Shown here piece after piece: positions 1 to 51,516 of a stretch of 51,516 bases of DNA. How positions within the stretch are numbered: the first letter of the stretch is position 1; each line of letters starts with the position of its first letter. The notes beneath the pieces were generated by a model. The model saw only the letters and a program-made list of their open reading frames with translations, was not told the origin of the DNA and ran no database searches. The position numbers were made by a program, and so were the translations under genes. Source of the DNA: an uncultured Candidatus Saccharibacteria bacterium (GTDB lineage Bacteria; Patescibacteriota; Minisyncoccia; UBA6257; JAKLIH01); the NCBI GenBank assembly GCA_964475745.1, contig CAYYXO010000001.1:1-51516 (forward strand), in the 5' to 3' direction.

Positions 1-1594
1 GACATTTAATATAAAAATTATCAATATAGGGTTTATGTAAATCAACCTCATTTGTTATGGTGTTTTGAGGAAGCTCTGTTTCGTTTTGACCTTTACCTAA
101 AAATTTCAACTCCTCTATTGAACCAATAACATGCTTTTTATCACACTTTTCACAAATTCAAACTGGCAAAGGTGTTCCCCAATAACGCTTTCTTGATAAA
201 GCCCAGTCTTTTAGCTCTTTAATTCATTCTCCAAAGCGACCATGCTTGATATATTTTGGTTCTCAATTTATCAATTCATTGTTTTCCCACAATTTTTCTT
301 TTAATTGAGTCATCCTGATAAATCAACTATCATCTGCTTTATAAATTAATGGTGTTTGACATCTTCAGCAAAACGGATATTCATGTAGAGCACCAATCAA
401 GTCTCCATAAAGCAACAACCCTCTTTCTTTTAAATTTTCAAAAATTATTGGGTCTGCTTTTTTAAAAAATAATCCTCTTGCTTGTTCTAAAATATTTTCT
501 TTAGGCATTATTTTTCCATCATCTGATACATTTAAAATAACTGCTAAATTTTCCTTCATGCCAACCTCCATGTCGTCAGCTCCAAATGCAGGAGCTAGAT
601 GCACTACTCCAGTGCCGTCTGAACTAGAAACAAATGGGGCTTCAACAATTTCATAAACTTTTTTATTTGAAGCTATTGCTTCTTTATCCTCAAACAATGC
701 TTCATACTTCATGCCAATTAAATCATGAGGACTTACTTCTTTTATCTTTCTTACCTTAGCTTCTTTTAGAAAATCTACTTCAGTTAAATCTAAATGACAA
801 ATAATATTTTCTCCTTCTACCTCAAATAGAAAATATGATATTTTTGTGTTTACTGCTAAAGCAACATTCGCCATTAAAGTTCATGGCGTGGTTGTCCATA
901 CTAAAATTTTAGCGTCTTTTATCGCTAACTTTTCTGCTGAATCTTTTAAGTTAAATTTTATATAGACTGAGGGGTCTTTTACTGTTTTATAGCCTTGAGA
1001 AACTTCATGGCTTGATAAGGCTGTGCCACATCTTGGACAAAAAGGAATTACTTTGTAACCCTTATAAAGCAAATTCTTTTCAAAAACTTGTTTTAAAATT
1101 CATCAGACTGATTCAATGTATTCATTGCTATAAGTTACATAAGGTTTTTCCATGTCCAGCCAATAACCAATTCTTTCAGTTGTTTTTTCTCAGTCCTTTG
1201 TGTATTTTCAAACTGATTCTTTACATTTTTGATTAAATTTATCTACGCCATAGCTTTCAATGTCTGCCTTATTTTTAAAACCCAACTCCTTTTCAATTGA
1301 AAGCTCCACTGGCAAGCCATGAGTATCTCAGCCAGCTTTTCTTTCAACATAAAAATTTCTCATTGTTTTGTAACGACAAAATACATCCTTATATACCCTT
1401 GCTAAAACATGATGCACTCCTGGCTTGTTATTGGCTGTTGGTGGTCCTTCATAAAAATTAAACTCTGCCGATCCTTTTCGTTCCGCCAATGTTTTTAAAA
1501 ATATTTGCTGTTTTTTTCAAAAATCCAAAATTGCTTCTTCCTTTTGAACAAACTCCAACTTTGGCTTTTGCTCCTGATTATTTTCTTTTTCCAT
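1..1594 (-). CDS. ileS: Isoleucyl-tRNA synthetase, N-terminal ~530 aa; the 3' end runs off the window start
   Basis: Fragments 365-874, 881-1072 and upstream pieces join in one frame through TGA only. Start ATG at 1592-1594 ([16 protein letters not shown][W]KK). Motifs: [17 protein letters not shown] (HIGH), AG[W][11 protein letters not shown][W][W]ILKQ, VWTTTP[W]TL, YPFC[W]RC, D[W][14 protein letters not shown][W]. Confidence 0.95.
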
Positions 1595-1615
1595 GTTTAA
1601 AAATTTTTAATGATA

Positions 1616-2953
1616 TTATTTTTTGCTCTCCAAATGTCTTTTTGCTATTTCATAGTCACCCAGATAAGCTTGCTTTTTAACCCCCTTAAGACCATCTTTT
1701 ACCATAATAATTTTTTCAGCTCCCTTGCCTGTTAAAATAACCACCTCATCGTCATTATTAACTAAATCAATGGCTTTTTTAATGGCTGTTTCTCTATCAA
1801 GAATAATCCTGGCTTTATTTTTGTCTGTTATGCCATTATAAATACTGTTAACTATTTTTTGAGGATCTTCATCATAAGGGTCTTCATTCGTAATAATAAC
1901 GTAATCGCTCATTTCTGTGGCAATTTTGCCCATTTCAGGTCTTTTTCATTTATCACGACCACTGCCACCACAAGAACCAATTACACTAATTATTTTTTTA
2001 AAACCCATATCTTTTAATGTTTGCAAAACTGCTTTTAAAGAATCTGGCGTATGTGCATAATCAACTACCACATTTATGTTTGATTTTGTTTTTACAAATT
2101 CCATCCTTCCTTTTGCCCCTTGATATTCATTTAATATTTTAGCGACTTCTTTCATATCTAATTTTAAAGCTTTCAAAATCGCTAGAGCAATTAAAACATT
2201 ATAAACATTAAAAAGCCCATAAAGAGCTAAATCAAAATTTACTCCTTCAAAAGAAAAATGTATGCCGCTTTCGTCTATAGCTAGATTTTCTGGCTTAATC
2301 AATTTTAAATCAAGCACGCCTACTTTTGAGCTAGGCTTGTCTTGCTTGGCTGAAACAACATATTTTTTATCAGCATCAAATCTAACAAAATAGTTTTCAT
2401 GTAAGTCATCAAAATTAACTACTGAAACTTTTTCAACTTTTTTGTTATCAATATATTTGGTTTTATGCTTAGTTAGCAAACTAAATAATCTGCCTTTGGC
2501 ATTTTTGTAATTATCAAAACCTCCGTGTATTTCAATATGTTCTTTTTGTAAGTTAGTAATAGCTGCTATGTCAAAATTAAAACAATCCGCCCTAAACTGC
2601 TCAAGCCCTCAAGAGGTTACTTCAACAATACCAACCTTTGCTCCACTTTTTGCTGCCTTTCTAAAAAATAATGGTAAGCTTCATCTCCCAGGCATGGTCA
2701 TCTTTTGATCATTTGGTTTTGCTTTGCCATTTTCTCAAACCTCCATCGTAGAATAGCTGGCAAATTTAATATTTAATTTGCTTAAAACATTTGATAGCAT
2801 ATTTACTACCGTGCTCTTTCCTTTAGTGCCAGTAACTCCAATAATAATCATTTTTTCTTGACAACCTTTTAACATAGCTACACCCACCAAAGATCAAAAA
2901 AAATGTCATAATTTTTTTACCATATTTAATGGCTTTTTTATCAAGTCTTTCAT
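1616..2953 (-). CDS. Mur ligase family protein, MurE-like (UDP-N-acetylmuramoyl-tripeptide synthetase type)
   Basis: Fragments 1616-1933 and 1946-2479 plus upstream sequence are in one frame (1338 nt). P-loop GVTGTKGKST, C-terminal GSCGGSGRDK[TGA]KRPEMG..VIITNEDPYDEDP typical of MurE/MurF-type ligases. Start at 2953 is the longest option; 2923 and 2875 are alternatives. Confidence 0.8.
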
Positions 2954-3034
2954 AAAATTTTTTTACTCTTTATTTTTAGTACATATTATAGTATACTATA
3001 TAATATCAAATAATCATTATGAAATCAAGCAAAA

Positions 3035-5026
3035 ATGACATTTTTTAAACTAAAATCAAGCTTTAAGCCAACTGGTGACCAGCCCAAAGCCATCAAAAAG
3101 CTGGTTGAAGGTTTAAATAATCAAATCCCCTGCCAAACACTATTAGGCATTACTGGCTCTGGAAAAACTTTTACTTTAGCCAATGTAATCAAAAAAACCC
3201 AAAAACCAGTACTAATTTTATCTCCTAACAAAACTTTAGCAGCCCAACTATTTGAAGAATTTAAAAACTTTTTCCCAGAAAACCAAGTAAACTTTTTTAT
3301 TAGTTTTTACGATTACTACCAGCCAGAAGCCTACCTTCCTTCAACAGACACCTATATCAGCAAGGATGCCAAAATAAACAAATATATTGAAGAGTTAAGA
3401 CACTCCACTGTTACCAGTCTTTTAACAAGCAATGATGTCATTACTATTGCCTCTGTTTCTGCTATTTACGATTTAGGTAATCCAGCAACTTTTAATAAGG
3501 CATCTTTTACTGTAAAACTAAACGATAGCTTTACTCGCAAAGAATTAAGTAAAAGATTGGTTTTGCTTTACTATTCTCAGAAAAGTTTAAATTTTTCTGA
3601 ATCCAGTTTTTTTAGATTTAGAGAAAACATCATTGAAGTGTTTCTTCCTAATGGCTTAGAAACAATCGAACTCCACTTAGAAAAAAACAAAATCAAACAA
3701 ATCATCAAAAAAGTAAACCCTGTTCAAAGCCAAAGCAAAGATTTTCTATCCATCAAAAAAAATTTATCCTTTACAAAAGAAACTCTCAGCTCTTTTACTT
3801 TTTTTCCTACCAAGCTTTTTGCCACTGATCAAGACAAGTTAAAGCTAGCTATTTTAAATATAAAAAAAGAATTAAAAGATCATTTAAAAACTCTTAAAAA
3901 AGAAGAAAAACATACTGAATATTTTAGATTAAAAAATCGCGTCAATCATGACTTAGAAATGCTTCAGTCTACTGGCTATTGCGAAGGTATTGAAAACTAT
4001 TCAAGACATCTTTCTTTTAAAAATCCAGGTGATCCGCCTTTTACTCTTATTGACTATTTTAAACATTGCTACCAAGATAATTTTTTACTCTTTATTGATG
4101 AAAGTCATATTGCTATTCCTCAAATCCAAGGCATGTATAATGGCAACTTTATCAGAAAAAGCACCTTAGTAAATTATGGCTTTCGCTTGCCTTCAGCTAT
4201 TGATAACCGACCTTTAAAGTTTTCAGAATTTGAAAAAATCATCCCTCAAACAATTTTTGTCTCAGCCACGCCTAAAGATTATGAAATTCAAAAATCAAAT
4301 AAAAATATTGTTGAACAGCTCATTAGGCCAACAGGTATTTTAGATCCAAAAATAATTATCAGACCATGCCAAAACCAAATTCCTGATTTAATTGATGAAA
4401 CACAAAAACAAGTAAAAAACAAAGAAAAAACTTTAGTTTTAACTTTAACCAAAGCTTCAGCAGAAGATTTAACAGCTTTTCTTAATCAAAAAAACATTAA
4501 AGTAAAATATCTTCATTCTGATATAAAGCCGCTTGAAAGACCTGAGATTATAAACGACCTTCGTTCAGGAAGAATTGATGTTTTAGTTGGCATTAATTTA
4601 TTGCGCGAAGGATTAGATCTACCAGAGGTTTCTCTTATTGCTATACTTGATGCTGATAAAGAAGGTTTTTTAAGAAACAGAATATCTTTATTACAATCAA
4701 TTGGGCGTGTTGCCAGAAATACTGAAGGCAGAGCTATTCTTTATGCTGATACTGTTACTAAATCAATCAAAGAAACCATTTCGGAAACAAACAGACGCCG
4801 CAAACATCAAATCGCCTATAACAAAAAACACCACATTAACGCTAAAACCATTAAAAAAGATATTCTTTCTTCTTTTAAAAAAGATTCAAAACTTGAACCA
4901 ACAATCAAACATGGCAAAGAAATGATGATTTATCTAGAAAAAGAATTAAAAAAAGCCATTGAAAATTGAGATTTTGAAAAAGCCGCCGAGTTACGCGACA
5001 AAATTAATAACCTAAACTCAAAATAA
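3035..5026 (+). CDS. uvrB: Excinuclease ABC subunit B
   Basis: 644-aa ORF with GITGSGKTF Walker A, helicase motifs and beta-hairpin YYQPEAY. It continues through TGA at 4967-4969 into the UVR-domain tail DFEKAAELRDKINNLNSK and ends at TAA 5024-5026. Confidence 0.95.
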
Positions 5027-5028
5027 AA

Positions 5029-5054
5029 ATCCCAGAAATATCTGGGATTTTTTT
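5029..5054. terminator. Bidirectional intrinsic terminator between convergent uvrB and proS
   Basis: Hairpin atcccaga-aata-tctgggat flanked by an A-run and a T-run. It overlaps the proS stop codon. Confidence 0.75.
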
Positions 5055-6504
5055 AATAGCTTTTTCCAAACAATCATTTTTGGTTAGAATCTTTATTGCA
5101 ATAAATACATTTGCATTGTTCTTTGGTGTTTATTCTGTCCAATTCTAAACATCTTACTGTAGCTGAAGTTTCTTCTTTAATTTTATTTTCACATTCAGCA
5201 TTTTCACATCAACCAGACCTAACAACATTTCCCTCTTCAATGTATTTTTTAAATTCTTCATAAATTTCCGTTTCTTTTGTTTTGCTATTTCTCATTTGTA
5301 AGTTTCTACTAAGCAATCTGTTTTGAACTTCGTTTAATATTTCCTGGATTTTTTCTTCAAAACCATCGCTTGATATATCTTGTTTTGAAAAATCATCTCG
5401 AGCTACTACTTTGATTATTTTGCTTTCCAGCTCTTTGCTTCCAATCTCAATCCTCAAAGGAACACCTTTTAGCTCTCATTCGTTTATTTTATAACCCAAG
5501 CTATGAGTGTTGTCTTTATCAATTACAACTTTAATTCCTTTTTCCTGCAATTTGGCTTCGATAATTTTAGAAAAATTCAAAACCTCTTGATCAGTGTCCG
5601 TTTTTTTAGTAATCGGCAATATCACTACTTGAATTGGTGCAATATTTGGAGGCATAATCAACCCCAAATCATCGCCATGTGCCAAAACCAATGCCCCAAT
5701 AGATCTAGTGGTTAAGCCAAAAGAACTTTGATGAACAAAGGTCTGTTTACCATTTTCATCCAAAAACTTTACATCAAAAGCTTTGGCAAAATGATCTGAC
5801 AAGTCATGCGATGTGCAAGCTTGCAATGCTTTACCATTTGGACAAACAACTTCCACGGTATAAGTGTTCTTAGCACCAGCAAATTTTTCTGATTGACTTT
5901 TTACACCAACATAAGATGCTATCGCCATATATTCTTCATAAAAAGTTTTATATCAGTCAAGCGCCCTGAAAACCATTTCCAAATTTTCTTGTTCATTAGA
6001 AAATGCCGTGTGGCCTTCTTGTCACAAAAACTCTCTTGTTCTCAAAAAAGGAAAGGTTCGTTTTTCAGCTCTAAAAATATTACATCATTGATTGATTTTA
6101 ATAGGCAAATCTCTGTGTCCTTGTATTCAATCGGCAAAAGTTCTATACATAATGGTTTCTGATGTTGGCCTTAACACCAATGGATCTGTCAACTCTTCAT
6201 CACCTATTTTGTCTATTGTAAAAAGCTCTGGAGCAAACCCCTCCACATGTTCTTTTTCTTTTTGTATAAAACTCATTGGAATCAACATTGGAAAATAACA
6301 ATTTTCAAAACCATCTGCCTTGAACATTGTATTTAATATTTTTTGAGTATTTTCTCAAATAGCATAACCATAAGGTCGTATCACTATGCTTCCCTTCACA
6401 TCAGAATAGCTGCAAAGCTTGGCTCTTAAGACAACATCATTATATCAATCTGCTATGTTTTCTGATTTTTTGGTTAAATCTCTTTTTTCAAAACTTTTCT
6501 CCAT
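5053..6504 (-). CDS. proS: Prolyl-tRNA synthetase, archaeal/eukaryote-like type (483 aa)
   Basis: Fragments 5209-5457, 5476-5928 and 6127-6327 are in one frame. [13 protein letters not shown][W][13 protein letters not shown][W][12 protein letters not shown][W]QEGHTAF. The Cys-rich C-terminal domain ends in ..FGKSY, the terminal Tyr typical of this ProRS type. Confidence 0.93.
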
Positions 6505-6572
6505 AATATTTAAGTTATATTTTTTATATTGTTATTATATCAAATTTAAATAATATTGTCTATTGCCTAAAT

Positions 6573-6600
6573 TAAAAAGAGCGACAACTATTGTCGCTCT
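6573..6600 (-). terminator. Intrinsic terminator of the orphan gene 6623-7027
   Basis: Hairpin agagcgacaa-cta-ttgtcgctct, followed on the minus strand by a U-run. Confidence 0.7.
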
Positions 6601-6622
6601 TAAACTTAGATTTCTTTGCTAT

Positions 6623-7027
6623 TTAAAATAATTCTTGAAGCATCTCCTTTATCATGCCTATTTCAGAAAATCCTTCCCACACAAAAAGACTGGGCTGGCC
6701 TTGTTCTAACACATAACAAGAGGCCAAGCTTTCCTTTTCTTTTATCTTGTCTGGAAAGGAATCCAAATTAAAGCTTTTAAGGAGTTGCTTTATCCACTCC
6801 ACCTCAAGATCGCCGCCGCCTCTGGCCTTATGAACATACAAATAAGATAAAAGCAGCTTTTGCTCTACGCCCAAGGGAATTTTTAAAAGCGGCTTTCCCT
6901 TTTTTAAAATTTCCTCCTCCGGCTTTTGCAAAATTTGTGTGAGAATTATTTCTGCATCTGCTGGCTTTATCTCTTTTCCTATTTGCTCCGCACAAAAAGT
7001 CGCCACAATCTTTTCAAAACCTTTCAT
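6623..7027 (-). CDS. Hypothetical protein (134 aa), orphan monocistronic cassette
   Basis: Uninterrupted ORF ending in TAA. Strong SD AAGAGGT 6 nt upstream of the ATG, own promoter and terminator. No family recognised. Both Trp codons are TGG. It looks locally more GC-rich than its surroundings. Confidence 0.6.
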   Translation of the reverse strand: MKGFEKIVATFCAEQIGKEIKPADAEIILTQILQKPEEEILKKGKPLLKIPLGVEQKLLLSYLYVHKARGGGDLEVEWIKQLLKSFNLDSFPDKIKEKESLASCYVLEQGQPSLFVWEGFSEIGMIKEMLQELF

Positions 7028-7071
7028 TCTTTTACCTCTTTTAGATATTGATTTTTGAAAATACCATCGTT

Positions 7072-7100
7072 ACCCTATCACATTAATCTAGCGCTGTCAA
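7072..7100 (-). promoter_or_regulatory. Sigma70-type promoter for the orphan gene 6623-7027
   Basis: Minus strand: TTGACA (7095-7100), 17-nt spacer, TAGGGT (7072-7077). It lies between the tlyA stop and the orphan gene. Confidence 0.45.
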
Positions 7101-7104
7101 GATA

Positions 7105-7827
7105 TTAGCTTTTTCTAGCATACAATAAATATTCTTTATTGCCTCCCTTTTTGCCTAATAAGGGAGATTCGACAAAGTCTAAAATATCATAGCCCTGCTC
7201 TTTTATTAACTGCTTTATAGCTACTAACTTTTCAAAAATTAAATTTTCATCTTCTACTTTTCCTTGTTTGTTTTTATTACCTTGAATTTCAAACTGAGGC
7301 TTGATCAAAAACACCACTAGACCGCTTTCCTTTAAAAATTTTTTAAAACTTGTTAATATTTTTTCAATAGAAATAAAAGAAACATCAACCACTATCAAAT
7401 CCACCAGCTCTTCTAACTCTTTTAAATCTCGGATATCAACATTTTCAAAACTTACTACTTTTTCATTTTGTTTTAATCTTTCTGACAATTGATTATCACC
7501 CACATCAACACTATAGACTTTGCTTGCTCCATTTTGCAACAAACAATCTGTAAATCCTCCTGTGGAAGCACCCACATCTAAGCAAACAAAATCTTTTACT
7601 TTGATTTTAAAAAAATTTAAAGCATATTGAAGCTTCTCGCCACCTCTTGAGACAAACACGCTTGTAAAATCAATTGATATCTCATCTTCAGAGTCCACCA
7701 TTTTATGGTTTTTAACTTCCACTATGCCATTGACCCTAACTCTATTTTCAGAAATCAATCTTTGGGCAGCGCTTCTGCTTTGCACTAGACCTCTTTCCGT
7801 TAATTCAATGTCTAATCTTTCTTTCAT
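7105..7827 (-). CDS. tlyA: TlyA-family rRNA 2'-O-methyltransferase (S4 domain plus FtsJ-like methyltransferase)
   Basis: 240-aa ORF. S4-like N-terminus LVQSRSAAQRLISENRVRVNG and SAM motif LDVGASTGGFTDCLLQNGA. Its ATG overlaps the nth stop (TAATG). Confidence 0.88.
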   Translation of the reverse strand: MKERLDIELTERGLVQSRSAAQRLISENRVRVNGIVEVKNHKMVDSEDEISIDFTSVFVSRGGEKLQYALNFFKIKVKDFVCLDVGASTGGFTDCLLQNGASKVYSVDVGDNQLSERLKQNEKVVSFENVDIRDLKELEELVDLIVVDVSFISIEKILTSFKKFLKESGLVVFLIKPQFEIQGNKNKQGKVEDENLIFEKLVAIKQLIKEQGYDILDFVESPLLGKKGGNKEYLLYARKS

Positions 7828-8450
7828 TATTGTTTATTTTTATTTTTGTTTAACACCCCTGCTAGCGGGCAATTATCATGATCATGCTTTTTAGCTGGGC
7901 AATAATCTCTGCCATATTGCACCATTCTTAATTGGAACTCTCTTCTCTCTTTTTCTGGCACAATTTTTAACATTTCTTTTTCGATTTTTACTGGGTCTTT
8001 TTCATTTACAAAGCCATACAAGTTTAACAATCTAATCATGTGTGTATCAATAGCCAGCCCTTCATTTATATCAAAACCCATAGACAAAACAATATTAGCT
8101 GATTTTCTGGCAATATGTTTTAAGGCTAAAAGCTCTTCCATGGTTTTAGGCACTTTTGAATTAAACTTTTGTTTTATTGTTATGGCATTTTCAACAATGG
8201 CCTTAGCCTTATTCTTATGAAAGTTTACTCCGTAAATATCTTTTTCCATTTCGCTTATTTTCGCCTTACTATAATCGTCAATGTTTCGATATTTTTGAAA
8301 AAGTTTAAAAGTAATTTCATTGACCTTTTTGTCGGTTGTTTGAGCTGACAAAATGGTTGCCACTAGCAACTCTCAATTATTTGAAAACTTCAAAGCAATC
8401 TTTATCTTTGGATAAATCCTCTTGAGTTCTTTGTTTGCCAAGTTAAACAT
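7827..8450 (-). CDS. nth: Endonuclease III (DNA glycosylase/AP lyase)
   Basis: ORF 7827-8369 extends through a TGA to ATG 8448-8450: MFNLANKELKRIYPKIKIALKFSNN[W]ELLVATILSAQTTD. HhH-GPD features are present. The C-terminal Fe-S loop is degenerate (see findings). Confidence 0.88.
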
Positions 8451-8496
8451 TTTTTTATTTAACTTTTGTTTTTCTTTGTCAAGAAATTTTTCTTGT

Positions 8497-10020
8497 TTAA
8501 GATACACCATATTTTTTCTTTATTTTTCTTTCTTCTTCTTTCAGCAAATTTTCGTATTTAGTTTTTGAAGCATCACTCATGTCTTTTAATTTGCTCGTGT
8601 CGAGCAAATTTAGTTCTTTAGCTCTCTTGGTCAAATGTTTTATATTGTTTAGTTTTAAATCATCTATTATTTCTGATAGCAAAATATTTAAAAGATAGCC
8701 TAACTTCGGACCGGGCTTCAAATCAAGCATTTTCATCAATTGGTGACCATCTAATTTTAATGTCTTTAAGCTAAGATTTTTGTTGTCTAGCTCATTTAAA
8801 ACTTTTTCTACTCTAAATAAAAAATGTCTTAATCTAAAAGGCAGTGCCTTAGGGCATCCAGAACCAATGCGATCAGCCTCTCTTAGTTGAGAAAGCTCTA
8901 AAATATTTTCTTTTTTTACTTTAGCTAGCAAATGCCTTATAGAAGCATCTGTGTTTATCAATGGGTCGTAAAAGAATTGATGGTTGTCTACCAATAAAAC
9001 AATTTTATCTAAAATATAATTCGGAAATTTTAATCTTTCTAAAATTTTCCTGGTCATTTTAGCACCCACTACTTCATGGTTGTAAAAAGTAGCTGTTTTT
9101 CCCTTTCCTCTTTTTACTTTTGGCTTGCCAATGTCATGAAGCAAGGCAGCCAGCCTTACTTCCAAACTACAATTTTGCTTTACAGCATAATCAAACGACC
9201 TTAGCAAATGCTCATAAACAGTATAAATATGGTGAAGATTTTGATCCACCCCTACAGCTTCTAAAATTTCTGGGATAACATGGTTCATAAGCTTTGTTTC
9301 GCAAAGCAAAGCTATTGCCTTACTTCCTGCCTCGCTCATAACAATTTTAATAAATTCATCTCTAATTCTTTCTTTTGAAACAAATTTTAAATTTGGTGAT
9401 TTTTCTAAAATAGCAGCAAATGTTTTTTCTTCAATGCAAAAACCCAACACAGCGGCAAACCTTACCGCTCTTAACATTCTTAAGGCGTCTTCTTCAAATC
9501 TTTCCTTAGGACAGCCCACCGCTCTAATTATTTTATTTTTTAAATCCTTTATGCCTTCAAAAATATCTATTATTACTCCTTCACATTTTACTTTGGTTTT
9601 TAGTTCTTTAGTTTTTTTTATGTCAAAAGCCAAGGCATTGATAGTAAAATCACGCCTCATTAAATCTCCTGGCAATTCTTTCAAAAACTTTATTTTTTCT
9701 GGATGTCTTTTGTCTTTGTAATCACTTTCCTGACGATATGTTGTTACCTCAACTATTTTTAAATTATTTACTTTTGATCCAGTCAAAATACCCACTGTGC
9801 CAAAATTATTTTCATAGATACTTTTTTTAAAAATAACTTGTACTTGTTTTGGCTTGGCATTAGTAACTACATCTCAATCATTTATTTCTCTTTCTAACAG
9901 CAAATCTCTCAGACATCCGCCGACAATATAAGCGTCGAACTCAGCCTCTTTGAGCTTTGAAATAATTCGAAAAACTTCTTTTGGCAAGCCAACAACAATA
10001 TTATCAGTTTTATTTTTCAT
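8497..10020 (-). CDS. cca: tRNA nucleotidyltransferase (CCA-adding / poly(A) polymerase family) with HD domain
   Basis: ORF 8497-9795 extends in frame to ATG 10018-10020: ..YIVGGCLRDLLLEREIND[W]DVVT... RRDFTINALAF, EDALRMLRAVRF, HD motif LLHDIGK. Confidence 0.88.
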
Positions 10021-10074
10021 ATCAAAATTTATGTTTTAAAATATAGCCCAAAACAATATTGGGCTAATTTTACT

Positions 10075-10383
10075 TTATTGTTTTTTATCTTCTTTAATTT
10101 TCATGTCCTTGTTAAACTTATCTAACGCTTTATAATATTTATCTTCTTCTAAAAAATCTCCTGCAAATTCTTCATGCACCACAATATCCTCAGAAACAGC
10201 CTCAGAAACTTCTGTTTCATTACCATCTTCAAAAACAACAGCCCCTGATTCGTCTTCATCTGGATCAGCACTGTCTTTTTGCAACTTTTTTAATTGTTTT
10301 TTAACATCACTTAAGTCATCTCCCGAGGTATCTGATATCAAACCAATATCGTCATTTAGCTCTTCTTTTTTTCTTTTTGACAT
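10075..10383 (-). CDS. Hypothetical highly acidic protein (102 aa)
   Basis: Uninterrupted ORF ending in TAA, directly downstream of ruvC. Asp/Glu-rich, low complexity. A weak hairpin terminator lies at about 10036-10066. Confidence 0.5.
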   Translation of the reverse strand: MSKRKKEELNDDIGLISDTSGDDLSDVKKQLKKLQKDSADPDEDESGAVVFEDGNETEVSEAVSEDIVVHEEFAGDFLEEDKYYKALDKFNKDMKIKEDKKQ

Positions 10384-10401
10384 AATATTTTTTTAAATTT
10401 A

Positions 10402-10890
10402 TTAATTTTTAAGTTTAAGCCCTTTTTCTAAATAACAAATACTTGCTACACATATAGCTAAAGCATCTGCAGCATCATCTGGTTTTGGCACCACTTCCAA
10501 GTCAAAATATTTTTTAACTAATTGCTGAATCTGTTTCTTTTCTGCCCTGCCATAGCCAGCCAAGTATTGTTTTATCTGCAAAGGTGTTAGCTCTAAGATT
10601 TTAATTTTGTTTCTTTTGGAAGCCAATAAAGTAACTCCCCTTGCTTCACTAATCTTCATCACTGTTTTTGCGTTTTTAAAAAAGAAAACCTCCTCAATAG
10701 CAAGCAAATCTGGTTTGTGATTTTTGATAAGACCATTTACCTCTTTAAAAATATTTTCTAATCTTTCTAAGGCATCTAATTCTGTAAAATCTCAACAGCC
10801 AAAATTTATAATTTTTGCTTCTCCTTTTTTGTACTCAATCGTAGCATAGCCAGTTCTTGATGTGCCAGGGTCAATGCCGATAATAATCAT
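10402..10890 (-). CDS. ruvC: Holliday junction resolvase RuvC
   Basis: ORF 10402-10707 extends through a TGA to ATG 10888-10890: MIIIGIDPGTSRTGYA..FGC[W]DF..LAIEEVFF..GYGRAEKKQ..PDDAADALAI. Confidence 0.9.
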
Positions 10891-10891
10891 A

Positions 10892-11617
10892 TTAATTTAT
10901 ATAATTAGCATTTGTAAAGACCTCTTTTACATCTTGGCAATCATCTAGAGCTTCTAGTAATTTATCGATTTTATTTTTGACATTTTCTTCTTTGACATCA
11001 ACTTCTTGATTGCCTTTTCATTCTAGATAGGCGTCTAGTGTTTCAACAAATTTTTCCACTTCTGCTTTTACAATATGCAAATCGCTATTAACGGTTTCTA
11101 TCTCTACTACTTCTTCTCCTATTTTTATATCACTTGCTCCTGCTTCAATCACCTTCATTTCAAAATCTTCTTTTCAGTTTTTTATATCAATAATAATTTT
11201 TCCTATTTCATTAAACATCCATTTCACACTTCCTTCTCCTGCCATTTTGCCATCATATTTTGACAAAGCATGTTTTACTTCTGCTACTGCTCTATTTTTG
11301 TTGTCTGTAATAACCTGTATAACTAAAGCTATGCCGCCTGGGCCATAGCCTTCAAAAAACATTTCATTAATAATATTTCCCTCGTTTAACTCTCCGGTAC
11401 CTCTTTTTATAGCTCTTTCTATGTTTTCTTTAGGCATTCCTGAAGCTTTTGCTCTATCAATCAGCAAACGCAATTTAGGACTAAGACTTACATCCCCCTT
11501 GCATTCACTGCTTGCCAAAGCAATAGCTACAGCATACTTTGAAAAAATTTTCCCTTTTTTAGCATCATTAATGCCTTTTTGATGCTTTATTGACGATCAT
11601 TTATTATGTCCTGACAT
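10892..11617 (-). CDS. yebC: YebC/PmpR family DNA-binding transcriptional regulator
   Basis: N-terminus MSGHNK[W]SSIKHQKG, with TGA at 11597-11599 on the family-invariant Trp. ..RAKASGMPKENIERAIKRGTG..FEGYGPGG.. Ends at TAA 10892-10894, abutting the ruvC start. Confidence 0.9.
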
Positions 11618-11788
11618 ATTTATATTTTAACCATTTTTTAATCTTTTCCTATTGTTAGCGACTTTTCCTGCTTTTCCTTTATTATACAATATTTTTTCTT
11701 GAAAATCAAGACAAAACGATTTATTGTTATTGAATATTATTTTATTTTATGGTACACTTTTAATAGAAAAAATAGCTAAACTTTTAAC

Positions 11789-13033
11789 ATGAAAAATAAA
11801 AAATATTTTGTTTTTATAATTATAGTGTTTTTGTCCTTTGGGCTTGTAAGTAAAAAAGCTTTTGCTTGAGATTGCCCTCTTCAAACAGTTGGCTTGTCTC
11901 GCACAAACCAACAAGGAAAATTTAATGAAGTAGTTGCTTTGCAAACAATTCTTTCTTTGTACCCTAACATTTATTCTGATGTTGAAATTGTTGGTGCTTT
12001 TGGTCCAAAGACAGAAGCTTCTATCAAAAGACTGCAAACAGACAATGGCTTGCCGGCCAATGGTGTTATTACTCAAGACACTCTTAATTTGCTTTGCCAA
12101 CAATACTACTACTGCCCCTTCAGAAGTATGGTTGGTCGAGGCGATGATTTAAACCCAGAGCAAATTATTGAAATAAAAATTCTTCAATCATTTCTTAAAT
12201 TTTTACCAGAAGTTAGATATACTGGTCCAGTGACCGGATTCTTCGGTGTTTTAACAGAACAAGCAATAACAAAATTTCAAAACGCCTACAATCACTATCC
12301 AACAAAAATAATGGATTTTGAAACTATAAATTCTCTATGCAACATCTTAAAAAACATCAATGATATTAATTTAACTAAAGCCGTAACTGCTTCTCCTAGA
12401 CCAGCAGCTCCAGCAACACGCGGGCCATTAATTGCTGTTTGTGTCGCTGACCCAAAGGAAGCTCAACCAAATCAAAAAGTCAACTTTTTGTCACAAACCA
12501 TCGGTGGTAACCCGCCTTATCGTTATCAATGAAGTGGCTATGCTTCAGGCACTAGCAATTCATCTTCTAATGTTTTTACAGGAAACGGTGCTTACACAGC
12601 TATTTTAAAAGTAACTGACAGTTCCAATCAAACAACTGAAACTAGCTGTCAAGCCATCGTTGGTTCTAGAGGCTACCAGCCACCTGCCAGCATACCGCCA
12701 ATAACCATGCCGACAACTACTACTACCACCACCAGAGCAACTCAGCCACCAACTGACTATACTGGAAAAGTGTCTATCCAAATGACTAGTGATTTTCATG
12801 AAATAAAACAAGCCAATGACACTATAAACATCTTTTGAACCAGCAACAATGCTGAAACATGTTATGCTACTTCTGCTCCAACACATCAAAGCTGAAATGG
12901 GCCTGTTAATTTAACTGGTCAAAAAACAATTTCTAACTTGAACATTGCTCCTGGCAATGCTATAATTTTTACTTTGGTCTGCAATAATCGCAACCAAACA
13001 GAAGTAAAATATGTTGTTATAGAAAGAAAATAA
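11789..13033 (+). CDS. Secreted protein: signal peptide, two peptidoglycan-binding (PG_binding_1-like) repeats, PKD-like domain, poly-Thr linker, C-terminal beta-rich domain
   Basis: ATG 11789. MKNKKYFVFIIIVFLSFGLVSKKAFA signal. Two G..T..AI..LQ..NGLPANG-type repeats. GGNPPYRYQ[W]SG..G.YTAILKVTDSSNQ (PKD signature). TTTTTTT linker. Two further in-frame TGAs. TAA at 13031-13033. Confidence 0.75.
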
Positions 13034-13046
13034 CTAAATTTTAAAA

Positions 13047-13904
13047 GTGCCTGAACTCCCAGAAGTTTTAACAACCATAAAATATCTAAAACCAAAAATG
13101 GTTTCTAAAACCATTGTTGATATTTGAAAAAACAAAAAAACAAAAATAGGCAACCAAATCAACAAGAGTTTTTCAAAAGCTCTTGTTAATAAAAAAATCC
13201 TTGCTATTGAGAATATTGGCAAATATATTTTATTTTATTTGAGCAGCGACTTGGTTTTAATTATTCACCAGAAAATTAGCGGTTACTTGCTTATCGATAA
13301 ATTTACCTATCAACAAGGAATTTGATACAAACCAAACCAAGAGACTTTACGCTTCCCTCTTATTGGCATCACGCTTAGCAATCTCTCTACTTTGGTTTTA
13401 ATAGACCACAGAAGACTAAGTCGCCTTTCGCTTGTTTATAAAAAAGACCTTTTAAAAATCACCCTCTTAAAACAAATGGGGTTAAACCCTCTTTTGCCAA
13501 GTTTTACCTGGCAAAGCCTTTATGATCAATTTACAAGACATCCTAGACTAAACCTAAAAAAAGCTCTTTTAAACCAAACTATTGTTAGTGGCCTTGGAAA
13601 TATTTATAGCGACGAAGTTCTTTTTTTAAGCAAGCTCAAGCCTTTTAAACTAGTTTCCACGCTCACTCAAGCAGAAATTAAACTTCTCCACAAAAATATT
13701 ATTAAAGTTTTAACATCGGCTATTAAAAACAAAGGCACCACTTTTGCCAACTACCACAATCCTAGCGGTCAAAAAGGCGGCCATTTAAAATATCTTAGGG
13801 TTTATCAGCGAAAAGATAAGCCCTGTCTTAGGTGTGGTGCTAAAATCAAATGTCTTAAAATTAATCAGCGCAGCAGCTATTTTTGTAATAAATGTCAAAA
13901 ATAA
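13047..13904 (+). CDS. mutM: Formamidopyrimidine-DNA glycosylase
   Basis: GTG start gives the canonical (M)PELPEV N-terminus. In frame with ORF 13392-13904 through TGAs. H2TH region and C-terminal zinc finger CLRCG..CNKCQ. Confidence 0.88.
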
Positions 13905-13907
13905 AAT

Positions 13908-14846
13908 ATGATCTATAATCTCTTTGGCGAAAACAGCTTTTTACTAAGCTTAGAACTAAAAAAACAAAAGTCTCTTTTTGAAAAACAAGGCTTTGATATT
14001 TTTTTTATTGATTTTGATTTGCCTGAAAATGAAACTAAAACACCCGCTGAATTTTTTAATCAAAAGCTAGCCAAACTAAAGACTGCCCTAGACAGTTACA
14101 ATCTTTTTAATAACAACAAAGCTGTCTTTGTTAAAAACTTCAACGAAAAAATTCTTCCTAAACCTGTTTTAAAAAAAATCATGCCTTCTTTTGAAAGAGC
14201 TTCAGAAGACAAAAATAGTTTTTTAATTTTTACCAGCAAAACAAAACAAACTTTATCAAAAAACACTAAGATAAAGTTTCTAGAGTTTAAAAAGTCGTCG
14301 CCAAAAGAAATTGATTCTTTTATCAAAGAAACTGCCAAACAAAACAATCTTACTCTTTCTTTAAAGGCAATTGATTTTTTAAAAAACAATTTTACCAACA
14401 ACCTCGAAGCTATTTATTTTGAAATTCAAAAACTAAGCAACTACAAGCAAACTATCGACGAAAAAGATATTTTAGCGTTAATAAGCAAGCCTAATGTTTC
14501 TATAGATTTTGCCATTACCAACGCCTTCAGCACTTTAAACAAAGTTTTTTGTTTTAAAACTTTATTAAACGAAATCAATGCCAACACCTTTGATTTATTA
14601 ATCTTTGGTTCAACCATAAGCTACTTAAGAAACGCTCTTTTGCTAAAAGAAAAACAGCTTATCAAATCATCTGTTTTTAAAATTCACCCCTTTGTAGAAA
14701 AGAAAATGACTCCCTTTATAAACAAATTTTCCGACAAGGAACTCAAGCTTTTTTACGGCCAGCTATATCAATATGATCTTCTCATAAAAAAAGGTCGCGT
14801 TGACACTTCCCTTTGCTTAAAATTATTTATTACCAAAAACATTTAA
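13908..14846 (+). CDS. holA: DNA polymerase III delta subunit (probable)
   Basis: 312-aa ORF. It shows the length, N-terminal LFGENSFLL pattern, and central and C-terminal helical regions (EIQKL..Y, HPF..K, D..IKKG) typical of HolA. Sequence is divergent. Confidence 0.6.
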   Translation: MIYNLFGENSFLLSLELKKQKSLFEKQGFDIFFIDFDLPENETKTPAEFFNQKLAKLKTALDSYNLFNNNKAVFVKNFNEKILPKPVLKKIMPSFERASEDKNSFLIFTSKTKQTLSKNTKIKFLEFKKSSPKEIDSFIKETAKQNNLTLSLKAIDFLKNNFTNNLEAIYFEIQKLSNYKQTIDEKDILALISKPNVSIDFAITNAFSTLNKVFCFKTLLNEINANTFDLLIFGSTISYLRNALLLKEKQLIKSSVFKIHPFVEKKMTPFINKFSDKELKLFYGQLYQYDLLIKKGRVDTSLCLKLFITKNI

Positions 14847-14878
14847 AACACCCGCCTATAATTAGGCGGGTGTTTTTA
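14845..14878. terminator. Bidirectional intrinsic terminator between convergent holA and rpsT
   Basis: Hairpin acacccgcc-tataatt-aggcgggtgt flanked by an A-run and a T-run. Confidence 0.8.
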
Positions 14879-15130
14879 TTTTAGCTTTTTGGCTAAGCGT
14901 GATTTTAATCTTGCTGCTTTGTTTTTGTGTAAAATATTCTTCTTAGCAGCCTTATCAACTGCCTTATAATATGTTTTTAAATCTTGCTTGGCACCTTCTT
15001 TGTCTTTGGCTAAAACCTTTTTTTCAATTCCTTTTTTGGCTTTCTTTACTTTTGTTTTATAAACCAAATTTTCAGCATAACGCTTTTTGCTTTGCTTTAA
15101 TGCTTTTTTGGCTGATTTAATAATTGGCAT
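14876..15130 (-). CDS. rpsT: 30S ribosomal protein S20
   Basis: 84 aa, MPIIKSAKKALKQSKKR.., Lys/Ala-rich, typical S20. Confidence 0.9.
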   Translation of the reverse strand: MPIIKSAKKALKQSKKRYAENLVYKTKVKKAKKGIEKKVLAKDKEGAKQDLKTYYKAVDKAAKKNILHKNKAARLKSRLAKKLK

Positions 15131-15250
15131 ATTCTGTTTTCTTTATTTTTTATTTAACTAAGTTATTATAACATACTAAAACAAAAAAGTAAAGTAAGCG
15201 AAAACAAAATGATGCCCTCCTTTTATAACTTCCCTTTTATGCCTTTTAAT

Positions 15251-17737
15251 CTAGCCCAAAGGCTCTTCGTCTGAGCCTTCTACTGGCTCTATATATCTAG
15301 TAACTTTAATTGATTTTTCTAAAATATTTAAACTCTCATCTTGCACTAAAACTCTTATTTCATTGCCTGAGACCAGGATATCTTTTTCAATTATAATAGT
15401 AAAAATGTCATCTCTTAGATGTTTTAGTTCGCCAATATAGTTATTGTTTATAAAAACTATTTTTTGATAAACATCAATTTCGCTTAAAACTTTTACTTGC
15501 ATTTCAAAATCATGATTTATTTCTTGTCCTGGTTGAATGTTTAAAAATTCTATGGTGATATTGCCTTCTTTTTCATCTTCACCTTTTGTGGTGGTGGTCG
15601 TGGTTTTGGTTTGATACTTTTCTTTATAAACATCCTCATTTAAAGGCTTGTTATAAAACTCATTAAAATTTTCTAGCCTAGAGCTTAACCAAGCCAAAAC
15701 CGGCTCTTGCCAATTCAAAAATTGGGAATCTTTTTCAGGATTTCTTGGTATTGGGCCTAGAGGATCTTTTTTATCAACAAAAAACAAAATCGTATTGGCT
15801 TGCAAAGTTCCTCCCAATTCATTTATATATTGACCATTTAGCATGGGTTTATCAATCGAAGTATAAGCTGGCTTTGAAAAATATTCTGTTGGTCTTTTTG
15901 ATAAAGCATATTTCATATATTCATTTCAAGCTGGCGCTGCCACCATGCCACCAGATGGACCCTCAAAAATTGGTTTATAATCATTGTTGCCAACTCAAAC
16001 GCCAGTAACAATATTAGGCGTATAACCAACAATTCAAGCATCACGAGAATCAGAACTTGTACCAGTTTTTGCTGCTACATCAATATTTTGACCAAAAAAC
16101 AAAGCGTTGTTTGCTGTACCAAAAAGTGGTGTTCTTGCCTGATTATCTGATAAAACATCGTTTACCATTCTAATATAATTTGGATTAAAAATTAATTTTG
16201 ATTTGTCTTGATATTCTTCGATTATTTTACCATCTTTGTCTGTTATTTTTAAAATAGTGCTTTGATTATGTCTTACTCCATCCTCACTTAAAACAGAGTA
16301 GGCCCCTACCATGTCATATAAAGTAACTGCTCCGCCTCCCAAAACTAAAGGTAGGCCATATTCTGCACTTCCTTTTGTAAAAGTTTTTATACCAAAGTTA
16401 AAAGCAAGCTCCAAAACATTGTCTATGCCTGCTAGATACAATGTTTTAACAGCTGGAATATTTAAAGACTGTGCTAACGAATTTCTTAAATTAACTGGCC
16501 CTCTAAAAATTCTATCGTAATTTTTAGGTATGTAAGGTCTATTTTCGTCAACAGAAAAATTTGTCTCGACATCAAAAACAATTGTATCTGGACTATATCC
16601 TTTTTCAAATAAAGCCAGGTAGGCAAAAGGTTTAAACAAAGACCCTGGTTGCCTTAAACCAAAAATTGCATTAAAATTGCCATCTATATCATAATTTCAA
16701 AAATCACGAGAACCAACCATGGCTAAAATTTGCCCTGTTTTTGGATCTTGAGTCAATAAGGTCATGTTATCAACACCAAATCTTTCTTCATTTTGCTGAC
16801 CATATCTTTTAACCACTTCTTCTGCCTTTTTTTGCAAATCATAATCGAGCGTGGTAATAATTTTTAAACCTCCTCTTTGCAACAAATCTTCTCCATATTT
16901 TGAAACCAGTTGTGATTGCACAAAAGCAACAAAATGAGGCGCTAAAATTGTTTGCTCCCTTGTTTTAAATTCTGTTTTTTCTTGTTTTATTTTTTCAACC
17001 TCTTCTGTTTCAGCCCAACCAAATTCAACCATTCTATCTAATACTCAGTTTTTTCTTATCTCCAGTCTTTCCCGGTTGTTTCCAAAAGGAGACAGAAATG
17101 TTGGTGCTTTTAACAGACTCGCTAGATAAGCAGCTTCTTTTAGATCTATGTCTTTGGCACTTTTGCTAAAATACAGCTGGCTAGCAGATTCAACCCCATA
17201 GGCGTTAAAACCATAGGGAACCTGGTTTAAATACATTTCAAAAATATCATCCTTAACATATTGACGCTCCAAATTAAAAGACAAAATCATCTCTCTTATT
17301 TTTCTCGCAGTTGATCTTTCTGTTGTTAAAAAAGCGTTTCTTGCTAGCTGCTGAGTGATGGTTGATCCTCCAGGTCCTTTACCCAAAGTAACAATATTTA
17401 AATAAGTTGCCCTTATTAAAGATTTTCATGACACCCCTTTATGGCTATAAAAAGCATCGTCTTCGGCAGCTAAAGTAGCTCATTTTATTACCTCTGGTAT
17501 CTCATTAAATTTTAAGTATTGCCTGTTTTCTAGTTGAGTTTGGTCATATAAAATAACCTCTCCCGTTCTATCATAAATAGAAAAATTTTCGTTAATAACT
17601 CTTTTTCCTAAGTTTTGTATGTCTGGCAAATCTTTAGAAAAATAAAACATTGTTGCTATAAAAACAACTCCTAACAAAACAAAAACTATAAAAATATTTC
17701 TAAAGTTTATTAGTTTTTTCAAAATTTTAATTATCAT
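15251..17737 (-). CDS. Bifunctional class A penicillin-binding protein (glycosyltransferase plus transpeptidase) with ~220-aa C-terminal extension
   Basis: Five track fragments (15251-15916, 16034-16639, 16697-17032, 17045-17386, 17480-17737) share one frame (2487 nt). N-terminal TM, AAEDDAFYSHKGV, GGSTITQQLARN, RQPGSLFKPF, KTGTS..RDA[W]IVGYTP, GV[W]VGNND, AAPA[W]NEYM. Confidence 0.93.
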
Positions 17738-18257
17738 GTTTAGATCTTACATTTATATTACCTACCTGGTTTATTTCTATAATTCTTTGGTAGTTGCCAG
17801 AAATAGCACCAATGGAAATCTTGCCATTCACAACCAAATTTTCACCTACATCATAAAGATATATCCTTGGCTCAGGCGGCAAATATATCAAAATTGAAAA
17901 GTTGACATTGTTTACAAAAGTATTTATCGGCAATCTTACTTCTTCTACCTTTTCTTCTTCTTGATATTTACTATCACCTTTTAAGTGCCTGTCACAAAAA
18001 TCAGAAAAAATAATGTAGCTATCTTTTTTATCTGGGTCAAAATAAATACCTCAACCACAAATTTTTTTGTCATCTATTTGCCTAGTTTGCATTGAAAGAT
18101 TTGCTACCCTTCTAATGTCAAAGGCCAACCTCTCTGAAGCTCTATTTATCTTATTTATATTTTCGCTTCTACGAGTATAGGAAATAGTAACTCCAAGCAT
18201 TATCATGATAATGGTTGAGGTAACTAATATTTCTATTAAGGTAAAGCTTTTTTTCAT
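17727..18257 (-). CDS. Minor type IV pseudopilin (GspH/FimT-like), 176 aa
   Basis: MKKSFTLIEILVTSTIIMIM class III signal/prepilin N-terminus. Fragments 18051-18257 and 17727-17933 are joined by one TGA. It overlaps the PBP1A start by 11 nt. Confidence 0.75.
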
Positions 18258-18266
18258 TTTTTTATT

Positions 18267-19181
18267 TTAAATAATATTTAAAAAATTAAAATAGAGCTGA
18301 AGTAATTTTTCTCCTCACATAAAAGTCATAAATCCTCCTAAAGCTAAATAAGGCCCAAAGGCAACATATTGTTTCATCTTCTTCTTTCCTGTTAAAATCA
18401 ACATTATACTGATTAATCCTCCGACAATAAAAGACAAGAATAAAAAGACAAATACAGCTGGAGCGCCTAAAATAAAGCCAACAAAACCAGCTATATAAGG
18501 ATCTCCATCACCCATCGCCTTCCCTTTAGTCGCTCATACAATTATTTGAATAGCCAAAAAACCAATAATCAACCCTAAAACATTGCTTCAAATGCCTAAA
18601 ACTCGCGGAAAGAAAAAACCAACGCTTCCAAGCCAATTGTTATAGAATTCGAAAAACATTATTGGCTGGAATTTGTTTACTAGCAACAAGGCTCCTTCGC
18701 CAATTAAGCCAACAAAAAAACCCGCGAACAAAAAACCATCTAAGACCACTAGGTTTCGTATATCAAAAATGGATATTAACACTAAAATAGAAACATAAAT
18801 TAGCCACAAGAACAGTGGGATAAAATTAACCACCATTGCCCAACCTTCCAAAATCAAAACTGAAGTATTATAAAAAGGTATTTGCAAAAAACGATAAAAA
18901 ACTAGGGCAAATAAAAGTCCCAACAAAACTTCTGTAAAAAGATTTAAAATTGATATTTTCTTTTTGCATTGACTACACTTTCCTCATAGAAAAATATAGC
19001 TTAAGATAGGAATATTTTCTCAAAACCTTAGCTTGTAGCCACAATGGTCACAATGCGACGGCTCTTTTATTATCTCTTTTTCTTTCTCTGATCTAAGAAT
19101 AATTACATTCAAAAAACTTCCCACCATAGATCCTAAAATAAACAACAAAATATATATAAAAGTTATTAAAAAACTTGACAT
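18267..19181 (-). CDS. pilD: Prepilin peptidase / N-methyltransferase (A24 family)
   Basis: Fragments 18315-18515, 18588-18926 and 19020-19241 are in one frame. CDHCGYKLRF[W]ENIPILSYIFL[W]GKCSQCKKKI zinc motif, multiple TM segments, GDGD active-site region. The start is chosen at the internal MSSFLITF (19181) because the upstream 20 codons look like promoter sequence. Ends at TAA 18267. Confidence 0.85.
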
Positions 19182-19243
19182 ATTGCTTCCATTTATTTTT
19201 GTTAATAAGTAAAATATAACAAATTTTTTATAAAATAACAAGA

Positions 19244-19277
19244 TAAAAAACCAGGCATTTTATACCTGGTTTTTTTT
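19244..19277 (-). terminator. Intrinsic terminator/attenuator after the major pilin gene
   Basis: Hairpin aaccagg-cattttata-cctggtt flanked by an A-run and a T-run. It sits between pilA and pilD, a classic position for differential pilin expression. Confidence 0.7.
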
Positions 19278-19285
19278 AAAATCTT

Positions 19286-19753
19286 CTACATAGTAATACA
19301 GTACATATTATCATTTAAACATTCTGACAGTCCAAATCTTGACTCTCTTAAGCTTTCTGTCAAGGCTGAATGTTTGGTTTCTAACTCTGCTCCCAAAACA
19401 TATGATTGACCGTTAGTGGCGTAAAAATATTTTTTACCTGAATTCACCAAAGGGTCATTTGGTAATTTATTTATGCTCAGGCCAACTTCTGTGCTGGTCA
19501 TATAGGTGTTTAGCTCATCTCAATCAATTTTATGCTCAGCGCCGGCTTGAGTTTGTGGATAAAAACCATATTTATTGTAATGCAACTCTAAAACTGTTTG
19601 GACATTTTTAAGATCAGTAATTCTTCTGGCATCCCTTGCGCTCGAACGACTTGCGCCCAAGCCAATGATAATCGAAGAAGCTAAAACACCGATAATAGCA
19701 ACCACAATTAACATTTCAATTAAAGTATATGCTTTTTTAAAATTTTTTATCAT
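19286..19753 (-). CDS. pilA: Type IV major pilin (155 aa)
   Basis: MIKNFKKAYTLIEMLIVVAIIGVLASS prepilin N-terminus with Glu+5. GspG/PilA-like ARDARRITDL.. region and C-terminal Cys pair (SECLNDNMYC). One in-frame TGA. TAG stop at 19286. Confidence 0.85.
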
Positions 19754-19774
19754 AGTTTACTTTTAATTTATTTT

Positions 19775-20980
19775 TTATATTGTTTGTGCTAATTGATAAA
19801 TTGGCAATAAAACACCCGCAATCAAAATTCCAACCAGCCCACCCAACACCACAATCAAAATTGGTTGTAACAATTCAAGCAAAACTGAAAAACCTCTTTC
19901 AACTTGATTAAAATAATAAACGGAAACTCTTTTCAATAACTCTGAAAGCCTTCCTGTATTTTCACCAATAGCTACCATCTGGGAAACCAATGGTGGAAAA
20001 TATTGTTCATATCTTAACATTAATTTATTTATTTGTTCACCGCTTCTCACGCCATCAGCTATTTCACTCGCAATATTTTTAAAAACAAAATTACCTGTTG
20101 CTCCTCCGGAAATCTCTAGAGCTTCAACAATTGGTATGCCGCCTACTAGCAAAGTGCTAAATGTTTCAGAAAATCGAGAAATATATATATTTTTATAAAT
20201 ATTGCCTAAAACTGGTATTTTCATTGATCAGTATGCTTTTAAATTTTGGCCCTCTCCACTATCAAGATAATTTTTAGCTGCCACAAACATGCCTAGCAAA
20301 ATCAACAAAACAACAAATCCTCAGTTAACTAAAAATCTACCTGCTGATATTAAAAGCTGCGTTAAAAATGGCGGGGTTCTTTCAAATTCTTGAAAAATAT
20401 CAACCATTTGTGGGGCAATAGACACAGTAATAACAGACCCCACTACTAAAAACACAATTAAAATAAAAATTGGATAAATAATAGCAGATTTTGCCTTTGA
20501 TTCTAATTCGCTTTCATTTTCTGCATAATCTGCCAAATAGCCAAATACTTGTTCTAGCCGACCAGAAACTTCTCCAGAACGAACCATTTCAATATAAAAG
20601 CGAGAAAAAATATTTGTACTTGCCATTGCTTGAGATAAAGTAAGTCCACCATCAATACTTGATATTAAACTAAACATCAAGTCTCTTGTTGCTGGAGTTC
20701 TTGATTGGTTTAAAATAGCTCTAAAAGATTCAAGTAAAGGAACTTTGGCTGATAACATAGTTGCCAATTGTCTTAATAAAACAGCGAGCTCTCTTCCCTT
20801 AATAGTATATTTTTTTTGAAAAATTTTATCCAAAAAACTAACTTCTTTTTTTCTTTTTATATCAAGTACTACCAAGCCATAGCTTTGCAATATTTGAAGG
20901 GCCAAATCTTCAGAACGAGCATTTATAACTCCCGACTTTGGCTCACCACTTTTTGTTTTTGCTTTATAAACAAATTCCAT
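19775..20980 (-). CDS. pilC: Type IV pilus platform protein (GspF/PilC family), 401 aa
   Basis: Fragments 19775-20224 and 20321-20980 are in frame through TGAs (..FLVN[W]GFVVLL..). Two GspF repeats with TM segments. Confidence 0.9.
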
Positions 20981-21002
20981 AAGTAAAATTTATTTTAATT
21001 GT

Positions 21003-22088
21003 TTAGCCCAATAAGTTCCTAAGCTCTGCTGGGTTAGAAGAATAAAACTCGGCTGTCTCCATTGAGATTTGTCTTTTTCTTACCAAATCAACTAAAGACC
21101 TGTTTAAGCTTACCATACCATCTTTCATCCCCGTTTCAATTACTAAATCTATTTGGTAAGTTTTATTTTCTCGGACCAAATTGCGAGCAGCTGTATTCAT
21201 AAGTAAAATTTCACAAACAGGAATTCTGCCTCCATCAATCTTTGGCACTAATCTTTGAGAAACAATACCAATTAAAGTTGCTGACAATTGTGATCGAATC
21301 TGCTGTTGTTGTGCAGAATCAAAGCTATCAATAATACGGTCAATCGTTTGGGCAGCTGAATTAGTGTGTAAAGTTGAAAAAACCAAATGGCCTGTTTCTG
21401 CTGCTGTTAAGGCAATTGCAATTGATTCAGCATCTCTCATCTCTCCAATCATAATTACATCAGGATCTTGCCTTAAAGAAGATCTTAGAGCATTATTAAA
21501 GTTTAGCGTATCTTCGCCAACTTCCCTTTGACTAACTAAGGCTCTATCTGGCGTATAAACATACTCTATCGGATCTTCAATAGTAATAATATGTTCCATT
21601 CTTTTGTGATTGATTTCATCAACAATTGAAGCCAAGGTGGTCGTTTTCCCTTGTCCAGCAGGACCAACTACCAAAAACAAACCCTGACTATAAGTTGCCA
21701 TATTATGTAGTACTGGAGGCAAGCCAAGCTCTTCTATTGTTTTAATAGCTATTGGAATCAATCTTAAAGCAATGGCCAAATATCCTTTTTGAAAAAAAAT
21801 ATTTACTCTAAAACGTATTTTGTCTTCCAAAGAAAAAGCAAAATCTATTTCTTTGTCTGACATTAAAAACTGCTGTTGTTGTTCGTTTAAAAGCATATTA
21901 GTAAATCCTATCATGGCATCAGGAGTAACAATCTCCTCTTTACTAATGGATATTAGTTTGCCATCTAGTCTGATGATAGGCCTCTTTCCTACACCCAAAT
22001 GCAAATCAGAAGCTCCTTGTTGAGAAGCCATCACCATCAACTCTATTAACTTTCTAGCAAAACGATCTTGATTTAACTCTGGATTCAT
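21003..22088 (-). CDS. pilT: Type IV pilus retraction ATPase, PilT family
   Basis: 361 aa. ASDLHL..G..P..R..G, Walker A GPAGQGKTT, Asp box ITIEDPIEY, Walker B DPDVIMIGEMRD, His box GHLVFSTLHTN. Confidence 0.9.
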   Translation of the reverse strand: MNPELNQDRFARKLIELMVMASQQGASDLHLGVGKRPIIRLDGKLISISKEEIVTPDAMIGFTNMLLNEQQQQFLMSDKEIDFAFSLEDKIRFRVNIFFQKGYLAIALRLIPIAIKTIEELGLPPVLHNMATYSQGLFLVVGPAGQGKTTTLASIVDEINHKRMEHIITIEDPIEYVYTPDRALVSQREVGEDTLNFNNALRSSLRQDPDVIMIGEMRDAESIAIALTAAETGHLVFSTLHTNSAAQTIDRIIDSFDSAQQQQIRSQLSATLIGIVSQRLVPKIDGGRIPVCEILLMNTAARNLVRENKTYQIDLVIETGMKDGMVSLNRSLVDLVRKRQISMETAEFYSSNPAELRNLLG

Positions 22089-22153
22089 AATATATTAATT
22101 TATTTATCTGTATATATTTTAGCAAGTATTTAAATTATTCGCAACTTTAAAAA

Positions 22154-23914
22154 CTATCTTTCTGTTTCTTCTATTACTTCTTCTAAAGTAGTTATCCCTA
22201 GCAAAGCTTTTACTACACCATCTTGGCTTAAAGTTAGTAACCCTTGATTTCTCATCGCTTCTCAAAGCTTGCTTTCAGAAAAATTATTATAAACAATATC
22301 TTCTACCTCCTTATTCATTAAAAGCATTTCATAAATACCAACTCTTCCTTTAAAACCTCTTTTATTACATTCGTCGCAACCAACACTCTCGTAAAGCTTG
22401 TATGGTTTTTTAATATTATACTTGGCAAGCTCTTCTGTTTTAATATTTTTTAATAACTCTTCTATTTTTTGAATGTCTTGTGGGGTTAAAGCTTTTTCTT
22501 TTTTACAATGAGGACAAAGTCTTCTTACCAACCTCTGCGCAATCATAATATTCAAGCTAGGTGGCAATAAAAATCTTTGCACTTTTAAATCCATCAATCT
22601 TGGAATAACGCCAATGGCATTATTAGTATGTAAAGTAGATAATACCAAATGCCCTGTCAGCGCAGCATGAACTGCTAATTCTGCTGTTTCTGTGTCACGA
22701 ATTTCTCCTACCATAATAATGTCTGGGTCTTGCCTGACAATGTGCCTTAAGCCTTTGGCAAAAGTATAACCAATTTCTGGCAAAACTTGCGACTGATTTA
22801 TTCCTTCTAAAGTATATTCAACCGGATCTTCTAGGGTAACTAAATTAACATCATCTTTGTTTAATAATTGTAACATGGCATAAAGTGTTGTTGATTTTCC
22901 TGATCCTGTTGGTCCAGTAATCAAGATCATTCCATACGGTTTTTTTATTGCTTCTTTAATAGTACTTGTTGCCACATCGCTCATGCCTAATTGCTGGACA
23001 CTCAAAAGCCCAGTAGCCGAATCTAAAACTCTAATAGCCACCTTTTCTCCATGACTGGTTGGAAAAGTTGAAACACGAAAATCAACTACTCTTTCGTCAA
23101 TAATAGATCTAAACCGACCATCCTGAGGAATTCTCAATTCATCAATTTTTAAATTAGACATAATTTTTATACGAGAAACTATTGGCAAATGAACTTCTAA
23201 AGGAAGCAGTACTGTAGTATAAAGATTGCCATCATTTCTAAATCTCACTCTCAAAACTTTTCTTGCTGGCTCAAAATGTAAATCAGACGCGCCAATTCTA
23301 ACCGCCTCTGTCACAATAATACTTAGTAATTTAATAATTGGCGCTTCTTCAGCAAAATTTTTTTCAATGGTTTTTAAATCCAGCGCTTGCTCTTTACTTC
23401 TTTGTGTTTCTAAAACTTTTTTTAATTGTGGGGCCAACTTTTGTGTTAATTCTTGCAATACGCTTGTTAAATTATCAGCAAAATTATTATAAAATCTTCA
23501 GGCTCTCTGCAAACTCTCGCTTGTCGTCACAAAAACCTTTAATTGCAACTGCCTTTGTTTTGCTATAAAGCTTATGGCTTCAAAAGCTTTTTCATTGTCA
23601 GGGTTAAGCATCATCACAAAGAGCTCTTTTTCATTTTTGTCAAAAACAGCCAGCTTATAATTTCTGGCGGAACTTTCTTCAACAATGTCTAAAACTTCTT
23701 TTTCTATGGTTTCGTTTTTTTCAAAATTTTTAACTGGCAAATTAAGAATCTCTCCTTTTATTTTTGCCAATTCATCATCTTTAACAATATTGTCCTCCAG
23801 AAGAATCTCTTCTACACTCTTACGAAACATTTTAGAATCGTTAACAATTGATTTTTCGTCAAATTTATAACCTTTTTCTTTAAGATTATTAAATAAAATG
23901 CTGTGTTGTATCAT
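22154..23914 (-). CDS. pilB: Type IV pilus assembly ATPase PilB (GspE family), 586 aa
   Basis: T2SSE_N-like N-domain (23498-23914) joins the ATPase core (22262-23458) and a C-terminal 35 aa through two TGAs. GPTGSGKSTT, LEDPVEY, DPDIIMVGEIRD, GHLVLSTLHTN, CPHC..CDEC zinc site. TAG at 22154. Confidence 0.92.
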
Positions 23915-23924
23915 AATTTTTTAT

Positions 23925-24233
23925 TTAAAAAGATTGGAAAGGATTTTCTCTTCCTACTTCAAATTCCAAAGAAATATCATTATGTGGAGTTAATTGGTAA
24001 AATTTTGGATTATTTACAATTAAGTCAATGTCTCTGTCTAAATTTTGACCAATCCTGTCAAGCTCTTTTGTATCTTTATTAATAACCTTACCAATATCGA
24101 TCTTCGCTACTTCTAAAACATTGCTTTTTCTGAAACTAAAAAAAACTATTGCAATTACTATTACAAAAATTATTATAAAAACAAACATAAAATTATTTGT
24201 TGAGTTTTTTGTTTTTTCTACTTGCATGTCCAT
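23925..24233 (-). CDS. Small single-pass membrane protein in the pilus operon (PilP-position, unassigned)
   Basis: 102-aa ORF with one TM helix (FMFVFIIIFVIVIAIVFFSF). It sits between pilO and pilB. No family recognised. Confidence 0.55.
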   Translation of the reverse strand: MDMQVEKTKNSTNNFMFVFIIIFVIVIAIVFFSFRKSNVLEVAKIDIGKVINKDTKELDRIGQNLDRDIDLIVNNPKFYQLTPHNDISLEFEVGRENPFQSF

Positions 24234-24249
24234 AAATATTTTTTATTGT

Positions 24250-24825
24250 TTATTTTGTTTTTTGAAAATAGGCGTTTATTATTACATTTGCTTCAATAAT
24301 GCCAGATTGAACTCCTCTTGCTTGTGGAGCTTGCTTTATGTTTACGCTAGCTACGTCCATCAATCTTAGCTCTAATTCTATTTTTTCAAAAAAATCAACT
24401 ATTGCTTCATATTGCCCTGCCGTTACCAAGTTAATTTCCACCATACTATAATCCAAAACACCTTCTCTTGGGCTAGTGGCTGTTTCTATCTCTCTAAAAG
24501 TCATGCTAGAAACACTAACATTGGCAAGCCTGGCAATGGCATCAATAGTCCCAACTAAATTGCCAAACTGAGGTTCTGAAGGCAAAGCCATTCTTATTTT
24601 AGCAAAATCTCCTCCTATTGCTTGATATTTGGCAGTTAGTTCATTTGCCAACTTCTTGTAGTTTTCTATTTCTGACAAAACTTCAATGTTTTCTTGCGTT
24701 TTAATTCTTGCTTTTTGGTAGTTGTGATATGCTTTCAAGGTAAAACTATTTACCACAAAAATAGTTGCTGCTAACAACAAAGTGATAACAAAAATTGCAA
24801 TTGATTGTTTTGTTGTCTCTTTCAT
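24250..24825 (-). CDS. pilO: PilO-like pilus alignment protein
   Basis: 191 aa. N-terminal TM, coiled-coil, then alpha/beta domain, in the position after the pilN-like gene. Confidence 0.6.
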   Translation of the reverse strand: MKETTKQSIAIFVITLLLAATIFVVNSFTLKAYHNYQKARIKTQENIEVLSEIENYKKLANELTAKYQAIGGDFAKIRMALPSEPQFGNLVGTIDAIARLANVSVSSMTFREIETATSPREGVLDYSMVEINLVTAGQYEAIVDFFEKIELELRLMDVASVNIKQAPQARGVQSGIIEANVIINAYFQKTK

Positions 24826-24840
24826 AAAATTAATTTAAAA

Positions 24841-25383
24841 TTATCTATAAAATAAATCGCTAACCACTAAAGATAAAATAAAGCTAACTCCTGATCCGAT
24901 GTTCCTAGTATTTCTTATTACTACAGATTCAACTCCTTCAATATTTTCAAGAGCCAAAACAGCTTGTACAATAACTTCATTGCTTCTAGCAAAACCGCCA
25001 ATTTCAACATTTCTTTCTCTTATGTTAGAATTGAGATAATTAAAATAAATATCTTTGTGAGTGTTGTTAGCAATATCCATTAGAAAAGCAGACGCACTAA
25101 CTTTATTAGCCAAGATATGTTTTACATTTTGTATTCCCCTTTGAAAATCAATAATAATATTTTGGTTTTCGATTGGAAAAGTATTTTTAGCTTGAGCTAC
25201 TTGCCTTTCTAAATCATTAATTACCACCTGTTGTCTTGAAGTCAAAAAGTCAAAACCAAACTTAAGGGCGATTGACAATCCAAATAAAACCAGCACAAAA
25301 ACTAAAAGACTCTTCGGTCATGTTGGACCATAATCAATTTGTTGATTTCAATCAGCATTGTCTTTTTCAAAATCAAAAGCCAT
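24841..25383 (-). CDS. pilN: PilN-like pilus alignment protein
   Basis: ORF 24841-25296 extends through two TGAs to ATG 25381-25383 (MAFDFEKDNAD[W]NQQIDYGPT[W]PKSLLVF..). Single TM plus coiled-coil. It follows pilM. Confidence 0.6.
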
Positions 25384-25409
25384 ACAAAAATATTTTATTT
25401 ATTAATTAT

Positions 25410-25438
25410 ATTGTAAACAATTTTTCCATAAAAATCAA
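25410..25438 (-). promoter_or_regulatory. Internal sigma70-type promoter upstream of pilN
   Basis: Minus strand: TTGATT (25433-25438), 17-nt spacer, TACAAT (25410-25415). Confidence 0.45.
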
Positions 25439-25532
25439 GTACTCTTATGATAGTCTGCGGACAATCATTTTCGTTCGTAGATTATCATCTAATAGTAGGA
25501 GTGCAGAATTCTATCAGTAAGAATATGATAGC

Positions 25533-26579
25533 TTATTTTATATTTTTCATCAACAATCCACATGCCACACTTAAACTTGCTCCAATTTCCTTTAAAACTG
25601 GATCTAGTTTTTTGTCATATTTAACCGCTCCCAGCTCAAATGGATTACCCTCAAAAACTGGGACTTTAAAATCATTAGAAAAAATATTTGTAATACCAGG
25701 CAAATTAGCCACACCTCCAGTTAAATATATTTTTTCTATATTTTTATTAGTTCTTTTATAATAATAATTAAATTCTCTTTGCGCCTCTTGTTCAATTGCA
25801 CCCAGCAAAGGCATCATCAATTTAGCAACTTCTTCTTGTCCAGTAGGAGGTTTAAATCCGTACAGACGTTTTATTTCCTCAGCTCTACTAGGCATAATGT
25901 TTAATCCCGTGGATATAACTTGTGTTAAATCTCCTCCGGCTATGTCAATAGATCTAATTGACTGCAGAACTTTATTCTCAAAAACAGCTATCGTTGTTGC
26001 TCTTCCTCCTATATCAATCACTCCAACAGATCCTTTTTCATTACTAACCAAAGCCCTTGCACTTGCCAAAGTTTCTAACTCCATTTTATTAATTTTTATG
26101 TTCGCCATTTTAGCAATAGTCATATATCTATTAATAAAATCTTTTGGAATAGCCACCAATAGCACCTTTATTCTTTGACTATCTTTGTAAACTATTTGTC
26201 AATCAATCGAAACTTCTGATAATGCCAACGGCACATACTGTCTTGCCTGATAATAAACCGCTCTTTTTAAATCTTTGTCATTAAGCAAGGGCATTTCTAA
26301 TATGCTAGTGTAAGCATTAAAACAAGGTATAGCAAAAATAGCATCTTTTATTCTTATATTGCTTTTCTTTAACAAGTCTTTTAAATACATTGCTGCTGTT
26401 TTTTCAACCACCTTAAAACTACTTGTTTGAATAGCTTCATTAATTCTTTCTAGATGAGCATAGTTTTCTAAGATACCATAAGTTTCTAGCTTTGGTTGAT
26501 TGCCAGAAAAAGATAGTACTACTGCTTTTATGGTTGTGGTGCCAATATCTATGCCTAGATATTTTTTCTTAAAAAACAT
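25533..26579 (-). CDS. pilM: PilM, actin-like ATPase of the type IV pilus
   Basis: Fragments 25533-26165 and 26199-26579 are joined by one TGA (..SEVSID[W]QIVYK..). MFFKKKYLGIDIGTTTIKAVVL phosphate-1 motif and IDIGGRATT phosphate-2 motif. Confidence 0.88.
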
Positions 26580-26664
26580 TGTTTTTATAGCTTATATTTT
26601 GTATAATTATTATATATATTAATATATTTTTAAATAAAAAACAAGTGCCCTTATATCCTAAACC

Positions 26665-27375
26665 ATGAAAAAGTTTTTTAATTTTATCTTAGAGATTATT
26701 TTTCCAGCCAAATGTTTTGGTTGTTTTTCCTACACTTCCAAAAAATATTTCTTATGCGACCAATGCCTAGAAAAAGTCTTTTTTAGCAATTTCTTTATTT
26801 GCCCCATTTGTCATAAAAAAGTTGATCTCTTAAAAAACACCTCTTGTTTTCACAAAGACCTTTATTTTAAAAAAATATTATGCCCTCTTGACTACAAAGA
26901 CGAAACAATAAAAAATTTAATTTTAAAGTTTAAATATCAAAAATTTTTAAACACTTCTGTTTTTTTTGAACAAATTCTTTATAAGGCACTGCTTCCTTAC
27001 AATCATCTTTTAAATAATTCTGATTATTTAATTGTGCCCGTTCCTTTATATTTTCTAAAAGAAAGGCAACGGGGCTTTAATCAGTCAGTAATTCTTGCAG
27101 AGATTGTTAGTCGCATTTTAAACATCTCTATTTGTCATGCTTTAATTAGATGTAAAAACAATCCTCCTCAAGCTCAAATTTCTAACCAGGAAAAAAGGTT
27201 AGCCAACGCCAAAGATATTTTTCAAATAAACACTTTAAAAAAAAGTTTTGTCAAAAATAAAAACATCATTTTAATTGATGATGTTTTTACCACTGGAGCG
27301 ACCTTAAATGAATGCGCTAAAATTTTAAAAGAAAATCATACTAAAAGTATTGTCGCTGTCTGTCTAGCAAAATAA
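26665..27375 (+). CDS. comF: ComF-family competence protein (phosphoribosyltransferase fold with N-terminal Cys motifs)
   Basis: 236 aa. CFGC..CDQC..CPIC Cys pairs and C-terminal PRTase motif IILIDDVFTTGATL. Divergent from pilM. Confidence 0.85.
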   Translation: MKKFFNFILEIIFPAKCFGCFSYTSKKYFLCDQCLEKVFFSNFFICPICHKKVDLLKNTSCFHKDLYFKKILCPLDYKDETIKNLILKFKYQKFLNTSVFFEQILYKALLPYNHLLNNSDYLIVPVPLYFLKERQRGFNQSVILAEIVSRILNISICHALIRCKNNPPQAQISNQEKRLANAKDIFQINTLKKSFVKNKNIILIDDVFTTGATLNECAKILKENHTKSIVAVCLAK

Positions 27376-27377
27376 AG

Positions 27378-28937
27378 TTATTGGTAAATGTCTTTTAACT
27401 TGCTTACTGCATTAGTAGCCATGTTTAATCGTGTTTCGCTTTCACTATATAAAGTGAATAAAGTTTCTCCTTTTTCATATTTTTCCGAAACTGTTTTGTT
27501 TAAATAAATGCCACTTCCTTTTAGCTTAGGGGTGCCTAAAAGACGGCATATCTCAACTATTTCTCTATTGTTTATAGCATTTACTCTGCCGGATTCTTTT
27601 GCTTTTATCTCTTTCTTATAGTCACCTATTTTTACATCTTCTGAATCCATGGTATGATCTCCTTTTTGTGATTTTACAATGGACATCATTTTTTGAAAAG
27701 CCAAGCCATTTTTTAAATTAACTCTTGCCACTTCTTCCCCTTTGCCCTTTTTAACAACTTTAGTCATTTCTAATAATTTTCCTGCTTGCTTTATGGCTTT
27801 TATTTCTAAGTCTATTGGACGATTTTCTTTTTGCTGTAAAACCCTTAACACATCTCTTGCTTCCAAAGCTGGACCTATACCTCTGCCAATCGGACCAAAG
27901 GTTTTGCTTATCAAAACAGTGGTTCTTATTTTAAATTTTTTAGCTAAGAACAAAAACAATCTTTCAATTTTTTTAGCTGTTTTTATATCTGGTATTTTTG
28001 CCCATTTTGCTACTGGTATATCAATTATTAAATCCGTAACTCCCATGGCTACTTTTTTTGACATCACACTAACTACCATTTTTGAATAAGGCTCAATGCC
28101 TAAGTTTCTGGTGATCTCTATAATAATGTCGTCAGCTGGAGCTAATTTTAAAGCTCCTCCTCAAACCAAACAAGCATTGTTTTCTTCTACAATTTCCTCT
28201 ATCTCTTTAGTGCTAAAATCAACCTTCATAATAGCCTCCATGGCATCTGCTGTTCCTGCTGGAGAAGTAATTGACCTTGAAGATGTTTTAGGAATGCAAA
28301 CTCCAAAGCTTCCCACAATAGAAACCACCAAAGGAGTTACCCTATTGCCTGGCAAGCCTCCAGTTGAATGTTTGTCTGCCACCACATTGCCAAATTTCAA
28401 ATTATCCCCTAGCATAGCGACTGATTTTGTCATATGATAAATTTCATCTAAAGAAAAATTTTTTTCATTGAAGCTTGGTGCAAGAAAAAAAGCAACTTCT
28501 ATGCTATTTAGCCTGCGATTAATAATGTCTTTTACCACTTGATGTATTTCGTTAAAGTTTAATGACCCTCCTCTAAGTTTTTTGTAAATGGCCTTCAAGG
28601 ATGGAGCTCTTTTAGCAAAGCTCAAAGATAAAAGCTCTTGTTCCTCTATTTCATATTTTTCAATTACATCTAAAAACAAACCTATCTCTCCTTCTAAAAC
28701 CAAGTCTTCTGTAACATCAACTGAAACCTCTGTGGTTTTATCGTTTCAATCAATTTTTAATTCATCTCCTGGCATAACACCCAATCTCTCACTATCTTTT
28801 GAATTGATTAGAGCAACTCAAGAGCTACCTGTCTTGATGTTAATATGCTTTGCTTTTAAGAAAAAATGATAGCCATTTTTACTTTCTGGACCATCTCCAG
28901 AAACAGACAACAACAAAGTTTTATCCTTTTCTGTCAT
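27378..28937 (-). CDS. Archaeal-type thymidine phosphorylase family protein, probable AMP phosphorylase (519 aa)
   Basis: Fragments 27378-28079 and 28161-28703 plus an N-terminal 78 aa are in one frame. DKHSTGGLPGNRVTP, SSRSITSPAGTAD, CLV[W]GGALKLAPADD. An extra ~80-aa N-terminal domain matches AMP phosphorylases. Confidence 0.85.
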
Positions 28938-28949
28938 AAAATATTTTTA

Positions 28950-29846
28950 TTATTTTATTAATTCTTTTAGTTTTTTAACTATTTCTAAAGTACAATCAAC
29001 CTTCATAAATTCATTAAAAATAGTATTGCTAGTCACCATTTGTCTTATTTTTCTTTTTTTAAATTTTTTCTCTACATCTCCGATAAACAACCCGTGAGAC
29101 AAGACAATGCTAATGCTTTTCACTTTGCATTTTTCTATCAAATCCAAAAAATGTAAAATGGTTCCTCCGCTAGCACTAACATCATCCACAATAATAATAT
29201 CTTTGTTCTCAAAAGTTTTTTTATCTTTCATATCTATCTTAACTTTTCCTGTTTTCTTGTCTCTTACTTTTTTCATTACAATATAATCAAATTGATTATG
29301 AACTCTAAACCTTTCGGCAAAGCTTTTAGCTTCGCTATCTGGGGCTACAATCAAAGCATCCTCTTTTTTAAAATCTAAGAACAATTGCCCCAGCTCCATA
29401 AACATAGACAAGTCAAAAGTTTTAACAGAAAAAATTTCTTGCAAAGTTTGACGATGCACATGAGAATCACAAGTAATAAAATATTTTAAATCTTTTTCAA
29501 TAAAACTTGCTATGATATTGCTGGAAACAGCCTCTCCTTTTAAAAATTCTTTGTCTTGTCTTTTATAAGGCATATATGTCATTATGCCAATAACATTTTT
29601 ACAATATTCTTTAGCTTTACTCTTGACTAATAAAAAATTAATCAAATATTCATTTATATTTGTTTCCTGGCCAATATCTAAAATCACCACTCCTCAATCA
29701 GCTTTTTTTACATTTAAAGCTCTTACCTTTAGCTCTCCATCAAAAAACTTTCTAAATTCAATCTCAGAAAAGTTTGCTTTTATTTGTTGACTTATTTTTT
29801 TAGCTAAAATATTTCCAAATACCAAAACTTTTTTATTATTTGCCAT
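28950..29846 (-). CDS. prs: Ribose-phosphate pyrophosphokinase (PRPP synthase)
   Basis: ORF 28950-29690 extends through a TGA to ATG 29844-29846. FSNGE-like N-half, PYMPYKRQDK, PRPP-binding loop IIIVDDVSASGGT. Confidence 0.85.
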
Positions 29847-29862
29847 ATTTTATATTTATTTC

Positions 29863-30294
29863 TTATACTAAAAGTATAACCAATTTTAAAATAAAAATCA
29901 ATAAAAAAACGGGGTATCACGTCCCCGTTTTTATAGGCCTTAATTCTCTATCCTGCAAAAAAACTATCTTTCGTTTTTTAAGCGAAAACAGTGTTTTTTT
30001 AATTTCCAGCTCTACTTTAAAAAAGTCTTGAAAACAAACTTGTTTAATGATACCAAAATTAGTATATTTTGGAACCCAAACTTTCTGATTTAAAACAAAA
30101 TCCGAATTAGGCATTTTATATAGCTCTGCCCTTTCTGACAATTGGTTTAAATCAAATAGCTTAAGGCTGCCACTTTCTTTTTCGACTATCCAACACTTTA
30201 TCTTATTATTCCCTTCATCAATAATGCATTTATCAAACTCATACAACACTTTTTCCATTAAAATAACATCGCCTTTTCTAAAATAAGTTTTCAT
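29863..30294 (-). CDS. Hypothetical protein, orphan cassette (125 aa to the TGA at 29917-29919; 143 aa if TGA is read as Trp, to TAA 29863)
   Basis: Uninterrupted 125-aa ORF with SD GAAGAGGT 6 nt before the ATG, a perfect consensus promoter and a strong terminator. Both internal Trp codons are TGG. The 3' boundary is ambiguous (see findings). Confidence 0.55.
29873..29901 (-). promoter_or_regulatory. Sigma70-type promoter for prs
   Basis: Minus strand: TTGATT (29896-29901), 17-nt spacer, TATACT (29873-29878). It lies immediately after the gene-30 terminator. Confidence 0.45.
29902..29932 (-). terminator. Strong intrinsic terminator of the orphan gene; its loop contains the gene's TGA
   Basis: Stem aacgggg/ccccgtt (29908-29914 / 29923-29929), loop tatcacgt. 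The minus strand is followed by U7 (forward A-run 29902-29909). Confidence 0.8.
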
Positions 30295-30334
30295 TAGTAA
30301 CCTCTTCTTTCTTTTTTTTTAATCTACTATTTAT

Positions 30335-30363
30335 ATTATAACATTATTTTTTTCTAATGTCAA
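30335..30363 (-). promoter_or_regulatory. Perfect consensus sigma70 promoter for the orphan gene 29863-30294
   Basis: Minus strand: TTGACA (30358-30363), 17-nt spacer, TATAAT (30335-30340). Confidence 0.65.
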
Positions 30364-30406
30364 TCTTTCGCATAGTGTAATTTAAAATGACACCAAAATC
30401 TTTGCC

Positions 30407-31063
30407 TTAGCCCATTTTTGTTAGTTCTGATAAAGCATTATTGGCTATTCACTTAGCTGTCTTTGAATCAAACTTTTTTATTTCTTTAGCTACCTTTATT
30501 GCTTTTTTTCTCAAAATTTCATTTCTCTTTCCTATTTGTCTTAAAGCTCAATTTACCGCCTTTTTAACAAAATTTCGTTCGTCAAAAGATGATTTTTTTA
30601 TTATTTCAAAAAAATCTTCGAAAACAACATTTTCTAATTCTATTTTTTTACTTGCCGCCAAAGCTGCTATTAAAGAAAATGCCATTCTTTTTTCAAATTC
30701 GTTTTTTCTTTTTGCTCATTTAAAACACCTGGAAACTGCTCCTTTGTGATATCTAAATAAATTCATCGCCATTTGATCGCAAGTGTCTCAAGATTCAAAA
30801 TAACAAATTCAGCTATCCATTTGTTTTAGTGTTAATTTATCAATTTCAGCCACCAAAGAAGCCAAAATTATTGCCTCGTGAATTTTTGATTTGACCAGCT
30901 CCTTAGCTAAAAAATGCTTCTTGCCAATATCTTTTGCCAATCCTCTGATTTTTGGCATAGGAACTCCCCAAACATTTCCTTGAATACCAAAACATATCAT
31001 GCCTTTTTTATCTTTTTTATTCGACAATGATTTTAATTTTATCAAAACTTCTTGCTTTTCCAT
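30407..31063 (-). CDS. DNA alkylation repair protein, AlkD/AlkC-like HEAT-repeat glycosylase family (218 aa)
   Basis: ORF 30809-31063 continues through five TGAs, all at family Trp positions: FES[W]DTCDQ, FK[W]AKRKNEFEKR, KKAVN[W]ALRQIGKRN, AK[W]IANNALSEL. TAA at 30407. Confidence 0.8.
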
Positions 31064-31064
31064 T

Positions 31065-31724
31065 TTAAATCTTTAAAATTTTTTCAATAAATTTTTTCAT
31101 TTTTAATTGCGTGTTAATAGTATCCATAACTTCAATAGCTAAAATATTGCCCAAAACAAACTTTGGTATTTCTTTTAAGTATTGAAAATCTTTTTCATTT
31201 TTTATATCATGCAAATCTCCCCAGTTGGCCTTATAGCCACTTAAATGATTTGCCTTAAACAAGCTTTTTTTATGCTTAAATTTTAAAACTTGAAAATAGT
31301 CATTTGATTGTATTTCTTTGGCTCTTCAAAAATGAGCCACATCAATGCAAAACCCGCCTATCTTAGCAAGGCCTATCTCATCAAAAACTACCTCTGGGTG
31401 AGTTTCTAATAAAATATTTTTTAAATAGGGCTGATATTTTTCAATTGTTTTTAAACTATGGTTGTGAATATTAAAATATTTTGTTTTAAACCTTCTTTTT
31501 AAAAGCTCTATTTCTGCCTTGGTTGTTTCTTCAGTGATATGTACCAATGGAATATATTTTATTTCTGATTTTAATAATTTTTCAAAAACATATTTGTGAT
31601 GCTTGTGAGGAAGCGCTGATAAAAACAACGCCACTTCTTGAAGTCCATGTTTTTTAATTTCTTTGAATTTTCTTTCAAAGGCCATAAAATCATGTCCTGT
31701 CAAACTAACATAAACTTTACGCAT
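31065..31724 (-). CDS. Hypothetical protein (219 aa), possibly a metal-dependent TIM-barrel (AP-endonuclease-2/xylose-isomerase-like) fold
   Basis: Fragments 31065-31262 and 31326-31724 are joined by one TGA (GGFCIDVAHF[W]RAKE). The GxCxDxxH pattern resembles that fold. The assignment is weak. Confidence 0.5.
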
Positions 31725-31725
31725 A

Positions 31726-32454
31726 TTACTTTAATTTTAAAATTTTTTGTTGATATTTGCAAAAATCACAATCATCAGTATAATCTGGAAGCTTATTATT
31801 TTCTAAGCATTCTTTGATTTTAAATAGAGTTTTTTCCACTCAACCATCTTTTCCTTTGTAATCCAAAACCACTACGTCAAACTCTAATTTAGCATCAAAA
31901 GCTTCTTTGTCTTTTCTGCCATTAGCATAGACAAAATAACCTACATCAGAAACTTTAAAACCATTTTGCCTTAACAGCCATTGATATATTTCCATCTGTC
32001 TTTTATAACTCATTCTGTATTCTGCATCCAATGTTGGTGCTGTTTCAGAGCTCGTGGCTTTATAATCCACCACTATCAATTCTTTGTTTTCATTTATTCA
32101 AATATCATCCACTGCTCCAAAAACCAAAAGATTTGTTGGCTCATGTAAATATTGAACTCCCACAAAATTTTCTCTCCATTCATCCATTTTTTCATATTGA
32201 AAAGGAACTGCTTTTATTTTATATGCCTCCATCAAAGGATGAGCTTTTTCCTTTGCCCGGCAAACATCAAACTCTTTTTTTAATAAAGCATCCACTGCAC
32301 TATTTAAAGTAAACGGAAAACCCGGTGGTTGACCAATGCCAAGCTTTCTATCCATATAAAAACAGCGTGGGCATTTTATAAAATTCTCTATCTTCGTGCG
32401 AGATAGTTTGAAAGCATCTTTTTGCCCTGCCTCATAAGTTCTTTTTCAAGTCAT
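31726..32454 (-). CDS. PD-(D/E)XK nuclease, Cas4/RecB-like with Cys cluster (242 aa)
   Basis: Fragments 31840-32079 and 32098-32355 plus both ends are in one frame. N-terminal CPRC, core ..GAVDDI[W]..LIVVDYKAT (D..D/ExK), QMEIYQWLL (QxxxY), C-terminal C..x13..CDFC, matching the Cas4-type 4Fe-4S arrangement. Confidence 0.75.
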
Positions 32455-32474
32455 AATATTTTTTTAATTATTTA

Positions 32475-33185
32475 TTAAGAAAACCTCATAAACTTACTCC
32501 AGTATTCATATAATTCTTTGGTGGCTACCAAGTCCCTAGTGTTGTATTGAGCTATTTTAAGATATTCTTTTTCTTTAAACAACCTAGCAACGTCATCACC
32601 CGTAACACCATCGACTTTTGGGCTAGTTATGCCAAAAGCTCTGCACCACATATGCAAACTGCCTGGCTTACGCACTGCCCCATAAAAAGACAGTTGGTCA
32701 AACAAGTCAATGTGTTTTGCATCCCTTTGGTTACTAACATAACGATTTGACATTAAATCCCGGGTTGCTTCAATTTGATGAATAGCTGATCTAATTAAAA
32801 TATATGGAATATCAAAGCTCCTGCCATTAAAAGTAATAAACTCATCATAATTATTAGCTCCTTGCCAAAAATTTTCCAACATCTCTGCCTCCCTCATTGG
32901 TTTTAATTTAAAATTACCTTCTCTGGTTTCTTCTGCTTCTTTTTCTGGAGATTGATAATAAACTACCCCTTGTTCCCTTTCATAATCCATGACTCCGATA
33001 GCCACTATTTCTCCTGTCAAAGGAGAAAAACCAAGCTCATTTTTTAAATTATTTAGAGCGTCTTTATATTCTTCTTCTGTATTACTAGTATTTTTAATCC
33101 ACCTCGTTAAAATATCTTGAGTGTCTTTGTCTATTTTTTCAAAATCCTCCCCAATGGTTTCAATATCAATAATTAATTTTGACAT
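32475..33185 (-). CDS. RNase H-fold 3'-5' exonuclease related to the PolB exonuclease domain (236 aa)
   Basis: Uninterrupted ORF. ExoI IIDIET, ExoII FITFNGRSFDIPYIL, ExoIII HIDL..YNTRDLVAT.. (DEDDy pattern). All four Trp codons are TGG. Confidence 0.75.
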   Translation of the reverse strand: MSKLIIDIETIGEDFEKIDKDTQDILTRWIKNTSNTEEEYKDALNNLKNELGFSPLTGEIVAIGVMDYEREQGVVYYQSPEKEAEETREGNFKLKPMREAEMLENFWQGANNYDEFITFNGRSFDIPYILIRSAIHQIEATRDLMSNRYVSNQRDAKHIDLFDQLSFYGAVRKPGSLHMWCRAFGITSPKVDGVTGDDVARLFKEKEYLKIAQYNTRDLVATKELYEYWSKFMRFS

Positions 33186-33194
33186 AATATATTT

Positions 33195-34505
33195 TTAAAT
33201 ATTTTTATAAAAATTTTTTATTTTTTCATCCACAAAAACAAAGCTTTCATTAATTGGCCTCCTTAGTACCAGCCCTTCTAAAGTGCGACATCTGCTAAGA
33301 GCCACATATGCCTGGCCAGAAGCAAAGGTTCCTCTGTCAAAATCAACCACCACTCTATCAAAGGTTTTTCCTTGAGACTTATGAATAGTTACCGCTCAAG
33401 CCAATTTTAATGGTACTTGATAGAAATACCCGGAAACCTTAGCTTCAATTGCTTTTGTTTTTTGGTTAAAATTATATTTTATAACTTCTCATTTAAAAGG
33501 ATTTACCACTTTTTCTCCTTTGCCTTTTACTTCTAAAATAATTTTATTACTTCCTAAAGAATCTTTTTCTATTTTTTTAATAACGCCTATATCTCCATTC
33601 ACCCATTTATTATAGCTATCGTTTATCAAAAACATCACTTGAGCGCCCTCTTTTAATATTAATTTTTCTTGAGTAGGCAATCTATCAATTGGAAAATCTC
33701 CTGAAATTATTCCTTCTATTTCTTCTATTTTTTTATCAATCATCTGCAACCTTTCTTGGTTTATTTTTTCAGCCATATGATTTGTTGTTGAAAGATAAAT
33801 ATAATTTTCGTTTAAGAAACTATCAAAATTACCGTTAACTCTTTTATTTATTTCATAAACTATTTCTTTGTTTAATTCACCAACCCTAATAGCATCTAAA
33901 ATTTTTATAAAATCTGCTTCTTTTTGCCTATAAACAAAATCTAAATCCACCCTTTTTAAAGAAAAGTTTTTAAAAACTTTAGCATCAAAAAAATAAGGAC
34001 TGTTATATCTTTGATAAAAAAAACCCTCTTCTTGTTTGTCCACCACTGGCGGCAACTGAAACAAATCTCCAATAAAAACCACTTGCACTCCGCCAAAAGG
34101 CTCAAAAGGTTCTTTGGTGTGCATCCTTAAAAAAACATCTATACAATCAATTAAATCTGCTCTTGCCATAGATATTTCATCAATAATCAAAATTTCAATT
34201 TTACTATAAAGCAATTGCTTCTTAACATTTTTTGCTTGCTTTATTTCTGAAGGAATAATCCCTGGCTTAAAACCAAAAAAAGAATGAATCGTTTGCCCCT
34301 TTACATTTAAAGCTGCCACCCCTGTTGGAGCCAAAACAACACAATTTTTCTTTGTTTTAATTCTAAAACAATCAATTAAAGTTGATTTACCTGTTCCTGC
34401 TCTGCCACTAATAAACAAATTTTCTTTGGTATTTTCCATTAAATCAAAAACCTTGGCAAAATCTTCGCTTCAAATTAAATCATTTTTTTCAATTATTTGC
34501 TTCAT
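33195..34505 (-). CDS. Pif1/RecD-like SF1B DNA helicase (436 aa)
   Basis: ORF 33489-34439 extends at both ends through TGAs. Walker A GRAGTGKST, LAPTGVAA, IIDEISM, GDLFQLPPV, C-terminal AVTIHKSQGKTFD, AYVALSRCRTLEGL. Confidence 0.85.
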
Positions 34506-34559
34506 AAAACAATTTTAGCTATTGTTTTTATTGTAGCATATAAATTATTTTTAGCAAAT

Positions 34560-34588
34560 TAAAAACCAGCTGGTATCCCAGCTGGTCT
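34560..34588 (-). terminator. Intrinsic terminator after the glutaredoxin-like gene
   Basis: 9-bp stem accagctgg / ccagctggt with loop tatc, followed on the minus strand by a U-run. Confidence 0.75.
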
Positions 34589-34589
34589 T

Positions 34590-34835
34590 TTAAATATTTA
34601 ATAATTCTTGTATTTTTTTCTTATCAAAACCAACCACAAATTCACCATTAATCTCAATGACCGGCACACCTGCTTGACCTGTTTTTTGCATAAGCTCCAT
34701 AGCTAATTCTTGAGACTGAGAAACATCAACTGATTCAAACTCAACATTATTTTCTTTCAAGAAATTTTTTGCTACATCACATCAAGGACAAACTGGCGTG
34801 GTATACACCTTTACAATATCTTTTTCATTTTCCAT
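34590..34835 (-). CDS. Glutaredoxin-like protein (NrdH/YruB type, 81 aa); absent from the ORF track
   Basis: Hand translation: MENEKDIVKVYTTPVCP[W]CDVAKNFLKENNVEFESVDV..GVPVIEINGEFVVGFD..; TGA at 34782-34784 lies inside the CPxC active site. TAA at 34590. Confidence 0.8.
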
Positions 34836-34857
34836 ATTATAATTTTAATATTTTAAT

Positions 34858-35622
34858 TTAGTTTTGTTTCATTTCATTTACTTTTTCAACGAAAGTATTA
34901 AAATCAATGGCACCAACCATTTGATCCTTTCCTTCTATAAATAAAGTAACTGGATAGCCATTTATAAAAGTAGCTGGCACCCCTAATCTATCAAAAGAAT
35001 CTAAATAATAATTAGCTCTCATTATAATTAACTCTCTATATTTTTGACTTTCTAAACATTCTGAAAAATGCTTTTGAGAAAGACCTATTTTTTCTGCTAC
35101 TTTATTAATGTTTTCTTTTGAAAAAGCTTGCTCCAATGGCATGTCTAGTTCTGCCAAATTAAACATTTTTTCATGCATTTGCCAAAACATGTTTTGTTCA
35201 TTAGCACAATATGATGCTTCTGCTGCAATTAAAGTTGGCGAATTAGATCCTAAAGCCAAAAAATCATATTGTAACCATACATCGCTTAGATTGGCTTGCT
35301 GTAAAAAAGGACTAATGGTTTCTCTGTAAAATTTATTTGATCAAGGACAAGCATAGTCAGACAAAACTGTAATGTAATTGCCTGAAGCTTTATTACCTTT
35401 TCCCTGCAATTGAATGTGTGTAAAAAAATTATCATCTAAAAAGTTTTGCTTTAAAGACTTTTCTTCTATCTTGTCCGCCCTCCCTTTTTCTTGACTTTTG
35501 TTAAATACAAACCTTTCTCCTTCTGGCAATAAACTGTTGTAAGCCGCAAAGAAAATAATCAATATCAAGGCCAAAACAACTACGACCAAAGACATAAGAT
35601 TTTTATACATTTTGTCAAACAT
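34858..35622 (-). CDS. Membrane-anchored DsbA-family thioredoxin-fold protein with a CP[W]S active-site motif (254 aa)
   Basis: Fragments 34858-35259 and 35341-35622 are joined through TGAs. N-terminal TM, ..LSDYACP[W]SNKFY.., AAEASYCANEQNMFWQMHEKMF typical of the Thioredoxin_4/DsbA family. Confidence 0.8.
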
Positions 35623-35751
35623 ATTTATTTTTTAATTTTTTATTAAAAACAAATCTTCTACATAAATATTATATTATATTTTTAGCTTTTATGCAACATT
35701 TTTAGCTAATTTTTGTTAAAATATTATTCACAATTTATCCACATCTGGGTA

Positions 35752-35780
35752 TTGACAAATCATATCTAGTATGATATAAT
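35752..35780 (+). promoter_or_regulatory. Perfect consensus sigma70 promoter driving the candidate ncRNA
   Basis: TTGACA (35752-35757), 17-nt spacer, TATAAT (35775-35780). No protein-coding ORF lies downstream on this strand. Confidence 0.65.
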
Positions 35781-35786
35781 AAATAA

Positions 35787-35980
35787 TCGTAATGAGTTAA
35801 TAGCTCATTTTTTGATTAAAGCTTATTGATCTGTAGATGCAAGGGCGATTTATTGCTTTTGGCCCTCAGAACTTTAATCAGATGGGTAATTTGGTTCCGA
35901 CTGGATTATACCTCTATGAAGTTCTTAATCTCTGCTACTTGCAGAGGATGATGTCTACAGATTAATGGGCTTTATTTTTT
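35787..35980 (+). ncRNA. Candidate structured small RNA (~190 nt), class unknown; rod-like fold with central bubble resembles 6S RNA
   Basis: 21-bp closing helix 35818-35838 / 35953-35973 with four G-U pairs, so it is valid only as plus-strand RNA. Inner helices: 35868-35876/35917-35925 (9 bp), 35842-35846/35862-35866, and hairpin 35930-35946. Ends in a U-run 35974-35980, followed by a second terminator. Confidence 0.6.
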
Positions 35981-35992
35981 TGCTTACTATAC

Positions 35993-36027
35993 CCCCGTCT
36001 ATGCTAACAATAGACGGGGTGTTTTTT
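35993..36027 (+). terminator. Intrinsic terminator (plus-strand orientation) downstream of the candidate ncRNA
   Basis: Stem ccccgtcta / tagacgggg with loop tgctaacaa, then tgtttttt. The minus-strand version lacks a U-tail. Confidence 0.75.
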
Positions 36028-39010
36028 ATATTACTCTTTTTATTTCTTCTATCGTGGTAACACCTTCTATCACTTTTAGAACACCATCTTGTGTCAAGCT
36101 TAAGCTTCTTTCTAATAGCTCTTTCTTAAAAACATTAGCATCTGCTTGAGAAGCAATTAACTCTTCTATTTCTGTATCGCTATATAAAATTTCGAACAAA
36201 CCAACTTGCCCTTCAAAACCAGTGAACTTACATTTATCGCAGCCTTTTTTATCATACATTTTTCATTCTTTGCTCAACCTAAATTCATATAATTTATTCA
36301 TTTCTTTAGAAATGCCCTTGATAGTTTCTTTTATAAAAGACTCTTCTTCTGGTTTTAACTCTTTTTTCTCTTTGCAATAAGGGCACAACTTTCTTACTAG
36401 TCTTTGAGCTACTGCCCCACTAAAACTTGCTGATAAATCTTGACCTGCTATATTAAAGTTTTTTAGCCTAGAGATAACTGTTGATGTATCAATGGTATGA
36501 ATTGTAGACAAAATTAGATGCCCTGTTAAAGAAGCTTGGACTGCTGTTTTAGCTGTTTCTTCGTCTCTAATCTCTCCAACTAAAATAATGTTTGGATTTT
36601 GTCTTAAAAAACTTTTGAGTGCTGCTGAAAAAGTATAGCCTTTTGATTCATTCACTTGAGTTTGCGTTATACCTTTAATTTGATATTCAATGGGATCTTC
36701 GACTGTCATAATTTTTACATTTGGATTGTTCAATGTTGTAAGCATTGCATACATTGTTGTTGTTTTTCCAGAGCTAGTAGGTCCACAGGCTAGTATAATA
36801 CCATTTGGCTTTCTCATCATCTTTTTAACACTTGGCATCATTTCCGGATAAATACCCAGGTCTGTTAATTCTAATTGCGTAATATTGGCGCTCAAAAATC
36901 TCATAACTAAAGATTCTCCAAAACCACTTGGTATAATAGAAACTCTAATGTCCTGATCTTGCTCTGGCCTTTCAATCTTAAACCTTCCTTCATTTACAAC
37001 TCCTTTTTCTTTATAGTCAACCCCTATGAGTTGTTTAGTATATTGAATTATGCCCATATAACTAGCCATATCAAGTTGAATTTTTTCTTGCAAAACACCG
37101 TCAATCCTATAGCGAACTTTAGCTATATTTTCTTCTGGCTCAACATGTATGTCAGATGCTTTATAAATTAATCCTAAAATACATAACATTTCAAAAGCAT
37201 CTTCTGCTTTGTGTTCATTAATAATTTTTTCTATTTTTTTCAAATTATTAATTGATCCAAAAACATTGTCATATTCATCTTTAGTCACTTTAATGCCTCT
37301 TAATAAAGACTGGCTTAATAGTTTATCAAACATTAAGTTTATATAGTCAATGTCTCCCGAAACTCTAACTAGCTCTTCCATTGAAGTTTCGCCTTTTATT
37401 ACTTTGCTTAGGCCATCGTGGAACAACGGCGTCATGCCCATTTGAATAGCCCTCTCTCTTATCTCAGAAATACTTGCCCTTGCTTTGATCATTTCATTAA
37501 TATCATCATTAACAAACAACAATTCAAAAATACCTACTTGGCCTTTATAGCCAAGGTTATTACATTTGGCGCACCCTTTTGGTCTATATAATTTTTTTAT
37601 TTCTCTTGGTGCTACAATATTACTTTTAGGAGATAAAACTGACAAAGCGTTTTTTATTTCCTTTTCTGTTTCTTCTGGAACGCTATACTCTTCTTTGCAA
37701 TAAGGGCACAACTTTCTTACTAGTCTTTGGGCAATGATAATTTTTAAACTCGAAGCCATTATATCATTTTCAATATCAAATTCCATCAATCTAGCTATTG
37801 CTCCAGCTGCTTCATTTGTATGTAGAGTTGAAAAAACTAAATGCCCTGTTAAAGAAGCCTGTATGGCTATATTGGCTGTTTCTTTATCTCTTATTTCCCC
37901 AACCATAATTACATCAGGGTCTTGTCTTAAAATAGATTTTAAACCACTTGAAAAACCATATCCTTGCTTGTCATTAACTTGAGTTTGATTTACTCCTTTT
38001 AGCTGATATTCGATCGGATCTTCAATGGTAATGGCATTTACTCCTGGCTTAGCTTTTTCTTTTAATAAAGAATATAGCGTAGTAGTTTTTCCGGATCCAG
38101 TAGGTCCTGTCACCAAAACCATACCATTTGGGCTAGTTATTAAACCTTTAACCAGCTTAACTTCATCTTCGTCAAACCCCAGATCTTCTAAAGACAGCGT
38201 CATAGCTGACTGACTTAAAATTCTCATCACCAATATTTCTCCGTGCTGACTTGGAATGGCAGAGGTTCTTGCTTGGTACTCTTCGCCTTGATCAATTATT
38301 TTAAAACGACCATCTTGGGGAGAATTTTGTATATTTAGTTTTAACCTTGCCAACAATTTTATTCTATCACGCAATTGAAAATACATTTTTTTAGGAATGC
38401 TCGTTATTTCATCCAAAACTCCATCTATTCTAAATTTAATAGCCGCATCTTCATCTCTTGGGCTTATATGAATATCTGATGCTCCAGACAAAACAGCTGC
38501 TTTAAAAATTAAACCATTATACAGAGATACATTATTTTGATCAATAGGCACCAGAGTTTCTTTTAAATCTCTAAAATCAACTTTAGGAGTATTAGATAAT
38601 ATCAAAGTGTCTGTTATTATTTCCCTTGGTTTTGACACCAAGCTATATCTTTGAAAAGCATACTCTAAGCTTACTTTTGAACATAAGAACAATTTTATAA
38701 TATATCCTTTTTCTTTTAGCTCTTGTATTACTTTTTTTGCTCCTTCATTTTCATCATCAACCAAAGCAACTGCCACCTCCTTGGCTTTCATTTGGAAAGC
38801 AATTATATTGTTTTCTTTTGCTATTTTTTCTTCAATCAAAGCTATGGCAAAAACTTCAATATTTACCTTTCTTAAGTCAATGTAAAACATTCCTTTTTTA
38901 TAGGCTAGATTTTCAACACTTCTTTCTCTTCCATCATCGTATATTTGACCTAACTGACCATCAAGCTGCTCTTTTCTTTGTTGATTTTTTAAAATATCAT
39001 CTATATCCAT
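36026..39010 (-). CDS. Tandem double PilB/GspE-family secretion ATPase (994 aa): T2SSE_N domain plus two complete ATPase modules
   Basis: The 915-aa ORF 36263-39010 already spans both modules without any stop. It joins 36026-36259 through one TGA. Module 1: GPTGSGKTT, ITIEDPIEY, DPDVIMVGEIRD, GHLVFSTLHTN, CPYC..CAKC. Module 2: GPTSSGKTT, MTVEDPIEY, NPNIILVGEIRD, GHLILSTIHT, CPYC..CDKC. Confidence 0.9.
36369..36406. repeat. 38-nt segment identical to 37692-37729 (encodes QRLVRKLCPYCKE of ATPase module 2)
   Basis: Direct comparison: tctttgcaataagggcacaactttcttactagtctttg occurs in both modules. Confidence 0.9.
37692..37729. repeat. 38-nt segment identical to 36369-36406 (encodes QRLVRKLCPYCKE of ATPase module 1)
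   Basis: Same 38-mer as at 36369-36406. A further shared stretch, atgccctgttaaagaagc, occurs near 36521 and 37840. Confidence 0.9.
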
Positions 39011-39053
39011 AAACTATTTTTAATACTACTATAAAAATAACAAAAAACATCAT

Positions 39054-39093
39054 AAAAAACAAGCTCCAATTATATAATTGGAGCTTGTTTTTA
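39054..39093 (-). terminator. Intrinsic terminator after rpmB
   Basis: Long palindromic hairpin acaagctccaatta-ta-taattggagcttgt flanked by an A-run and a T-run. Confidence 0.75.
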
Positions 39094-39288
39094 TTTTAGT
39101 TTGTTTTCTTTTGTCATTTTTCTTTGACATGAAGTACACACTCTTGCTTTATGGCCGGTTTTTAGCTTAACATCATGTAAATTTGGTTTTTGAAAATATT
39201 TTTTAGTTGGGTCTAATTTTGACATAATTTTCTTTCAAGATGTTGCCTTATTTCGGCCTTTTCCACAATTATCACAAATCTTAGCCAT
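39091..39288 (-). CDS. rpmB: 50S ribosomal protein L28 (65 aa); absent from the ORF track
   Basis: Hand translation: MAKICDNCGKGRNKATS[W]KKIMSKLDPTKKYFQKPNLHDVKLKTGHKARVCTSCQRKM.. L28 pattern with CxxC..CxxC zinc-ribbon form. TAA at 39091. Confidence 0.8.
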
Positions 39289-39387
39289 AGCAATATATTT
39301 ATACTTATTTAACAACTTTATCTTATCATATTATTGTTTATTTAGCAAGGCCATAAACAATAATACCTTTTAACCAATAATATTGCT

Positions 39388-40239
39388 TTATAAAAGCTGT
39401 AGTTTTTTATCTCTTTCTTTTTTAAACATTTCTCTTAGAAAAAGTGTCCTTTTTCCAACTTTGCCCTCTGCAATAATATGTTTATCTATCTTTACTATTG
39501 GCATAATTTCTTTTGTTGTAGCTGTTATAAAAACTTCATCTGCTTTTATCAGCTCTTGATAGCTTACTTCTTTTTCTTCTATTTTTATATGTTTTTTTGC
39601 AACTTTTAAAACAAATTTTCTAGTAACTCCGAACAGCATTCCTTCTTTGGGAGTTATTAAAACATCTTTTTTAATTAGAAATATATTGCTAGTTGAGCAT
39701 TCGAAAACCTTATTGTTTGAAGTGTATAGTATTTCTTCTGCTTTTTGTTTTTTCATCTCCTTTCTAAAACAAATCGCTTCAATATAATGACTTGATTTTA
39801 TCTCGCTTAAACCTCTTTTAAAATTAATACTCATAAGTTTTATACCTTTTTCATAAAAGCTTTTAGGAAAATCATTATATTTTTGAACAAAAATAAACAA
39901 TGTTTGGTTTTTTCCTAGCTCTAAATCTGATTTACCAATACCAGGGCTTAATACTAATTTTATTTTAGCTTCTAGACAATTATTCTTTTTTATCAAATTG
40001 TTTATTATGGACTCTATTTCTTCTTTACTTTCTTTTAGGTTTAGCCTCAAAGCTTTAATTGCCTTTCTTAGTCTTAGAAAATGATCTTCAAACAAAAATA
40101 TTTTTCCCTTGTAAACTCTCATTACTTCTGTTACTGCATAACCTCTTGAAAAGCCTAAGTCAAAAGGAGAAATTTTTGCACTTTTTAATTTTGTAATTTT
40201 GCCGTTTAAATAGCAATATTGATTATCATCAAAAGACAT
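39388..40239 (-). CDS. Class IV aminotransferase (branched-chain / D-amino-acid aminotransferase family)
   Basis: 283 aa. N-terminal ..NGKI......ISPFDLGFSRGYAVTEV.R.Y.GKIF.FEDHF.RL pattern and fold-type IV length. Substrate not assignable. Confidence 0.8.
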   Translation of the reverse strand: MSFDDNQYCYLNGKITKLKSAKISPFDLGFSRGYAVTEVMRVYKGKIFLFEDHFLRLRKAIKALRLNLKESKEEIESIINNLIKKNNCLEAKIKLVLSPGIGKSDLELGKNQTLFIFVQKYNDFPKSFYEKGIKLMSINFKRGLSEIKSSHYIEAICFRKEMKKQKAEEILYTSNNKVFECSTSNIFLIKKDVLITPKEGMLFGVTRKFVLKVAKKHIKIEEKEVSYQELIKADEVFITATTKEIMPIVKIDKHIIAEGKVGKRTLFLREMFKKERDKKLQLL

Positions 40240-40257
40240 ATTATTTTTTTAATTTTA

Positions 40258-40920
40258 TTAAACTACCAAAATGGTAAACTCCCCTTTTTCTTTCATTTCT
40301 TTAATATCTTCTTCTAAGTTTTCAAAATCAGTTCGAATTATTTCTTCAAAAATTTTTGTCATTTCTCTAAAAACAATTATTTTTGTTTTGTTTTCGATTT
40401 TTTCTTTAATCTCCTTCAAAGTTTTTTTAATTCTATAGGTTGACTCAAAAAACAACACTGCTCCATTAAAATCAGAAACCTCTTTCCAAAATTTATTTTT
40501 TTTTGTTTTAGGCACAAATCCTAAAAAAGCAAATTTTTGAGCATTTACACCTGAAACACTTATCGCCATAGTTACCGCTGAAACTCCTGGTATAGGAACA
40601 ATCTCGACTTGCATTCTTTTTAAAACTTCATCTATCAGCTTATTTCCTGGATCAGACACTCCTGGTGTGCCTGCTTCACTTACCACCGCAATGTCTTTCT
40701 CCTGTTTTAAAACTTTTAAAACTTCTTTCACTTGTTTTTCTGTAGGATTTTGAAAAAACTGAAATATTGGTTTTCTGATATTAAAATGGCTCAGCATTTT
40801 TAAAGTTGTTTTTGGTGTTTCTGCCAAAATAACATCTACTTTTTTTAAAGTTTCCATGGCTCTTAAAGTAATATCTTGCAAATTGCCTATGGGCGTTCCT
40901 ACAATATATATTTTACTCAT
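40258..40920 (-). CDS. rsmI: 16S rRNA (cytidine1402-2'-O)-methyltransferase
   Basis: MSKIYIVGTPIGNLQDITLRAMETLKKVDVILAE.., SEAGTPGVSDPG; tetrapyrrole-methylase fold typical of RsmI. Confidence 0.85.
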   Translation of the reverse strand: MSKIYIVGTPIGNLQDITLRAMETLKKVDVILAETPKTTLKMLSHFNIRKPIFQFFQNPTEKQVKEVLKVLKQEKDIAVVSEAGTPGVSDPGNKLIDEVLKRMQVEIVPIPGVSAVTMAISVSGVNAQKFAFLGFVPKTKKNKFWKEVSDFNGAVLFFESTYRIKKTLKEIKEKIENKTKIIVFREMTKIFEEIIRTDFENLEEDIKEMKEKGEFTILVV

Positions 40921-40943
40921 TTTAAATGTTTAAATCAATTTTA

Positions 40944-42050
<1,107 letters not shown>

Positions 42051-42269
42051 TTACTTTAGCTTTCTTTATCAAAATTAATTAGCATTTTGGCAAAGAAAGC
42101 CAGAGCACCAAGAGTAATTAATTTTAAAATAAGTGGTTGCTCGCACTATTAGCCCACGGACTAATAAAATATAGAGCTTCCTTTAAAAATAAATTAGTAA
42201 ATTCTCTTTAATGCCCTAGCAAGATAATTGTAGCATATTTTCAAATTTATTCAAACAAACATACTTTTC

Positions 42270-42301
42270 AAAAAAACACTGCCCAAAGACAGTGTTTTTT
42301 C
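42270..42301. terminator. Intrinsic terminator downstream of ndk (symmetric A/T flanks)
   Basis: Hairpin acactg-cccaaaga-cagtgt with an A-run before and a T-run after. Confidence 0.7.
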
Positions 42302-42321
42302 AGCATTATATCTTTTCTTCT

Positions 42322-42906
42322 TTAAAAAGTTTCGTCATACAAAATAGCATCTCTTATATTTTTATAAGAATAGATTTCTTTTTCATCAAACCATACTTTT
42401 ATTTCATAGTCTGCGTCAAATTGATTGGCTGAGGCATGCACCAAGTTTCTTACCGCCCTTTTGTCTCCATCTGCTAGATCATATGAATCGATAGTATAAT
42501 CTCCCCTAATTGTTCCTACATCAGAGTTTAAAGGCTCTGTTGAGCCAACTAATTTTCTAACAATAGGAATGGAATTTGAACCTTCTAAAACTATCGCCAC
42601 CACTGGGCTTTGCGATAAAAAAATTACCAACCGGTCTATAATAGCTTGTCCTAATTCTTTTGGATCATCATTAACCTCAACCCCATTTTTCTTTTTTCCT
42701 TCGATTGATCTTTTCCCTAAAGCCTCTATCTCTTCTTCATTTTTGACATAATGTTTATAAGCTTGCTCCTTGGTAGGTAATAAGAATTTCATACCCACTA
42801 TTTTTAAACCCGCTCTTTCAAATCGAGAAACAATGTCTCCTGTTAAATTTCTTTGCACTGCATCTGGTTTTAACAAAACCAATGTTTTTTCATCTTTGTT
42901 TTTCAT
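42322..42906 (-). CDS. ndk: Nucleoside diphosphate kinase (long form, 194 aa, with an internal insertion)
   Basis: TLVLLKPDAVQRNL.G.I..RFE..GLKIVGMK, GTIRGDY, NLVHASA (active-site His). Confidence 0.88.
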   Translation of the reverse strand: MKNKDEKTLVLLKPDAVQRNLTGDIVSRFERAGLKIVGMKFLLPTKEQAYKHYVKNEEEIEALGKRSIEGKKKNGVEVNDDPKELGQAIIDRLVIFLSQSPVVAIVLEGSNSIPIVRKLVGSTEPLNSDVGTIRGDYTIDSYDLADGDKRAVRNLVHASANQFDADYEIKVWFDEKEIYSYKNIRDAILYDETF

Positions 42907-42916
42907 GATGATTTGT

Positions 42917-44338
42917 TTAATTATTTATATTTATCTTAAGCTCTTTTAATTGTGCTGAATCAACTTCTGCTGGAGCTGACATCATCAAGTCTTTGTTGTC
43001 CCCTGTTTTTGGAAAAGAGATTACTTCTCTTATGCTGCCTTCATTTTGCAACACCATCAATAATCTATCCAGTCCAAAAGCAATTCCTCCATGAGGTGGC
43101 ACACCAAAACCAAACATCTCAATATAATGGCCAAATTGTTTTTGAAAGATTTCTTTGCTGTTTCCTAAAACTTCAAAAACAGCCTCCAAAATATCTATGT
43201 CTGTTTCTCTTAAAGACCCTCCTGCAATTTCATATCCATTTAAAGCCAAATCATATTGAAACGCCTTCAAGTCTTTTGTTTTTTCATTTATTGCTTTTAT
43301 TTTTTCTTCCTTTGTTAGCTCTTGGCCAAAATTAATCTGAGTAAAGGGATGATGCACTGCCACATAACCTTCTTCTTTGTCTTGACCTGCTTCATGCCAT
43401 TCAAACATAGGAAAGTTAACCACAAAAGCAAAGCCCAATTCATTTTCGTCGTCTTTATTTTTTCTTATATCTGGCTTATCAGAATTATATTTTGCTATAG
43501 CTTCTTGATAATCAATCCTTGGAAAAGGAAAGGCTGTAAAATGTTTTTCTGGATAAACTTCTTCTATTATTTCTTTTATCATGTTTTCTGTCATGCATCT
43601 AATCTGTTCTTCTGTTTTAAAGCTAACTTCAATATCCAGCTGAGTAAATTCTGGCTGACGATCTCCTCTTGGATCTTCATCTCTAAAACATCTTACGATT
43701 TGAAAATATCTTTCCACTTGAGCTACCATCAACATTTGCTTGTATTGCTGGGGTGATTGAGGCAAAGCATAAAATAATCCTTTACCAACTCTAGTTGGCA
43801 CTAAAAAATCCCTTGCTCCTTCTGGAGTTGATTTTGTTAAATAAGGTGTTTCTATTTCTAAAAATTTTTCTTTGTATAAATAGTCTCTTATCGCTTTAAA
43901 CAACAGGGCTCTTTGTTTTAAATTATTTTGCATTCTTGGCCTTTTAAGATCAAGGTATTTTTTAGCCATTCTTAGTTCTTCACCAATATCCTTGCCATCG
44001 CCATAAACATCAAAAGGATGATTTTTTGCTTCAGACAAAACTGTTATTTTTTTAACTTCAAGCTCAATACTTCCTAATGGAGTTTTATCATTTTTCATGC
44101 TATCAGGCCTTTCTTTTACTAATCCTTCAACTTTTACTACTCATTCTGATCTTAATTTCTGAGCTTCATCATAGTCATCCCCTAGTCATGGACCCAAAAC
44201 CGACTGCACTGCTCCGGTTGAATCTTTTAAATCAATAAAAATAATTTTGCCGTGATCTCTTCTAGTTTCCACTCAACCATAAAGCTCAACTTCTTTATCA
44301 ATAAAATTGTTTAGCTCCTCTATATATACTTCTTTCAT
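42917..44338 (-). CDS. aspS: Aspartyl-tRNA synthetase, compact form (473 aa) without the bacterial insertion (GAD) domain
   Basis: ORF 42917-44098 extends through TGAs to ATG 44336-44338 (OB-fold N-domain ..LYG[W]VETRRDHGKIIFIDLKD). FQIVRCFRDEDPRGDRQPEFTQLD (motif 2) and GGIAFGLDRL (motif 3). Confidence 0.9.
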
Positions 44339-44468
44339 ATTTAGTATTTACTCGTTTTATATTATCTAAAGTATACCACAACCCGACCTATTTTGCAACG
44401 AAACAAAAACCTCTTTAATAAATTTTTTAAACATGTTATACTCTATACAATTATCTTTTATTTGCTTT

Positions 44469-44849
44469 ATGGACCATTTTGAAGTTGGCCAGCATGGCGA
44501 AAATTTAGCTAGAAAATATTTATTAAAAAATAAATACCGTATTTTATTTTGCAACTATCGCTTTAAACACTGAGAAATAGATATTATTGCTAAAAAGAAA
44601 GATGTTCTTTGTTTTGTTGAAGTCAAGACCAGAAAATACAGAAATTTTAAACAAGAAAAAGATTTGACCTCTCTTGCCGAAGAAGCACTAACTCTTAAAA
44701 AAAGAAAACATTTTTTAAAAGCAAGCCAAATATTTTTACTTAAAAACCCAAAATACGAAAATTTGGCTTTTCAATTTTCTTTACTAGCAATATATTTGTT
44801 TGATAACCACCTTCCTATTTTTAATTTTTATGAAAATATTTTAGAATAG
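44469..44849 (+). CDS. yraN: YraN/UPF0102 family endonuclease-like protein (126 aa)
   Basis: ATG 44469. GQHGENLARKYLLKNKYRILFCNYRFKH[TGA]EIDIIAKKKDVLCFVEVKTR. In frame with track ORF 44664-44849. Confidence 0.75.
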
Positions 44850-44857
44850 CTCTATTT

Positions 44858-44886
44858 TAAAAACCCGCCTCTTAGGCGGGTTTTTA
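44858..44886. terminator. Bidirectional intrinsic terminator between convergent yraN and rny
   Basis: Hairpin aacccgcc-tctt-aggcgggtt flanked by an A-run and a T-run. Confidence 0.8.
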
Positions 44887-44888
44887 AT

Positions 44889-46415
44889 CTATTTTACATA
44901 TTCAATTACTCTTGTTTCTCTAACAGCCATAATTTTAATTTCTCCATAAAAATCCATCTCTTCTTTAATTTTGTCAGCGATTGCTTTTGCTAGCTTAGCT
45001 GTGCCATAATCATCTATCTTATCTGGAAAAACAAAGACTCTTAATTCGCGTCCCGCTTGGATAGCATAAGCTTTTTCAATCTCTTTAAATGAAGTGGCTA
45101 TTCTTTCAAGGTTTTCCAATCTCTTTAAATAGTTTTCTAGAGCTTCTTTTCTTGCTCCTGGCCTTGAAGCTGAAATAGCATCAGCTGACATCACAATAGC
45201 TGCTTCCAATGTTTCAATAGGATAATCTTCATGATGAGACTGCATAGCCTTGATAACATCTTCTTTGATATTATATTTTTGCAAAATCCTTCTGCCAATT
45301 TCCACATGAGAACCTTCTATTTCATAATCAATAGCTTTGCCAATATCATGTAAAAGACCTGCTTTTTTAGCTACTGTTGTGTCTGCCCCTAGTTCAGCTG
45401 CCATCATGCTAGAGAGCATAGCGACCTCCAAGGAATGTTTTAAAACATTTTGGCTATAGCTAGTTCGATACTTCAGTCTGCCTAGCAAAAATACTAGTTC
45501 TGGAGGTAAATCTAAAATGCCCACTTCATAAACAGCATCATCTCCTGCCTTTTTAATCAAATCTTTTATTTCTTGCTCTGCTTGAGAGACTTTTTCTTCA
45601 ATTTTTGACGGTTGAATTCTACCATCTTGTACTAATTTTTCTAAAGCAACCTTAGCTATCTCTCTTCTAATTGGGTTAAATGAAGAAAGTGTAATCGTAT
45701 CTGGAGAATCATCAATAATTAACTCTACTCCGGAAACTTTTTCAAAATGACGAATATTTCTTCCTTCTTTACCAATAATTCTACCTTTCAAGTCCTCTGA
45801 AGGAATTTGCACTGTTGAAATTAAAAATTCACTGGCATTACCATGGCCATATCTTTGTACTGTTGATAAAATAATATCATGAACCTTTTTTTCAATCTCT
45901 TCCTTTCTTACATTGTCTAATTGTCTCATTGAAGCAAGTAGATCATGTTTACTGCCTTCTTCAATTTTTTCTAACAAAACTTTTTTGGCTTCGTCTTTAG
46001 ACATATTTGCTATCTGCTCTAAAACTTTTTCTTCTGATTCTTTCATTTTTAAAATATCCTCTTTAATAACTTTGAGCCTAGCAACATCTTCTTCTACCTT
46101 TTTTTGACCTTGATCAATATCAACTTGCCTTTTGTCTAAAAGTTCTTCTCTTTTAAGCAATCTGTTTTCATTTTTAGACAACTGTTCTTTTCTCTCTCTT
46201 TCTTCCTTTCTCACATCTTCCATTACTTTTGCTGCTTCTTCTTTTGCTTTTATAATAATTTCTTTTGCTTCTTCTTTTGCTTCTTGAACTTTTGTTTTTA
46301 GTTGAGCTTCCACTGAGTCAGCTCTTGTTACAGCAATATATTGTCTTACAAAATAACCTATTACGCTACCTAAAACTAGCAAAATAGCGCCGGCTATAAC
46401 TACATTATTAAACAT
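44889..46415 (-). CDS. rny: Ribonuclease Y
   Basis: 508 aa. N-terminal TM, long coiled-coil, KH domain (GRIIGKEGRNIR), HD domain (LLHDIGKA). Confidence 0.92.
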   Translation of the reverse strand: MFNNVVIAGAILLVLGSVIGYFVRQYIAVTRADSVEAQLKTKVQEAKEEAKEIIIKAKEEAAKVMEDVRKEERERKEQLSKNENRLLKREELLDKRQVDIDQGQKKVEEDVARLKVIKEDILKMKESEEKVLEQIANMSKDEAKKVLLEKIEEGSKHDLLASMRQLDNVRKEEIEKKVHDIILSTVQRYGHGNASEFLISTVQIPSEDLKGRIIGKEGRNIRHFEKVSGVELIIDDSPDTITLSSFNPIRREIAKVALEKLVQDGRIQPSKIEEKVSQAEQEIKDLIKKAGDDAVYEVGILDLPPELVFLLGRLKYRTSYSQNVLKHSLEVAMLSSMMAAELGADTTVAKKAGLLHDIGKAIDYEIEGSHVEIGRRILQKYNIKEDVIKAMQSHHEDYPIETLEAAIVMSADAISASRPGARKEALENYLKRLENLERIATSFKEIEKAYAIQAGRELRVFVFPDKIDDYGTAKLAKAIADKIKEEMDFYGEIKIMAVRETRVIEYVK

Positions 46416-46643
46416 GTTAAATTTTTAACAATTCCTCGTTAACATCAATTTAAAAACATCTTTGTTTTTGCCACAAAGGTATTAAAAATATTTGTTAGTA
46501 TAAATTTTTTTGAAATATATTTATTTTTCATAAAGCAAAACTTTTCTTTCTATGTTAACTAAGTAATTGATCTTTTGATTAAGTACTGTTTTAGGATTTC
46601 TCCTATACTATAATATATCAAATTTTTCACTTTTTTGCAACAA

Positions 46644-46672
46644 CAAAAAACCCTTTATTTTTAGGGTTTTTT
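46644..46672. terminator. Intrinsic terminator after alaS
   Basis: Hairpin aaaccct-ttattttt-agggttt flanked by an A-run and a T-run. Confidence 0.65.
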
Positions 46673-46689
46673 GCTAGTATTTTCTATTT

Positions 46690-48456
46690 TTATTTTAAAA
46701 CCGCTTTAATCCTTCTTATTCCCTGAGAAGAAGATTCTTCTTTTGTTATTTTAAATTTACCTAATTCTTTTGTATTTTCTACGTGAGGGCCAGCACAAAT
46801 TTCTTTTGACCAGTCTCCAACACTATAAACTTTCACTATTTCCGGATATTTTGCTTTAAAAGAACCAATATATCCTTTTTCTAAAGCTTCTTTTAAAGAT
46901 ACTTCTTGGTAATTTATTTTTAATCCCTCTATTATTTTTTCATTTACTATTTTTTCCACTAAATCTTTTTCTTGATCAGTCATTTTTCTATCAAAAGTAA
47001 AGTCAAACCTTAGCCTTTCGTCGTTTATATCAGAACCCTTTTGAAAAACACTTTCCCCTAAAACTTCTCTTAGAGCTTTTAATAGTAAGTGAGTGGCAGT
47101 ATGAAGTTTTGTTCTAGTTTTAAAACTTTCAGAATTTTTTTCTAGGTTTTCTAAATTATGACCTCCAAATTTATTTTCTAGGCCAGCTCTGGAAACCTCC
47201 TTATGCTTTTTAAACTCTTGGCTAAACTGGATTTCATCTACTTCAAACCCACGCATCTTTGCCTCTTCCTTTATCAGCTCTATTGGAAAACCAAATGTTT
47301 CATAAATATAGAAAGCCTGTCTGCCATCAATCATTTTTTCTCGGTTGTTTTCAAAAATAATATTAAGCTCTTTTAGGCCTTTTTCCAAAGTTGTTTCAAA
47401 TTTATTTATTTCTTTTTTCAAAACATTCAAAATCTTCTCCGTTTCCATTATTTCAGGATATTGCACTCCGAAATTTCCTTGCAAATCAATCAATAGTTTA
47501 TCAAAAATATCTTCTGTTATTTCCAGTTGTCTTAAATGTCTCAAAATGCGACGTATCAAACGACGCAAAACATACCCTCTTTCAATGTTTCCTGGCTCAA
47601 TATTATTAGCCATTAAAAACACACTTGCTCTAAAATGATCCACTACAATCCGAGCACTCTTTTCAATATATTTTTTTGACTTTTCTTTTATTAAATCTAT
47701 TTGTTTAATAAAAATATCTGTCTCATAGATTGTTTTTGAATCAAATTCATTTGAAAAATTAACTGCTAATAATTGCCTTTCCAAACCACCCCCCGTGTCT
47801 ACGCCAACTTTTTCTAAAGGCGCTAAAGTTCCATCTAAACTTTGATAGTATTGGTTAAAAACTAAATTTCAAATTTCCACCTCTTTAAAATGTATTTCTG
47901 TGCAAGGACCACAAACTCCTTCGCTACCAACTGGCCCTCAAAAATTGTCTTCTTTTGAACATTTAAAAATTTTAGCTTTATCAATCCCTTTTGCCAATCA
48001 CAAATCATAGCTCTCTTGGTCAAAAGGAGTTTTTTCATCACCCTCAAATACTGTAACGGTAACATCTTTTTTATCCAGCTTTAAAACCTCAAAAATATAC
48101 TCGAAAGCAAAATCTATGGCTTCTTTTTTAAAATATGCCCCATTAAAAGCAAAATTACCCATCATTTCAAACATGGTTAAATGTCTCTGGTTGCCTACTT
48201 CTTCTATATCAACTGTTCTTATGCATGGCTGAGATGTTGTTACTTTGTCAGAACCAAGTGGTTGATTAATCCCAGGGTGAATATCTTTTTTTGGATTTTT
48301 TTCAAGAGTATAATATGGTTTAAACTGTTGCATACCAGCAACATTAAACAAAACACTCTTGTCATCATTGGGCACCAATGATGCTGCTTTAATAATCTTG
48401 TGTCCTTTTTTTTCAAAAAACTCCAAAAAAGTCTTTCGTAGCTCTTGTGATGTCAT
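46690..48456 (-). CDS. alaS: Alanyl-tRNA synthetase, compact form (588 aa) lacking the C-Ala domain
   Basis: Fragments 46690-47784 and 47998-48456 are in one frame via TGAs at conserved Trp positions (EDNF[W]GP, EI[W]NLVFNQY). DTGGGLERQ, editing-domain HTATHLL and CAGPHV. Ends right after ..GIRRIKAVLK. Confidence 0.92.
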
Positions 48457-48465
48457 ATTTAAAAT

Positions 48466-49368
48466 TTAATTTATTTGTTTTAGCAAATCATTAACAAAAT
48501 CCAGTCCGCCATCACCAGTAATGACCACATCAAATATCTTTAAATATTTGTCTTTTAATTCCTCTTCTTTTTCATTTAAATATCCTATCTTTATAATATT
48601 TGTAAATTCAATATTTTTTACCATATTAACATCGCCTTCCGAGTCTCCTAGCAAAATTATGTTATGTCTGTCTTTTATGTTTTCTTTTATTTTTTCATTT
48701 TCAATTATTACCTCGTCTTTATTTAAAACATGAATAATGGGCTTTTTAACATCAACAAAATATCCTGTTTCATTTCAAATTATCTCATTAGCAATTAAAT
48801 GTATCTTATTGCTTTTAATATCAAATCTTTCTAGAATCATTTTGATTACATCTCCACCAAGCCCATTAGCAGTAATAATGGTTAATGGAATTTCCAAACA
48901 TTCTAAAGCTTTAAAAAAATCTTTATAACCATCTCTAAACAAAATTCTATCTGATTTTATAATAGCTTCTAGATCGCCCTTAGACAGCCCGCATTCTTTT
49001 AAAACCTCATAATGCTTACTTCATCACTCTAACATTTTATTTTTTCTTTCTGATCAGTCCATGTCTTTATTTACTTCAAAAGCATGATAAAAATTAAACA
49101 GATCTTTTGCCCTTTCTGAATAATCTTCTGTGAGATATTTTTCATCCCGCAAAATGGAAATAACCGAGCTAACTTTCTGGCCATCAATCTTTGATTTAGT
49201 AAGTGTTTTGTCAAAATCAGAAACCACCTGGAGTTTTTCAGCTCCATCCTTTTTTATTTTTTCTATTTTCTTTTCTAGCTCTTCTTTATTAGAAATATAT
49301 ATATTTTCCATAATATTATTTATTTTTTGCAGCATCTTAATTATATCAAAATTATAGCCAAAAAACAA
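48466..49368 (-). CDS. HAD-superfamily pyrimidine 5'-nucleotidase (UMPH-1/cN-III-like)
   Basis: Fragments 48466-48654 and 49054-49368 plus the middle are in one frame. VVSDFDKTLT (DxDxT), ..MLE[W][W]SKH.., ITANGLG, LLGDSEGD. The likely true start is internal (M at 49335 or 49311). Confidence 0.7.
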
Positions 49369-49375
49369 TTGCCCC

Positions 49376-49403
49376 TTGAAAAAACTATAAAAAATGCTAT
49401 ACT
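49376..49403 (+). promoter_or_regulatory. Sigma70-type promoter for tRNA-Val
   Basis: TTGAAA (49376-49381), 16-nt spacer, TATACT (49398-49403), 6 nt before the tRNA 5' end. Confidence 0.5.
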
Positions 49404-49409
49404 ATAACT

Positions 49410-49483
49410 GGACGATTAGCTCAGCTGGTTAGAGCACTTGGTTTACATCCAAGGGGTCAGAGGTTCGAATCCTCTATCGTCCA
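49410..49483 (+). tRNA. tRNA-Val (anticodon UAC), no encoded CCA
   Basis: Perfect cloverleaf: acceptor GGACGAT/ATCGTCC, D arm GCTC..GAGC, anticodon stem CTTGG/CCAAG with loop TTTACAT, T arm AGAGG-TTCGAAT-CCTCT, discriminator A followed by CTT. Confidence 0.93.
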
Positions 49484-49505
49484 CTTTTATAATTTATAAT
49501 TTATT

Positions 49506-50480
49506 ATGCTGATTGATGATGTAAAAATACAAGTAAAAGCAGGAGATGGCGGTAATGGCGCTGTTGCTTTTAACAAGAATATGATGGAATTAGGTCCTAC
49601 AGGCGCTAGAGGCGGCAATGGAGGGTCTATTTTTGGTATTGGCGTATCAGAGCTAGATGCACTTAATCCTTTTCGCTATATCAAAGAAATCTCTGCTGAA
49701 GATGGCAAAGATGGCCGTGGCCAATTTATTGATGGCTCTGCCGCTGAAGATGTTTTTATAAAACTACCTATTGGCACTGTTATTCATAACTTAGACAATG
49801 GTACCGTAGAAGAAATAACTCGAGTAGCTGAAAAAGTTTTAATTGCCAAAGGGGGTATTGGTGGCAGAGGCAATTTTCATTTTAGATCTTCAACTAATAC
49901 CTCTCCAAAAGAATCTGAGGAAGGAAAGCCTGGTGAAATGTTTAATTTACGTCTAGAGTTAAAAATGATTGCTGATATTGGCTTAGTTGGACTTCCTAAT
50001 GCTGGCAAATCAAGCTTTATTAATGAATTTACTAATAGCAAGAGCAAAATAGCCAACTATCCTTTTACCACTCTTGAACCACACCTAGGAACTTTTGAGC
50101 AATTAATTTTAGCTGACATCCCTGGCATCATTGAGGGAGCTTCCAATAATAAAGGGCTTGGTATAAAATTTCTTAAACATGTCGAACGCACCAAAATCAT
50201 TTTTCATTTAATTAGTTGTGAAAATAAAAATATTTTGACCAACTATAAAATTATTAGAAAAGAATTGGAATCTTATAGCAAAATTTTTAAAGACAAAAAA
50301 GAATACATTTTATTATCAAAAACTGACCTTATTGATAAAGCAACGCTAGCCAAATTTGTCGAAAAATTAAAAACAAAAAACAAAAATGTTTATTGTTTTT
50401 CTATCTACGACTGAGATAGCGCAGAAAAAATAAAAAAACTTCTCTCAAAATTAAGCAATCAAAAAGAAAAAGGTCTCTAA
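49506..50480 (+). CDS. obg: GTPase Obg/CgtA
   Basis: Gly-rich Obg fold (GDGGNG..GGNGG..GGIGGRGN), G1 GLPNAGKSS, G3 DIPG. Continues through TGA 50412-50414 to TAA 50478-50480. Confidence 0.92.
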
Positions 50481-50496
50481 TTAGAGACCTTTTTTG
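50466..50496. terminator. Bidirectional intrinsic terminator after obg
   Basis: Hairpin aggtctct-aatt-agagacct followed by a T-run. It overlaps the obg stop. Confidence 0.8.
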
Positions 50497-50940
50497 CTAC
50501 TTAGTTTTTCTTTGTGATCCATATCCTTGTCTAAAAGCATGTCTTGGCATATTCTCTTCATGACACAAGCCTTCTTTCTGTTCTAAAAAGTCTTTCATTG
50601 CTTGTGCTCTTGACAAATCAATTTGACCTAAGGACAACATTTCATCAATTTTTGCTAGTTTTTCCTCCTTAACCTTGTTTCTAAATTCTTCTTTAGTCAT
50701 GTCAAACTTTGTTGCTATTTCAGAAAAACTACCTCTTTCTTTCAATTGAATTAACAATTGATCCTTGTCTACATTAAATATAGCTGCCTTTGCTTCCAAA
50801 TTTCTTTCAAACCCATAATTTTTTCTAACTTCATTTTTGCTTTCTTTTGGTAAAGAAAAAGCAAAAACATCACTTTGGCCCACAAAAACCCCTCCGACTA
50901 TTAAGCCTATTATTCACAAGGGCATAAATTTGTTTTTCAT
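50497..50940 (-). CDS. Hypothetical secreted/membrane-anchored small protein (147 aa)
   Basis: ATG 50938-50940. MKNKFMPL[W]IIGLIVGGVFV hydrophobic N-terminus, then a helical Lys/Glu-rich region. In frame with track ORF 50497-50883. Confidence 0.55.
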
Positions 50941-50942
50941 CT

Positions 50943-51516
50943 TTATTGTTTAAAATTATTAAACCGCGGATTTTCTTCTCGACCTATTCATGTATTATTA
51001 CGCTTCTCCTCGTCATTTATTTCATTTAAAAAATTTTTTCTGTTTATTCTAGGCCTTATTTTAAAAACTTCAAAACCCTCTTCTGTTTCAAAGCCACTTA
51101 CCAAAACCAAATCACCCACTTTTAATCTACCTATTATCCCTTTTGCCAAAAAAGAATCTTTTTCTTGAACATAAACAATTTCACCCTCTTTTAGCTCAAT
51201 AGCTAGTAGACCTTCTTCTCCTCTCTCAATAACTTCTCCTTCTTTTATATATTGGTTTATTCTTTTTTGATGATCTTGTGTCCATTGTCTTGTAATCATT
51301 AAATTTGGCCTTTCATCAGAATAAATACTTTTAAAAAGCATGGTGCTATTAATCAAAAAACTTAAAGCTATTACTATTAAAACCACCGCTAGCGTAACCA
51401 ACAAAACTGATTTTCTATACAGAGGCAACAAACCACTCAAAGATATTTCAAAAATTAACAAGAAAAATATTGCCACAAAAATTAATGTTCACGGTAAAAT
51501 ACTAAATAACATTCTA
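50943..51516 (-). CDS. Hypothetical membrane protein (possible start ATG 51510-51512, or continues beyond the window)
   Basis: ORF 50988-51476 extends through a TGA at both ends. Two N-terminal TM helices. The TGA=Trp reading ends at TAA 50943-50945, 3 nt from the next gene's start. Confidence 0.5.

Follow-up and report, generated by a model that had tools for sequence, protein, structure and literature searches.

Does TGA terminate translation in this contig, or does it encode an amino acid, and if so, which one? The window, by which we mean the whole stretch of 51,516 nucleotides analysed here, was read as ORFs between TAA and TAG codons with TGA read through, giving a set of 51 genes that occupies ~94% of its length. 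In-frame TGA is present in 37 of the 51 genes (73%), and the gene set contains 100 in-frame TGA and 34 TGG in 16,126 codons. These counts bear out the original prediction that TGA is a sense codon throughout the window and that TGG is used alongside it. As had also been claimed, TGA is the only codon that interrupts the genes, TAA and TAG never do so, and the reading frame is always kept across the interruptions. With TGA read through, each of the 50 genes with a 3′ end inside the window stops at TAA or TAG, in agreement with what had been stated for the re-joined genes. The 45 complete large genes use TAA 39 times and TAG 6 times, the remaining 5 of the 50 being small genes, and the TAA/TAG split of the window is 87/13%.

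The proportion of the window covered by stop-to-stop ORFs of at least 150 aa rises from 60.5% under the standard code to 92.1% with TGA read-through. A similar jump is seen in related loci (L004–L009), whereas the gain is only 0–7 points in standard-code control loci (L011–L023). TGA is evenly distributed within genes and is not enriched at 3′ ends, with counts of 15, 12, 15, 13, 5, 4, 6, 9, 10 and 9 in successive deciles of gene length. Tryptophan makes up 0.83% of residues if TGA is read as Trp, and an implausible 0.2% if TGG alone is counted. The ratio TGA/(TGA + TGG) is 0.75, and the share of A-ending codons is 0.82 for AAA/AAG, 0.79 for GAA/GAG, 0.82 for CAA/CAG and 0.61 for Leu; the frequency of TGA is that expected of a synonymous A-ending codon in a genome of 31% GC. 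The rarest sense codons in the window are CGG (10 occurrences), CGA (25) and CGC (30).

The residue encoded by TGA was read from alignments of six proteins (IleRS, ProRS, PBP1A, YebC, AlkD-like and AlaRS), each to its best homologue in the PDB, all from organisms using the standard code. Such a tabulation had been suggested with the original prediction; 27 of 38 TGA sites fall on Trp (binomial p ~6e-41 at a Trp background of 1.5%) and none on Gly. The remaining 11 sites fall on other residues (F, I, H, V, E, N), as is expected at variable positions, and by themselves these are no proof of Trp. Six TGA codons had been assigned exact coordinates, and all six coordinates are correct, each reading TCA on the plus strand and hence TGA on the coding strand, with the quoted motifs in place around them.

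Specifically, the N-terminal part of ileS (positions 1–1594, minus strand; the gene continues beyond the window) contains 12 TGA, including positions 881–883 in the motif TTTPxTL. Aligned to Thermus thermophilus IleRS (1ile_A), 11 of the 12 TGA fall on Trp and one on Phe, and four of five TGG fall on Trp. The archaeal/eukaryote-type proS (5053–6504, minus strand) contains nine TGA, including 6085–6087 in INQxCN and 6022–6024 in REFLxQEGH; six of the nine are on Trp in 1h4q_A and seven of the nine in 5xio_A. One of the proS TGA lies 6 codons ahead of a conserved C-terminal Tyr, and since the alignment extends to the last residue of both 1h4q_A and 5xio_A, this TGA, the single late site that can be checked against a homologue, is read through.

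The gene for PBP1A, a class A penicillin-binding protein (15251–17737, minus strand), contains seven TGA, including 16034–16036 in RDAxIVGYTP and 15995–15997 in GVxVGNND. Four of the seven are on Trp in 4oon_A (rrnWile, kdgWfsgy, svWvgf and lpiWiry) and none on Gly. Its length had been given correctly as 2487 nt, but the five pieces described for it should be eight, as follows from seven TGA, a minor discrepancy. The YebC/TACO1-family gene (10892–11617, minus strand; Pfam match) has three TGA, including 11597–11599 in GHNKxSSIKH, and two of them are on Trp in 1lfp_A. In alaS, a short form encoding 588 aa (46690–48456, minus strand), the TGA codons of DNF-W and EI-W-NLVF both match Trp in 9jc7_A, as had been proposed, and the third of its three TGA matches Glu. 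The gene for the AlkD-like DNA alkylation repair protein (30407–31063, minus strand; PF08713, E = 1.6e-31) has five TGA. Here four Trp positions had been claimed; two of the four sites that align to the nearest solved homologue, 1t06_A, are Trp and the other two are not.

Comparison with orthologous codons in close relatives provides a second test. Codons orthologous to TGA of the window are TGA in 22 cases, TGG in 10, codons for Phe, Leu or Tyr in 14, and GGN in none, while codons orthologous to TGG of the window are TGA in 10 cases and TGG in 3. TGA and TGG thus interchange freely among relatives. The two independent tests, solved-homologue alignment and orthologue codon comparison, support the reading of TGA as Trp (table 4) that had been put forward from the sequence.

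Both tests also bear on table 25, in which UGA encodes Gly. This code is used by Absconditabacteria and Gracilibacteria (Absconditabacterales/BD1-5, GTDB class JAEDAM01), the CPR lineages already known to be recoded, in which UGA is likewise a sense codon. In its favour, the window belongs to their phylum, is low in GC and has many in-frame UGA, and table 25 would be the default assumption from the phylum alone. However, Gly occupies 0 of 38 TGA sites in solved homologues, GGN occupies 0 of 46 orthologous codons, TGA and TGG swap freely between relatives, and the nearest genomes are Minisyncoccia rather than JAEDAM01. The column counts refute table 25 for this window, and we regard it as highly improbable.

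Most genes look broken when read with the standard code, as they would if the TGA codons were genuine stops or errors, whether arising from pseudogenes, a decaying genome, assembly errors, programmed readthrough or selenocysteine. Against this, TGA is the sole interrupter and frames remain intact, the phenomenon extends over 100 sites and 37 of 51 genes, the same sites are conserved as TGA or TGG in at least five independent MAGs, and they coincide with invariant Trp rather than with Cys or selenocysteine. In addition, the sole tRNA or Rfam match in the window is a tRNA-Val, and hence the window has no tRNA-Sec. Site conservation and the Trp alignments rule out the pseudogene, readthrough and selenocysteine readings, and we consider an origin of the TGA codons as stops or errors to be vanishingly unlikely.

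We used RNase Y (44889–46415, minus strand; no TGA) as a taxonomic probe for the organism in which TGA would encode Trp. It is 92% identical to its counterpart in CAYGJE01, 80–82% identical to those in JAKLIH010000017.1, JAKJEE01 and three other MAGs, and 59% identical to that of JAQVPP01. The next matches, at 41–46%, are to MAGs labelled as gut Bacilli, Tenericutes or Clostridia, one bin labelled Bacteroidaceae and one other Patescibacteria MAG, and the overall range outside the family is 39–46%. JAKLIH010000017.1 belongs to the genome that gives the GTDB family JAKLIH01 its name; its RNase Y is 82% identical to that of the window and the two share gene order. The syntenic block (39388–46415, minus strand) comprises genes for a class IV aminotransferase, RsmI, MnmA, Ndk, AspRS and RNase Y in the order found in contigs of genus JAKLIH01, and the conserved order includes a YraN-like gene on the plus strand (44433–44849). 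Orthologues of the block occur in the same order in three relatives (L005, L006 and L007), at 50–86% identity. Relative to JAKLIH010000017.1, six further syntenic orthologues are 52–86% identical, with a seven-gene mean of ~69% including RNase Y. This proxy evidence, one marker and six syntenic orthologues, argues strongly for placement of the window in family JAKLIH01 (order UBA6257, class Minisyncoccia). None of the JAKLIH01 representatives that we fetched is identical to the window, the best RNase Y match being the 92% of CAYGJE01, and therefore the window looks like a further species of the family. An attempt to extend the contig by exact matches to its PilT protein recovered just three contigs, 1.1–1.9 kb in length.

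The gene content accords with this placement and is that of a walled, CPR-type cell. A MurE/MurF-like Mur ligase (1616–2953, minus strand; Mur_ligase_M 2.9e-33, Mur_ligase_C 2.3e-29), a marker of peptidoglycan synthesis, is encoded with six TGA. A type IV pilus cluster (17727–26579, minus strand) encodes pilin-like proteins, PilD, PilC, PilT, PilB, PilO, PilN and PilM, mostly with one to five TGA per gene. Pfam matches were obtained for the Mur ligase, a PG_binding_1 protein, PilD, PilC, PilM, PilN and PilO, the pilin-type N-terminal methylation motif, a ComF-like protein and an AMP-phosphorylase-like protein, and the identity of PBP1A was confirmed through solved homologues. The CPR-like, peptidoglycan-containing background described in the original prediction is therefore upheld, with Patescibacteria MAGs as the nearest genomes, as is its statement that the profile is unlike that of Mollicutes.

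Table 4 is the classic code of Mycoplasmatales, and recoded phages are known, which raises the question of whether the window derives from a Mollicutes-type bacterium or a phage with a recoded stop codon instead of a CPR cell. The RNase Y matches that follow those to Patescibacteria, mostly gut MAGs of Bacilli/Tenericutes type at 41–46%, lend the former some support. The window nevertheless carries housekeeping genes (four aminoacyl-tRNA synthetase genes and those for S20, L28, RNase Y, Obg, UvrB and RuvC, besides PBP1A and the Mur ligase), and its top matches, at 80–92%, are Patescibacteria MAGs that share its gene order. Phage origin is rejected on these housekeeping genes and on a megablast of the window against 50,697 phage records, which gave no match. 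Mycoplasmatales, as wall-less Bacillota, are rejected on the presence of Mur ligase, PBP1A and PG_binding_1 genes and on the nearest genomes, and the pilus genes would be equally out of place in them. A phage or Mollicutes source is accordingly very hard to credit.

Reassignment of UGA to Trp in family JAKLIH01 (order UBA6257, Minisyncoccia) has been published (Nucleic Acids Res 2026;54(7):gkag327, April 2026; PMC13092985). The text and Supplementary Table 2 of that paper cover four genomes of the family, with UGA stops at 0%, RF2 absent and 150–303 Codetta columns for UGA as Trp. A gTranslate preprint of May 2026 reached the same conclusion with 12 more genomes (10.64898/2026.05.24.727570). 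The window resembles the published family, in which UGA encodes Trp and is never a stop, GC is ~30%, and the TAA/TAG split is 82–88/12–18%. Thus the reading of UGA as Trp is supported but already known for JAKLIH01; its description in the original prediction as unexpected in CPR holds relative to textbook knowledge, but not relative to what has been in print since 2026.

The search for tRNA-Trp(UCA) versus tRNA-Gly(UCA) that had been suggested with the original prediction returned, in the window, a tRNA-Val(TAC) (49410–49484, plus strand; ARAGORN and Rfam) as the only tRNA, with no UCA-anticodon tRNA and no tRNA-Trp of either anticodon (UCA or CCA). In seven family loci from GTDB genomes, ARAGORN detected no tRNAs other than those for Pro, Val, Ala, Ser, Arg and Leu. 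Because a tRNA cluster adjoins obg in one relative (L009), we chose Obg as the probe for a metagenome scan, which yielded nine loci, seven of which, with Obg identities of 66–76%, were counted as family loci; their tRNAs are for Val, Ala, Ser, Arg and Phe, and none is for Trp. One locus (L033) has a tRNA with a TCA anticodon, but this is a 95-nt tRNA-Sec of an unrelated organism, with Obg only 41% identical. In all, neither tRNA-Trp(UCA) nor tRNA-Trp(CCA) was found in 14 family loci (~135 kb), and no release-factor gene is present among the annotated genes of the 51.5-kb window or in those 14 loci. For this reason, the decoding machinery was taken from the literature.

UGA could be read as Trp without a dedicated tRNA(UCA) if, once RF2 had been lost, tRNA-Trp(CCA) decoded it as a near-cognate codon, a mechanism proposed for Ca. 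Zinderia. The published tables list tRNA(UCA) in just two of four JAKLIH01-family genomes (PMC13092985), and the window and family loci that we examined agree with such a route in containing none. However, the assemblies are all fragmented MAGs, so an assembly gap is the simplest reason for the missing tRNA. Furthermore, the tRNA-Trp(CCA) of JAKLIH01 has an ordinary 5-bp stem, not the 4-bp-stem form tied to UGA reading (PMC13092985), and inefficient near-cognate decoding seems unlikely given that UGA makes up 75% of Trp codons. We therefore regard near-cognate reading as unlikely. It is likewise unlikely that the organism, like the half of the published JAKLIH01 genomes where none was detected, truly lacks a cognate tRNA(UCA), and that its 5-bp-stem tRNA-Trp(CCA) reads UGA after RF2 loss; if so, the decoding route would be one so far undocumented for UGA use this heavy (75% of Trp codons).

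Taken together, the window is almost certainly chromosomal DNA of an uncultivated member of the Patescibacteria (CPR), family JAKLIH01, in which UGA is fully reassigned from stop to Trp (table 4). By analogy with the published family analysis and with other table-4 bacteria, release factor 2 would have been lost, and UGA would be decoded by a tRNA-Trp with anticodon UCA, possibly aided by tRNA-Trp(CCA). AT mutational pressure may afterwards have turned most UGG into UGA.

UGA also encodes Trp in Mycoplasmatales, the reduced endosymbionts Hodgkinia, Nasuia, Zinderia and Stammera, Verrucomicrobiota symbionts of ciliates and genera of Eggerthellaceae, which have AT-rich and/or reduced genomes and represent independent events in unrelated phyla. 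These other table-4 bacteria are reported to have lost RF2, usually with a tRNA-Trp(UCA) (10.64898/2026.05.24.727570); unlike them, the lineage of the window retains peptidoglycan synthesis and a type IV pilus. The cell in which this lineage captured UGA for Trp is of a walled, pilus-bearing, episymbiont type, not a wall-less or intracellular one, and with this lineage Patescibacteria become the first bacterial phylum for which three codes (tables 4, 11 and 25) are known, as had already been pointed out in print in 2026. For the contig itself, annotation with the standard code or table 25 would split or mistranslate approximately three-quarters of the genes, and therefore table 4 must be used; the warning that most genes would be mis-called was justified.

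The window adds one more species-level example of the JAKLIH01 recoding. Contigs of genus JAKLIH01, with RNase Y 80–82% identical to that of the window, share its gene order, whereas genus JAQVPP01 (GCA_028702045.1) is a deeper branch of the same family, with RNase Y at 59%. JAQVPP01 is recoded too, as indicated by a TGA within the RAWT motif of YchF and by the 150 Codetta columns listed for it alongside a tRNA(UCA) (PMC13092985). In contrast to the window, however, TGA is far sparser in JAQVPP01, at most about one per gene on an 11.9-kb locus, TGG is still common, and ORF coverage is almost flat between codes (0.746 to 0.788). Within one family, then, UGA ranges from sparse in JAQVPP01 to 75% of Trp codons in the window, a contrast that could aid reconstruction of the course of codon capture.

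Six proteins of the window, each TGA written as X, were aligned with homologues of experimentally determined structure, all from organisms that use the standard code. TGA falls on Trp at 11 of 12 sites in IleRS (the other on Phe; T. thermophilus 1ile), 6 of 9 in ProRS (1h4q; 7 of 9 with 5xio), 4 of 7 in PBP1A (4oon), 2 of 3 in YebC (1lfp), 2 of 4 in the AlkD-like protein (1t06) and 2 of 3 in AlaRS (9jc7). Pooled over the six proteins, 27 of 38 TGA sites match Trp, with a probability of ~6e-41 at a 1.5% Trp background; the others match F, I, H, V, E or N at variable positions. Gly occurs at 0 of 38 sites, and the table 25 code (UGA = Gly) is therefore rejected. In IleRS, TGG falls on Trp of 1ile at four of five sites, so both codons encode Trp, as the original prediction had it. 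In addition, a small glutaredoxin-like ORF (34590-34835, − strand) carries the redox motif C-P-TGA-C, which reads CPWC under table 4. The usual glutaredoxin motif is CP[Y/W]C; an aromatic residue fits there, and Gly would be unusual.

A codon-by-codon comparison with orthologues in related genomes served as an independent test. Window TGA is matched by TGA (22), TGG (10) or Phe/Leu/Tyr codons (14) and never by GGN, while window TGG is matched by TGA (10) or TGG (3). TGA makes up 75% of Trp codons, near the A-share of most A/G-ending pairs (Lys 0.82, Glu 0.79, Gln 0.82, Arg AGR 0.79; Leu TTR is lower, 0.61), so that it behaves under AT pressure as a full synonym. Trp accounts for 0.83% of residues when TGA is counted and 0.2% when it is not. 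UGA and UGG are thus synonymous sense codons for Trp; the presence of in-frame TGA claimed in the original prediction is confirmed, and its reading as Trp is supported by the solved homologues and by TGA/TGG interchange.

One PolB-exonuclease-like gene (32475-33185, −) contains four TGG and no TGA, a chance of ~0.4% for one gene given the genomic TGA share of 0.75. It shares a block with a Cas4-like PD-(D/E)XK nuclease (31726-32454) and a PIF1-like helicase (33195-34505). A recent gain, from a mobile element or a donor using the standard code, may explain this. The stretch at 6623-7027 (−) belongs to the same observation.

The window (51,516 bp, GC 31.3%) holds 51 genes covering ~94% of the sequence when ORFs are bounded by TAA and TAG only, with 44 of the 51 on the − strand. 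This bias in orientation is extreme, as is the base skew on the + strand (T 19,388 versus A 15,990; C 9,956 versus G 6,182); the window lies inside one replichore, the ORF map showing no skew switch. At least one in-frame TGA occurs in 37 of 51 genes (73%), and the 16,126 codons include 100 TGA and 34 TGG. Coverage by stop-to-stop ORFs of at least 150 aa rises from 60.5% under the standard code to 92.1% with TGA read through; the gain in standard-code control loci is only 0 to 7 points. All six codons to which the prediction had assigned coordinates are TGA on the coding strand, inside the motifs cited. Its length for PBP1A, 2487 nt, also holds, but the gene's seven TGA split it into eight pieces rather than five.

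UGA is not used for termination in the 51 genes. Specifically, TAA closes 39 and TAG 6 of the 45 complete large genes, and in-frame TGA sites are distributed along genes without clustering at 3′ ends. A TGA lies six codons before the end of ProRS and is not a terminator, because the alignment runs through it to the last residue of the homologue. Pseudogenes, errors, readthrough and selenocysteine are rejected, as TGA is the sole interrupter and its sites are conserved across MAGs and fall on Trp.

For taxonomic placement, RNase Y, which contains no TGA, was scanned against GTDB species representatives. It is 92% identical to CAYGJE01, 80–82% in five MAGs including JAKLIH010000017.1 ('Patescibacteria group bacterium RA.bin82') and JAKJEE01, and 59% to JAQVPP01 ('Candidatus Paceibacterota bacterium STF1_206'). 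The next matches (41–46%) come mostly from gut Bacilli/Tenericutes-type MAGs; a further Patescibacteria MAG is among them, at 41%. The window and the 80–82% genomes share the gene order aminotransferase, RsmI, MnmA, Ndk, AspRS, RNase Y (50–86% identity), and these genomes show the same coverage jump on TGA read-through. The window appears to represent a further species, within genus JAKLIH01 or adjacent to it. JAQVPP01, a deeper branch of the family, is recoded likewise, for example in the RAWT motif of YchF, but its TGA codons are sparse; its locus JAQVPP010000001.1 (1-11864) has about six TGA versus seven TGG, and ORF coverage moves from 0.746 to 0.788. In the window, by comparison, TGA is 75% of Trp codons; the two lineages of one family appear to have progressed to unequal extents in the drift from UGG to UGA.

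The predicted gene content was borne out by Pfam matches to a Mur ligase, RuvC, YebC, a peptidoglycan-binding protein, PilD, PilC, PilM, PilN, PilO, a pilin-type N-terminal methylation motif, ComF-like phosphoribosyltransferase, AMP-phosphorylase-like and PRPP-synthetase-like proteins and AlkD, among others. Mollicutes are rejected, since the window carries peptidoglycan and pilus genes and its closest genomes are Patescibacteria; a phage origin is rejected given the housekeeping content and no match in the phage collection.

Several genes have individual features. A 994-aa protein (36026-39010, −) joins in tandem two complete secretion ATPase units of PilB/GspE type, each with one Walker A motif (GPTGSGKTTT and GPTSSGKTTT); it is kept in family loci L005–L007 at 62–65% identity and accompanies a separate PilB (22154-23914) and PilT (21003-22088). 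In these relatives the tandem PilB gene and the L28/aminotransferase genes flank a tRNA-Pro(GGG) (L005 13498-13569, L006 12142-12216, L007 10575-10649); the window has no tRNA at 39011-39387, and the gap from the L28 gene to the fusion start (39011-39090) is just 80 nt. A gene at 48466-49335 (−) that strongly matches UMPH-1, a eukaryote-type cytosolic pyrimidine 5′-nucleotidase family (PF05822, E = 1.8e-59), has counterparts adjoining alaS in family loci L008 and L009. Poly-Thr linkers (TTTTTTT) occur in the peptidoglycan-binding-domain protein (11789-13033, +) and in the C-terminal extension of PBP1A (15251-17737, −), whose tail of ~190 aa past the transpeptidase domain has no PDB match. For the Fpg/Nei glycosylase gene (13038-13904, +), a GTG 20 codons ahead of the first ATG is the most likely start; it gives the canonical (M)PELPEV N-terminus with catalytic Pro2.

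By analogy with other table-4 bacteria and the published genomes, RF2 would have been lost, a tRNA-Trp(UCA) would decode UGA, and AT-driven drift would have converted UGG to UGA. The only tRNA encoded in the window is tRNA-Val, and no tRNA-Trp was found in it or in 14 family loci (~135 kb). A tRNA(UCA) is reported in two of four JAKLIH01-family genomes, with RF2 and UGA stops absent (Nucleic Acids Res 2026;54(7):gkag327; PMC13092985); UGA decoding with no cognate tRNA in part of the family is a minority possibility beside decoding by tRNA-Trp(UCA). Separately, a 95-nt tRNA-Sec(TCA) directly follows obg in an unrelated metagenome contig outside the lineage (L033, 2173-2267, +; Obg 41% identical).

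Supplementary Table 2 of PMC13092985 covers three species of genus JAKLIH01 and genus JAQVPP01 (GCA_028702045.1), with 0% UGA stops, 150–303 Codetta columns and TAA/TAG at 82–88/12–18%, compared with 87/13% in the window. The gTranslate preprint (10.64898/2026.05.24.727570, 28 May 2026) extends the set by 12 more JAKLIH01 genomes and by genus GCA-2747955, a second lineage of Minisyncoccia, and points out that Patescibacteriota is the first phylum in which tables 4, 11 and 25 all occur. With these two 2026 reports, recoding in the lineage to which the window belongs is already in print; the finding carries practical weight for annotation and, as one more member, modest scientific interest.

Follow-up and report, generated by a model that had tools for sequence, protein, structure and literature searches.

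A single-copy structured RNA family of the class Paceibacteria with a predicted four-way junction, coexisting with a separate 6S-type RNA

Several described RNAs resemble the one reported here in some of their features. 6S RNA (SsrS; RF00013) is likewise a stand-alone, single-copy and strongly promoted RNA of ~170 nt, whose structure is kept more than its sequence; a long closing helix joins its 5' and 3' ends, and a second long hairpin lies opposite. However, 6S RNA contains a large open bubble, whereas the RNA described here has a four-way junction with two junction hairpins fixed by covariation. The E. coli 6S fold also has a hairpin on the 3' side of the bubble, and some bacteria contain two 6S RNAs, such as 6S-1 and 6S-2 of B. 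subtilis. Ms1 RNA of mycobacteria is abundant and 6S-sized, does not belong to 6S, binds the core of RNA polymerase and occurs in bacteria without 6S. It is comparable to our RNA as a 6S-sized structured RNA outside the 6S family, and shows that polymerase-binding RNAs can adopt other folds. The two differ in that a 6S-type RNA coexists with the RNA described here, and no sequence or model match between them was obtained.

Further similarities are seen with the Y RNAs (YrlA/Yrn1), the partners of Ro (Rsr), which share an end-to-end long helix, a conserved inner segment, and hairpins in a central multiloop; the inner helix segment of Y RNA is recognised by protein. Our RNA differs from them by the lack of a match to the Rfam Y models and of a tRNA-like T-loop, instead of which it carries a 4-nt UNCG-type loop. 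The SRP RNAs (4.5S RNA or Bacillus-type scRNA), which are housekeeping RNAs, are close to it in size and likewise possess a long terminal helix. Finally, the raiA motif, OLE, and ROOL/GOLLD RNAs are orphan conserved bacterial non-coding RNAs, the functions of which are obscure or have recently begun to emerge. Like the family described here, they are lineage-wide, stand-alone, structured, and found by comparative genomics, but they differ from it in fold, size, and phylum, and their Rfam models did not match.

The locus lies in a window of 51,516 nt, the whole stretch of DNA analysed here (contig CAYYXO010000001.1, assembly GCA_964475745.1). A preliminary description had proposed that positions 35752-36027 encode a strand-specific structured RNA of no catalogued class with a strong promoter of its own, and the evidence from promoter, covariation, and Rfam agrees on this. 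As judged from the sequence, an independent gene for a ~170-190-nt non-coding RNA is located here, with its core at 35813-35978 and a consensus promoter of its own. The sigma-70-type promoter (35752-35780, + strand) consists of a -35 element TTGACA (35752-35757), a 17-nt spacer, and a -10 element TATAAT (35775-35780) extended by TG (35773-35774); it reaches 12/12 in a promoter scan and is among the strongest in the genome. Transcription would start near 35787. The preliminary statement that the region has no coding potential stands, as ORFs of 41-42 amino acids are kept in the closest relatives only. No conserved small ORF was found among the homologues, since reading frames, starts, and lengths vary beyond these closest relatives.

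The RNA core covers 35813-35978 on the + strand. In its predicted fold, helix P1 closes a cloverleaf-like four-way junction from which the three hairpins P2, P3, and P4 emerge. The + strand folds with -90.7 kcal/mol (z = -9.4; equalled by 0/200 shuffles), compared to -67.9 kcal/mol for the - strand of the same stretch. An uninterrupted closing helix of 21 bp had been proposed for 35818-35838 with 35953-35973; it was confirmed by base-by-base reading and lengthens to 23 bp (35817-35839 with 35952-35974, + strand). Its four G-U pairs (35823/35968, 35824/35967, 35828/35963, and 35838/35953) are also present and would turn into C-A mismatches if the opposite strand were transcribed. Over the RNA family, P1 varies in length from 22 to 30 bp, and its inner 9 bp are conserved in sequence (CUGURGGY on the 5' strand, UGCCYRCAG on the 3' strand). 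Among 50 sequences, 96.8% of the cells of its 22 model pairs are paired, and changes on both sides are seen at 20/22 pairs. In the outer part of P1 the pairs are A-U, A coming from the 5' strand and U from the 3' strand, and a U-run follows.

Within the closing helix, the three hairpins differ considerably in their conservation. P2 (35842-35866, + strand) is a variable hairpin with weak pairing that some lineages can do without: its 5 pairs show 83.6% paired cells in the 50 sequences, with both-side changes at all 5, and it is missing in homologues L061, L067, L068, and L118. In the P2-less lineages an additional hairpin is found on the 3' side, and the 5' strand passes directly from P1 to P3. 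P3 (35868-35925, + strand) is a long hairpin, consisting of an outer stem (35868-35876 with 35917-35925), which is the inner 9-bp helix of the preliminary description, an internal loop, and an inner stem (35884-35895 with 35900-35912) that begins with an invariant GG/CC step (35884-35885 with 35911-35912). In the 50 sequences, 90-93% of its cells are paired. Its upper part contains two near-invariant tandem wobbles (U35892-G35903, kept in 41/50 sequences, and G35893-U35902, kept in 49/50), an invariant pair G35894-C35901 (50/50), and a conserved terminal loop UCCG of the UNCG type (35896-35899); one pair position of P3 switches between G-U and A-C. P3 is followed by the conserved linker J3/4 (UAAU, 35926-35929, + strand), which is always 4 nt long, the hairpin P4 (35930-35946, + strand) of 6 bp with a 5-nt loop, 92.5% paired cells, and both-side changes at 6/6 pairs (50 sequences), and the linker J4/1 (35947-35951, + strand), which has 5 nt here and about 5 nt in nearly all of the 50 sequences. 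The rod with a central bubble proposed initially was therefore not borne out, the structure being a four-way junction with short fixed linkers on the 3' side. The proposed GCAAG/CUUGC pairing (35839-35843 with 35940-35944) does exist in the sequence studied, but is not conserved. It was dropped because the relatives lack it and because it competes with the covariation-supported P4 (35930-35935 with 35941-35946).

Outside of the junction, a small leader hairpin is predicted at 35791-35809 (+ strand), which in two alignments appears only in this locus and in genome G001; it is regarded as a genus-specific element outside the conserved family core. Read on the other strand, this hairpin precedes a U-rich stretch, and it might help to end read-through transcripts from pilB. 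Downstream of P1, both the U-run read from the sequence (35975-35985, + strand) and a second intrinsic terminator (35993-36027, + strand; 10-bp stem with 6 G-C pairs extending to 36019, then a T-run) are present as initially noted. U-rich tails follow P1 in most homologues, and P1 with its U-run is likely to constitute a first terminator. The predicted 3' end of the RNA is thus given by the closing helix and U-run, with the second terminator as a back-up at this locus. The latter adjoins the stop codon of the opposite-strand pilB gene (36026-36028), and equivalent hairpins are present in relatives of the same taxonomic family.

A comparison with relatives shows that the helices are indeed conserved and covarying. 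BLAST searches yielded homologues with 89% identity in the same genus and about 83% in the sister genus, while the matches in other families cover the 3' half; a TTGACA...TATAAT promoter lies upstream of every one of them. The RNAalifold consensus of a 14-sequence alignment consists of the closing helix and three hairpins, with both-side changes at 35/53 pairs. In a class-wide set of 50 sequences, the alignment of which was fitted to the model and is therefore biased in its favour, 93.5% of the pair cells contain standard pairs and 44/53 pairs show changes on both sides; 0/500 shuffles were as good, and slid controls gave 39-53%. A 31-sequence alignment was also analysed for covariation, and a MAFFT alignment yields the same structure as those fitted to the model. 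The top pairs in an unsupervised mutual-information ranking are almost all model pairs, and the scan revealed no convincing pseudoknot or tertiary pairs. A covariance model of the family (R1), which was used for the genome searches, scores 167 bits on the sense strand versus about 40 bits on the antisense strand. Promoters of the type TTGACA-N16-18-TATAAT, with at most two mismatches and within 110 nt upstream of the RNA, are present in 48/50 homologous loci and perfect in 19.

R1 detects a single locus per genome in 103/151 genomes of the order and in 69/151 genomes of the class. When 151 genomes sampled from the phylum were searched, the matches were confined to members of the same class, and none was found in the other classes. 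With the filters turned off, three R1-negative genomes yield weaker matches at the same syntenic locus, suggesting that the family is probably near universal in the class Paceibacteria. Matches to a sequence pattern fall in Patescibacteria/Paceibacterota, such as Yanofskybacteria and Nealsonbacteria, and 34 of 80 pattern matches from metagenomes are true members of the family. The data describe an uncatalogued RNA family which, as recognised by this model, has a single copy per genome and extends across the class Paceibacteria.

The initial assignment to an unknown class agrees with the Rfam scan. Rfam 15 contains no family matching the window, the locus (E <= 10), or 20 diverse homologues. 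The preliminary description had found no sign of tmRNA, RNase P RNA, or SRP RNA, and these can indeed be excluded, as the first two were located elsewhere in the genome and the RNA lacks an SRP domain-IV-like hairpin. The slot of tmRNA is filled at C8:21544-21898, that of RNase P RNA at C9:17103-17538, and that of 5S rRNA at C2:37318-37423. The RNase P RNA is itself divergent, reaching 75 bits with RF00010, which is below the curated cut-off of 100. The RNA fits no known housekeeping RNA class and the family is new. A search of the literature on 6S, SRP, structured, or noncoding RNA of CPR bacteria and Parcubacteria yielded no paper describing this RNA. Its class-limited distribution, the fixed junction geometry, the exclusion of SRP, Y, and 5S RNA, and the presence of a separate, coexisting 6S-type RNA are reported here as new.

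The gene neighbourhood is largely constant. The RNA gene is positioned tail-to-tail with pilB: throughout the class, the pilB stop codon mostly lies -17 to +80 nt from where the model ends. In four taxonomic families tested by Pfam, the divergent gene upstream of the RNA is ruvB; in the family of the genome studied here, a gene for a DsbA-like protein takes the place of ruvB. The pilB and ruvB genes are co-directional, and the RNA gene is usually located on the opposite strand in the spacer between them. In a few genomes (e.g. at loci L051, L045, and L015) the neighbours are different or co-directional with the RNA. A separate terminator is present between pilB and the RNA in the taxonomic family of our genome. 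The pilB gene of the window (36026-39010, - strand) is a tandem PilB/GspE gene of 994 codons, read through one TGA, which encodes two complete PilB/GspE ATPase units (Pfam T2SSE twice).

This TGA (36263-36265, - strand) has a counterpart in the DsbA-like gene (35341-35343, - strand), and TGA behaves as a sense codon in the whole genome. When the stop codons seemingly ending long ORFs are compared, the median length of open frame is 57.5 codons beyond TGA versus 7 beyond TAA. In addition to tRNA-Trp(CCA), the genome encodes a normal-shaped tRNA with the anticodon UCA (C8:2069-2143), the sequence of which we take to resemble tRNA-Trp. The in-frame TGA in the CP*S motif of the DsbA-like gene is kept across the taxonomic family, while W or F is found in the homologous loci outside of it. 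Taken together, the open frames, the tRNA, and the CP*S codon make it seem likely that one family of Paceibacteria reads UGA as Trp, as in code 4. According to a 2026 review (PMC13293708), only Gracilibacteria/JAEDAM01 recode UGA within this phylum, reading the codon as Gly. As another peculiarity of the genome, a non-coding region outside the window (C4:18400-18900) exhibits a very strong fold of -93 kcal/mol per 180 nt and is composed of repeated palindromes, e.g. GTGACACGCGCGTGTCAC and GACACGCATTATTTTGCGACA.

Regarding its function, we give about an even chance to the reading that the product of this independent gene of a conserved, uncatalogued family is a stable, abundant, and trans-acting RNA serving as a protein-binding platform. 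It would offer a specific binding platform to a protein partner, and the putative recognition surfaces lie in P1 (its inner 9 bp) and in P3 (its GG/CC base and the invariant G-U/G-C step below the UNCG loop). A platform for a protein is suggested by the observation that the sequence-conserved parts are helical surfaces, although such conservation in helices could also reflect RNA-RNA or ligand contacts. Action in trans, rather than on the neighbouring genes only, is suggested by the equal conservation of the RNA where the neighbours differ, as with the DsbA-like gene or at L051 and L045, where the genes on either side are co-directional. P1, with its A-rich 5' flank and U-rich 3' flank, probably doubles as the RNA's own intrinsic terminator, as indicated by its outer A-U pairs and the U-run behind them, and where the RNA adjoins pilB it would probably act as a two-way terminator as well. 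A further proposed structure, a release hairpin formed by J3/4 (UUAAUC) and the 3' strand of P1, was discarded, as J3/4 does not follow the changes in P1, e.g. where one family has a P1 of the GAAAGG type.

The near-constant seat tail-to-tail with pilB fits a local role as cis-antisense RNA or insulator as well, and this is the main rival of a trans-acting platform, although we consider it unlikely. The RNA would then act as a cis-antisense RNA and two-way terminator or insulator between the co-directional pilB and ruvB genes (here the DsbA-like gene), stopping read-through, pairing with the read-through transcript, and marking it for RNase III. Such a role would agree with the convergent orientation towards pilB and a 3' end at -17 to +80 nt from its stop codon in most loci, with the divergent ruvB upstream in four taxonomic families, with a strong promoter pointing head-on at pilB, and with the outer A-U pairs of P1, which create a hairpin plus U-run on both strands. 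However, antisense pairing alone requires neither a conserved intramolecular fold nor strand-specific G-U pairs or loop and helix bases that are invariant throughout the class. Moreover, the RNA family is equally conserved beside co-directional or different neighbours (L051, L045, and L015), and in our genome and its taxonomic family a separate terminator hairpin already stands between pilB and the RNA.

It is quite improbable that the RNA senses a ligand or acts as a catalyst, either as a trans-acting orphan aptamer similar to a riboswitch or as a ribozyme, with the conserved junction as binding or active site. Such a site would suit a four-way junction whose linkers are short, constant in length, and conserved in their bases (UAAU; GA...), and the pair alternating between G-U and A-C suggests that a wobble geometry is being kept. 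Yet the mutual-information scan gave no pseudoknot or tertiary covariation, the conserved bases are mostly found in regular helices rather than in the junction, and no riboswitch or ribozyme family of Rfam matched. The single-copy, housekeeping-like distribution and the lack of a consistent same-strand gene downstream argue against this function as well.

The resemblance to 6S RNA suggested in the preliminary description is not supported in view of the junction fold, the missing Rfam 6S match, and a separate 6S-type RNA in the window. According to this proposal, the RNA would be of the 6S type, either the cell's 6S RNA or a second paralogue, and would bind sigma-70 RNA polymerase by mimicry of an open promoter, in which the region of P2 and P4 would correspond to the bubble and P1 and P3 to the duplexes on either side. 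The size of about 166 nt, the two long helical arms, and the strong housekeeping-type promoter are as expected for such an RNA. In the RNA studied here, the 5' side from P1 to P3 measures 28 nt with a weak P2 of 4-5 bp, and a hairpin lies on the 3' side; in addition, bacteria with two 6S RNAs are known. Conversely, RF00013 matched neither the locus nor the genome at E <= 10, while control genomes do match, and it recognised none of 20 diverse homologues at E <= 0.1. The family does not display the open bubble of 6S, with J3/4 fixed at 4 nt and J4/1 at about 5 nt, and both P2 and P4 are supported by covariation. Homologues L061, L068, and L118 have about 0 unpaired nt on the 5' side between P1 and P3, leaving them without the unpaired 5' strand of a bubble.

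A further argument comes from a second RNA. RF00013 finds 6S RNA above its curated cut-off in two genomes of the same class (52.1 bits in G164 and 51.3 bits in G451), with weaker matches in their relatives, and G164 also carries the RNA family described here, 80 kb from its 6S RNA. A lineage model (R2), built from eight 6S sequences of the G164/G451 group, has one match in our genome, which scores 44.1 bits (E 6.5e-9) and occupies 42093-42225 of the window (- strand), and it was only through this model that the 6S-type RNA of the genome was revealed. This RNA of ~133 nt lies 6 kb from the four-way-junction RNA, upstream of an mnmA-like gene, with a TG-extended promoter-like site at 42254-42227; in its predicted fold, a large bubble rich in A and U separates the closing stem from a terminal hairpin, which is the classic 6S layout. 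R2 recognises a single locus in 21/40 genomes of the order, which is never the R1 locus, and many genomes of the order contain both RNAs. The R2 family shows 91.8% paired cells and both-side changes at 44/50 pairs. No match of R2 was obtained on 35813-35978. The family of the RNA at 42093-42225 is very probably 6S, an identity that is transitive, as Rfam sees the copies of the order weakly (one match of 25.7 bits, with 42093-42225 itself undetected). Scans for promoters and for the folding energy of gaps yielded mRNA leaders, tRNAs, and a repeat region as other 6S-like candidates in the genome, and no 6S; a motif search for ndk found none. With a separate 6S-type RNA tied to genuine Rfam 6S, both RNAs present in G164, a lineage 6S model missing the locus, a junction fold, and members lacking an unpaired 5' strand, little room is left for regarding the RNA at 35813-35978 as 6S, and we rate this as somewhat more doubtful still than an aptamer or ribozyme.

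Two further proposals retain hardly any probability. The RNA could be a very divergent SRP RNA (4.5S or scRNA type), Y RNA, or other standard housekeeping RNA missed by Rfam. SRP RNA was considered since RF00169 remained unmatched: no Bacteria_small_SRP match was found in the genome or in 41 genomes of the order, so that this slot looked empty, and neither RF00169 nor RF01854 matched the RNA, which lacks domain IV motifs and a hairpin resembling this domain. It was dropped once Ffh and FtsY proved absent, as searches of the genome for PF02978, PF00448, and, in all frames, the DTAGR motif gave nothing, and neither protein was found in 41 genomes of the order or 81 of the phylum. The whole SRP pathway thus appears to be absent, with no Ffh, FtsY, or SRP RNA in the genome or in the 41 order and 81 phylum genomes sampled. 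Such an absence in CPR bacteria is already known, the two SRP subunits being missing in many of them (PMC8080830). An assignment as Y RNA is opposed by the lack of a Ro/TROVE protein in the genome. The locus is just as improbable as a MITE-like inverted-repeat DNA element or chance hairpin rather than an RNA gene. The long inverted repeat of 21-23 bp around about 112 bp speaks for this reading, but the locus is single-copy in each genome and fixed in its syntenic position, and it shows compensatory changes in all five helices, strand-specific G-U pairs, and a conserved promoter. An origin from a mobile element or phage was likewise rejected, as the pattern search gave 0 matches in viral contigs and the RNA is single-copy in the genome.

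CPR/Patescibacteria account for much of bacterial diversity, and their genomes of 0.5-1 Mb have very little dispensable content. An RNA that is present in a single copy in such a small genome, shows compensatory changes throughout the class, and is preceded by a strong promoter is likely to matter to the cell. The separate miniature 6S-type RNA removes 6S as the default explanation and provides two defined RNAs to be compared for polymerase binding. More tentatively, and with distinctly less confidence than we place in the protein-binding platform itself, the RNA may be the core of a new ribonucleoprotein that is universal in Paceibacteria, with a housekeeping job peculiar to host-dependent bacteria with tiny genomes and no SRP. 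Its constant location next to genes of the pilus motor (pilB) and of recombination (ruvB) might hint at a part in DNA uptake, in the biology of pili, or in some other process of the cell surface. If this were true, the RNA would represent a new class of bacterial housekeeping RNA beside 6S RNA, tmRNA, RNase P RNA, and SRP RNA. Once found, its partner could reveal a new RNA-protein machine in organisms that are experimentally almost unexplored.

Follow-up and report, generated by a model that had tools for sequence, protein, structure and literature searches.

A single-chain tandem PilB/GspE-type ATPase from a seemingly undescribed family of Patescibacteria

Debate continues over how PilB/GspE hexamers use ATP hydrolysis to rotate or lift the platform protein, over motor symmetry (C2 versus C3 or C6) and over the stoichiometry of motor to platform (6:2 versus 6:3). 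Within a 51,516-nucleotide stretch of DNA from an uncultured Candidatus Saccharibacteria bacterium (contig CAYYXO010000001.1; the window, below), one gene seems to encode two such motors in a single chain. Is that chain genuine, how old is its duplicated architecture, and what kind of ring could be built from it?

Translated with table 11, the minus strand has a 915-aa ORF at 36263-39010, followed by an in-frame TGA and a 77-aa ORF at 36026-36259. The 915 codons run uninterrupted across the junction of the two modules even in the standard code, as an earlier note on this DNA had observed, and reading through the TGA gives a protein of 994 aa, the identical form of which is present in the protein collection as P0001.

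36026..39010, minus strand: complete coding sequence of the tandem PilB/GspE-type ATPase, 994 aa, with its TAA stop at 36026-36028
36263..36265, minus strand: in-frame UGA at codon 916, decoded as Trp; the sole in-frame TGA of the gene

Nearly all genes of the window carry in-frame TGA. Across 40 genes there are 81 in-frame TGA codons against 24 TGG, while TGA ends none, and in a class-A PBP four of the seven UGA sites align opposite Trp of solved PBPs. Because of this pattern the genome's code, judged from sequence, is 4, with UGA specifying Trp and residue 916 being Trp; as UGA is a sense codon, the tandem ORF is continuous. The earlier note had implied an alternative code, and that part stood for UGA being sense, its meaning being Trp and not Gly: code 25 (UGA = Gly) was ruled out by the PBP sites and by the 0.17% Trp that TGG would supply by itself. 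In the closest relative (locus L001) codon 916 is likewise TGA; the position is variable among homologues, so that residue 916 is by itself no guide to the code. Public code-11 annotations of the UGA = Trp lineage split or truncate the tandem gene.

The layout of the protein, from Pfam, homologue alignment and structure prediction, is as follows.

38636..38893, minus strand: probable N1 domain, GSPII/MshEN-like, residues ~40-125, single copy (PF05157 below cut-off; AlphaFold)
37364..38509, minus strand: ATPase module 1, residues 168-549, N2D plus CTD (Pfam, homologue alignment, Foldseek); Walker A 302-310 (K308), Asp box 327-335, Walker B 364-375 (E372), His box 389-399, zinc-site Cys435/438/480/483
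37178..37357, minus strand: inter-module connector, residues 552-611 (homologue alignment, AlphaFold)
36035..37165, minus strand: ATPase module 2, residues 616-992, N2D plus CTD (Pfam, homologue alignment); Walker A 743-751 (K749), Asp box 768-776, Walker B 805-816 (E813), His box 830-839, zinc-site Cys876/879/924/927

A Pfam scan gives two full-length T2SSE (PF00437) matches, which bears out the earlier reading of two complete ATPase modules in one protein; taken alone, module 1 scores 407 bits over profile positions 15-370 of 370 and module 2 349 bits over positions 22-370. The Walker A, Asp box, Walker B (GE...RD), His box and tetracysteine motifs quoted in the note were all found in both modules, and with the four cysteines the catalytic motifs show ~93-100% conservation in both modules among 112 full-length homologues. 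K308/K749, E372/E813 and H397/H838 are kept in all 112, as are H390 and Cys435, 438, 480 and 483, with H831 kept in 111 and Cys876, 879, 924 and 927 in 110. Both modules thus look catalytically competent. Each also has invariants of its own, D364 in module 1 versus N805 in module 2 and G356 versus A797, and module 2 has the signature RQNPN in place of RQDPD.

The T2SSE_N-type N-domain claimed earlier is only in part borne out by the protein's own score, as PF05157 reaches 19.4 bits on residues 40-122, under the Pfam cut-off of 23.1; homologues do match PF05157, however, and AlphaFold predicts an alpha/beta fold for residues 40-125 with a pLDDT of about 90. The connector is held at 53-65 aa among homologues, with conserved residues G552, Y556, Y/F561, S566, Q567, L569, R571 and G572, and is predicted to form helices at 554-568, 577-585 and 590-599 with a dip in pLDDT at 560-570. 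Mean pLDDT for the whole chain is 87.6 and the pattern of secondary structure is alike in the two modules. As pTM is low (0.50 with the full-length chain, 0.63 with a fragment spanning CTD1, connector and N2D2) and the connector pLDDT is low, the predictions leave the relative orientation of the modules undefined.

Foldseek finds a TM-score of 0.93 (rmsd 2.0 Å) to PilF (5OIU) and of 0.91-0.93 to PilB (5TSG/5TSH). By NCBIfam the best match for both modules is GspE (TIGR02533; 477 bits for module 1 and 396 for module 2), yet below its cut-off of 630, and with PilB (TIGR02538) they score 458 and 368 bits, below the cut-off of 676, under which the canonical PilB of the window also falls (550 bits). 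The GspE scores of the tandem modules are slightly higher than their PilB scores; for the canonical PilB the reverse holds. A tetracysteine zinc sub-domain separates PilB/GspE from PilT. That sub-domain is present here, and the PilT model (TIGR01420, cut-off 319) gives the two modules 173 and 159 bits, well short of what they reach with PilB and GspE. Both observations set the protein apart from PilT-type retraction ATPases.

With PilB of Geobacter metallireducens (PDB 5TSG/5TSH/6OLJ) each module shares, besides the N2D plus CTD fold, the Walker A, Asp box, Walker B, His box and tetracysteine zinc site, and the N-terminal N1 domain of PilB has a probable counterpart in the tandem ATPase; E-values against the PDB chains are ~1e-96. 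What differs is that the tandem ATPase has two motors per chain with one N1 and a conserved connector, that it is not encoded with pilT, pilC and pilMNO, and that it falls short of the PilB model. Fold and motifs are also shared between both modules and GspE/EpsE (PDB 4PHT, 4KSR/4KSS, 1P9R), in comparison with which the tandem architecture is the window protein's own feature. A classical type II secretion system is an unlikely home for it because Patescibacteria are without an outer membrane or secretin (PMC6744442). Thermus thermophilus PilF (PDB 6F8L, 5OIU, 5IT5), a close structural match, is a long PilB-type ATPase with a 913-residue chain and repeated domains, but there it is the N-terminal GSPII domain that is repeated, with a single ATPase, whereas the window protein duplicates the ATPase motor itself. 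Acinetobacter baylyi is reported to keep a second PilB-type extension ATPase, TfpB, beside the canonical PilB (PMC8213720), as here, though as separate single-module paralogues and not as one chain; the NCBIfam TfpB model gives 425 bits on the tandem ATPase, below its cut-off of 850.

Two T2SSE modules in one chain were met once more in a different setting, in a 1047-aa protein of a high-GC genome (P0152, locus L010 of GCA_964384625.1). It has soluble, platform-like T2SSF domains in place of N1, a Pro/Glu-rich linker and a module 1 Walker A in which the lysine is replaced (GPTGSGTTT), and its neighbours, among them genes for a sulfatase, an ECF sigma factor, a MoxR-type ATPase (PF20030/AAA_3) and BatA, are unlike the contexts seen in CPR; it is probably a separate fusion event.

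The search for the same architecture in related genomes, proposed in the note, turned up homologues, about 1000 aa long, in over 100 independent assemblies (Paceibacteria, Moranbacteria, Minisyncoccia), from NCBI, JGI, ENA and Logan assemblies labelled Paceibacterota, Moranbacteria, Parcubacteria or Minisyncoccia. Full-length homologues, 112 of which were aligned, are 38-80% identical to the tandem ATPase, and database entries of this unnamed Patescibacteria tandem GspE/PulE family are ~960-1015 aa long. Searching with the junction only gave ~17 clusters (50% identity level, E<=1e-10), mostly of 980-1018 aa matched at ~510-670, the few shorter ones being probably partial; a scan of GTDB genomes for relatives returned one locus. 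The window protein has the full family layout of N1, module 1, connector and module 2 with RQNPN and A797, and each of its modules falls in its own clade. The architecture is also intact in standard-code genomes, where two of the contigs are 831 kb and 248 kb long, and a rare natural relative with three modules exists. A sequence search of the PDB gave no chain with two motor modules, and no tandem, fused or duplicated PilB/GspE of CPR was found in the library of literature searched, in keeping with the earlier note, which knew of no characterised tandem GspE. The tandem ATPase belongs to an old, widespread and seemingly undescribed protein family of Patescibacteria (CPR).

As to its age, the earlier note had inferred a recent internal duplication or ongoing gene conversion from a 38-nt identity and other near-identical runs between the halves.

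37692..37729, no strand assigned: module 1 copy of the 38-nt identity, codons QRLVRKLCPYCK, matching 36369-36406 throughout
36369..36406, no strand assigned: module 2 copy of the 38-nt identity, matching 37692-37729 throughout; a short tract probably left by gene conversion

Direct comparison recovered the identity, which can be extended to 40/41 nt, with an offset of 1323 nt, exactly one module. The recency did not survive: the modules are about 43% identical, and in a tree of 224 modules the 112 first modules form one clade and the 112 second modules another. Recent duplication or assembly collapse is ruled out by this divergence and by the two-clade tree. Since first and second modules form separate clades, the duplication is placed before the family's diversification, and the fusion is read from the tree as a single, ancient event. 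Divergence between the modules is greater in N2D (38% identity) than in the CTD core (59%). The 14 consecutive identical codons have a probability of ~8e-5, given identical amino acids and the gene's codon usage, and beyond them only one other in-register exact match of at least 15 nt, an 18-nt run, joins the halves. The two segments agree at all 38 sites in the window but at 30 of 38 in the closest relative, whose protein is 80% identical, and each window copy shows 7-8 differences from its orthologue. Of the earlier reading gene conversion survives for the patch and not beyond it, and the 38-nt identity is a probable short, lineage-specific intragenic conversion patch.

The window also encodes a canonical pilus machinery, and the features that frame the tandem gene can be set beside it.

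17727..26579, minus strand: canonical type IV pilus locus, separate from the tandem gene; presumed partner machinery
25533-26579, minus strand: pilM
24841-25383, minus strand: pilN
24250-24825, minus strand: pilO
22154-23914, minus strand: pilB, canonical, single-module
21003-22088, minus strand: pilT
19775-20980, minus strand: pilC
19286-19753, minus strand: pilin
18267-19241, minus strand: prepilin peptidase
17727-18257, minus strand: pilin-like ORF without Pfam match
39055..39092, no strand assigned: 17-bp hairpin in the gap that separates the tandem gene from the probable rpmB upstream of it, resembling a terminator on either strand
35993..36019, no strand assigned: GC-rich hairpin directly past the stop codon, followed by a T-run on the plus strand

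With its plus-strand T-run the last of these would also terminate the convergent small RNA, for which no Rfam family was matched. The tandem gene lies 12.1 kb from pilB, unlinked to pilB-pilT-pilC as the note had stated. Its lack of adjoining platform or pilin genes, also noted there, extends to all nine contexts compared (the window and eight relatives), in none of which a pilus, platform or pilin gene adjoins it; the neighbours are housekeeping genes.

The reading considered reasonably probable is that of a single-chain 'double PilB' belonging to an ancient Patescibacteria family, assembling as a trimeric pseudo-hexamer and carrying, in this lineage, the conversion patch. One internal duplication of a PilB/GspE-type extension ATPase would have founded the family, giving a chain of one N1, two N2D plus CTD motors and a structured connector of fixed length, retained beside the canonical single-module PilB with purifying selection acting on ATP binding, ATP hydrolysis and zinc binding in both modules. 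Three chains would form a ring of six motors, module 1 alternating with module 2, a pseudo-hexamer of true three-fold symmetry with only three N1 domains, and this ring, seated on a PilC-type platform, may drive pilin polymerisation as PilB does. Such a ring is hinted at by the constrained length and conserved residues of the connector, by the greater divergence of N2D than of the CTD cores, by the module-specific invariants, and by the three-module relative together with 2 x 3 = 6. It is hinted at, too, by published work in which hexamers are described as N2D(n)+CTD(n+1) packing units (PMC6858323) and in which models of a PulF trimer (PMC10790770) have its alternating Cyto1 and Cyto2 domains contacting the ATPase hexamer through one N2D apiece; N2D1 and N2D2 could pair one-to-one with these. 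Counting against three-fold symmetry, the known PilB structures are all C2 and not C3 (PMC6858323). Also weighing against the reading as a whole are the undefined orientation of the modules in the predictions, the absence of an adjoining platform or pilin gene in the nine contexts and the scores under the PilB and GspE cut-offs. In an A-B-A-B-A-B ring opposite positions are A and B, so a C2 cycle would not fix pairs of non-equivalent subunits as the earlier note had proposed. That the chain is a dimer motor working as a C3 trimer, its modules permanently non-equivalent and each matched to one cytoplasmic domain of a trimeric PilC, with the three-module relative a dimer of trimers, is offered more tentatively, as a possibility short of probable.

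KaiC, p97/Cdc48 and ClpB are tandem P-loop ATPases, which usually stack, and F1 alpha3beta3 is a ring of alternating subunits. With KaiC and p97 the tandem ATPase shares duplicated ATPase modules in each chain, and in F1 alpha3beta3 two diverged paralogous modules alternate in a six-membered ring, although all four belong to ATPase classes unrelated or only distantly related to it. Following the usual habit of stacking, six chains could instead form two coaxial hexameric rings, of module 1 and of module 2, with one engaging the platform and its partner serving for regulation or as a booster. Complete active sites in both modules, as found here, are also a feature of many double-ring enzymes, AlphaFold defines no side-by-side arrangement, and a three-module relative could simply add a third tier. 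Stacking is, however, not known from any member of the PilT/VirB11 family; there is only one N1 per chain, the module numbers observed, 2 and 3, both divide 6, and in published models (PMC10790770) only the N2D face touches the platform, so that a second N2D ring would lack a partner. Stacking is improbable. Less easily set aside, though still on the unlikely side, is that the tandem ATPase powers a machine other than the pilus of 17.7-26.6 kb, for instance a competence (Com-like) DNA-uptake pseudopilus or a secretion pseudopilus with platform and pilin genes encoded elsewhere. Its retention together with both canonical PilB and PilT fits this, as do its place outside pilus operons in all nine contexts, the opposite GspE/PilB preference of canonical PilB, the two extension motors reported for A. 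baylyi (PMC8213720) and, in L005, a lone T2SSF gene 5.5 kb away. The frequent DNA-metabolism neighbours fit it too (Pif1 helicase, exonuclease and PD-(D/E)XK nuclease in the window and L001; DHH and RuvB in L005/L006; PolA and RecG in L004/L009), but the neighbours vary by lineage and are common housekeeping genes in these very small genomes, and a second platform or pilin gene is absent from the window.

An artefact, whether a mis-merging of neighbouring pilB genes or of a collapsed repeat, a true stop read through or a very recent duplication in decay, might be suspected from the in-frame TGA, the exact 38-nt repeat and the splitting of the gene in the NCBI code-11 annotation of a relative. 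Yet UGA is Trp throughout the genome, the module junction, 360 codons upstream of the TGA, stays open whichever code is used, standard-code genomes keep the architecture intact, and the halves, diverged as they are, sit in separate ancient clades with one 18-nt run as their sole in-register exact match of at least 15 nt outside the patch. On such sequence comparisons this explanation can be regarded as effectively refuted.

The C3 trimer with permanently non-equivalent modules, if true, would give the PilT/VirB11 motor family a quaternary arrangement new to it, and mutation of one module at a time could test whether type IV filament motors fire in C2 or C3 order. A natural, conserved pair of covalently linked, diverged and apparently intact motors limits which ring arrangements are possible, and it permits asymmetric mutagenesis without engineered concatemers. 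Patescibacteria rely on type IV pili for host attachment and probably also for DNA uptake, and the tandem family is a widespread, unannotated feature of these bacteria.

Under the standard bacterial code the tandem ATPase gene begins as a 915-aa ORF on the minus strand (36263-39010); a TGA in the same frame comes next, then a single codon and a 77-aa ORF (36026-36259). With stops limited to TAA and TAG the window divides into long, closely spaced genes, nearly all with in-frame TGA. Across 40 window genes TGA occurs in frame 81 times and TGG 24 times, and the stop codons are TAA in 36, TAG in four and TGA in none. Within the class-A PBP (15251-17737) the UGA positions 231, 568, 581 and 604 align with Trp of solved PBP1a structures. 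By this codon usage and alignment the genome's code is table 4, with UGA read as Trp, and the match to Trp in solved PBPs rules out table 25 (UGA = Gly). The window fits the description, in a 2026 preprint, of the first UGA-to-Trp lineages in Patescibacteriota, class Minisyncoccia (10.64898/2026.05.24.727570). On this decoding the product is a single 994-aa protein with W916. The proposal of one reading frame across both modules is borne out, as the TGA (36263-36265) is a sense codon and the module junction, 360 codons upstream of it, is open in any code. L008 (GCA_041651815.1, JBAZIM010000010.1), a public metagenome-assembled genome from this lineage under the label Candidatus Paceibacterota, is annotated with code 11 and has broken gene calls: the tandem ATPase is split into 105 aa plus 879 aa, and AspRS and MnmA are also fragmented.

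Pfam finds T2SSE twice in the protein (751 bits in total), and an HMM scan of each half alone gives a match nearly end to end: 407 bits from residues 1-552 (residues 168-549, profile 15-370 of 370) and 349 bits from residues 553-994 (residues 616-992 in the numbering of the whole protein, profile 22-370 of 370). The T2SSE_N-type N-terminal domain claimed in the earlier note is folded in the AlphaFold2 model, and PF05157 is recognised in homologues, but in the protein itself (residues 40-122) the PF05157 match is below threshold only. That model, built with 69 sequences, has a mean pLDDT of 87.6 and the same order of strands and helices in both modules. Foldseek places it with PilF, PilB and GspE (TM-score 0.93, rmsd 2.0 Å over ~390 residues), the closest known relatives, and NCBIfam types both modules as PilB/GspE, not PilT, though both fall under the equivalog cut-offs, as does the window's canonical PilB. 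The connector (residues 552-611) is 53-65 aa long (median 61) among 112 homologues, with G552, Y556, Y/F561, S566, Q567, L569, R571 and G572 conserved.

A search of 5.8 billion proteins retrieved the identical protein together with over 110 clusters of ~960-1015 aa, from NCBI, JGI, ENA and Logan assemblies, whose alignments span 96-100% of the query with 38-80% identity; the same architecture is present in related genomes. Named clusters carry the label 'GspE/PulE family protein' or 'PilB' and belong to Paceibacterota, Moranbacteria, Parcubacteria, Minisyncoccia and 'Patescibacteria group'. When only the junction (residues 520-650) was searched against 1.84 billion representatives, 17 clusters at the 50% identity level had E<=1e-10, the majority being 980-1018-aa proteins matched at ~510-670 and a few shorter and probably partial. 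Intact tandem ORFs lie on contigs of 831 kb, 248 kb and 185 kb from standard-code genomes, and an assembly artefact is therefore excluded. In both modules the Walker A, Asp box, Walker B, His box and four cysteines vary little or not at all among 112 full-length members, in keeping with the suggestion that both halves look catalytically competent. Seventy columns of the alignment have the same residue in both modules at 90% conservation or more, and two only are conserved yet different: G356 versus A797, and D364 versus N805, the latter being 'RQDPD' in module 1 and 'RQNPN' in module 2.

Identity between ATPase modules
Module 1 to module 1, between proteins: mean 55%
Module 2 to module 2, between proteins: mean 51%
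Module 1 to module 2, between proteins: mean 45%
The two modules of the window protein: 43%

With the window's PilB as root, a neighbour-joining tree of 224 modules puts 112/112 first modules in one clade and 112/112 second modules in another, and the nearest neighbour of every module is of its own kind. Such a pattern is what a single ancient duplication with vertical descent thereafter leaves, and the recent internal duplication advanced in the earlier note does not survive the separate clades and the 43% identity of the halves. The gene conversion offered beside it holds for one patch. The 38 nt at 36369-36406 are indeed identical to those at 37692-37729, an offset of 1323 nt, or one module, and span the codons for QRLVRKLCPYCK. 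Over an ungapped block of 296 codons the halves share 45% of their residues and 56% of their nucleotides, with the same codon at only 59% of identical residues, and given the shared amino acids the chance that all 14 codons of the shared AQRLVRKLCPYCKE peptide match is P ~8e-5. The run lies inside that peptide and extends for 12 complete codons plus 2 nt, being shorter than 14 codons because the peptide's first and last codons differ between the copies. In the closest relative, L001, whose gene is 80% identical in protein and 76% in DNA, the equivalent segments agree at 30/38 positions, and each copy in the window has 7-8 differences from its orthologue in L001; the two copies were therefore homogenised in the window's lineage, probably by a short gene-conversion tract. 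In other relatives the exact in-register matches are 17-29 nt long and fall at other motifs, or there are none. One family member, P0016 (L006 8001-12383, 1460 aa), has N1 and three ATPase modules, the middle one being chimeric (N2D 66% identical to that of module 3, CTD 63% to that of module 1), as expected of an old unequal crossover between modules; long exact repeats are absent from its gene.

The surroundings of the gene are as follows.

39091-39288, minus strand: probable rpmB (L28), upstream, an unlisted 65-aa ORF with in-frame UGA
39055-39092: 17-bp hairpin, following probable rpmB and directly upstream of the ATPase gene
Higher coordinates, further upstream: class-IV aminotransferase, RsmI-like methylase, MnmA, NDK, AspRS
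35993-36019: GC-rich hairpin downstream of the ATPase gene, intrinsic terminator of the candidate small RNA
35752-36025, plus strand: candidate small RNA of ~240 nt, convergent with the ATPase gene
Downstream genes: membrane-anchored DsbA-like protein, Pif1-type helicase, PolB-like exonuclease, PD-(D/E)XK nuclease
17.7-26.6 kb: canonical pilus locus (pilMNO, pilB, pilT, pilC, pilin, prepilin peptidase)

The probable rpmB matches PF00830 over the full profile at 18.8 bits, under the cut-off. Because of the flanking hairpins the ATPase gene looks monocistronic. It is separate from the pilus operon, as had been noted, and lies 12 kb from it; synteny is retained in the close relatives L001, L002 and L008, and distant members have other neighbours (DHH and RuvB, or TsaE, PolA and RecG), none of them pilus genes. 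The promoter of the small-RNA candidate (35752-35780) is a perfect TTGACA-17-TATAAT with extended TG. The candidate itself folds with an MFE of -90.7 kcal/mol (z-score -8.9) and matched no Rfam family; it is near-identical in L001, with pair-preserving changes, though the ATPase genes share only 76% DNA identity. The membrane-anchored DsbA/thioredoxin-like gene (34858-35622, minus strand; L001 13373-14119) is a conserved downstream neighbour in this lineage. For an oxidoreductase family enriched in CPR, pilin folding has been proposed as the function (PMC6744442). Divergent from pilM is a ComF-like gene (26665-27375, plus strand) with a double zinc ribbon and a phosphoribosyltransferase domain, a link between the canonical pilus locus and DNA uptake.

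The tandem protein joins two PilB-type motors covalently, and each of them is conserved as an enzyme. Hexamers of the PilT/VirB11 family are made of rigid N2D(n)+CTD(n+1) packing units (PMC6858323), and two modules on a connector of fixed length could fill neighbouring ring positions; three chains, we infer, would give a six-membered ring with modules 1 and 2 alternating and three N1 domains. Module counts of two and, in P0016, three are both divisors of six, which argues for such a ring. The platform protein, too, is an internal duplication; modelling and cross-linking present it as a trimer in which Cyto1 and Cyto2 alternate around a ring, and each Cyto domain binds a single N2D of the hexameric ATPase (PMC10790770). 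Between modules the N2D is more diverged (38% identity) than the CTD core (59%), as expected if each N2D were specialised on one Cyto domain. Counting against the alternating ring are the C2-symmetric PilB structures and the module orientation, left undefined by AlphaFold (pTM 0.50 for the whole chain, 0.63 for CTD1-connector-N2D2). In structural terms its chief competitor is a stacked double ring. A functional alternative, compatible with the alternating ring, is that the protein drives some other filament, for instance in DNA uptake, and the tendency of its neighbours towards DNA-metabolism genes points weakly that way.

A second tandem T2SSE protein, P0152 (L010 8001-11144, 1047 aa, 62% GC; GCA_964384625.1), lies outside CPR and has soluble T2SSF (platform-like) domains in place of N1, then two T2SSE modules joined by a Pro/Glu-rich linker, with the Walker A lysine of module 1 replaced (GPTGSGTTT). 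Its gene adjoins an ECF sigma/anti-sigma pair, and it is apparently independent of the CPR tandem family. The tandem sequence is not new, the family being already in databases under generic names. A sequence search of the PDB found no chain with two motor modules, and the literature searched gave no description of a tandem PilB/GspE; as a conserved and, by its motifs, catalytically intact variant the architecture appears uncharacterised.
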